In this document: positions 1-49,769 of the stretch, in pieces | How the letters are laid out: each line of letters opens with the position of its first letter | How positions within the stretch are numbered: position 1 is the stretch's first letter | DNA from: Catajapyx aquilonaris | Lineage: Eukaryota | Direction: 5' to 3' | Assembly (NCBI GenBank): GCA_000934665.2 | Contig: KZ538749.1 | Location: 1 to 49,769, forward strand | Length of the DNA stretch: 49,769 nt | Translations under genes and position numbers: made by a program | The notes under the pieces: generated by a model | What the model was told of the DNA's origin: nothing | The model's database searches: none | Seen by the model: only the letters and a program-made list of their open reading frames with translations

Positions 1-1743
1 TGCCTCCTAGCGGAGGTCTGTGTAAAGAGAGGAGATTAAAGCGAGTGTCAGCTCAGAGCAGACGTGTTATTATTGTGTTAGCCCAATACACAACAGGGGC
101 CTTAGCAGAAAAAGCAACAAAAAAACAAAGACGATGACAATAATTGGACACCCACATTGTATTTAATTCACATGAGCATCGCCAGAGTAATGAGTTGATA
201 TAATCTGTTGTTAATGGTTGGTGTCTCCACAATAGTTATTCTCATCAGGACATTTTTAGACTTAGTTTTGGGACAGTCTGTGCGTGTGTTCGAAATCGGC
301 CCGAACATGTCTCCCATGTTTATCCGGTAGGCCATACCCTCCTCGATAAGGATTATTCCTGCCATCTGACGGGGGAAGCCACAACCAGCCAAGGACGCCA
401 ACCGACCGAACGTTCTTATTATTTCCTCCCCTCACTTTCCGAAGAGATGACGTCGCTTCTCTGCCGCTGCTGCCCTGGGGCTGCCCCTGGGGCCGCCTCT
501 GGTCCAGCCCACCACGCAGACGGAACAAGGAGCCTTCCCCTGCACACACAGGTACGCATCACCCCCTTTACCATTCCTTTAGGCCTCAAACAGGGCGTGG
601 CCCTTGCCCATATTTTGCATTTGGGAAATACGTTGGGAGGACGTCACACAAGTGGAGACTGTGCGGCAAATTAATTTAATGAAGTTTATTTGCTAACAAT
701 GGATGTAATGGAGAAGAGGGATGCTGGAATTTCACTGGTTAGTGAAAATGTAGGATTGGAATGTTTTTTTGGGGGGGGACATGATATGACTGCAGAGGGT
801 GCACCGGGGTGCACAGTGCCGGATAGGCATGGTGGGGTATTGTGTTGCGTAACGAGCCAGTGCGGCAAACAGCGCAAATCGCAGTGAAGGACGGGTGGTT
901 GTGACTTCACTGGTAGCGTGCACTCATTCAAATCAGGTTGGAGCGAGCAGGGGTAAGATGGATAAAATTGCCTTTTTCTGTTACGCCAAGAACAAGCCGG
1001 AACTCCGCCCTTAACCATGATAAAACATTGTTTATAGTCACGCGCATGATCTGTACGAGTCACTGGATCAAAATAATTTTTATAGGCAACGGATTCCTTA
1101 GAGTGAACTGCTGGGCCCATGGCCCCGCCCCCAAACAAACCTCTATATTATTGTCTCTATTGTATTATATGTATTTCGCCTGGCAACCTTACTGTGACCC
1201 ACGGTTACAGCGACCCCATTGGTTCGCCCGGGGGGGCGTGTCTGTTCACTCTAAGAAGTCCGTAGCCTTTAGAAGGCAATTTCATTGATCTTTACGTTTC
1301 TCCAACTGGTTGTGAGCGAGGGTGGACTGCCGCTGACGTGACATGGACTATTATGACTAATTCATTTGATTTGATTCATACTTTTGCCGCAGCTGCTTCT
1401 GGCGCCACCATTTTTGTCCAGATTTGTACTTTCTAAATTATTCAATTTTATTTCCATGGCCATTGTGGATGGCTAATGTTTAGAGTCATGCACTGTTCAC
1501 TAAAACTAATATTTAATTAAATCAAGGCTTGCACAATGCACGTTGCACAAATTGTGGCGATGCATTAAGGTGTGTTCGCATATACGTGACTAAACACTTG
1601 CGAGCAATTGTCAGGTTTTGCTTTTTTGCGTCTTTTACGTCACGAAGCTAGCGAATTTTTGGGAAATTTTTCAGGCATTCACGTATCCACTATGCGATAA
1701 AACTTGTTTATTATGGAGCATGCACTGTGCAGCAGTGTAGGTA

Positions 1744-2074
1744 CAGTGCTGGACAAATTAGCCGTCGCTGAATGTTTTTTTCCGGCGGCTGCGGCGGCGT
1801 TACCTGGCGACCCTGTCCGGCAGGCCAATTCAAACATCAGCCCATGGAGAGCGCTTCCATTGTTGGCACTGTTTACAAATCGAGTGAGTGACGCGGACGA
1901 CCCGGTGACGGGTCTCTTCTGCCTGCGCACTCACTCACTTGATTTGTAAACAGTGGTAACAATGGAAGCGCTCTCCATGGGCTGATGTTTGAATTGGCCC
2001 GCCGGACAGGGTTGCCAGGTAACGCCGCCGCCCCCGGAAAAAAACATTCAGCGATGGCTAATATGTCCAGCGTG
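1744..2074. mobile_element. Tc1/mariner-type MITE (long foldback)
   Basis: Starts CAGTGCTGGACAAATTAGCC and ends GGCTAATATGTCCAGCGTG; inverted arms of about 145 bp; flanked by TA on both sides (1742-1743, 2075-2076). CAGTGCTGG is the classic Tc1 terminus. Confidence 0.85.
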
Positions 2075-2724
2075 TAGGAGGGAGGACGGGGTCAGGGTCG
2101 TGTGGGCAGGGGGAGGTCTTGGGCTGAGAAAGATGGCGGAGCCCCGTGCTGCGGAGGCAGCTGGCATGGCAGTGAAAATGCTGCTGAACCGACCTCAGAA
2201 GGGCGTCCAGGTCACAGTGCACCAAGTGGGGCAATAGCTGGACATGGGGGCCGTGCAGACGGGCCGGCCTTGGCCAAATTCCAGGAAGTTGGCCTACGTT
2301 GTAAGCCGTGGCCTGGCCGTGGCTTGCCAGGTGTGAACTGTCGCGGCCGCGGCTGGGCTTGGCCCGTCTACAAGGCCCCATGGTGCAGAGGCTGGACAGG
2401 TTGGGAGTTTGCGACAAAAAATAGGCAACTTCCGAGCTTGGGCGTCCGCATTCCTAACATGGCCGAGGAAGGCCGACAAGTCCATGTGGCAGCGCTGGGT
2501 GGCTCGAACCAGCTCCAAAATTTGCTCGCTTCAAAAAAAGCTTCTATGTGGCTGCCAGAGGAGGGCGATTTTTAGTTTAGTTGCGTAAGTGACCAAAATT
2601 GGTTCGTGTCTAGGAGAAAATCGCCAATACGCGAATTCGCTGAAAGCTGAAATTCGCTCGCTTTTGATCAAACTTAAATTATGAGTATATGCTGTTTAAC
2701 TTTATCGAAATGGGCATTGTTTTG

Positions 2725-2849
2725 GGTCTGGGAATGGATTAATTCACTTAACATTATTTCATATGGGGGAAATTGATTCGGACTTTGAACAATTCGGAGT
2801 TCAAACTACCTTGTCGAATGAATGAAGTTTGAGGTACGAGACACCACTG
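2725..2849 (+). mobile_element. Tigger/pogo-like DNA transposon right end (fragment)
   Basis: GGAATGGATTAATTCAC...CATTATTTCATATGGGGGAAATTG...GAGACACCACTG followed by TA resembles the conserved Tigger 3' end; left end not found. Confidence 0.6.
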
Positions 2850-3863
2850 TACGCAATAGACCTAATAGCTAATTATCATTATACTGTAATCAGTAAGTAT
2901 CATTTGTTCGAACAGACTTGTTCTGGTCATGTGATATTTAAAAGAATTTGTCAGGTTTTATACAAAAGCACCTAGGTGAAAAATATTGCAAGTTGCGAAA
3001 TGCTGGCCATGTGTCGTTATGTGTAGCAGATCATGGTAGCTGAATTTTAATTTATTGTTCTTGACAACTTCAAAAAATAATGTCCCTTCTTGTTTAATTT
3101 AGAAAAACCAATGGGTAAATAATTTAATTAGTTTTTGTACATGGAAATATCGACATTTAAGGCAGCTGTCGACATAGGTGAAAAAAATGACACTGCTAAT
3201 GGGCTGTCTTATGATAACATGCGTCATTGCACATTGATATTTTCCTGAATTAGTGTTAAGAGGTAATCCAACGAGATATTTTATTATTACCTAATTTTTT
3301 TATTTTAAGCAATATACTCTTGCACTCAGAATTGTTCAGACAAATCGTAGAGTGATTAATGGTATGTCAATTAAATTTTTAACTGTCGTGAATGAGTATG
3401 TGACAATTTTTGGAAGATCCAGGCATAAATATTACCAATACCTAACTGTAAACAAACTTTACAAAATATACATTAATAGAGCCTATGATAATACAATTAT
3501 GTGAAATTTAATGATAATTGAAAATTCAGGACATTATGCCTATAATGTCTATTAGGTGTACGGTTGTACATAAACGGATCATTTAACTATGACTAATCAG
3601 TCTGAAATAAATAGTGTTGGTCGTATTTGCACTTTATCAGCCCAGTCCAGTTGATATAGCTTATCATTCTCAACATGTCAATATGTGCCCAATTGCCCAA
3701 TACTTCCTTCAGATAACAGTCATTTTTATCTAATGTGTTTCAAACATGACGAACATGTTTGCGATGTTAAGATTTTATGTGTTCAATGGAAGTTGAATTT
3801 TTAAAGTGTTGTGTTAATACATTAGAAAAATTTAGAACACTCAATGAGATGGTCATTTTCAAG

Positions 3864-4844
3864 CGGGGTTGTGAACCGAATGGAACCCTTGCTCAGTGAA
3901 CCCAATAACATCGGGGCTGCTCCGGAGCGAGCATCGGAGCTTGGTTCGGGTTCAAGCGGGTTCAGGAGCAGAGTGGAGCCAAGGTCGGAGCGGGTCCGGA
4001 GTTTGGTTGGAAGCTTGCCAGCTTGCTCCGGAGTTTGGTTCGGGCCAGCGGCTCCGGAGCTGAACCCGTTCAGAGCTTGGTTATGTCATACATACCAACG
4101 CAACTGGTGGAAAGGCAGAAAAACCGCTGGATTTACTCCAACGTATGCGTCATGGCAGAATGACATTTCCCAGCACCCGCGATACAGGGTGTACCGCAAA
4201 TGGCACATTTTTGTCGTACGCATTTTTGTGTTTTAGAATAATTGTCATATCCATTTTTTGGATGTCACATTTTCATGTCATACGCATTTTTGGATGTTAC
4301 AATATGATATTGTAACATTAAAAATGTATATGACATAAAATGTCACATACAACAAATGCATATGATCATTAGCTATTGGTATGACATGAAAATGTGACAT
4401 CCAAAAAATTGGTATGACATATTGTGACATACAACAAATGGGTATTACATAATTATTGTAACTTACAAAAATGCGTATGACATCAAAATGTGACATTTGC
4501 GGTACACCCTGTATCGCTGGTGCTGGGAAATGTCATTCTACCAGCATGAAAGCATGATGCATACGTTGGAGTAAATCCAGTGGTTTTTCTGCCTTTGGTA
4601 TGTATGACCTAAGCGCGCTCCGAACCCGCTCCGGAACCGTTGGCCCGAACCAAACTCCGGAGCAAGCTGGCAAGCTCCCAACCAAACTCCGGACCCGCTC
4701 TGACCATGGCTCCACTCGGCTCCTGAACCCGCTCGAACCTGAACCAAGCTCCCATGCTCGCTCTGGACAGGGCTTTACTGCTCCGGAGCGGCTCCAATGT
4801 TATTGAGTTCATGGAGCAAAGGTTCGGTTTGGTTCACAACCCTG
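3864..4844. mobile_element. hAT-type non-autonomous foldback element (MITE)
   Basis: Termini CGGGGTTGTGAACC / GGTTCACAACCCTG, inverted arms of about 320 bp, exact 8-bp TSD TTTTCAAG at 3856-3863 and 4845-4852. Confidence 0.9.
4185..4511. mobile_element. Mariner-type MITE nested in the hAT MITE
   Basis: TA-CAGGGTGTACCGCAAATG ... CATTTGCGGTACACCCTG-TA; internal short repeats (ATGACAT/ATGTCAT with AAAAATG). Confidence 0.75.
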
Positions 4845-5344
4845 TTTTCAAGAATAATAGACTAATGTTGAATACTGTACATGAACTTTTTTTTTAGCAT
4901 TTTGCAAATCAACTGCACAATTTTAGCCCTAGATATTTTTGGACAAGAACCTAAGGAACACCATTGGAAAATAACGTGACAGTGACTCACTGCTTTTGTT
5001 TTTTTTTTCTTCTTTTTTTTTGTGTGTTTTTTTTTTGTTTTTTGCAAAATAAGGTCTGGGATAACCATAATGAGCAGCCATAATGTTAGAAGAACTTTTG
5101 AGACCTCAAAGGTTACCTCCCATGCCGATTCCATGCCGCCGCTCCTCCCCTCCCCCTTCCCCCTGCCCCCGCGAAGATTTTTTTTGTTGTTTTGTTTGTT
5201 TGTTTGTTTTTTTTGAAGAAAAATGTCCGTTTAGATTGCTAATCAATCTGCCGAGGGGTGCCCGGCATAAAGATTTTGTATTTTAACTGATTCTTTGCGA
5301 GTGTCCATGTACAAAATAACAGCAGCCATAATTTTACTTTTAAC

Positions 5345-5625
5345 ACTGAAGCAGGTTGGCATAGTGGATAAGGCGTCCGACTGCTAATCGGGAGGTCCTG
5401 GGTTCGAATCCCGGGGCCGGCAACTCTGACCGTGGATTTCTGTGGCTTCCCACGGTCCCTCCAGGAAAATTCCAGAGTTGCTTCCGTAATTAATAGGCCA
5501 CAGCCGCTTCCTTCCGTCCCTATCCTATCCCAAAGAGCACAATAAAATGAAAGCAAAGAGTTGCAGGCAAAGCAAACTTCCCCCCTAAAGAGCCGATGGC
5601 TGATAACGGGGTATGAATTATTATT
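5345..5625 (+). mobile_element. tRNA-derived SINE
   Basis: A box TGGCATAGTGG, anticodon-like loop CTGCTAA, B box GGTTCGAATCC; body TCCCTCCAGG..GGCCACAGCCGCTTCCTTCC resembles insect SINE cores; (ATT)n tail; TSD ATTTTACTTTTAAC at 5331-5344 and 5626-5639. Confidence 0.9.
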
Positions 5626-5638
5626 ATTTTACTTTTAA

Positions 5639-6504
5639 CCCTGTACTGCGCCTTGTGGATTGAGGGCAACAATTAACTTGCGCAGGCCCCATAAGCATCA
5701 ACGTTGGTCTGGAAACCAGTGTGGCTTGATGTCACAGTTAGTTTGTTAGCTTCCGCTGGATGACGGCCAATGTCGACAAATGATATGGACAGGATATGGC
5801 ATGAAGTGGAGAGAACCAAGGTCATAGAAAATGGCACGAAATTTGAATTTTCTGAAGCAGCGATTGTTTCTGGAGCTGATTATATATAGGTGCAGATATT
5901 AAATATCCTATTACATGTGTAAACGCCAAAGAGTAGTCCTCTTGTCACCATTTGCAGCCATTCTTATTTTGCCGGCACAATTTCATGACAATCTTTTGGT
6001 GGCGCAGGCACAATATTGCTGGAGGTTTGAGTCCTGAGTCATTGTGTGTGTTTTTATTCAAAAACTGTGAGATGTACAGATATAGTATTACTGCTCGGGG
6101 ATTACAATGTGGACTGGAATATAGATGGCTCCGAGATCTCAAGGGGAGCCAGTAAACAAATGGGGATCGTGACCCCCCACCCCGAGCTGCATGCGACGGT
6201 GGAATGGTGGGGGTTATGATTGCCTTTATTTTTCTGGTCCCCCTTGCGATATGGATGCCATCTATTTATCAGATGAAATTGTAATCCCCGGACCTTCAAA
6301 ACTTAGCAAAGGTCATCTCGGTATGTGTTACCGTTTTTGATAAACAAATACTCACCATGACTTTTGACTCAGTCCATGTAACTTCAAAGTCATTGGGTCA
6401 GAGATGACCAAAACATATTATAAACCATCCTTACGTCGCCTATGACGAGAAAAAGGCGTTAGAATTATTTTCTTCCCAAAATCCGAAATATGTGCAGTAC
6501 AGGG
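5639..6504. mobile_element. Non-autonomous piggyBac element
   Basis: TTAA-CCCTGTACTGCGC ... GTGCAGTACAGGG-TTAA: 13-bp TIR with one mismatch and TTAA TSDs (5635-5638, 6505-6508); no transposase ORF. Confidence 0.85.
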
Positions 6505-8899
6505 TTAAAATGCAAGGACAGGTATCACGATCTGTCCATCAGTCCAGTGCTTAGAGTTTTACTCTTATTCCTGTGGTGCTTTAGTGTTGCATCTGACTCA
6601 GTGATGACTGCATTAAAAAGTGTTTGTAATAAAAAAATTATAAGCATATTTTTATGGATAAAGGTATGGTGACACAGCTTGAGAAAAACCATCACGTTAA
6701 ATACCAAGCGTCTGTTCAACCTCATCTTATAACAGCATCCCTCTCGACATGTGAAAACGTGGTACAATGTGCACACATTTGAAATAGTGAAAATGAGTTA
6801 ACTCTGAAGTTGAGCATTTGTTAAAGACATTGTTTTCATCCTCAGGTGCCCGGACAATCATCGCCTTATGCAGCCCTTAATCCTGAGGCAGAAGTCCTGC
6901 GAGCAATTGAGACTCTCCCCTGTCCATGGTAGTGAGGTGGCCAAGGACCACTCTGTTCCGGAATGGCAAGGACAAGCAGCACCTCAGCGTTTGGTGATGG
7001 GTGATCATGGACATCGCTGAAATGGCCGACTTCTTTCTGACCCCACAGTAAAATGAACTTACCAGGGGAGGCTGTGACAAAGGAAGAGAGCCGGAATTCC
7101 AATCATTCCCAATTTTTCTGAAAAATTCTGCCGGGGGGGAGAGACAAATGGAGACCAGTCTTTCCTCTCTATTATCTTCATTTCTGTCCCATCTATGCGT
7201 TTACTAATAGCCACAGTTGCTATGGTTCCTACCGACTCAAACAAACGAACAACATGCTTGCCCTATTCAATATAGTCGCATTTGCTTGGAAAAGGGATTT
7301 GAAAAAAAAAAAAAAAAGCACACAAGTTTCATGGAGCAACATGCCAACCTTGCCCTGTGAATCATATGTGACTTGATGGACAAAGTCAAAGTTCCTGCCC
7401 TTGACTTGTATGGAAGGACCTGATGGACGACATGAGGAGGAGGCCTGTGGGAGGGAGGGAAGGGAAGGGCTTCAATCCCCTAACCATCAAGAGATCCCTT
7501 GCGGGGTACTGGCGGGGACGACGTGAGGGTAGCAGTTGGGAAGAAGACCCATGGGCCTGGTTGCCACCATCATTTGAGATGACTAGACGTACTCATTCCC
7601 ACCTGTGAGAGGATACAAAATGCTCGAAGAACAAGTCTGCGGTGTCTGCGGGTTTCCTCTGGCAATGTGCGAATATAATTTTCTCAAGGGACTTGATAGA
7701 ATAATACCAGATGGCAGAGAACATTAATTAAACACTCAAGCTGTACTCATATGAGGCTTGCCACAGCAAAAAGGCCCATGTACCAGTAATCGTTATTTTT
7801 GCAGGGGAATAGTTTTTTACTTCTGTCGAAATGTACAACTTTTAACCCTTTTGTCTCCCGCTCGATGTTGCACTCTTCAGGTGGGGGTTTAAAAAGAGCG
7901 CCCTAGGTGAAAATCACTGGATCTGGCACCATTGGTTTCACTCCCGATTCATGCACAAGAGGGGGCTGAACATTGCGAGACATACCAACCTACGGTGCAT
8001 ATCGGGAGAGGGCATCAACAGCCTCATAATATTATTATACTATGCACAAGATGGTGACGTCATCTACACGGTTTTTCATAGGCGGCTTCTACCCATCGAA
8101 AATATCCAAGAAAATTCTACATGGTTGCCCGGTCTCTCTGATGAATTATGAAGTCATTAGTGTCCAGCTAAAAAATTTTTAAAGGTCCACTTTAAAAGGA
8201 AGTAATGTGATCCTCCAGGTGCAAAGAAAAGCAGGCTCAGGTTGCGAGCCGGCAACACGCAGTGCTCTGAGCAGTCCGCCTGACCAATTAGGAGCGCGGA
8301 CACTCTCGCCGACCAACATGGTGCTGGGTTTTTTTTGCCTACCGATCACTGATCGTTCTGATTTTTTCCCCGGCGAAATGTATGTTGTAGAATTTTGGGA
8401 TTTTTAAAATGGTTTTCAGATGCACTTGCACATACTGGGAAATATGTGGCAGGGAGATGTGTGCATTTAAATTCATCCAGTAACTGTTTGTTGCAGGTTT
8501 TTTGAAGTGAATGAGGCCATTGGCTTATGACGTCGTGCTATTAAAAATATCACGTGAGTGGCGTAAATACTCATGAACGTTTCTTAAGGCTATGGTGAGA
8601 GAAATTTCTATCGTGGTTATACCAATGAATTTTAAAATATGATTTTGTTTGGTTGTATTATAATACAATCAAATCGGGTGCGGGACCAAAGGGTCCAGGA
8701 ATGACGTCTTTTATTGACGGATACAACGTCAATGCAGCGTTCAAGTCCACAAAGTTTTCCACTGCGTGGAGATTCTTTGGTGGCTTCAGGTGGCACCAGA
8801 GGGAACCCACTTGACCCCGTACATTCCTAATCTGATTTTGGGTTAAATGGATCATTATTGTTGTAGTTGTCTGTGATGCTCTTGCACCTGGTGTACAAT

Positions 8900-9345
8900 T
8901 AAGGTCCCCTTTCAAGGAGGCATCTTTCCTCCTCTTTGGAATGACAATATCACTGTTATTGGCCATGACCTCCATCTTTACATCAAGTCGGTGGATGCGC
9001 TGGAGAAGTCCCTTGACGCTGAAGTTCACTTTCGTTGAAAAAATACTGGTCATCCTTCTCATAGTACGAAACAATAATTCACATTGTTGTGAATCAAACC
9101 ATGGTGGATGCAACTTTTCCAAAACCTTGGGCACAAAGAGTACTCACACTAAAATTAGGCTGGGGGCATTTATTTCAGTTCCAAAATATGCATTTGTGGA
9201 AATGAAGTTTTTTGATGTGGTGCAATGTGACTCAGACTGGGAGAAGCTCGCCCAAGATATCAGTATAAAAACTGCTGTCCAGATTAATTCGATTCTTTGT
9301 AAGGCCGAGGTAGGTTTTCCACTGAAGGAATCCAGTATGTAGTAT
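8900..9345 (-). pseudogene. P-element-related transposase fragment (C-terminal catalytic region)
   Basis: RIELIWTAVFIL..W...NFISTNAYFGTEINA, then after a stop PPWFDSQQCELLFRTMRRMTSIFSTKVNFS, matching the SQxxExxFxxxR motif of P-like transposases. Confidence 0.65.
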
Positions 9346-9529
9346 TCAACTTCCAATCACTCGCATCTAGTGACCATATTCCTACCTGAACCTGGCATGT
9401 ATACAGATTTGAAGTCCACTGATCCTGGTAACCCCCTATCAGTTTCATCCAGGGTTGCTGTAGGATTGGGCTTGTGGCTCCAATCTTACCACTGCAATTC
9501 GACAGATGTGTAATATACACATTTTCTAT

Positions 9530-9850
9530 TGGTGGGCTAATGCAAACGTACAGATCTTCTGGTTTTATTTGCAGAATGCTGCAGGGAGTCATATTCTCCC
9601 AATCTAATGCATGCTCTTTCACTCCCCTGTCCTGTAGAAATCTGACCACATGGGAGTGACCACAGGAAGCAGACCTGTGGGTCATAATCCCCCCTATCCA
9701 CTGCATTCACCACCACTCCCCTGTCCAGGAGGAAGCTGACCACATGGGAGTGACTACGATCAGCAGCCAAATGGATCCCACTCCACCCAGTCCTCGGATC
9801 AACCGTGCCATCCACGTCTACTCCCTTCCTGTCCACACTGTCTTTAGGTA
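9530..9850 (-). pseudogene. Ankyrin-repeat fragment, copy 1
   Basis: GVDVDGTVDPRTGWSGIHLAADRSHSHVVSFLLDRGVVVNAVD, frameshifted into GHSHVVRFLQDRGVKEHALDWENMTP. Confidence 0.85.
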
Positions 9851-10501
9851 CGCAGTGCACAATCCCACTGTTTCCCACTCCATCCCAACCCACATATTAC
9901 AGACACAGAACGTTAACATTGGACACAAATCCATTCTTGTGTGCTTGAAATATAGTTTGGATGTGCAAATGAAATGTGAGAGTTAGGATGTCGTCGAAGG
10001 TTTATGGGGGTGTAGTGTACACTCTGTGAAGATGAATGGGCTTCAAACTGATGATATGAAGTGTCTAGTGTGTGTTCCACACTTACCCATAATATTGTAT
10101 AATGCGCTCTTATTACTAGTGCTAATCGTAACGAGGCTATCCTGCAATAACCACATTCTCAACTTAGGCTTGTGGCTCAATAATCAGGAAATGTTAGTTC
10201 ACCTTAAACTTCAAAGTTAATCCCAAGAACATTTTCTGTTGTACTGAGGTCAAATAAGTATGCTGGCGGGAATGTGTCACGTGACGTGGTCTTTATTTAC
10301 TTGGAGTCCACCGTTCGTTTTCTTATTAATATTCAGAACTATTGTCTCAGGCTCCAGCCGTTGAACTCTACAAGCTTGTCGGCAGAATTAAGTTGGAATC
10401 TGGCCAGTTCCTCCACACATTTGGCTCCTACTTCAGTGTTTGACATCACAGTGTTGTGAATGTTCAACATTTTGGGTATAGTTGAATTCATGTCTGCCCC
10501 C

Positions 10502-10720
10502 TTACCCAAAGGAGGAAGTTGGACTTGTGGCCATTGAATGCAGCATGATCATATCCCCCCGATCCACTGCATCCACTTCCACTACCCTGTCCAGGAGGAA
10601 GCTAACAAGATGGGACTGACCATGATCGGCTGCTACGTGAAGCTCACTCCATGTAGTCCTCGGATCTACCGTGTCATCCACGTCCACTCCCTTCCTGTCA
10701 ACATTGTCCTCTACATTGGA
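10502..10720 (-). pseudogene. Ankyrin-repeat fragment, copy 2
   Basis: VDVDDTVDPRTTWSELHVAADHGQSHLVSFLLDRVVEVDAVD; DNA paralog of copy 1. Confidence 0.85.
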
Positions 10721-10799
10721 CAGAGATCCATACTTGCATGCATTGCAATATGTCTAGGAGTCCAAATGATATTGGAGGGTTAGAATATCACTGAAACTG

Positions 10800-11010
10800 T
10801 GTGTGGGTGTATTCCATGATTGTATCCCCCATGTTCACTGCATCCACCTCCAGTCCCATGTCCAGGAGGAAGCTAACCACATGGGAGTGACCATGATTGG
10901 CTGCTACATGAAGCTCACTCCATCCAGCTCTCGGATCTACCGTGCCACCCACGTCCACTCCCTTCCTGTCAGCACTGTCCTTCTCACAGGACAGATGACC
11001 TTCATGCAGG
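10800..11010 (-). pseudogene. Ankyrin-repeat fragment, copy 3
   Basis: GVDVGGTVDPRAGWSELHVAANHGHSHVVSFLLDMGLEVDAVN. Confidence 0.85.
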
Positions 11011-11399
11011 CATTGAAATATTTTCATATTGGATTATTGATATACTTTATACTCATTACCAATATGTAATGGCATTGCACTTCTTTCATTCACTTTTTGT
11101 GAGTTCATAAACTTTCCTGTACTCTGTAAAAACCAACACTGAAGCCATGATTTTTTTAAAAAAAAACTAGTGCTACTATTTGCAGGGGAGCAAGTTCACT
11201 AAACTTCTAGCCCAAATACTGACTAGTAGTTTGAGGTCCAAATGAAATGGATGGATAAGAATATCGACTAATATGTGTCTTACTGTATTACGAATAGGGC
11301 CCTACTTGGCCATACTCGAGTACCTTTGGGCGTTTGCATATGAAGAGCCTTTTCTTGAGCACGGACTGCTGTTACAAGCTCGCCTCCTGTGTATAAGTT

Positions 11400-11580
11400 G
11401 GCCAGTTCTTGAAGAAACGTGAAGATGTTACCATTAAGGCCTGGTGTATGGTCGGATCAAATTATCTCCTGCGATACCAGCCCACATGCTCATACCAAAC
11501 CTTGACTAATGTCCATGATGGCAGACCTAATACTATTTTCAGTGTGACTTTTGACCGTGGGTTCCACTTACCCCAGTGTA
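11400..11580 (-). pseudogene. Tc1/mariner-superfamily transposase fragment
   Basis: HGH*SRFGMSMWAGIAGDNLIRPY, then frameshift to LNGNIFTFLQEL; resembles the 'RFSVNVWAGI..D.LIGPY...LNG..Y..FL' block. Confidence 0.55.
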
Positions 11581-11984
11581 CCTTACATCTAGTGCTTAAT
11601 TAAAATGATTTTCCGCTTTAGTTGTCAAGGTAGATGGCATGCTTCCGGAAGGAAGTTGAAGGTCCAGATTAAGTATATTTGGCCAGCATGAAAGTACTCC
11701 ATATTCATCAATGTTAATAACTGGTAGCAAAGTTGAGAATGTCTTTCCGCCTGTTACACTGGAATGGCAGTAAGAGCCGTTTGTTAATGTATACCTGATT
11801 TTGACCCGTTGGTAGACGGCTCCTCGTCACCTCTGGGGGCTTTTATTTAAGGTTGAAATATGCGACAAGCATGCAGCTGAAGTCGTGCCCACAATTAATT
11901 AATTACTATCTAGATTCTAGATCAACCATGAAATGCACAGCTATTTAGAAATTATTGTACAACCCCATATGATAACGTGGTCTA

Positions 11985-12275
11985 TCAGTGGGCTAATGCA
12001 AACGTACAGATCTTCTGGTTTTATTTGCAGAATGCTGCAGGGAGTCATATTCTCCCAATCTAATGCATGCCCTTTCACTCCCCTGTCCTGTAGAAATCTG
12101 ACCACATGGGAGTGACCACGGGAAGCAGATCTGTTGGTTATAATCCCCCCTATCCACTGCCTTCACCTCCCCTGTCCTGTCCAGGAGGAAGCTGACCGCA
12201 TAGGAGTGACTATGATCAGCAGCCAAATGGATCCCACTCCACCCAGTCCTCCGATCAACCGTGCCAACCACGTCT
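11985..12275 (-). pseudogene. Ankyrin-repeat fragment, copy 4
   Basis: Near-identical DNA to about 9530-9815; GWSGIHLAADHSHSYAVSFLLDR with the same frameshift. Confidence 0.85.
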
Positions 12276-12279
12276 GACG

Positions 12280-12710
12280 CTAGAGTTCGCAACGCTCTGC
12301 CGGAGTGTCAAGCACAACGAAGGACAGCCCTTTAGGCAAAGCTGGAGTAATTTTGTGAATTAATTCAGAGAGTAAACTTGGTGGAACAATAGCTGGGTGA
12401 AGCATGGCCAAACTGGCCTGTTGGCCTGCAGGAATAAGTAGTCCCAGAGAATGTCTCAACTGGCCCAAAACAGAATGGAGCATTCTAGTGCACTTATGAA
12501 GACCCACATTCGTCAAGGTAGTTGACACAAACTGGTGTGTAAGGTGTTGGAAAACATTATAAATATGAGTTGTCAATTCGGCAAGTTGGTTGGCAACAAG
12601 GTTGAGTGCCTGTGTGTTATTGGCTACTTGTGAATTTAGTTAAGAATGGTTGGTTGTAATTTTTGCGCGTGGACGAGTTTGTTAGTGGTCTGACGTAAGC
12701 CATTCTCGCT
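12280..12710 (-). pseudogene. Envelope fusion glycoprotein fragment (errantivirus env / baculovirus F-like)
   Basis: Heptad-like NKLVHAQK...QVANNTQALNLVANQLAEL followed by LHPAIVPPSLLSELIHKITPALPKGLSF, resembling the 'LHPxIIPPxxLxxxLxxIxxxLPxG' block. Confidence 0.65.
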
Positions 12711-12954
12711 GAAAAACCTTCATTGTAGTCACCAATGCATATTTCTCAAGACACACAAAGCAACGAAACTTCTAGAATTTCCTAAGATGTATTTGAACGA
12801 TTATAAATCAGAATCACAAACTGGCATGTTTGGTCCTTCTGGTGATACTCTTTTTTTTAAAAAAAAATAAAAATCCAAGTGTGCATTTATTACTGAAAGT
12901 ACAATGTTGACAAGCTGGAATAACAGCCACACAAAATTACTGGTACAAAATGTC

Positions 12955-13250
12955 CAGTGGAAGGACTCCAGCGAGTTGTTAGTTCTGCGCTGGAGTACAA
13001 AACACTGAGAATCCCTCTGAGCCCACATTCACCATCCGTTGCTGATGGATGTAGTTCAAAAATGTTGCACTAATTTTCCCTACGCCCACGCTACCCGCAT
13101 GGGATCTTATTGCAGCAAAGGCCTCCTCGATGTGGTCTGCTGGCATGAGAACCACTACTATGGTCATGTTGATGACCCGCTTCACCTCTTCGTTGGTCCT
13201 GGCCGCAGACCCAGATTTGTGACTTTTCTGCAGATGGCCTGATGGGACAT
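12955..13250 (-). pseudogene. MULE (Mutator) transposase fragment
   Basis: HQAICRKVTNLGL...LMPADHIEEAF...FLNYIHQQ...GFSVF then RRTNNSLESFH (RTNNxxEx(F/W)H catalytic-E motif); frameshifted. Confidence 0.8.
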
Positions 13251-13384
13251 AAGTGTCTTGTTAAATGAAGCTCCCCTATCAGTTCGCAGTCATTACAAGC
13301 ACTACCATGGGGGGTCTGATTTTGGGTATAATTGTCTGGAGGAACTGACTCTTCGTATATTTTCTTTGCGTATGTGGTGTAAGG

Positions 13385-13500
13385 TCAGTGACGTGCTGTG
13401 CACCTGGCAGACCAGTGAAGGGCTGGCCTTCCCTCCACGTCCCTCGCGTCCACCTCTTCGTGTCCAGTCGCGTCCAGAAGTGACCGACGGATGTACACGT
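13385..13500 (-). pseudogene. Ankyrin-repeat fragment (divergent, copy 5)
   Basis: SLLDATGHEEVDARDVEGRPALHWSA fits ankyrin consensus LL..GADVNARD..G.TALH.AA. Confidence 0.6.
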
Positions 13501-13549
13501 TGCTGACTTGAAAATTGCTAGCTATACCAGGTCCCATTGATGGCAGGCC

Positions 13550-13700
13550 TGGCACACTTAGGTTTTTCACGACGTGGTTTGCACACTCAATCTTTTCCAC
13601 TTGGAATCCATACGGTACATCCTCTACTCCAGGCACTTCCATATGTAAGGCATAGGCCTCTTGAATTTTATTCAACTCCTCCACCATCTGTGGCATTGAT
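13550..13700 (-). pseudogene. Mutator-like transposase fragment (YqaJ-associated type)
   Basis: VPYGFQVEKIECANHVVKNL matches the PYG..VEKIEC.NH..(K/R)N motif. Confidence 0.7.
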
Positions 13701-14944
13701 CTGCCATAGCAGGGGAATGGCTTTTTTTTTGGCGCGAGTAAGTCTACTGCCTTTATAGATTCCTATGCATGAGGCTCTCCACTTTTACATCACATTGACA
13801 TTACGAGTCATGTAAGATAAATGAGATTAAAGGTCATAATTGCAGTAAATGAAATATTGGGAATGTAATGAGTGTTATTATATGTGTTGTTATGCCATAT
13901 GTGGCATGACAAATATCCACCGGCAACGGTAAAATTTTCAATCGCCTTTGCAAAAGTAGTTTGTCATTAGCTCTGGTACTCGTAACACTCAATAGCATAC
14001 ACTCTTTGCCATTTTACATACATGTCATTGCAGCAAAATATTTTTGTCTGAACTATGAGCAAGCAGTCTGTGGAGTGAGGTCGAACAGTTCATTAACACT
14101 TTGCAATATATAATTCCTTCACTTGAACAATTACTTATGTCACTTGAACACTAAATATGCCGAAATTGCTCTAATATATTTACACATAAGCGAGAGAGAG
14201 ATGGTCACTTGAATATTTAACATGCCGAAATGACTTGATAATATACATACGCAGATAGAGATTACTGTTGCAGTAACGAGCACTATACTAATGGGCACTG
14301 GCACTGTATCGTAACTGTGTTGTCACTAGGCGCACTTGGTACACTACTGGACGGGCTGGATCCGGATACAGTTGGAATGCGCTAGTCCGGGGCACTGCAT
14401 GTATTCACTTCATTCGTAGAATGTACAGAAGTCATCCATGCAACCGAACCTCCCGACTTGGTGGTGACGTATATGGAGATCGCACATTGCCCAGCCTTGT
14501 CCATCGGTGTTTAAATGTTCCAATAGCTCCTGTCGGCAGACGCCTACCAGATTCTGATGCGGTGGTCCCGGATGGGCATCGCTCTCATAGTACACTGGAA
14601 TCCTCTTCCTGTCTGTCTGGATCCCGGCGTCCACCAACACAAATCCTTGGCTTGTTCCAGATGCATGTCGCCAGCCAGCACAAGCACACCACCAACATTA
14701 ACATGATTGTGATCTGCCACATAGTTATAACGTACTATATCTGTCGGGTACACACAAAATACGGTATTAGCAGGACTCGTGGCTCATCACCACGCACTTA
14801 TGCTTTCCATCTAACAGTTTGGTGGTATTCTTATATCATTCGCACAGCGCCTACCTGGGCAGTTGCTATTGTCACCATGTTTTTCATCTGCATAATATAT
14901 CAGTATCGTTTTTTTGAACAGAATCAACAATGCATGAATACATT

Positions 14945-15400
14945 AATGATAATCTTCATCCTCAACCTCTGGTGTAACACACATGCTACTAGGCTTTGGT
15001 AGTAACCCTGTTTCCTAGCATCAATGTACTACATTAGTCCCAAAACAGCATTTAACTTAGCTTCCTTTATTGGCAACTGTTCAGTATAAAGTTCCTGTTG
15101 TGGTGCTGGCACTCTTCGGATGTTAGGTTTAATGATACGAAACATTGTCACGATTGAGGCTTGAAGTGTGTGACTCACTGCTTTACGGCAATGTCATAGA
15201 TGTGTGTAGAATCAAAAGCAATGAACTTGTACTTAGTTACATGAACCTCCTCCTCAAATCGCTGATTGCTTCTGCATCATCTGCCATGTTGCGCGAGTGG
15301 CGCCCCTCACGGACTTCACAAGAAAGTCGACAGTAATGATATGACAAAGGTCCGAAGTCCTCCTTTGACAACTCATGAGATATTTCAACATTTTTTTTCA
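14945..15400 (-). pseudogene. Sola-type transposase C-terminal fragment
   Basis: QELYTEQLPIKEAKLNAVLGLM*YIDARKQGYYQSL followed by an acidic tail, resembling 'Y...PI...K..D...L..YI.....FY..L'. Confidence 0.55.
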
Positions 15401-15690
15401 ACACATCGTGCGTGTCACTCAGCTAGGGAACTGCTCGGACGGTTCCTAGCTGATTTCGCTGGTAGAGACTGGAAATGTGTGTCCATGACACCATATCGCC
15501 ATTGATCACGTAGTCGTGAACAAGGAGGTTGTTCCGGATAGATAGATGGATAGATGTTTATTATCCCTGAGCACCTTACAGTATATACAGGGAGACTTCC
15601 CTTACATGCATTTTACTTTGCACCACCATATTCTGTAGTTTTCATACAGTAGTTTACTGCTGTTTGCAGTTCAATGTTACAGAACTTAAT

Positions 15691-15837
15691 GTATCAACAG
15701 TGCAAAAATAACTGTCCCAGTCATCCTGACGTGTGGGCTGGCCGCTCGACACACACCATGTAAGTTACATGGTGTGTGTCGAGCGGGCAGCACACACATC
15801 AGGATGACTGGGACAATTCTTTTTGAACTGATGATAC
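15691..15837. repeat. 147-bp palindrome (73-bp arms, 1-nt loop), probable MITE remnant
   Basis: GTATCAACAGTGCAAAAATAACTGTCCCAGTCATCCTGA...CACACCATGTAA-G-TTACATGGTGTG...TCAGGATGACTGGGACAATTCTTTTTGAACTGATGATAC. Confidence 0.85.
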
Positions 15838-16114
15838 CCCACTGCGATTGCGAAAAACGAATACATGTGATGTATTGCCTGTATCGGCATAGAGGCAAAC
15901 AGTGTGTGTGTCTTATTCGGTGGGAGTTCAGGAATACCTGCAAGAACATTTTTACGGATAGTAGAAAAAAACGTACAAATCGCAAATTAAATGATACAAG
16001 GTCCAGCTATCTCTGTTGTTGCATAGTGTACAACCAGAGTCCAGTGGGAATCGGAATTTGTCATTCTTAACATACAATGAGAAAGATAAGTGTCTGAAGT
16101 TACATACTAATCGG

Positions 16115-16330
16115 ACAAGCTGTAGTGGCATCGTAGAGAGCAATGATCTTCCTGCCGTCGAGGAGAAAATGGGGGTTCTCCATCGACACCCCCTTCTTAT
16201 TCTGGAACACTGCCCGGTTGGTCGGAGCCTGGTCACACACCACCGCCCGAACTACCAAACCAGTTTCATGCAGCTTCGGCTGCACTTGGTCAAGCAGCTG
16301 TATGAGTGCGACCTGTTCGCATGGATTGGA
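16115..16330 (-). pseudogene. P element/THAP9 transposase RNase H fragment
   Basis: KLHETGLVVRAVVCDQAPTNRAVF...GVSMENPHFLLDGRKIIALYD (catalytic D in VCDQ; ends just before the D(P)PH motif). Confidence 0.85.
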
Positions 16331-16459
16331 ATTTGTGCTGGAGGAAGTGTTTGGGTTGAATTACCTTCAGTGGATTAACCAAGCCAAAAAAAAAACTTAA
16401 CATAGGGAGTTAGAGAGAGCCTTAATTTCTCCATCATTGCGCCTTGTGTTTGTCCTGAT

Positions 16460-16730
16460 ATAATCTATGGAATGAATGGTCTTATCTCCCTTCACATGAG
16501 CTGCTAGAAACACCCAATGGTTACCATTTTACACGTAGGCAACAGCAGAAGTTCAATGTTTTCTGGTTTCCTGACACCTAATAATCTTTTAAAGGTCGTA
16601 CTGCATGGTCTTTTAAGGTACTTGTGTAAGTGAATTCCAGTCGTTTCAAAAAGGCTTCTATTATTATGCAGTCATAGAGCCATTCTACTGTATAATCAGC
16701 ATCTTTGGATTTGACAGGAGCAAATTCATT
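16460..16730 (-). pseudogene. Ulp1/SENP-like (C48) cysteine protease fragment
   Basis: EWLYDCIIIEAFLKRL ... IELLLLPTC (frameshift) GNHWVFLAAHVKGDKTIHSIDY; WLxD and HW motifs of Ulp1 proteases. Confidence 0.6.
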
Positions 16731-18049
16731 TTTTATGTAAGGAGTGCTCAAATGCTAGACACATATCGGTATGCCAAGGACAGTAATTGCTTTCTGATTA
16801 AGGAAAACAGCATCACACATTTATTGGAGTGAAATATTGTACTTCAGGAATGCTCCATTATCATTTGCACTTTCCAGTAACATTTGTGATATTTTTTCAG
16901 TCTCATTCTCTGGCGGCTTGATGAAAGGGCGAATTGCAGTGTACTTTTTAAAGGTCCGGTATATTCCAGCAGTGGAAGATTGCCGTTTCAGCTCCTTCCT
17001 TCCATGAAACTTAGACTTCTGACTTCAAGTGAGGCGCAGAGGAGAGAAATACTTGTTCACATTGTTTGTCAACAGCCTGAAGGCCAAAAAGTAATTCGTT
17101 AATTTTGCTCTCCGCGCGTGCTATACCACTTTTGAATGTGGGGCTTTCTAAGAATGCCTGAAATTTTCGCAAAGGCTGAATCGAGTGAGGATAGTCTAGA
17201 CTCTACATTAGGAGGCACTGCTGGAGCATTACTAAAGGACTCTGGAACAGATATGGGCACATTTTGTTCAGTATTTGTCGGTCTACTACTGTCAATGCTC
17301 AATTATCACAAAATCGCCATATTTCAATGAAGTCAGTATATTGTTACCACTGTGTTTGACTCTTCCTCCTGCCCATCAGATTCGTCATCCAAAAAGTCTT
17401 CAGCTTCCAGATCAGATGCATACACTCCTTCCACACTTCCTGAACTGTCACTCGACCTGGAACTGGCTTGCTTCTTTCATACCTTCTTCGGTCGCTACTT
17501 GATCTGTTTTAACTCTTCCTCCGATATGCTTTTTCTGTTGAATCTGTTTCCAGACCCGGTTGCCTTATCATGTGCTTCCTTCAACTGATTAAGAAAAGCA
17601 TCCGCAACGGCAGCTTTCGTCTCTTCGGTCTGGAACGCTGTATGACGAAATCCGTCTTTGTATAACCCTCGTCCACAAAGAGTACAGAGTATTGGTTGAT
17701 CCAGTTGGTGTACCTTATCCACTACAGCCCTGTGCCACTTCATGTGGTTATCATCACATGCAGCGATGAGCTGTTTCGAGGGAAGGAAGGAAAATATCAA
17801 TCATTGTACCTATCTATCTACCTACCTGCTATTGATATTATTTTCTGTAAACCAAGTGGAACTTCTACGAGGACCCCATGTCCTGAAACCCACGTCTCTA
17901 CCATGAAAGGTTTGTCATTAAACACCCACATCTCTTTCATTGTTTATTTATTTCCCTCTCATCAGAATACTACACATTTCGCACTTATGTTACTCCCCGT
18001 GTTGTTTAGTCTGCTTCTTCCAACATCTTCGTTTCTTCCTCCTCCTCCG

Positions 18050-18135
18050 ATGACCAACCGATGTACATGATTGTTTTCAGGTGGGCTATCAAACATATGA
18101 TGGTACAATTCAGGAAAAACATTTTTCCTGCATGT
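18050..18135 (-). pseudogene. P/THAP9 transposase C-terminal fragment
   Basis: NVFPELYHHMFDSPPENNHVHRLVI resembles the THAP9-like C-terminal 'F.EL..HMFD.....NH...LI' motif. Confidence 0.55.
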
Positions 18136-18329
18136 ATCATTCGAACCAGCAGTACATATTGCAGGTACTATTCCCGACGTATGCACAGAAAGTTGGCATT
18201 GTTGTGTGAGCAAGAGTAGGCTAATAATATACGTACATTATCATTATCGCACTAACATTGCTAAGCACGCCGTTTGACTAGCATCAGCTCTTCTTTGTAC
18301 TCGTCCCTTCTCGCTCGACCTCTATGCGC

Positions 18330-18743
18330 GAGGCCAAAAGACATACCTGTTGCCTTCCTCACTCTCCCGGAGCGGTCCGGTGAAGTCGATGGCTATCCGC
18401 CGAAATGTCCGTCGGGGAACCTCCACTGGTACTGTACCATGAGTCCCGGCGGCTTTCCAGCAGGTCCCTTCCGGCGCTCGCATCACGCCCCAGAAACATC
18501 ATCGTCCCAGAAACATCATCGTACCGCCGCAAGACCCCACCTCCGCGTCAACACGAGGCCAGCACACACCCAGACAAACACCGCAAGCCACCGCCCACTT
18601 CTGACACCAGTGAAGCGTTGGTTGAATCCGGTGGCAATAAGCTACACGACCTTCTGGTTTATCTGTCAGCCGGCAACCGCCGCCTTGTCTCCTTTATTTC
18701 TCTCTCTCTCCCGTCCCGCCAGGTGGCAGTAGCTACCGCTACA
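18330..18743 (-). mobile_element. Internally deleted Ty3/Gypsy element: 133-bp 5' LTR, tRNA-Leu PBS, integrase fragment
   Basis: LTR TGTAGCG...CGCTTCA (18743-18611); PBS TGGTGTCAGAAGTGGG (18609-18594), complementary to the tRNA-Leu 3' end; then CERRKGPAGKPPGLM / FRRIAIDFTGPLRESEEGNRYV. Confidence 0.8.
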
Positions 18744-19229
18744 ATGTGCAATGCAATATGGCGAACTGTGAATAAAAGTGGAAATGTGCGCATGTGCGGA
18801 GATGTCACAAAACTGAGTGCGAAGCACGGATGGGAAATGGTTGAGAGTACATCTCTATCATTTTGCCGTATTCACTTCAAGTGGGGACATGGAAATGAAA
18901 TATTACTTGAAATGTAGTGAAACCATTTATATTTAGGTTAGTCATCAAAAGATCACACTTCACTTTGCCATCATAACATTACATCATGGCATTTCCTCAT
19001 ATATTACAGCACATTCATGTTACCCGCCTATATGTTACCCATATATAGTGTATATTGCAAAAGTAACTCATTATTAACATCAAAGTTCATTGTGGCTTAG
19101 CATTAGGAGGATGTCATTGACCACTGAACGAGTGTAACTAGGTGGTATCACGTAGGAGCAACAAATGTGACGTTCGCTCCTACTCAGCGGTTTCCAGAGA
19201 ACAATGACTATGGTGTATCAGCATGCCCA

Positions 19230-19697
19230 TGTAAGGCAATCCTTCCGGGGCGTTGGCCAGAGGGGATTGACCAAGAAGAGGGAGGAGAATGACGAAGAAC
19301 TGGAGAAACAGAGGGCATAAAAGGGACAACTGGAGTGACCAAGGGCAGTCTAGTCATGGGGCAGAAGTGAGAAAGAGGTGCTGAAGTGAAGTGCCTGGAA
19401 GGAAGGAAGGAAGGAAGGATAGTCCACTGGTGACCGCTGACGGAGGAGGACCCAAGATAGTAGAGTATCGTTTCATTTGTGTGTGTACTAGGGACCGTGG
19501 TGACCATCCTCTAGGCAAGTTATTGTAACATCAATTTTGGACACAACCATTGTAAAACCAACCCGTATATTAAAACCAAGTGATTGTTATTCATTGAAGT
19601 CGATCCACTTTATTTTGTATTAAAAGAACCCAGATCATTCCGCATGGAATGGGAGGGTTAACCTTGCCAACATCTAGTTGACCAGGGAATGATAACA
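19230..19697 (+). mobile_element. Possible solo LTR
   Basis: TGTAAG...GATAACA ends, TATA-like GCATAAAAGGG, ATTAAA signals; no TSD found. Confidence 0.35.
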
Positions 19698-19864
19698 TTC
19701 AAACACAGCTCATGACAATTCTCTACAGTCTACAGCTTATCTTAACACATCATGAATTCAATGTCAATAGATTGCCTGCCATGGCCCATTTGCACATCTA
19801 CATTGCTAGTAATTCTAGTACCTCAGTGCTCAGACTACGACTCTTCTTTGGAGGTAATTTTCTT

Positions 19865-20015
19865 ATTGATGAAAACAGCCTGATATGTTTCACACCTCTC
19901 ATGTCATCGCTTGTCAGCCGATGATGAACTGCCGAAGCAATTTCTTTCGGTCATTTCATATGCTCGTCCTCGGTCAAGCAGTAGAGGAAGACGTTGTCTT
20001 TACCCAACCTCTTAT
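19865..20015 (-). pseudogene. Sola transposase fragment
   Basis: LGKDNVFLYCLTEDEHMK*PKEIASAVHHRLTSDDMRGVKHIRLFS, resembling 'Y.W.E....KG.NEIAS.......LFSD'. Confidence 0.7.
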
Positions 20016-20044
20016 CTGCTTCCATTCGTGGACACGAAGCCAAA

Positions 20045-20125
20045 TTTCTTCCTGACTGAGGCATAAAGTACTTTACGAGTTTTTTTCGCCAATAATAGCT
20101 CCCAACTCCATGAAGGTGCGTCTGC
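20045..20125 (-). pseudogene. Mutator-like transposase fragment
   Basis: LGAIIGEK(fs)TRKVLYASVRKKF resembles 'AIIG..TGKVL..GVRNKYC'. Confidence 0.5.
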
Positions 20126-21139
20126 TGTTAACTTGGCCTTAATACTGTCGAGGACCAGAGAGCCATCATATTTCAGCAAAAATTCCTTTCGGGTGTTTTT
20201 CTTGGGGTGGCACTACGTCTTGCATTCTCCTACACTCCAAGCACGTCTGATACAAGAAATAATTAGTTTAAGAGTATGGCGTAACACAAGCAAAACTGTA
20301 AAAGGCGAATGCAGCAGTGTTCGAAATTGGGATACAAGCATAATCTAAATTCAACTCACAGTTTCGTGCTTAAAGTTGCGCAGCCTTTCACAAAACTCCC
20401 ACAGATGTGCTTCGAGGCTGCAGGGATCTGAAACTAAGGCAGTTGCTTTCTGAGTACATGCTTCTAATGAGGCCACCCCAGATGCTGCATCGCTCTGACG
20501 TGAAGTGAATGACTTCCTTGGCTAGCATTTTGTCCAAGTTAATTCCCTGGGCAACCTGCTGCAGAACAAAAATAAAATTCCATATACGGTAATTATTGTA
20601 TTCTCATGGCAATTTTATAATTTGAAAACTCGCAGTAATTTTCCCGAAGCACATTTTCCTGTCGTGGCACATCTCTTCCAACCACTCCTCCAATAACAGC
20701 CGGACCTCCCAATCTTCCCAATAGATTGGGGGAGCCCTGGGGCGGCTGTGTGTGTTCTTCGGGCCCATCTTGAATCTTATGTCCCTAAGTCGGCTGCAGT
20801 CTGACCCTGACGCTACCTCCTCGACTTCTTCCGGCCTGCGCCCCCTTTCCCCCTCTCCCGTCCCAACCTCCCCTCCTCTCTGAAACCTTGTTGCGCATGC
20901 GCTGGGATCAGGGCCTGGTCCCTGGTGCCGGGGCTGTTGTCACCCACTTCCCCAAAGTGGGTCACTTTCAGCCCACTTTGTGGGGTTTGTCGGGGCCGCG
21001 GCTCTGTCGTCTGACCCCACTAGCCCCGACCGGCCCTGGGTTTGCCGGGGCCTTGCCGGAGCTGCCCCCTGCAAACTGGTCCCGTCTGGACGACCCCACA
21101 CTCATCTCCGCCTTCCTCAGCCTCACCATTCATACATCT

Positions 21140-21356
21140 TGGCACGCATTAAGTTTTTGTTGATCTGGGCAGCTCCTTCGACCAGAAAAGCAAGACATCG
21201 TTTCCGGAACATCTCAAGTTCTTCTGGTGAAACATAGATTTGTTCAGCAGAAAAAAATGCACCCAATATACCACCCAAACACAACTTGTCCAGAGGCACA
21301 TAGTTCGCAGGATCGCGAAACTGAATATTCTCCACTGGTGTCACTGCTGGGTACAA
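21140..21356 (-). pseudogene. hAT transposase fragment (ZNF862-like)
   Basis: TPVENIQFRDPANYVPLDKLCLGG...FRKRCLAFLVEGAAQINK; homologous to the hAT piece at 40180-40540. Confidence 0.7.
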
Positions 21357-21371
21357 CCTATTTCTCCAATT

Positions 21372-22630
21372 GAGGACCTGATTGTAAAAAGGGCAGTTGT
21401 CAGTTACAGCATATTTTTCAGGAGGAACATTTCAGTCTCTATCTCAACACAATGCCCACATGTTCATATCCCTATTTATACCTTCTATGGAGATGTAAAG
21501 GATAGCGCTAAAATGGATCTGAAGCACACATCCATGCGCATAGTACTCAAGGAAAGCCTGAAATGACAACTGCCCTTTTTGCTGGAAGAGCATGACAACT
21601 GCCCTTTTTGCCACAAAAGGAGCGCCAGATTTATCCTGAGAGACGAACTTTATTATTTTCGTTTTTACATGTCGCCCATTCCACTACTGTTATCGTCATT
21701 ATCTCTTGGTTTGTCCTCTTCGTTGTCGCCTTGGCTCATGAGAGAGTGATTAAATGCAGCATTTCCTGGATCCCTCAGGTACTGTAGCAGTTTAATGGCG
21801 TCTGCCTCCCTCTCTTTGATGGAGGATACCTGTTGACCATGGAGCTCTCGTGGAATCCTCTCGGTGTTGCGAAAGCGTACATCCATCTAAGGTCTATGGT
21901 ATGATCCTCTGACGGAGAGCACACCTTCGTTGGCAGCAGACACGGTGATCATTCGGGCCTCCTGAAGGCTGAATGTAGGTTGGGTCTTTCGGAGGAAATA
22001 GGGACGCATAAAGTTTTTGAAATCATTGATGTCAGGTTTCACCAGATTTAATGGCGAGGGATTCTTCGTAATGAGCTCTTGTGTGAGGATGAGTGTGTCT
22101 CTTTGGTGTAAATAATTCAGCGTGGTCCACTCCATTGATGTGATGCGGGCAAGTGCATCCCCTTCTTTCCAATATTTTTTTTTCCTCTGTCTCAAGTATG
22201 GGATGTATTGGTTGGTTGGGGGTGTCAATACGAATATGTGCTCAAATAATAACCTGATCCCAGTCGTCTGGAATGTCTGCCATGGATCTGTCTTTCTTCG
22301 CTCCAGTCAAGTGAAAATCTGAATCGTTGGGGAGATAATTGTGGCCTCAAATTGGGAACACATGAGTCACATTTGGCACAATCTTACAGTTGTGGACTAC
22401 GAAATACCTGAACATCATGACAACAGTGTTTTTGTTTTGTCCCGGACAGCCATCACGAAAGATGTAGAGATTCTCCACACCTGAGTAATTTCTTTGAAGG
22501 AGTTCCATGTGAAGCATTGAAACGACCTATTTCCTCCTCTTTGTATTCCATGATTGTGAAACTCTCAGGTGAAACCCTTACGGGTGTCGCAATAATGGAA
22601 TACAAAAGGTTTTCCCATGACATGGTAACA
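21372..22630 (-). mobile_element. Sola element 3' half with decayed transposase and right terminus
   Basis: LYIFRDGCPGQNKNTVV and VTHVFPI*GHNYLPNDSDF are diagnostic Sola motifs; C-terminus at 21665; three copies of TGACAACTGCCCTTTTT (one inverted) and an AATT|GAG end at 21368-21374. Confidence 0.8.
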
Positions 22631-22999
22631 GCGACTAATTAATGCAGTTTGGTTTAGCGGTACGATGCTAGTTCCTAACCCGGACACACAAGAGTCAGAC
22701 AATTTGTCACTTTTAATGAGGTAATCCCTGATATTCTTAATGGTGTCATGCATGTTTAAATGCAACATATTGTTAATGTTTCCAACAATTCCAATTTTGC
22801 CACTTGATGTTACATAACTACCATGTTCAATTATTACAAGTGGATAACGGTCTTATTTTACCTGGGTTTTTGGAACATTTTGCATTTCTGATAATTATTT
22901 ACGATTGATATATTGATAAATATTAATGAATCCTAACCTAACAAATTGACCTCCAGGAATGTTAACAACTTTTCCTTTTAAACACACCTGGGAGTCTGT

Positions 23000-23455
23000 A
23001 GTAAGGTACGAGCATCTTTGGGAAATCCCTAGGAAGCCATCACCGTTCTCCATCACTAACCACTATCTACTCACTATGAATCCGGTAATGTTTGGGCACC
23101 GTTCTCCATCACTAATCACACTGTTCTGTTAAGTACACAGGAGATGGGACGGGAGGTGACGGAATGGCCGTGCTGCTGGTCTGGCTCTAACTTCGACTGT
23201 TTAATCAACTTTTATTAACTTCTACAATATCCTCCCCCCCCNCCCCCCCCCCCCCCCCTTTTGTATGTTACAAGTCCAATTGCTTTGTGGGTCGTACTTC
23301 CCTGCCAGATCGGGTCCTATTAGCAGCTGTTCCCTGCTTGCCCCCAGCAGCCCTCTGTGATGGTGGACCGGTCGCTGTGGGCGGTTGTTCTGTCTCCCAG
23401 TCTCTTTCTTCTTCGTCCGCGCCCATCTGGGGACTCTCCGTCTGGTCTGGTGTAC
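23000..23455 (-). mobile_element. LTR retrotransposon 3' end (pol tail, PPT, start of 3' LTR)
   Basis: RRVPRWART-like pol tail; polypurine tract AAAAG(n)AGGA at about 23231-23262; TGTAG LTR start at 23226. Confidence 0.5.
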
Positions 23456-23459
23456 TGCG

Positions 23460-24030
23460 TCACATTGATTCAATTGGGCGCAGTGCATATGGACTTGCAC
23501 TTGGTAATAGTAGGCATGTTTCCTGTCCACATTGAAATTCCCGGAGGTGTCTTTGACGAGAGGGAGGCGTCCTGGTGCATAAGCGGCCTCTATTATCGGA
23601 GAATACCTCGCGCTGTAGGGAGCTTTGACCTCGATGAGATATGCCGTGTCTTGCCCTCTGTTCACAATACCGTCTGGTGATGCTCCGAGAAAGAGATTGT
23701 CCACATCAATAAACAGTCCGCAGTCATGGACTGTGACACCCGTAACTGCTTCATACTCGGCTTTAGCGTCGGTCTCCCTCTCCTTCCCGGCCACAGACAC
23801 ATAGGCGGACGAAGAGAGGAGGCTGCGGACGAGTTTGGCGCAAGGGGTTGACAGCCTTCTGTTAGCCACTGCTTTTGCATAAGAAGCTGTTATTCTGATG
23901 CGGCGCTGTTGCAACCAAGTGTTACCATTTTGGCTTGCATTGTTTGTTATGAGTTTCTCCTCCCTCCCCTGGCTCCGTGTGTTGACTTCTATTTCAGCTT
24001 GCTTCTCTGCTGATACACACACTTGTTTTT
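23460..24030 (-). pseudogene. YqaJ/lambda-exonuclease-like domain fragment (transposon-associated)
   Basis: EVNTRSQG..WLQQRRIRITAS...CGLFID...FLGASPDGIV...LIEVKAPY...HAYYYQVQ. Confidence 0.9.
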
Positions 24031-24038
24031 GGTAGAAG

Positions 24039-24270
24039 CCCAAGTAGCACAGAAACATCCCATGCATATCTAAGGGACATCCACGAAAGTAAACCGAACA
24101 TCCCGTGGATATCCATGAAACTCCAAATTACGTCCATGGGATATCCATGGGAGTATGCCATGTCTCAGATTTGAGATCCCGGAGACATCCAAAGGAAACA
24201 TCCAGGGTAGGTTTGCAATGGATATCCATGGGAGCAACTGATCTCCAGATCCAACAGATATCCAAGCCAC
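24039..24270. mobile_element. End of a non-autonomous DNA transposon with subterminal repeats (EnSpm/CMC-like)
   Basis: CCCAAGTAGCACAG terminus followed by multiple GACATCC/GGATATCC motifs; partner end not found. Confidence 0.5.
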
Positions 24271-24390
24271 TGTCGCTGCTATATCTGTGGAACAGTCCTC
24301 TTTTTCAGCCAACAACACACACTCATATCATGTGAAAGTTTTTATTCTGCATGAATGTTGTATATATGATGCTCCACATATATAATAGAC

Positions 24391-24579
24391 GAGGGGTGTG
24401 GTGGAAAAAAGTGTTCATAACCCTTAGCAGTACCAATGCGTTACACTGGCTGGTTCTGCTAAGTATGTAAGCAGTATAACTGTAGCAGTGATACGGAAAT
24501 ACCACCCTAGGTGCTGTTTATGACAAAACTAGGGTAGTCATATAATTATATTATTATACGTTTTTCCACCACACCCCTC
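24391..24579. mobile_element. Small MITE with 19-bp TIR (mariner-like ends)
   Basis: GAGGGGTGTGGTGGAAAAA ... TTTTTCCACCACACCCCTC; TSD not clear. Confidence 0.7.
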
Positions 24580-24605
24580 ATTATTTTGTCAACAGCCCTC
24601 CATAT

Positions 24606-24750
24606 TTATTTGCTCTCGTGATCATCCAGCACATCTGCCTTCTTGGCTGCTCTTGCCTTAGCGTGGCGCAGCCATTCCTTCATTTCATACTTCACCGCTT
24701 CATGAGTTGCCGATGATGATGATGGGTTTTTGTTTTCGAGTGTCACCTCT
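24606..24750 (-). pseudogene. DUF4806-like C-terminal exon (transposon-associated)
   Basis: After an AG acceptor: EVTLENKNP...ATHEAVKYEMKEWLRHAKARAAKK...*. Confidence 0.5.
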
Positions 24751-26329
24751 GAAATATATTAAGAGATGTTTTAAAATATGAATGCATAACTTTTTCACAC
24801 CAGAGCTACACTATACTGCGAGAAGCCCCGACATAAAAAGTGCAGGGAAATTTGGGGGTGACAATTATAAACGAGTAGAGGTGCACCAGCTAGGTCGGCT
24901 AGGGCGGGATTCATCAAAACCTCTTCCCAACCACCCCTACCAGCTTATACCAACCCACCACACCCTCAGTCGTCATCACCTTTCAGCTTCCTTTGACACC
25001 CAGTGCAGTTCGCACAGATCGCACATGAGAGGGCTTCACTACTCCATCCAATAAGGGTAGGAGAAGGTCGAACTGCTCTTTTGTCAAACCCGTCATTGAG
25101 AGCACATCATCATCAGTTACGGAATCATCGTCAAAGTGGATACGGGACGATGTTGCCGAAACTGACCTGGTGTATCCAGGGAGTGGAGCAAAAAGCCGGA
25201 AGCTTCACCTGCAGACACCTCTGTCTGGTAAGCTTCCACGGCCCCGCTAAAGGTCACTCCAGCCTTCAACATGCCATCCAGTCTAACATGCGAGGCACAG
25301 AGGTAGCTACCTTTCGGCAGCCAAAGTTTCATCCTGCAGTATGCATCTAGCTGGGTGGCCTCCGTCACCATCTTTGAGGCCACCCCAGGATTCTGGAAAA
25401 ATGAGAGGCCACACGACATGCAGGCGTTGGGCCTAAGCTTCACCGTTGGAACTGGTAGGGTGCATGTAGCAGAAGGTACTGAAAGCAGAGAGGAAGCTGT
25501 CATGCTAGACATGCAAAAGCAGAAGCAAGAGAAAAGCAACTGTCAATATGCAGAAAAGAATGGATGACGCATAACATGATGCAATGCTATGGTCTACAGA
25601 AGATGGACCGTACTCGCTGCACTGCAGATAGCGGTTGCACGAAGTTGCTGCCTCCTGATTCCCACCCTCGGTGCTCAAATGTGAGAATGACACATGGGTC
25701 ATACAAACGAATTCTTGTTCGCCTATACCGGATGATTATCGTTCGAAATTCGATCAAACAATGCTTTTTGATGCACATAAAATAACCCAGAAGTGATTAG
25801 TTTTGTCTATGATTATGCCATATATTCACTGCCTCTTTCAGGAAATTAAGCAGAAAGTATTATAAGGCAAAGCATACACCTAAAAGGAAGCCCAACCCCC
25901 CTCCCCCAGCCCCACCAAAAACACGGTTCAAATGTAACAGCAGCTGTGTATTCCATTCACTTGAGGTGTACTGACCATTGTTGCATCGTGGCACAAGTTC
26001 CCTAAAACAGTGTTAAGCCAGTGCCCTTTCAGCAAGACGTTGAATCAACGTAAAATGCCGAAAATAGCATTAATTTAGCCCCAAATGCAACAATATCCTA
26101 CAGTAGGGTGTAGCATGTGATTCGGATCTGTAAAGAGTGGTACTAACAGTTGGAATTTTGTTCAATGTTTTGGTTCGTCCCTGTTCCTTCTTGTATTTGT
26201 ATACAATACTTAATACATAAATAGGCCTACAATCATATTCATATACAGTGACAATGCAGCTCAGAAAGGAATTCTTCTGGCTTTCCAATTGGCGAAGTCT
26301 GATATCAGTAATTTACAAATTAATAAAGT

Positions 26330-26733
26330 TTACCCACCTGCCATGCAATCCTCATCTACAGGATTGTCCGCAGGTTTGAAGGCCCCAGGGATAGCCTCCA
26401 TCACCTGTTCTGATATCTCGGACACAATTCCCTCAGCCATAATGCCCCCGCCAGTCTTGAAGCGCTCTTTTTTTTTTTCTGAGGCCAGCTGCTGCTTTGC
26501 ATTTTTTTTTCTTCTGATTTTTCCAGAGGTTTTTAAGTTGACCTGCAGTCCTGGAACGTACGTTCGGCTGGCGGCAAAACTCCTCCGCCAGGCAGTCCCC
26601 ATGCCGTCTTCTTCTCCAACAGGCTCATTGCGTCAGTTTGCTTGTTTTCGAGAACACCCGTTTTGGCCTTGACCAAAGCAACTAGAGTGTTCCTCTCGAG
26701 CTGAGTGTAAACTATCCTACCGGCGGCAGACAT
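26330..26733 (-). pseudogene. Myb/SANT-like DNA-binding protein (Harbinger ORF2 type), frameshifted
   Basis: YTQLERNTLVALVKAKTGVLENKQTDAMSLLEKKTAW ... KKERFKTGGG. Confidence 0.85.
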
Positions 26734-27199
26734 GGTTAGACACTGGAGCTGAATTCAAATGGTGCTTATTCGTCCTCGATCAGCTTCTGTGTGTCGAGGC
26801 CTCAAGGGTGTCAAAGAATAACTATTCTTACCCCTATATGGTGGAACCCGCATTTTCCGCCAGAAGAAGTACGGGTTCCCCCCAGACAATCCGGCAGTAG
26901 CTTAAGCCGCAACCAGGATCTCTCTCTGGCCACAACAAAGCACGTGGCCCGAAATAAACCGATGTTCAGGCATGCATCAGCCTCGACTCTTATTGCGCCA
27001 AACCTCTGGACGGACCCATAACCGTAATGGACAATAAAATACGTGTAAAGGTTTTTTTCCCGTTTGAATTTGAGCGGAGGGCTTTCTGCTCGGGGGAACA
27101 AGTCATCTCAGCAGCATTGGCGGAACTTCTACCTTTCGCTTACCCATATCTTTCATCCCTGACCTTTGATTGACGCCTTCCCGATCTGTTCCGGTGCAA

Positions 27200-27460
27200 T
27201 TTGTATACAATACTTAATACATCGGCCTACAATCATATTCATATACAGTGACAATGCAGCTGAGAAAGGAATTATTCTGGCTTTCAAATTGGCGTAGTCT
27301 GATATCATTTCACTAAAATCGAGTGACTTCTCTACATCGTTTTCTGTTGAGAGAATGGCGAGAGTAGTCAGGGTCTGGTCACTCTGCTGAGAACGCAAAA
27401 GGGGTTTTATAAGCTTCAGCTTCGGAAAACATCGTCTCATCACTTGCCCCAGTCACAGTC
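27200..27460 (-). pseudogene. hAT C-terminal dimerization domain (ZMYM1-like)
   Basis: VTGAS.ERCFPKLKLIKPLLRSQQSDQTLTTLAILSTENDVEKSLDFSEMISDYANLKAR; last ~100 bp duplicated at about 26200-26310. Confidence 0.85.
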
Positions 27461-27519
27461 ACAGTCACGCTCGCTGCGGGACAGTTTCTAGATAGCCTCC
27501 TAGAAGAAAGGCTTGCTTT

Positions 27520-27861
27520 TATTTGGTGCCCCTCGGCACTGTTTGGTGCCATGTAAAAGGCTGCGCTGGTGCCATTTGGGACCCTTTCATAGCAAGGCAC
27601 CAATGTGGGTCTATTCGGCATCTTCAGTGCCCGCGCTCCAAAATGGGTGCCGAAGGCCCTGTTTGGTGATAGGTGCCAACTGGCACAGATGGGTGCCACG
27701 TGGCACTTTTAAATGCCAATGGGTCCAAAGCTGGTGTCAGTTGAGGCCCTGAAGTAAGTTGCCATTTGGCACCCTTCATGGTATGGTACCAAGTCTGGTG
27801 CCATACGACACCAGCTGGAGGGTCACTTGGCACCAATCTGGTGCCATTTTTATTAACAGTG
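27520..27861. mobile_element. End of a CACTG-terminated non-autonomous DNA element
   Basis: Many GGTGCCA/TGGCACC subterminal motifs ending in TTTTTATTAACAGTG|TA. Confidence 0.55.
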
Positions 27862-27891
27862 TACAAGTCAGATATGCAGCGGAGCCTGGGT

Positions 27892-28150
27892 TTATTCCTC
27901 GCTCTCTGCAGCTTTGACAGCATCTAGTACATTTTTAAAGGCTGTGGAAGTGGACGTCTCACTCATAGTCCTCAGAACAATCTTGGTCCTTTTTTCCACC
28001 TCGCCAGCCAGGCTTGCTGCAACATCATGCCCAACAAGAATGCTGAAGTGTGTTGCCAAGCATTGTTTGGTGAACAAGAATTACCACTCATTCTTTAAGA
28101 GCATTACTTTTTCGCACTGCAAAATGTACTGCAGCTGCAGGTCATAGGAT
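27892..28150 (-). pseudogene. SAMD3-like/EnSpm-associated protein fragment
   Basis: LKNEW*FLFTKQCLATHFSILVGHDV resembles 'EWPFLF....L..HF..L.G'. Confidence 0.35.
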
Positions 28151-28446
28151 TCTTGCATAGCTCCTAACCGAAAGAATTCCTTCGCAAATTTGCGGATTAG
28201 CGAAACCCTGGCCACTACTGCCAGTACCGTACCAGTACACTCTCAATCTAATGTGTACCCTGAATATTAAAAAAGTCTGAACGAAATTCGAGATACCAAG
28301 GGCTAATATCGTGACGAACTGACGTGGAATGACCCCTAGATGGAGTTGGCATCACTGATAAACAACATCCCGACCTAGCCTATGTTCGCTTTGTTTACGA
28401 CGTTCCATTCTCCCCTCCCCTCCCCTGGTGATTTTCATTTCTCTTT

Positions 28447-29475
28447 TTATTGTCCGTCTAAGGCCTGAAGCTGTGCCTCTGCCAGGATTGCATCAAGCTT
28501 CACTCGAGTGCGTACTGCCAAAGTGGGAGGGAGATCACGCAAGAGAGAGGCCACCAGCAGCCCGTAGCGTTCGTGTACGTCGGCAATGGTAGATGTTTTA
28601 ATGAGGGAAATCAAATCTAGGTCCAGAGCCTCTGGAGTCTTGGGCTCGTTTTTCTTCTTCTGTAATAAAAGCATGTTGTGAGATGGCTGCTCAGTAAATA
28701 ATTACTGAGCCTTTGCACATGTACAGGCATTCGTTTTCTTGGAGGTGTAGCTTCCTGATCAAAAGCGGCTGCCACAGTACTGTCGGTGACAGTTGATGCA
28801 GGCTCGACAACTACACCAAAAGATGAAAGGCCATGAACTGTTGCACCAGCCTTCAGGAGGTCCTGTATGGTAGCACCACCCGTAATCAGTGCCTGAATGG
28901 TTTCATGAGTAGGAGGGAGGTCTCCTGTTGTATACTCATGTTCAGCTGCGTGGTCATCTCCGGTTGCACCCTCATAAGCGCCATGAATCAAGGTTTCACC
29001 AGCAGATGACAGGGCTTGCTTAGATGGTGCGTTAGATGGGAATGAAAATGGTGAATTAGTAGCCTGGTTTATTTCCCCTGAATGCAAGTTGTAAATCATG
29101 TAAAATGTACACTAGTATGTCTGAAAAAATTAAATACAAATTAAGTTCCCAGGTATTAGGTTCAAGAATTGGTAAATCTGCCAGTAATTCAACATTTCAT
29201 ATTCAAATTTAAAAGCTGGCAGAGTTTAATTTTAATTAAACAAAAGGTGGTGCCTTAAGTTGGCACATTACATCACATGCAAATGTCATTGACAGTATCA
29301 TACCTCTTTCTGGTCCCTAAATGGGCCGAAGAGAAGGCCATTGCTGTTGCATGTGCTGGTGCCCTGATGGATTTTGCAGCAGCCCCACTCCGCCCGCTCT
29401 TGGCCACAGTCCGCCGGTGCCGCGTGAAACTGTCTCTTAGACTTTGCCATAGTCACTTGACTTCCTCCACTGTGG
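28447..29475 (-). pseudogene. MADF-domain gene with BESS-like C-terminus (Harbinger ORF2-like), spliced, decayed
   Basis: Exon at about 29300-29470: VEEVK*LWQSLRDSFTRHRR..SGRSGAAA; C-terminus DVHERYGLLVASLLRDLPPTLAVRTRVKLDAILAEAQ. Confidence 0.7.
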
Positions 29476-29989
29476 AAGTAAACAAAATGGGGTAAATAAT
29501 CATGATGCGACAGTGAACTCATTGCAGCTATGTTTTGCTTATGACTGAACCATGCTGCACTTTTTAACTGTTCATGTTAGCTCTCATATGAAATTTATTA
29601 TCCTACATGTGCATACTTGGTACGTACAACATCTTAAACCCAAGCAATACGTGATTTGACTGCTATTGTCCCCAACAGCCAGCACAACAACTATTCCACA
29701 TGTGTACATTGCCAGGCTATGGTCGGAATATGGACTGAACACTCACCAGATAGCTTCATGGTGATGGCGATGGCCTTCCACGAATTATTGTAAACCACCA
29801 AAGCGGGTAGGGGAGGGTGGGGAGGTATGAGACAAAATTTGGATTCGATTTTTGTTCCAAAGAATAGGCCTGCTGTAGTGAACATAGGCTATGTAGGCTA
29901 CATAATTTCATAAAATACCACATGATTGGGGAGGAATGAGACGTGTCTCATTCCTCCCCATTGACTGTGGCTCAAACCTCCCCATGACA

Positions 29990-30285
29990 TTACGCATGGC
30001 ATACTTCCCCACCCTCCCCTAAATGTCCCTCAGATAGCAGCAACTGGTCGTGTTCACCAATTTGCACTAATTTTTCCGATTCAGTTGCCAATTGTTCATC
30101 TACCAATTTGTCTGTTGTTAGTTCAGCTACTGATTCAGTATCCTTGTCCCCACGTTCACTAACATCACCAGACCCACCTTTAGTACCGTTGAACATATCC
30201 AAAAGGTTTCTGCAATTTGAAGCACTCTCTAACATTTTCTTTTTCTTTCGATCCCGCTTTTCTCGGCACCTCCCTTTCTTTTCTG
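29990..30285 (-). pseudogene. hAT (ZMYM1-like) N-terminal fragment
   Basis: KKGRCREKRDRKKKKMLESASNCRNLLDMF resembles 'KKGGAEK.R.KK...L...A..C..I..MF'. Confidence 0.45.
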
Positions 30286-31349
30286 GTTTGATTATCCATG
30301 GTTGGTTACAGTTACAGATGCAGATTCTGAAATGCAAAAATTTGCTTCGTAACCTTTCGAAGATATCTGGATAATAAAAGAAATGAGCATGTTGATTTCC
30401 CTTACGTAAAGGTAAAGGACACCTTTGGCCAACTTCATAGTTTAAAGTTGTGTCAAAACCAATTATTATTCTTTCATAATCTTCGATTCTTTGTACATTT
30501 CTTCCCAACCCAGGACCAAAAAATACCTAACAAGTCAAGAAATACTGTACCTAATGGGTAGCAAGACTATAGCAACATATTCATGCGTGTGAAATAAATT
30601 TCTACTCACTGCACTGTGCCAATCTCAATCAGTATATTGAAAAATCTCTAGTCCTGAAGTGGCATCAATTCGCCTACAAATGATATGCTCTGAGCACGAG
30701 AAAAATTTCAGCCATCTTGGTACTCTCAGAGTCGGCTGCCTCGCTCCTTGGGCAACACTTAGGATGAGCTTCATTTTGTCAATGTCACACACTACATGAT
30801 GCCTGTAGAAATTTGTATCATCACCACTTAGCTCCTCTTCAAAGCAACGGATTCTCAGTGCCAACTTCAAGTGAGAAGTTCCGTCCCCAGCCTGCCACTG
30901 TGGTGTATGCAGGGAAAATCCTTAAATTTCGACCCTGCAGCAATCTTGTAGCAAGAGGCAGCTTGCTCCTTCCTGCACCATGTTATCCACACGGCAAATA
31001 ATCTCCTCCATCAAGTTCCGTATGTCATGTTCTGCAGGGTCTATCTTCTTATACTGCAGCACATTCATGAAGGCGCAAGACATGTCAGGAAATGAGTGCA
31101 GAATCTCCTCATGGCGTAGGTTCTTTGACACTGCGACTTCCATCTTCGGCCCACCAAAACGGGACTTCAAAGTCGCTGCCTTCTTGTACATTTGTCGTTT
31201 GGTTGGCAAACCCCGACACGAGTCGCAGTACAAAGAAACGAGACGAAGACAACAACAGTCATGATTAGGATGACTACTAAACAACTACTGTTCACTATAC
31301 TGACACGAACCTTTTCGTCTTCTCCTGATTGCATTTCCACCCTTCCGGA

Positions 31350-31685
31350 GCTCTGGCCCAGATCCTGGCAAGGAATTGCATTGAAAAAACCAACTGAGTG
31401 CTCAAGAGGCGTTTCGCATGTCTCAAATATGGCATGCGCCTGACACTGAAGAATGTATTTCCAGTAATTGTTGCATGCACCATCCTGCATAACATAGCCG
31501 TCACCTGAAGAGAGGGAGACCCACCCGAGGATAATGAGCTGCATAAAATACTGGAAGAGAGGAGGAAGCGAGGGCTGGTGACCGATTATGAAGATGTTCC
31601 AGCTGCAGCATACTGTGACGGCCCTGTGGATGCAGATGGGGTGGTGAAGCAGAGATCAATAATAATCAATGGCCACTTTTTGTAA
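31350..31685 (+). pseudogene. PIF/Harbinger transposase C-terminal fragment
   Basis: AQILARNCIEKTN*VLKRRFACLKYGMRL...VIVACTILHNIA...RSIIINGHF. Confidence 0.9.
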
Positions 31686-31799
31686 ATACTAGTGTAGGAG
31701 TAGTGATTGCAACATGCCCCTTACGACGGAGTATAAACCCACCCTTACTTTAAAGATCGGGAACACCTACTTACCTGAAAGATGTCAATGTCGTAACCC

Positions 31800-32230
31800 T
31801 TGCACTTGGTGAGGAAAAGGAATCGAAGTAATTATTCGGTGTGGGCATAACCTTATTTCTCTCCTTTTTGCAACAGATCTTGAGACATGGTCACCTGTAT
31901 CTTATGTCGTTCCTTCTCCCTCTCTTCCGGGCACGTTCATTATTGGCCCAGCACTTTCAGAGTCAGCTCATCTGGTTGTGGGGCAGCACTGCCCCCACCA
32001 GTCCTGTATACTGCAACTTTTGTAGTTGCGGCAGCCTTCCTTGCTGCCTTTTTCATGTTATCAAAAGCAGCCCGCAGCTGTGCTGCGGTGTTCTTAATTT
32101 CGGAGCCCGCATTGAAATCGGCCTCCAGCTTCAGCCACCCTTCCTCCTTCACCTTATTTGTTGTGGCATCTGTAGCCTTGTTCTCCAGAACATCTTTGTA
32201 CCGGAGATATTCAAAGTATACAGATGGCAT
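31800..32230 (-). pseudogene. Myb/SANT-like Harbinger ORF2, convergent with the transposase
   Basis: YKDVLENKATDATTNKVKEEGWLKLEADFNA...QLRAAFDNMKKAARK...YRTGGG. Confidence 0.85.
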
Positions 32231-32346
32231 AATTTTTTAAATTGTGGTTGTGTTTATGCTTAAACTGCTCAGAATTGTGTGCTGAGGGTTGGTTCCTTAT
32301 TGTTCCTTAACACCGTCCAAATATTTCACATATATACGTCACATAT

Positions 32347-32589
32347 TGTCAGGAACCCCACCTACAGGGTCCCTGGCTCCGGACTAGCTCACGGGTTCAA
32401 TGAAAACACGGACACCGGATGAGGTATAAAATGATATATGTATTTCCACACAGGCCCGCCTGCACAACTCGCCAGGCGGGGAAGGAATGTCATGTGGGGG
32501 AAGGGAAAGAGAAGGGGCGAACCCCATCCTCTAACAGGGTTGCAACTTTTACCGCCCACCATGTGGCGGAGTTGCCACGTGGTGTCGCA
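32347..32589 (-). repeat. 3' LTR of Gypsy element
   Basis: TGCGACA...CCTGACA preceded by purine-rich GTGGTGGGAGG (32590-32600), downstream of the integrase. Confidence 0.55.
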
Positions 32590-32772
32590 CCTCCCACCAC
32601 GCGAAGCATGAGCAGACACCTGCTCATGGCTCCATAAAACAAGGGAAAATGACCCAAAACAACCACAATGAGAACCAGGAAAAAAATGAAGAAAAAAAAA
32701 CACACAACTGATCCCACCACCAAAATAACCCACTGTCCACAGCACTTCCACCACTGTCCATTTTTTTTTCTA

Positions 32773-33301
32773 TCAGTTCGCCTCCCCCAGTAACACCTCC
32801 TCCTCCTCGCCCGACACGTCCATATCCGGAGCGTGCGGCGTCGGCGTCGGCGTCGCGTCTCCAATAAGTGACTGCCGCAGCTGGAGCAGCTCCCGCTGCA
32901 GTTGCAGCGCCTTTGCGGCAACGATGCCCACTGCCTCACCGCTGTTGAAAGCCCCCGTGCCCACGGGGATGTTGAGCATCCGGAGGGTGGCCCTCGTCCA
33001 TGGCCGGCCGGTATGCAGTCCCCACCTGCACGGTGCCCAACTTCGGGTGGGGGGCCCGGGTGTCCTTCTCGACGATGTTCCGGGCGGTGGCAGTTCTGGA
33101 GTACGGGAATGTCCTCTGCGTAAATGTGTGTCCCTCCAGGGCCGAACGACGCTCCCGGGCAGGAGACTGGCGGGACCTCGACGACTCCCTGCTGCCTTGC
33201 TGGTGTGCGCCCCTCCCCGGGCGTCCCCCTGAAGACCCCCTACCCCTAGGTGCCGGGGTCTTCTGCTTGAGTGCCTTAGCGTAAGTTGGCTTAGGCATCT
33301 T
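32773..33301 (-). pseudogene. Unknown accessory ORF of Gypsy element (frameshifted), copy A
   Basis: MPKPTYAKALK..RG-rich..RTFPYSRTATARNIVE...GTVQVGTAY; lies between integrase and PPT; homologous to 35757-36350. Confidence 0.55.
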
Positions 33302-34129
33302 CACGGCGAGCACGAGCAGACTTGGTTCCGAAGAAAGGGCTGGTACGGAAGTGGAGTGGGCTATTACAACTCACTACAGAATGCGTCACTTCCACCCCCC
33401 AAAAAGTCTGCCGCACTCCCCCCCCCCCCCCTGGCTTGAACCTCTCCAAGCAGGGGGATGGGTTTTTCCAACTGAATCACCGAAAAGAAAACCTGACCCG
33501 CAACTTCCTTCAAGGTGACGGGGTGATGACCCTTCCACCCCAACCGACTCTTTCTGCCCTAGCAACAAGAAGAAAAAGAAGGGCGGCTCCCCCAAGCGCA
33601 TTCCTGGACAGAAATAGACGCTGGGGTATCCATTAACGATAACGGGCTGGTTTCACAATGGCTTCACCATGGGGTGCACCCTCCCGAAGAAAGGTGTTTC
33701 CTTGACCAAACCAGCCCTCCCGTTTACCTTCCCAACCGGAGGTGACTCCCTCCTAATCTGGAGAAAAAGGGTCGTTCTTGCAAAGCTGCAAGATGCCCAG
33801 CGGGGATGGATCTCTCATGCCAGGCAAAAGGTCCCCCCTATGAACCAGCATGAGCATTGCTTCACCCAGCCCCAGGTGAACCCACTATGACCCCCGCCTT
33901 TTTCAACCGCCTTTTCTTTTTCTGTCCCGAAAAAGAAAAGTGGGTTGTGTTTCCCCCACCCGATCTTCACGCTAATTCTGCGGAAGGTCAAACGGGTGGA
34001 CGGCTTTTGCTGGAACAAAACTTCTCGTACTAGCAAAGTATTGCTCCACATGTCACTCATTTGGAGCCACCAAATTCCAACCTACAGATTTGGTTCGGAA
34101 TTTGAACGCCTAGTTATATCCACTAGCAT

Positions 34130-35005
34130 TCAAGCACCACTGCTCATTCGTGGTGCAACATATTTCTTCATTTCTGAAATATGTATCGGTCCGAAAACTT
34201 TTTTCGTAACCGGATTGCGCAACATGTACGATACATCATGTACACGTTTTACGACGTCATATGAACCGTCATATTTGTGGGCTAACGATCGCGTTAACCC
34301 TTGGATAACAAATGCGATTTTCGAAGGACGGTATCGCCTTCATTAAAGATACCATATCGCGTACGACGATCATAGTACTTTTTCTGCTTTGCACGTTCAG
34401 CAACAATGCGTGTACGTGCAAAATTAATAGCTTTCGCTAAGCGAAATTTGAGCTTCTCAGCGTAGTCACGCGTCTGCTCTTCTGATGCATTTTCTACCGT
34501 AGTAAGATACTGCATCTCCAAAGGCATCGGAAATTGTCTTCCGGTTGCCAGCTGGGATGGGCTATATCCGCTCACTACAGACATAGATGTGCGCCACGCA
34601 TACAATGCTGGCCCCAGCGTCTTACAACAATCATGATGCTCATGTGTGTAAGCAATCAACAGCCTCTTGATTCGGCTATTAACCGACTCGGTCATATTTT
34701 GCCAGGGAATGTATACATTCGAAAATGCAACTTTAATCCCTAATCCTTTACAAGTGGACACAAATAAGCGGCCCTTGTAATAGGTAGCGTTATCCGCCGT
34801 GATTTTATTCGGATAACCGTGTCTAGTGCAAAAGTCAATCAAGCACTCGATCACTTTTTTTAGCACATACTGATTTCAGTGGGTAAGCTTCAAACCATTT
34901 CGACAATTTGCAAACAATGACAAGGATATATTTTTTGCCTCCCACCGACCTTGGGAACGCCCCCTGGACATCTGTGGCGAGGTCCGAAAAGGCCTGGACA
35001 GGTGG
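34130..35005 (-). pseudogene. Ty3/Gypsy integrase (pol C-terminus)
   Basis: FSDLATDVQGAFPRSVGGKKYILVIVCKLSKWFEAYPL; HGYPNKITADNATYY; NMTESVN; GYSPSQL; QKKYYDRR; GPY-like KYDGSYDVV; frameshifts. Confidence 0.95.
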
Positions 35006-35756
35006 CAAGCGGACTACTTCGAGGAGAAGAGCAAGGAGAGAGCAGAAAACAGCAAGAAGAAAGACGACATCATCCATCTCTCCCGAGTCATCCAGGATGG
35101 AATCAGCTCTCTGGGACACTCGTTTTCACCGTCCTCATAAGGAGATTGTAGTAGACGAATGGTGCAGTGTATCAGGAGTTGCCTTCAGCAAGCAAGACAC
35201 AACCCTAATTGCATTGACCTCCAAGGGTGAGATTAGCATGTTTGGGATGTTCACAGGACAACGTACTGGCGTCATGAAGAAATCGCACCAGGCCGTTCAG
35301 AGTGTCAACGTGCCTCCGAATGAATCGTGTGGCTTTGCACTTGTTGGGTACAACTTCAGAGGAAGGGGATGTTTTCCTGTGGGATTGGGCAACAGCTCAA
35401 CATCTTCTCACATGGGAAGATGCCCACAAGGCCCCAGCCACTTGCTAAGTTTTTTATCTAGTGAACTCACATATCCTCCCCTTTGTTTTTAAAGTGTTTG
35501 ACAAATGACAATACATAACTGGAGAGAAAAACAAAAACAAAAACAAAACAGTTAACTTCTCAACACACACCATCCCCTGTTAGGGCGCACTACAATGAAG
35601 AAATGTAAATGACGAGCAAAAAAAAATGCGACTACTCCCCATAAACAAAATATCATGCCGTCCTCCCACACACCATAGGAGAAGGAAATAATAAGGAAAA
35701 CAGAAAAATGGGGGGAAAAGGCAAAAGCGAAAAGAACCGTCACACTCACACAAAGT

Positions 35757-36350
35757 TTACAGTTCCATGTTCCCCAACTCGTTGGCTGTTTCCGGTACCC
35801 CCTCCTGTTGCGTCTTGGCCAGGCCATCCGTCTGGGCTCCCTTGATGCGCTGCTGCAGGTTGCAGATGTGATCTGCCATGATCTTCAAGGCCGCCCCGCG
35901 GTGATCTCCTCGCCTGTGGATACACACTAACCGGAGAGCCTCCTCTATTGCGGCGTGCTCCACCTGTCGCCGCACGCGGTACTGCCGGTCACGCCTACCC
36001 CGCAGGTAGGCTGCAGGTGTGGCGATGGTCACCACGGGCTCCCCTGGGCCTGCAGCTTCCAGAAGAATGGGAGGCCCAGACGCCTCCTACTCTTCCTCCG
36101 AGGCCGCCAGGTATCCGGTCCCCACCGACCGCATTCCCAAGGGAAAAGGCACGGGGTGTATCTTGAGCCCCTCACAGATGTCCCGGGGGGTGGCCGTCTT
36201 GATCACAGGGAATGGTTGGTCCTCCTCACCCCCGGAAGCAGCCAACACTTGAGCATATGTGACCCTGGCGTTGTTTTTGTTGTATCGCCCTCTCTTGGGC
36301 CCTCCCCGGCCACGGGAAGGATGAACCGCGGCCGCGGCCACCACCCACAC
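35757..36350 (-). pseudogene. Unknown accessory ORF upstream of a PPT, copy B
   Basis: RGRGGPKRG..TYAQVLA..QPFPVIKTATPRDICE...GMRSVGTGY; followed by AGGGGATGG|TG at about 35578-35567. Confidence 0.5.
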
Positions 36351-36759
36351 GTCGATAGGAGCCGTAACCCATGTCCATGTTGACCAGTTCGGTACAGACT
36401 GTGCAGAACAGGTGGAGTGATGCTCGGGATTTGCGTAGAAGGGGAGACCCTACCATAAAATGGTGAGGGAAAAAAGCAACGGTGATAGAGAAAAGGCGTG
36501 GTAGGGGAGAAATGTGTGGAAGGACCGACATACGGACACAACCCACGAAAATAACCCNNNNNNNNNCCCCCCCCCCCCAAAGCAATAACGGAACAAGCGC
36601 CCCTAAAGGCAAAGCAACCGAGAAAAAAGAGAGATGAAAAAAAATAAACTAAAGCAAGTACTTCGAGCTGCTAATTACGCACCCTATGACCAGTTCATAA
36701 CCAGCAACTACTCAAGTATCCGCTCCTACTAAAGTAATAGGAGTCACCCCCAATGAAAA

Positions 36760-37070
36760 CGAAAGAAAAGCGCCAAAAGGCAAACCCTCCGAAAAAAAGT
36801 CATGCAATTTTACTACTTGCATCTCACAGCCCCGTGCTAAAGTGAAACAGTTGTAATGGTGATATCGCTCACTGGATGTAGACTGTAGCACAAGGTATAC
36901 TTCCTTTTTTAGGAGATGTAAATCTGTAATAATCCAGAACACTGGACAGTTGTTGTCCACCAACACCAAAGTCATGCCGCAGCTGTTTCGTCTCAAAGCG
37001 AATTGTGCTGCAATTAAGCAGGGGTCCATATGTCATCATTTCTGGGTAATGAGTTTTAACCTAACGAACC
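36760..37070 (-). pseudogene. EnSpm/CACTA (animal type) transposase C-terminal fragment
   Basis: THYPEMMTYGPLLNCSTIRFETK matches 'HYP..I...GPL...W.MRFEAKH'; downstream DNNCPVFWIITD...YHHYNCF. Confidence 0.7.
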
Positions 37071-40000
37071 ATGTAATTCGACTCAGAAGGGCACACGCCG
37101 TGACCAAAGGAAGGTACACAACAAAAGGGTTCGTTCCAGTCTGTTTTAATGGTCTGCAATTGATATGACATTGTATGTGGTGGTGAGTTTAGGAAGGAGG
37201 AAGGAGAGGACTGAAGGAGCGACCAGTGGCCACCCGCGAGGGCGACCAAAGGCCTCGAGGTATCATAGGACTCCCCTTTTATAGAGGGAGAGGACAACGG
37301 TTTAGGGAAGGTGCAATGCATGTGCCCTAGGTGAGCAGGCAGAGGATCCTCTGCGCCTTCTCACCTAGGGCAATTCCATCTTAGAATGTCTCAAGGAATC
37401 TACATCCGAGAGAAAGTGCACCCGTCCATGGCCACACTGTATATCAACAAACCAGGCTCCAGAGGAATATACTCGAACAGGACGTACCCCTTCTGATTGG
37501 TCCACTTGAACCAGTACCACTTCTTCTGCTGAAGAGGTTGTTTACTTCTTGCCGTACAGCTCCGGGTCTTGGAGTAACGGAATCAGCAGGGGTCCCAGGG
37601 GGTCCGTGTTGGTGGGGTAATGGCTAGGCGTATTGGCTGGGGAGGATTTTGTCCAGGTGAACTAAAGTTGAAGTAAATAAAGCAGCATTGAAGTTCTTTT
37701 AGTAGTGTCTTATGATTGATTATATACTTCACAAGCCCGGTGTTTACAATGCTTTACCTGAGTAGTACTTCTTGTACCAAACTGGTGAAGTCGGCCAGCA
37801 CCTCCGCAATGGGCCTCACCTGGCGAGGCGTTTCACCCGCCATATTGATACACACGCTATCCTTCCACTCCCGTCAACAACCCGCTGCTGCCGCCAGGTG
37901 CTCCACACTATAGCATGACGACTTCTTGCGGCGCCGCCGTACGCCGGGAGGAGTATCGCTTAGCTCGTGCTACTGGGAGTTTCGTTCCCATTCTGGCCAA
38001 ATATTTTCCGTGCCCATGCTTTTTTTTGCCCATGCTTTTTTTGCCCACAAATTTCTTTGCCTACGCTTTTTTTTTGCCCCACAAACTTTTTTTTTCCAAA
38101 CTTGTTTCTGTTTGACCATGCTTAAATTTTCCTTGGTAATATTTTCCCGTTTCCCTCCCCATAGGAGACCAACTTGCGCCGGCCTAGGTCAATCCCCATG
38201 GGTTGGTGGGAGGTGAAGGAGGCTAGCTCATGCCAGCCGATTACCCTCGGGTTAGGTCGGTGTAGAGATTGGTATGGTGGTGAGGAGGCTAGCCAGAGGC
38301 CAGCCTATTAGCCCTCGAAGGTAGTGGGGAAGGTACGTGTAATAGGGGCTTAAAGAGAATGAGGGTGCTGAGGAGGGTGTGGGAGTGACGTAGAGGGAGG
38401 GTCGATGTATGAGGAGGGTGGTGTATTTTCGGATTTCCCCCTGGGGTAGGGTCGCCCCACGGGGGGTCGGAATGGTTGGGAGCGATGTGGAGGGTGGGAT
38501 ACGAAAATGTGCAACATAAAATAAAAACATAAAATAAGTCCATTGTTGAGGCACGCCATAGCTCTCCTCCTAATAAAAGAGCTATAATTCCCAATGGGAT
38601 TGTTGCTCCTTTTCAAAATATATACACTATATAAAATCATCATTGTCTGTTTCACTCCGTGGCAGTGTTCATTGTTAACTAAAAAACGGGGGGCACTGCA
38701 CTATTTTACAAGTGAATTGGGGAAGATGGTGGGGAGAACAAACTTCTGCGGCGGGGTGTGGCGGGGATTGGGGACACTGGAGGGTCCATAAAAAACTTGT
38801 CCACAATCATGTCCACTCTTTGACCACATCCCATTGCCGCACTTCCACAGATTGGACGGCTTGTACTGCCGCTCGCCTCTTCCTGGCAGCCAGGTCCCTC
38901 ATCCTGGCCCTTTTTTGTGTGGGGCCAGGAAGGTCCTTCCCGAATAGTGAGAGGATTTTCTCTTCAAAGTCCTCTTCTGCTGTCCCTCGCAATGAACTTC
39001 ACTATATCTATTTTCCCTCGAGCCCTCTGCCTTGCAAGCATGGAGCGCTTGTACACTTGCGCTCCAGCCCGCTTCTTCCTCCTGATGACACGTTGCGTCA
39101 GGTGGTAGGCGGCGATGGCGTCGGCAGTCCAGCAGTGTTTTAAATTGGGATACATAGGCACGTCGCCAGTGGCACCTGAAATGTACAGCATGGTCGCCAA
39201 AACTGTATGTCTAGTCGCCATTCTTTTATTTTATTATATACCATTACTGTTCCATAGCACATAATCGCCTATACAGCGTTAATATGCTTCACAATTCAGA
39301 ACCTTATTTTAGTATTTTACCAACTGCTTCTTTTTAGACACGGAACTGCAATAATAGCCTACACAAATCACATCAATGACTTATATTTATTTTTAATATC
39401 ATATTTTAAATAACAATGGTTATTTGAGCACCATACACACACAAACACAGCAGACATAAACGGGGCTCTGTATATGGGTCATTTTAAGAAATGAGAATAT
39501 TAAGAAATTGCGTACAACACCCTCGGTGTTGATTTTATGCTGGCGGACTCCTCTTCTTCCTCGTCAGCTGGTTTGCTGACTTTGGCAATGCTACTGCCCA
39601 CAAAAAAAAAACAAAATCCGAAATCTTCCGTTTTGCCATTTTCCTCGGGAGAGCACTTCTCGAGTCCGATCCGCCTCTCTTGCCGACTGCGACTCGAAAC
39701 AGTCGAAAGACTCTCTAACTTCCTTCCTGCCTTCGAGAGAGAGACACCGTAAGACTATTTCGAAACTTCTCTTTCTCTCCCCCCGTCCCCCCCCCCCGTC
39801 CCCCTCCCGTCCCCCTCCCGTCCCNCCCCCCCGTCCCCCTCAACCCTCAAGGCCTCAATGCACTCATGACTTACCTTCTTCACCACACCTTCCCTGTTCC
39901 CTCCACCCTCCTCCTAATTAGGTCCATCCTGTCCCGCTTTCCCCTTTCCCCTCCTCTCCATCTGGCTGTGACCCCGCGTAGCCGAGACCTTCCTGCTATC

Positions 40001-40179
40001 CTGCAACCTTATTTACCCCAACTTGGAACTTGAACTTGACCCCCGGAGTGAGGACTCCAACAAATACCAGACGATAATGAGCCACCAACAGAATCAGCAC
40101 TGTAGGAACGAAATTGAAAATACGAGGCAGAAATACAGTATTGGGAGGGAAAGCTAGTCGCCAAAGTGGCGACTTGCCA

Positions 40180-41130
40180 TCTTAAGTTGAAGGCAAGCCA
40201 CGATAAGAAAGTTCAGGCAACGATTGCGGAAATCGGTGATGAGTCCGGACGTTGCAGAATTCCAGGGTCTTCTAGTTGCTTCATCACTCCAACCCCCAAG
40301 TACACCTAAAAGACCATAACAGGGCAGTGCATGACCCTCTGCAGATTATGTGAAGCATGATGAGCGCACATAGTTTACCTGGTTCAATGGGAGGAAAACC
40401 TGCGCCTGTACCTCTGGGGCAGGGTTGGGGTTGATGTCCGCCAAGGGCGTCCTGCAGACGTGTTGTCGCTTCATATATGTCATAAGAAGGTCCTTATATG
40501 CCTCCGGCATTCTTTGGTGCAATGAAGTTACAACAACCTATAAGAGAGAAAGAGAGAAAGCACGATAAAAAGTATTTAGAATATATCGTGAAATCCTTCA
40601 TTACAAATTAAAATGCAATTACCTTCTCAGACTGGAAGTATTCGATCATTTTGGTGAACTTCGGTAGCGCCCAAAGGAGGAACTACAGATAATATGCCTT
40701 GATAAATGGGTTGTGGAGACGAGCGTTCGCAAAAATTCTGAAAGTGAGCCAGCATGCAGAGACGCTTTGAGGAGTTCTTGAAGAAGGCGTAGATGTCACG
40801 CGCAAGCTCTTCGGCCTCGCGAGGTATCTTTTTGCAGGCCTCGCTAGCCACCAGATGCACGGAATGGCATATGCATTTCATAACAGTAATTCCAGGACAG
40901 AGGGTCATGAAACGTGTCATCACAGAATTGTGACATCCCATCATCACCTTACACCCATCACTTGCGAAGTTGTGGTGAATATTTGACATTAAAGATGTGT
41001 GGCACTTAAACAAGAGGTCAAAGGCTTTTAATCAATTTTCTCCAACTTGCATGACTTCATGTTCCAACACAATAAAAAACTTAGTCATTCATTTTGTTGG
41101 ATCCCACCGCCAAAATATACGGTTGCGTAA
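40180..41130 (-). pseudogene. Intron-containing hAT transposase fragment (ZNF862-like)
   Basis: FASDGCKVMMGCHNSV...KCICHSVHLVASEACKKIPREAEELARDIYAFFKNSSKR; further exons AYKDLLMTYM..FLPLNQ | VYLGVGV..DFRNRCLNFLIVAC with a GT..AG intron at about 40380-40307. Confidence 0.9.
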
Positions 41131-41359
41131 CTCCATCTGTTTTATCCTTGGCCACTCTGGAAATATCCGTGCCAACCTGTGAAAGACACACACTCTAAAA
41201 TAATTTGAGTGAAATTAAAACGAGTTAGTGTATTTTAACCCATCTCAAACCTTCAGAATGGATGTCCTCAAATTTCAGTACATTGTACGCAATGGCTCGA
41301 GTAAAATTTTCAGAACTCAGAAATGTTGTGACAATAGGTACTCCTACTATTAGTCCCGG

Positions 41360-41662
41360 ATGTACGTCCAGTGTTACAACACGTTGTTCTCGGGGACAGG
41401 GACTCATTACAACAATGAGGGGAATGGAATTACTAGAGACGCGTACGACAAGGGTTACACCCTCTATGCTTTCGACATGACTCCCGACCTAACAGGCAAC
41501 AATGCAACGCACTGGAGCCCCATAAAACAAGGTAGTCTCCGAGTGGAGTTGGGATTTGCAGAACCCCTGCCGAACGCTGTAAACTGCATCATTTACGCCG
41601 AGTTTGATTCGCTGCTTCAAATAGACAAGGCTCGCAACGTTTCTCTTGAGATGACAGCTTGA
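41360..41662 (+). pseudogene. Polinton/Maverick major capsid protein, C-terminal fragment
   Basis: YNTLFSGTG...GNGITRDAYDKGYTLYAFDMTPD...GSLRVELGFAEPLPNAVNCIIYAEFDSLLQIDKARNV, the conserved C-terminus of Polinton PY/F54H12.2-like double jelly-roll MCP. Confidence 0.9.
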
Positions 41663-41669
41663 GACCGAC

Positions 41670-41830
41670 ATGAATGGGTTGCAAATTATAAGTCTTCTGA
41701 AACCGCCGCTGTCTCGTATTTTTCGCGGTGTTTACTCTGCGGACACTCTCCCGCGATATGTAAATTTACCCTGCGCTTTAATTGTTAATAGCGATAGAGC
41801 CTCGGAACCAACAGCATGGGAGTTGCTTGC
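41670..41830 (+). pseudogene. Polinton adenain-like cysteine protease, N-terminal fragment
   Basis: MNGLQI...FRGVYSADTLP...PCALIVNSDRASEP directly after MCP; broken at the G.HW motif. Confidence 0.85.
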
Positions 41831-42460
41831 TGGCCACACTGGCCACACTCAGTTGTAATGTCCCACACCTCAGGGAAGAATATCTGGTTTATGTGCGTCC
41901 TTGCAAATCCGGGGTAGCACGTCACGTCCACGGCCATCATGTCATAATGGCCGTATAACGCTGAAAGAGCGTGGTCGATGCCCACCTCATGGACGGTAGC
42001 TTCCACCACATCTGACACCGTCATATGTAGGAAAGTGAACAGAGCTCCCGTCTTGGCGCAGAAATGGATCGATCCGAGACCTCCATCGCCCTTCAGACCT
42101 GGCCTGCTTTCTCTGAAGGTGTGGCCTCCAAATTAGTAGGCTTTCTCTACGTTGGTCATGACCTCGTAGTGGTACGCGATTTTCACTCGATCTCTCTTGG
42201 CTGCCATGGATGCTGAACGGTGTTCCTTGACAGAATGAATGTATGGGTGGATATAAGGGAGTGACAGGGAGTGTTGATGGGAAATTACGGATAAGGTTAG
42301 AGGGAAGGACCAATGGGAATTGACTCCATAATTTCTAGGGGTTGATAATAAATCTGAAACGGTTACTTGAAGATTAGTGATGGCATGTGGAAAATTGTCT
42401 TCGCTGGGGCAATAAGTTCATCGCTAGGGTCCCCTGTTCTAGAATAAATCAATCACTGGG

Positions 42461-44960
42461 TTAATATAAAAAGTAAACATCTGTGACGTCGGCATAATCT
42501 ACTCGCTCGCCATCGACAGGTTTGTAAAAGAGTTTGTACGCCTCAGTCCTTCCTCCCATTAGGCTTTCCCTAGGATTTATTGGCTCCATGCAGGCAGGCA
42601 GGGTTGAAATAAATGCACGGAGCTCAGTATTTACTCTCATTTCCGCTCTAAACTTACACTCCCACATTACGTTAAATTCTACATTCCCAAGCCGTTTAAT
42701 AACACTTTCCCTCTGCATTGTACGTTGGTACCTGACATCCATAGTTGAAAATGGGTCTTCCTCTAACGACGCCCTGCGATTCGAGAAGCATATAGGACAA
42801 CCATGATAATAGCAACCGTAAAACACGTAAATGTGCGTGACGTCACCTTCCCGTAAGTATCCATCAACCTTGTATCTCATTACCCTCTCTTCAGCCAGCC
42901 CCATTCCCATTTCAAAATCGCCACATCAGATGAGCAATAATCCACTAACTGATCCCTAAGAATGAAGCCGCCATCTTCCAACCTTTCCTTCTCAACAGAA
43001 TGCCAAGTTAGGAACCTCTCCCTTTTACATTCATGCTGTCGGGATCGTAAAATGACACATCCGGCAAGGGACCCACATAATTCAGATTATCAGAACGATT
43101 AGCCAGATAAGGGAAATAGCCCTTCTTTAATTCTGTAAAACCAAAGACCTTGGGAAGCTCCGCTAAAGGCATAGGTAGAAAATTAGCACTATCCTTGTAC
43201 GTTACGTTTCCGTCGCTCATACACATTACCTTCAGACCATTCGCAATAATGGATGGCTCCCTACCTTGTCCCGTTACCAGCTCTCTAAGTATGAACTGAC
43301 CGTCGAATCCCTTTAAATTGTGGGCAATGACAATGACATCTTTAGCTTTACGCATGCCCCTTACATATTTGACAAAATCATGTAGCGCTGAAGAGCCATA
43401 AAACGTGTTCTTTCGTACCCCTCACTTAACTACACAATTCAGGATGGTTGCGATCCTGAGTGGTCTCTATATCAAAAAATATGAACACAAAGTCTGCTCC
43501 TTCCTTCTCTTTCCTGAGTTTCTTTTTTAAAGGCTCACCTACCCTCTGCAAATGTTTTGGAAGGTAACGCTCCAGGTGGGGAGGGGTGGTATATGGGCGT
43601 ATAAAACACATGTGCCCTGTCCGCACCATTACATTACAAACTTTACAGTACCTTTCGCCACAAACCTTACCTCGCTTGACCTCGCCTTACCTCGCTTTAC
43701 CTCGCCTTACCTCGCTTTCTCATGTCGATCAGAGACGAACATTTCTTGCACACAAAGAGAGTCTCGCATAAAGAAAGGGAAGCAGCATTGCTTACCAAGT
43801 GTCGCTCAAAGCATTCGATGCCATAAAAATCTCTGGAACAGTATTTACAATGAATAATCCTCGAGTCACCTTTACAGTTGGAAGCATCAGCACTGCATAA
43901 GCTTTTACAAAAGTGATTGCTCTCAGTTCCCTTCATGCAAATCATGCAAAAACTCTTAGTTAATAGCATAGCGGCAGGTGAAGTGCTAGGATTAAAATGT
44001 TCTAATTTTTGAGACCAATACAAATACAGGTGGATCCTGGGATGCTCTGTCGTGGACTCAGGTCCTTGTAGACCCATTCTTTCCCCTCGTCGCTAAATAC
44101 ACATATTCTATAACCTTTTAAATACTGTTGATACATGCGGACCTCCTCCCAAAGTACACCCATCGGTAGGAACCACCACACCCGCCGCTTCGGATAATTC
44201 ATCTGCAGCCTCCTTCTGGACGTCTGGATGACAAATATCGCGGGAATTATCTTTAAACTTATCATCAGATTTAACGATAGCTACGACAAGTGCTCTAGGA
44301 AGACATAGGTTGTCGCTGCTGCCTATTGACACTATAGAGCCTAGGACACTACACCTGTCTACATAATCAAACGTCTTAAAAATCTTGTAATTTTTGCGAC
44401 CACCCCCTGCCATGGCTGAAATATGAACTATATTAATCTGTAATATTCCACCCTCGGGTGAAATAACATTGGACCCTCTCTCAGATTGTGCAGCCGACTC
44501 CACCTGCAGTAAAATTGCGTTAGCGTCCAGCTGAGAAGCTCTCCTTGGATGTATAAAAACAGTATCCACACTAGACCCTCCTCCCCCTCCTCGTATCAGT
44601 TCAAGCTGTATGAAATCCCTGTCGTCGATTTCTACACGTCGTGTTCTGATGTACGCAATAATGCCCTAGACTACATTCCTTAGCCAAAAGAGGGGTGTGT
44701 TCGGGGACGGGGTCAATTCTGAGCGATATTTCCATAGCCGCGGTGTTAAGCCGCCTTAATTGGATTACATTTTCCCCGATTAACCTGAATCCATTGCTTG
44801 CACCAGGTGATGGGGAGGATGACGAGCTGGAAATTACTGGTGAATCAGAGGCATCTCGTACTGGGGAGGGCGGGGGAGTTACCCTTTTTCTCTTTTTCGG
44901 TGGGAGGGACTTTTCAGGCGGGGGGCTTACGGTGGGATTAGTCGACCTGACCTTTCTTTT
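42461..44960 (-). pseudogene. polB: Polinton/Maverick protein-primed DNA polymerase B, frameshifted and truncated
   Basis: DNLCLPRALVVA (OTU-like), Cys clusters, Exo I FIFFDIETTQ, Exo II IAHNLKGFDGQFI, DSANFLPMPLAELPKVFG..KKGYFPY, KVDGY..FYGCYYHGCPIC insert, PRESLMGGRTE, YADVT. Confidence 0.95.
43665..43718. repeat. 10-bp tandem repeat inside polB
   Basis: About five copies of CCTTACCTCG variants. Confidence 0.8.
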
Positions 44961-45576
44961 TTAAAGAGGCAATGCATTTCTATTAGAAGTGGTGGTCACA
45001 TGGGGGGATGAGGAACTTGCAATGTTGCCTCTGGTTACTGTAGGGGATATGATGGGTGAAGTAGGCATCCTGGAATGATTAGTGAGGTCAATAGCCTCTG
45101 GTAAAGGGGTTCATCACCTTCTCCGAGTGCCTGAAATCTTCCTTGGGAAAGAAATTGTGGAGGAGAATGAGGCATGTGTGGGGTGCTCTTCTTCCTCATG
45201 GTGGTCCATGCACCCCCTTTTCCCTGACTTCTTGTCGGGGCGCGAGCTGTAGGAGGTAAATTATCATTAGTGCAGGCAGGATAGCTGGGTGCCGGCGTCG
45301 TAGCGGTGGATTGAGCTGTCGAAGGGATATTAGTACTGGCAGGTTGCATAATAGCTGATTGCACTGTGCCGAGAGCTGCAGGGGGTATATTATCATTAGT
45401 GGATGGGGTGCATGTATGGGGTCGACCTTGTATTGGGTTCGGAGCGGGTGCGCTGAAGTATGGAAACGAGAATGCCGGTGGTATCAATCCAGGTGGAGGT
45501 ATGGGAAGAAAACCTGGTGGTGATGGTGGTGGTGGTGCGTTAAAAAACCAAGGTGGAAAGCAAGGGGGGGGGGGGG

Positions 45577-45656
45577 NNNNNNNNNNNNNNNNNNNNNNNN
45601 NNNNNNNNNNNNNNNNNNNNNNNNNNNNNNNNNNNNNNNNNNNNNNNNNNNNNNNN
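45577..45656. other. Assembly gap (80 N) within poly-G
   Basis: N run flanked by G tracts; a 9-N gap also at 36558-36566. Confidence 1.
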
Positions 45657-45744
45657 GGGGGGAGGGTTCATAACAGGTGCTAGGGGGATCAAAGCAGGGT
45701 ATGCAAGTGCTCCTGCTGAAACGCCGAAGACTCTCTGATGCCCA

Positions 45745-45995
45745 ATTTTTTTTTTGGGAGATGCAGCCTTTCCCCTAAAGACTACTCTCATGCGGCCATT
45801 TCCGGGGGAGAACTTGGATGAAGGAGTCAAGAGAATATTTAATTACAGACTGTCCAGGGAAAGACGCTGCATCGAGAATGCATTTGGAATCCTCAGTGCC
45901 AGGTGGAGAGTATTTGGACGACCCATGGGACTTGACGTGGACAATGTGGATAGGGTAGTTGTGGCAACAGTTGTTCTCCATAACTTTCTCCGCTC
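45745..45995 (+). pseudogene. PIF/Harbinger transposase fragment (DDE_Tnp_4)
   Basis: GDAAFPLKTTLMRPFPG...RIFNYRLSRERRCIENAFGILSARWRVF...VATVVLHNFLR. Confidence 0.95.
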
Positions 45996-46212
45996 CTGCA
46001 GCCCACGTCTACGCAGCCGGTCTTGGCCTTCAGAAGTGTATGTCATGCGATCCACATGCAATAGTATCGTTGTAAGGTCTTGTGTGCCGCCCGAAGCTAT
46101 TTAAGAGAAGAGTCTTGTTGTAAAATAAACATGGTCCATGTGCATCCAAATTTAATTTTTCCCTTATTCACAATTACTACAAATATATGTAAAACAAACA
46201 AATGGATATCAA

Positions 46213-46870
46213 TTAACAATCTTCAGCTTCCCTTTGGCACTCCACCAAAATCTGATCAAGCCTGATCTTCATGTCAAAATATTGGTTGCGTGGCAAGCTC
46301 CGCAACACGCGTACCACGTGAGCCCCATACGTGTCGTACTCATCTCCCTTTTGGCAGCACATTATTTGTCCTTCATTCTCTTGCAGTGCCGATGAAATAG
46401 AGTCAATCGATGAGCGGAGGGCTTCAGTGGGACCCCTTCTCCGCCCGAAACGCAGGCCCTGGTCCATTTGAAGTAGCTGTTGGGAATGTCAGTGGTGGTG
46501 GTGGTTGTCGGATTGATGTAGGTGGTCGGCCCATTGCTGCTGCCGGGGTTGAAGATGAAGGAGGAGGGGTTAACAAAGTAGGTGGTGGGTCTAGGGATGG
46601 AAGTGAGAATGTGGTAGGATCTGGGTCTGAAACTGGGGATGATTATGAGGCGGTTGGGGGTGAGGATGGCAATGGACCTAGATAATTGGAATTTTGAAGT
46701 GTGATGGGGATAAATTCATAGGGTGGGTGGGTGGGAGGAGGCAATGGTAAGTGAGCTGCCTTGCGTATCACATGGCTGCGTATCAAATGGCTCCGTCTCC
46801 TCCCTATGAGAGGCAGATTCCGCCATATGCTGCCCATGCACTGAGTGAGTGGGTCTTGAGACCTCTGCAA
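46213..46870 (-). pseudogene. Harbinger ORF2 (MADF/BESS-like) C-terminal part, convergent with the transposase
   Basis: Pro/Ser-rich linker then GDEYDTYGAHVVRVLRSLPRNQYFDMKIRLDQILVECQ*. Confidence 0.7.
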
Positions 46871-47003
46871 ATGAAAGCACTTTGCTTAATTATTCTATTA
46901 AATAATTTCCTGTGATGTGTATCGATCCAGTGATCAGTAGGCCTACCCAGGCACATGCGTGCCACCCACAATGTTCAGCGATTCAGACTTACTTTGAATA
47001 TAA

Positions 47004-47162
47004 AGGTGCGTTTACATGTGAACGATTTGACAAGCGAAGCGGAGCGATGTCATCGCCGAGTGACATAACCAATATTGTTTGAGGTGAAAGTAACAATATT
47101 GGTTACGTCACTCGGCTACGACATCGCTTCGCTTGTCAAATCGTTCACATGTAAACGGGACT
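47004..47162. mobile_element. Tourist-like PIF/Harbinger MITE
   Basis: TAA-AGGTGCGTTTACATGTGAACGATTTGACAAGCGAAGC ... GCTTCGCTTGTCAAATCGTTCACATGTAAACGGGACT-TAA; 3-bp TAA TSD. Confidence 0.9.
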
Positions 47163-47359
47163 TAATTGCCTACATTCACACATTCTCATAAATTGCATAA
47201 TAAATTGTGTGCATTTATAACAGACAAAACATCTTGACTTTTGACAGAGTTTAATATCAAATTTACAGACAATACAGAGTACCAATGATACTTACAAAAT
47301 TCAAATAACCGTAGAAATTGTTTGCTAATGTATACAGAAAACGAGAGACCGATTACGTG

Positions 47360-47600
47360 AACTTCTGTTTCCTAACTTTCTTAGAAGCAAAGTCATTGAT
47401 TACTTTATCAAAGTTAATTCGTCGAGCCATCTCTCTATTTTTTATTGACAGCAAAGCTAGATTGCTCAGCCTTTCCTGTCCCATTGTGTTTCGTAGGTAA
47501 TTTTGATCAACTTCAATTTTTAAATGACCGTTCGGCCTTAGCTACAGTGACAGGAACTGTCAAGTACATAATACAGGCTGTACACACATCAAGATCACGA
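47360..47600 (-). pseudogene. hAT C-terminal dimerization domain
   Basis: YLTVPVTVAKAERSF(fs)KLKLIKNYLRNTMGQERLSNLALLSI...INFDKVINDFASKKVRK. Confidence 0.9.
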
Positions 47601-47754
47601 GGACGTCGAGAATGAATGCGGAGAGGACGGACACGCGAGACTTCCCGCTGATGTCCACGAGTACTAGGATGTTTGTTGATCCTACGAAAAATTAAAAAAA
47701 AAAAAGGGTTTAATATCTCGGTAGCAGTGTGAGCAGACAATCTTTATAAAAACG

Positions 47755-48092
47755 AAGGTATACGTACCTGTGTAGATGTAAAGTCTTTTTGGAAGCAAAA
47801 TTCACCCCACAATGCGGGCATTTCCGGTCTGCCATCCGATCACGGACCGAGGGACAGTACAAGTCATAAGGGAATTTCTCAACATTTGAGTGCGACGGTC
47901 TCAGCGTGATGCACTGCCGAACCAGAAGTGGAGCAAAGCTCTCATTGGTGTGCACTTCCGGAGGAGGAATCACCAAGTTGGTTCCCTCTTGCAGCAATGG
48001 AAATGGCGCAGGAAGAAACCTTTGGTAGAGCAGCTGACGCAGACTGCTTCTGAATGGCGTGCAGCATGTCGCCACCTCACACTTGACTATCT
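47755..48092 (-). pseudogene. Zator-like transposase C-terminal exon
   Basis: IVKCEVATCCTPFRSS...RFLPAPFP...PYDLYCPSV...RKCPHCGVNFASKK..H, preceded by a polypyrimidine-AG acceptor. Confidence 0.65.
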
Positions 48093-49769
48093 GAAATAGA
48101 AAAAAAAAGTTTAAAGGTATTTGAAAGTACAAATTTTAAAATTCTGTCTATAATATTGAAATGCTTGCGGTGTTTGTATAAGCCTCTCCTTCCCCACTCT
48201 GACAAGCTGGGCACTGTGATCTATGTTTTGAGCCCTTTGCTTGTCAGGAGGAGACGTCGCCGCAACTTCTTTGCTGGGAAGAGGGAAGATAATATGTTAC
48301 CAAGCTGACTTATCAGTTCAAACAGTTGACTCTTACCTGCAGCAGCAGATTTTGATGCTCCTGAAGTTGGAGTAGACTTTGCTGCTCCTGAAGGTGATGG
48401 AATGATAATAACTACCTCGTCAGGACATGGCAGCTTCTCCAGGATCACAGATGGCAACTTCCACCACATCTATCGGTGTCAGCTCACGTGACGCCGCTGT
48501 GATCCGTGGAGTTGGCTGAGGTGTATGCCTGCACTCATCTGCCCTGACTCTCTGCAGAGCCTTCTGCATGGCTGTATCACACCATTCTTCTCCTACGACC
48601 CCTTCAGACGACTCCTTTCCAAATAGTTGGAGGATCTTCTCCTCCATATCTGTTGGACATGGCTCGAAGAATGCAAAGTAAATGCCATTTGTCACACAAG
48701 GAACCAAGCCACAATTGTCTCAAAGGCGCTACATTTCCCACGTTATAACAATAAATGCACTTTTTAAAATAAACGGCACGGGGTGTGCGCAAGTGCCCGG
48801 ATTTTAGTGAGAAAATGATATTGTGGCCGGCCGACAACCCTTGCTCCTTCCGGTTCGGGCTGGCCATCATTGCCATCATCACCCCTGCCTCGCCCCTTAC
48901 CTTGCCTTCAACACACACTTTCACTTGTCCCTTCTCTGAGCTCAGGGAGCTCAGGGGGTTTACAAGTCAAATGGAGTAAACCAGGATGTTCACACCCCTC
49001 CCTATTCAACTGGCGACCACGAGAATCGTGGACGTCAAACACTTCCATTGGTTACACACATGATAATGACAAGGTACAAGCCAAATTGAAAACACACACT
49101 AGGACAATGAAGCAGCAACAACTAAGTAAGCAGTAGGCGACGACACTACATCACTTTCGAGTGGGGGGGGGNGGGGGGGTCGACAGACCAATGGACAGTT
49201 TCTTCAGGTATCACAAGACACATCACTTATCCCAGTATAGAGTTGTCTGCAACATATCACATACACATGAGCATGGTGTAACCGTATTCGGTTCAAAAAC
49301 GCTAGTGGGTTCATCGCTCAATACAGACTTTTATTTAGTACGAGTGTAGAGAGATATACGGAGAAAAGAGGGAAAATACCGGATAACATAGGTGAGGACA
49401 GACAGGAGGGAAATCGGCCCAGTGAACTACCCAACGACTGGCCATGAGTATCCGGAGATACCCCCATTTTATGCTATCCAAAACCCACTGCATGATGGGT
49501 GGAGTAGGGCATACTGAAAAGAAAGGGAAAGGGACCTTGAGCGGCATACCGCTCAGGGTGAAAGAAAATGAAAGTGATGGGGACTGCTTCTGTCACAATG
49601 GTCCCCAACAATGTGCTACTCATCGGAGGACGAGATGTCCACATCAATGACACCGTCACGGTTCGTCCCAGGGCACAGTGATTCAGATCCAGATAAAACA
49701 TGGACAAAAAGTATTTTTTCTAAATATGTGATTTTGAGTCAAAATCGAGTTATTCACATTCACAAATGT

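Follow-up and report, generated by a model that had tools for sequence, protein, structure and literature searches.

Predominantly one-strand patchwork of decayed transposon and viral coding fragments in Catajapyx aquilonaris, a possible small-RNA source locus

Here, we describe a genomic region of Catajapyx aquilonaris in which decayed coding fragments of mobile elements and viruses lie mostly on one strand, and which may represent a one-strand small-RNA (piRNA) source locus. The window, i.e., the whole stretch of 49,769 nucleotides that was analysed (contig KZ538749.1), carries this minus-sense bias from 9287 to 48719 (about 9.3-48.7 kb) as a patchwork of truncated, stop-riddled pieces, most of them sense on the minus strand; no such coding fragments were found in its first 8.6 kb. 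A piRNA source is the explanation that we rank first, tentatively: the sequence evidence is compatible with it and not specific to it, with about the same probability going to chance or to the antisense bias that introns are known for.

Pfam was searched on both strands with all 734 stop-to-stop ORFs of at least 40 aa (E<=0.01) and with 348 ORFs of at least 60 aa at E<=1. Read-through Pfam scans, with X at stops, covered all three plus-strand frames of 8650-48701 and the minus strand of 16660-36686. The ESM Atlas was used beside Pfam for fragment identity, with a recognition mark of 2300. Between 8650 and 48710, both resources together support 20 minus-strand versus three plus-strand coding pieces, 19 of the former from Pfam and one more, of hAT type (DUF4371/ZBED8-like), from the Atlas. 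The features are as follows.

9540..12307, minus: ankyrin-repeat coding array of four ORFs, locally duplicated; mobile-element origin not a given
9540-9896, minus: ankyrin unit (Pfam Ank, 1.8e-4)
10505-10753 and 10791-11033, minus: ankyrin units (Pfam Ank_4, 5e-7)
11996-12307, minus: ankyrin unit (weak, Pfam Ank, 0.14-0.16)
12283..12639, minus: envelope-fusion-like fragment of baculovirus F/errantivirus env type (weak, Pfam Baculo_F, E=0.012, profile 170-276/609)
13388..13762, minus: Mutator-like transposase fragment (weak, Pfam Mutator, E=0.019)
16103..16360, minus: P-element/THAP9-type transposase fragment (Pfam TNP-like_RNaseH_N, E=3.8e-5)
22350..22526, minus: DUF7869 fragment, element type not assigned (Pfam, E=0.0023 for the ORF, 0.0012 in read-through)
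23225..24127, minus: YqaJ-type viral recombinase/exonuclease ORF (Pfam YqaJ, 1.4e-15, profile 2-148/150; read-through 1.9e-14)
26536..26754, minus: Myb/SANT-like fragment of Harbinger ORF2 type (Pfam Myb_DNA-bind_5, E=2.3e-5)
29393..29479, minus: MADF (Myb/SANT-like) fragment (Pfam MADF_DNA_bdg, E=0.0013, read-through only)
31368..31493, plus: Harbinger/PIF transposase C-terminus (Pfam DDE_Tnp_4, E=0.017-0.028, profile 116-158/158)
31943..32236, minus: Harbinger ORF2, Myb/SANT-like (Pfam Myb_DNA-bind_5, 2.1e-12; read-through 1.8e-10)
34133..35125, minus: Gypsy/Ty3-type integrase remnant, core and C-terminal SH3 (Pfam SH3_Tf2-1, 5.9e-5; rve, 0.02 and 0.19)
40630..41031, minus: hAT-derived transposase fragment, DUF4371/ZBED8/FAM200-like (ESM Atlas)
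41354..41659, plus: double-jelly-roll major-capsid-like ORF, Polinton/Maverick remnant, convergent with polB (ESM Atlas, 0.98)
43011..44092, minus: N-terminus of a protein-primed family-B DNA polymerase (polB), Polinton/Maverick remnant (Pfam DNA_pol_B_2, 2.6e-11, profile 4-111/468)
43700-44092, minus: zinc-finger region upstream of polB (Pfam zf-BED, 0.014)
45739..46101, plus: C-terminal half of a Harbinger/PIF transposase (Pfam DDE_Tnp_4, 1.7e-13; Plant_tran, 2.4e-5; read-through 5.9e-12)
47356..47743, minus: hAT C-terminal dimerisation region, frameshift-split (two colinear weak Pfam Dimer_Tnp_hAT matches)

The first-pass annotation had reported a one-strand bias of 37:4. Its direction is confirmed at a lower strength; the count of about 37 minus-strand fragments was not reproduced, with 20 supported by Pfam and Atlas. 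Three of its four plus-strand coding pieces stand, namely the two Harbinger transposases and the Polinton capsid, whereas a Polinton protease, placed just downstream of the capsid ORF, was recognisable by eye only and gained no tool support. Among the 14 groups that it named, Sola, CACTA, Zator, Tc1 and Ulp1 found no Pfam match; the sole DDE_3 match (0.05-0.085) falls on the integrase ORF.

These matches assign the fragments to eight or more unrelated groups of mobile elements and viruses: P element, hAT, Mutator-like, Harbinger, Gypsy integrase, env-like, Polinton/Maverick remnant and YqaJ recombinase, with the ankyrin array present beside them. The content is mainly DNA transposons, the Gypsy kind being represented by one integrase remnant and the weak env-like piece, and self-BLAST detected neither an LTR pair nor flanking direct repeats around this remnant. 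The longest open frame of the window is the YqaJ ORF (301 aa). The hAT-derived ORF at 40630..41031, for which Pfam gave no relevant match, has an Atlas recognition of 2916; it shares 177 of 256 features with its best named clusters (score 0.93), DUF4371 is found on 73% of best-cluster members, and the best 10 matches all belong to the same family or clan. The two halves of the other hAT piece correspond to profile positions 39-56 (47516-47743, E=0.16) and 60-82 (47356-47541, E=0.15). Fragments occur as single pieces of many unrelated families, and internal repeats are almost absent by self-BLAST; within the ankyrin array, 9525-9819 and 11981-12275 share 94% identity.

Plus-strand coding is sparse. 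Read-through of its three frames across 8650-48701 matched only the DDE_Tnp_4 domains of the two Harbinger transposases, one of which (31368-31493) faces the Myb ORF (31943-32236) in convergent orientation, while the other is immediately preceded by an 80-N gap (45577-45656). For the Myb fragment at 26536-26754, no transposase partner was found by plus-strand read-through of 24001-26402. The capsid-like ORF has an Atlas recognition of 1973, i.e., below the mark, and no Pfam match in ORF and read-through scans; its top Atlas clusters are 'Double jelly roll-like domain' (PF21738, 45% of members) and Capsid_NCLDV (22%), and its Atlas neighbours are mostly Nucleocytoviricota. Weak plus-strand Pfam matches to Zn_ribbon_IS1595 (0.044), a Lock_Gag1-like domain (0.06) and Gag_p30 (0.23) look like noise and were rejected.

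Grouped into loci, the homology-supported pieces comprise 11 on the minus strand only, one on the plus strand only and two convergent two-strand loci (Harbinger, Polinton). The ratio of 11:1 has a two-sided binomial p of 0.006, and 13:3 genes one of 0.02. Leaving out the Myb and MADF pieces, which might be Harbinger ORF2s, keeps p at 0.01-0.02, and leaving out the ankyrin array has the same effect. A like-for-like read-through comparison of 16660-36686 gave six minus-strand loci versus one on the plus strand. The orientation bias is nominally significant and not overwhelming, because the window was picked from a very large scan.

A database-free test compared the amino-acid composition of ORFs with strand-specific Markov simulations. 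It identified 22 protein-like ORFs on the minus versus four on the plus strand, where the simulations expect 3.0 versus 1.1 (maxima 7 versus 6). Summed protein-likeness is higher on the minus strand in 16 of 20 2-kb bins from 8 to 48 kb, including 13 consecutive bins (10-36 kb); in the four left-flank bins, neither strand prevails. Plus-strand GC skew stays below zero between about 10 and 44 kb. Composition-defined loci range from 18:4 to 9:4 depending on the merging rule, with p=0.004 to 0.27, the latter under the coarsest merging. Deep homology searches found no relatives of four unexplained protein-like minus-strand ORFs or ORF chains, so part of the composition signal may be non-coding.

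It is tempting to propose that plus-strand transcription of the region yields, or once yielded, one long non-coding precursor. Insertions with their promoters, splice sites and poly(A) signals in the opposite orientation would then be tolerated or favoured, and the precursor might be cut into small RNAs antisense to the inserted elements. The locus would thereby be a one-strand piRNA source of the flamenco or mosquito cluster-38 type, loaded mainly with DNA transposons and possibly acting in silencing. Its single pieces from many families with few internal repeats match the archive-like make-up described for clusters. A plus-strand precursor would have the same sense as the two Harbinger transposases and the Polinton capsid and would thus provide no antisense guides against those. 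Upstream, neither a promoter nor a CpG-island-like feature is conspicuous, CpG o/e being about 0.65 throughout, and AATAAA is depleted only mildly on the plus strand, all of which counts against this reading.

A nearly as likely alternative is chance, by which this would be an ordinary transposon-rich, probably heterochromatic stretch where about a dozen old insertions, each independent, are co-oriented by coincidence, their orientation neither read nor selected. The p-values of the 12 unambiguous loci, the 13:3 genes and the coarsely merged composition loci leave room for this. Such a window is expected many times over when the genome is large and rich in repeats and very many windows are scanned; the unreproduced count of 37 and the lack of relatives for all four deep-searched ORFs point the same way. 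However, Pfam/Atlas matches, composition relative to simulations and base skew, which are partly independent, agree in direction and extent, the bias is not scattered but runs unbroken through about 26 kb, and the plus-strand coding found is confined to element types with genes on both strands.

Slightly less likely than either a piRNA source or chance, in our view, is that the region lies in a long intron or long non-coding unit of a plus-strand gene, where selection has weeded out sense insertions, whose termination and splice signals interfere with the host transcript, and has left mostly antisense remnants, with no dedicated small-RNA role. Introns make up much more of an animal genome than piRNA clusters do, which counts for this explanation, and AATAAA is mildly rarer on the plus strand (20 versus 31 on the minus strand). 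Yet no exon-like plus-strand Pfam match was found by ORF scans of the whole window or by read-through of 8650-48701, scans that short exons would escape. Antisense and sense elements stand at roughly 60:40 in mammalian introns, far below 11:1, and the pieces here are mostly DNA-transposon fragments. An excess of antisense elements in introns, which parallels the bias described here, is ascribed to purifying selection against sense termination and splice signals (PMC3088655; further accounts in PMC3517506, PMC1794541). In the sections of PMC3088655 drawn on here, however, this bias is modest and concerns mammalian LTR elements and LINEs, DNA transposons having been left out of the analysis, and no enclosing gene is visible in our window.

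A structural cause, in which one or two huge composite elements (a giant Polinton-like or virus-like insertion, a Helitron-type carrier) or orientation-preferring nested insertions make the pieces non-independent, is very improbable: the capsid-like ORF with its mostly nucleocytoviricot neighbours, polB, YqaJ recombinase, env-like piece and ankyrin repeats may all represent cargo of a virus, but the P-element, Mutator-like, hAT (two or three), Harbinger and Gypsy-integrase pieces interleaved with them do not belong in one element, 19 kb containing unrelated fragments separate YqaJ from polB, and self-BLAST found the region bracketed by neither terminal inverted repeats nor long direct ones.

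The piRNA source reading has its closest parallels in two insect systems. Drosophila flamenco and flam-like clusters are likewise dense arrays of transposon fragments in mostly one orientation, and they were located from the strand bias of transposon annotation alone before confirmation by small-RNA sequencing (PMC10643416). They are strongly Gypsy-enriched and span 227-1085 kb, whereas about 40 kb is visible here, made up mostly of DNA-transposon fragments and a Polinton remnant. As excerpted, the same source attributes the Drosophila bias exclusively to Gypsy elements, and the DNA-transposon content would count against a flam-like reading. Cluster 38 of Aedes aegypti (143 kb), which is unidirectional, flamenco-like and rich in endogenous viral elements, also combines viral and transposon fragments on the same strand of a repeat-rich intergenic region (PMC7161354). 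Its viral pieces stem from non-retroviral RNA viruses fused to transposons, in contrast to the dsDNA (Polinton-type) pieces suggested here. According to the parts of PMC7161354 considered, these TE-virus hybrids share one coding strand, a Cubitus interruptus site was shown at the promoter, and one long antisense transcript gives rise to phased piRNAs; its proposed role as a feeder of primary piRNAs is the mechanism that we suggest for the Catajapyx region.

The region between positions 8650 and 48710 of the Catajapyx aquilonaris window is a collection of truncated relics of genes from mobile elements and virus-like sources, and its minus-sense bias is real and continuous, resting on about a dozen independent loci. 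Homology-supported loci number 14, from about nine groups, in about 40 kb, and nearly all of their frames are broken by stops. The window itself (49,769 bases, G+C 42-55%, CpG observed/expected about 0.65, 92 Ns) has very few internal repeats; open frames are interrupted every few dozen codons on both strands and reach 301 aa at most. Stop-to-stop open reading frames (ORFs) of at least 40 aa from both strands (n = 734, with six running through N stretches left out) were compared with Pfam at E<=0.01, and those of at least 60 aa (n = 348) in a second scan at E<=1. Because stops split many fragments, read-through translations with an X for each stop were also searched, covering all three plus-strand frames of 8650-48701 and the minus strand of 16660-36686; minus-strand 8650-16659 and 36687-48701 were searched in Pfam at the ORF level only. 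The wider read-through coverage of the plus strand favours that strand, so that the estimate of the minus bias is conservative. Coding pieces supported by Pfam or the ESM Atlas number 20 on the minus and three on the plus strand.

Coding pieces with homology support (Pfam E-values or ESM Atlas values in brackets)
9540-9896, 10505-10753 and 10791-11033, minus: ankyrin repeats (1.8e-4, 5e-7 and 5e-7)
11996-12307, minus: ankyrin repeat, weak (0.14-0.16)
12283-12639, minus: Baculo_F, weak (0.012)
13388-13762, minus: Mutator (0.019)
16103-16360, minus: TNP-like_RNaseH_N (3.8e-5)
22350-22526, minus: DUF7869 (0.001-0.002)
23225-24127, minus: YqaJ (1.4e-15)
26536-26754, minus: Myb_DNA-bind_5 (2.3e-5)
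about 29393-29479, minus: MADF (0.0013)
31368-31493, plus: DDE_Tnp_4, C-terminus (0.017-0.028)
31943-32236, minus: Myb_DNA-bind_5 (2.1e-12)
34133-34339, minus: SH3_Tf2-1 (5.9e-5)
34297-34875 and 34838-35125, minus: rve, two matches (0.02 and 0.19)
40630-41031, minus: hAT-derived piece (Atlas recognition 2916)
41354-41659, plus: double-jelly-roll capsid-like ORF (Atlas 0.98, recognition only 1973)
43011-43421, minus: DNA_pol_B_2 (2.6e-11)
43700-44092, minus: zf-BED (0.014)
45739-46101, plus: DDE_Tnp_4 (1.7e-13)
47516-47743 and 47356-47541, minus: Dimer_Tnp_hAT, two colinear matches (0.16 and 0.15)

The best named Atlas clusters for the hAT-derived piece at 40630-41031 (score 0.93) belong to DUF4371, ZBED8-like or FAM200-like families, and a family or clan is common to all ten of its ten best matches. 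Three further plus-strand matches (Zn_ribbon_IS1595, 0.044; Lock_Gag1-like, 0.06; Gag_p30, 0.23) were weak and noise-like and were left out of the counts.

After merging of adjacent colinear matches of one family, 11 loci are minus-only, one is plus-only (the Harbinger DDE transposase at 45.7-46.1 kb) and two are convergent two-strand elements (Harbinger, 31.4-32.2 kb; Polinton, 41.35-44.1 kb). The two-sided binomial p is 0.006 for the 11:1 loci and 0.02 for a 13:3 count of genes, both for one window that was picked out of a very large scan; it lies at 0.01-0.02 if the ankyrin array, which may be non-mobile, is omitted, or if the Myb and MADF pieces are, as possible orphan ORF2s of Harbinger. 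The bias starts at about 9.3 kb and extends to about 48.7 kb, about 1 kb before the right end of the window. The first-pass annotation had counted about 37 minus-strand fragments from at least 10 groups. This observation is confirmed in part: the minus excess persists in the 20:3 pieces, and the number shrinks to about a dozen independent loci. Nine of the 14 groups it had named received at least weak support, and Sola, CACTA, Zator, Tc1 and Ulp1 received none.

An excess on the minus strand was also apparent in a score that uses no database, namely the log-odds of amino-acid composition between general protein frequencies and the six-frame background of the window. ORFs of at least 5 bits number 22 on the minus and four on the plus strand of 8650-48710, and none and one, respectively, in the left flank (the first 8.6 kb). 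In 200 simulations that preserved dinucleotide composition per strand within every 2-kb block, the expectation was 3.0 on the minus (maximum 7) and 1.1 on the plus strand (maximum 6); the observed plus count in this run was 6, because A stood in for each N. Of the 20 bins of 2 kb between 8 and 48 kb, the minus strand is ahead in 16, including 13 consecutive ones (10-36 kb), and neither strand dominates in the four left-flank bins. Composition-defined loci give ratios from 18:4 to 9:4 depending on merging distance (p=0.004 to 0.27). For minus-strand ORFs without Pfam matches, deep homology searches with longer proteins gave no match among 409 candidates for 29993-30526 and 458 for 8661-9143, nor did one among 1197 for the read-through of 21668-22852, and the 434-aa read-through of 27895-29196 had no relatives at E<=0.001 when 1.84 billion representative proteins were searched exhaustively with HMMER. 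As these four protein-like minus-strand ORFs or chains have no detectable relatives, the composition signal may in part reflect purine-rich non-coding sequence. PDB sequence searches returned chance-level matches only for 8661-9143 (best 0.01, a kringle domain) and no match for 42464-42925.

Ankyrin units on the minus strand are locally duplicated, with 94% nucleotide identity between 9525-9819 and 11981-12275 and 84% between 10544-10751 and 10815-11021, and the array resembles a tandem ankyrin gene or pseudogene in decay rather than a transposon. The YqaJ-type recombinase frame (23225-24127) stays open over 301 codons, far longer than any other intact frame in its shattered surroundings; it may have inserted more recently or be subject to some constraint. 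Four ORFs in 27895-29196 share one frame beside the MADF match at 29393-29479, which suggests that 27895-29479 is one decayed MADF-type gene, although the read-through of 27895-29196 is the one for which HMMER returned no relatives.

On the plus strand, four coding pieces had been proposed, each convergent with an ORF that its own element carries on the minus strand. Two transposases and the capsid ORF were recovered by the tools, and the Polinton protease, downstream of the capsid ORF, was seen by eye only. Convergence was confirmed for the transposase C-terminus at 31368-31493, which together with the Myb_DNA-bind_5 match at 31943-32236 displays the PIF/Harbinger signature (DDE_Tnp_4 plus a Myb/SANT-like second ORF), and for the capsid-like ORF at 41354-41659, which faces minus-strand polB of the same element type. 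It was not confirmed for the transposase at 45739-46101, whose minus-strand neighbour (46216-46488) has no Myb match in Pfam. An 80-N assembly gap (45577-45656) lies immediately upstream of this fragment and leaves the N-terminal half of the transposase, as well as local order and orientation at the join, uncertain. The Polinton/Maverick features beyond the protease comprise the polymerase N-terminus (2.6e-11) and the capsid, an Atlas lead (0.98) of low recognition; neither a neighbouring integrase nor terminal inverted repeats were found, and the element is at best a truncated remnant. In a self-comparison, none of the larger pieces was flanked by paired LTRs or by terminal inverted repeats.

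The left flank contains palindromic repeats and a tRNA-Ser-like sequence, and coding remnants are absent from it. This tRNA-Ser(GCT)-like sequence (5351-5422, plus strand; ARAGORN; Rfam tRNA 39.7 bits) was the sole match in Rfam and tRNA scans of the window, lies outside 8650-48710 and, in line with the first reading, may form the head of a SINE of tRNA origin. Perfectly centred palindromes, i.e., matches to their own reverse complement, occur at 3917-4770, 1748-2071, 15691-15837 and 47009-47157; the largest spans about 850 bp with 79.5% arm identity, the others 147-329 bp with 83-90%, and they could be foldback/MITE-like elements or hairpin-forming repeats. A G+C-rich island (32400-34000, 52-59% in 1-kb windows) separates the Harbinger ORF2 from the Gypsy integrase; open frames of 100-249 aa overlap one another on its two strands, with no Pfam match. 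The longest plus-strand open frame (14292-14999, 236 aa) is unprotein-like in composition, has no Pfam match either, and is probably open by chance or as an antisense frame.

We tentatively propose, as a possibility, that the region is a one-strand small-RNA source locus with a plus-strand precursor. As in the design of flamenco and Aedes aegypti cluster 38, such a precursor would yield, on cleavage, small RNAs that are antisense to the elements. Dense fragments of many transposon families are present, as is a strong one-strand orientation bias (11:1 loci, 20:3 pieces, 22:4 ORFs). Gypsy/errantivirus enrichment carrying the bias is absent: elements of that kind are represented only by an integrase remnant (34133-35125) and a weak Baculo_F-like match (12283-12639), and ORF and read-through scans gave no Pfam match at E<=0.1 for RVT, RNase H, protease or gag on either strand. 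Both Harbinger transposases and the capsid gene would lie in sense orientation within a plus-strand transcript. Judged by sequence alone, the upstream part has no outstanding CpG-rich or promoter-like feature, and AATAAA occurs 20 times on the plus versus 31 times on the minus strand, an asymmetry that, like the CpG profile, is too weak for use.

The likelihoods that we attach to this proposal and to three alternatives weigh the fit to the 11:1 split against rough base rates. Chance orientation of the loci is nearly as probable as the proposal, and in its favour a p of about 0.006-0.02, for a single window from a very large scan, is not compelling alone. Insertion into a plus-strand gene, within a long intron or a non-coding unit, is a little less probable than chance. 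The documented antisense bias of intronic transposable elements is modest and, according to PMC3088655, comes from a study that left DNA transposons out. Apart from Harbinger DDE, ORF scans of the window and read-through of 8650-48701 showed no plus-strand Pfam domain, and none that is exon-like, although short exons or exons outside the window would escape such a scan. A structural cause, i.e., one large composite or virus-like element, is highly improbable given that P, Mutator-like, hAT, Harbinger and Gypsy pieces are interleaved.

If the source-locus proposal is extended to its cargo, a non-model animal would possess a one-strand locus in which mainly cut-and-paste DNA transposons, Polinton-type dsDNA virus pieces and a YqaJ recombinase lie antisense to a single plus-strand precursor, a version that we regard as rather doubtful. 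Equally speculative is the view that P, hAT, Mutator-like and Harbinger ORF2 sequences make this archive a flamenco-like design aimed at DNA elements, not at Gypsy-type retroviruses. Should plus-strand small RNAs arise here, orientation-selected archives would not be limited to fly Gypsy-type retroelements or mosquito RNA-virus fragments and would have DNA transposons and a dsDNA virus-like element among their targets; detection of such loci by strand bias only, in genomes without small-RNA data, would gain support. Otherwise the window would advise caution, as a 10:1 ratio among about a dozen fragments can come from chance or ordinary transcription-unit selection.

No title of direct relevance was among the matches listed in a literature search that combined Polinton/Maverick with piRNA clusters. 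Flam-like clusters of Drosophila have, according to PMC10643416, been discovered through strand bias in transposon annotation and later confirmed by small-RNA sequencing, and their bias is due exclusively to Gypsy elements. Pieces in our window are mostly DNA transposons, which counts against a strict flam-like reading. In Aedes cluster 38, according to PMC7161354, transposon-virus hybrids on one coding strand are accompanied by one long antisense transcript. Uni-strand, flamenco-like clusters extend over a hundred to several hundred kb; the window measures 49.8 kb, and the bias runs nearly to its right end. As one-strand piRNA clusters are already known, what would be unusual about this one, if the piRNA reading is true, is a cargo dominated by DNA transposons.
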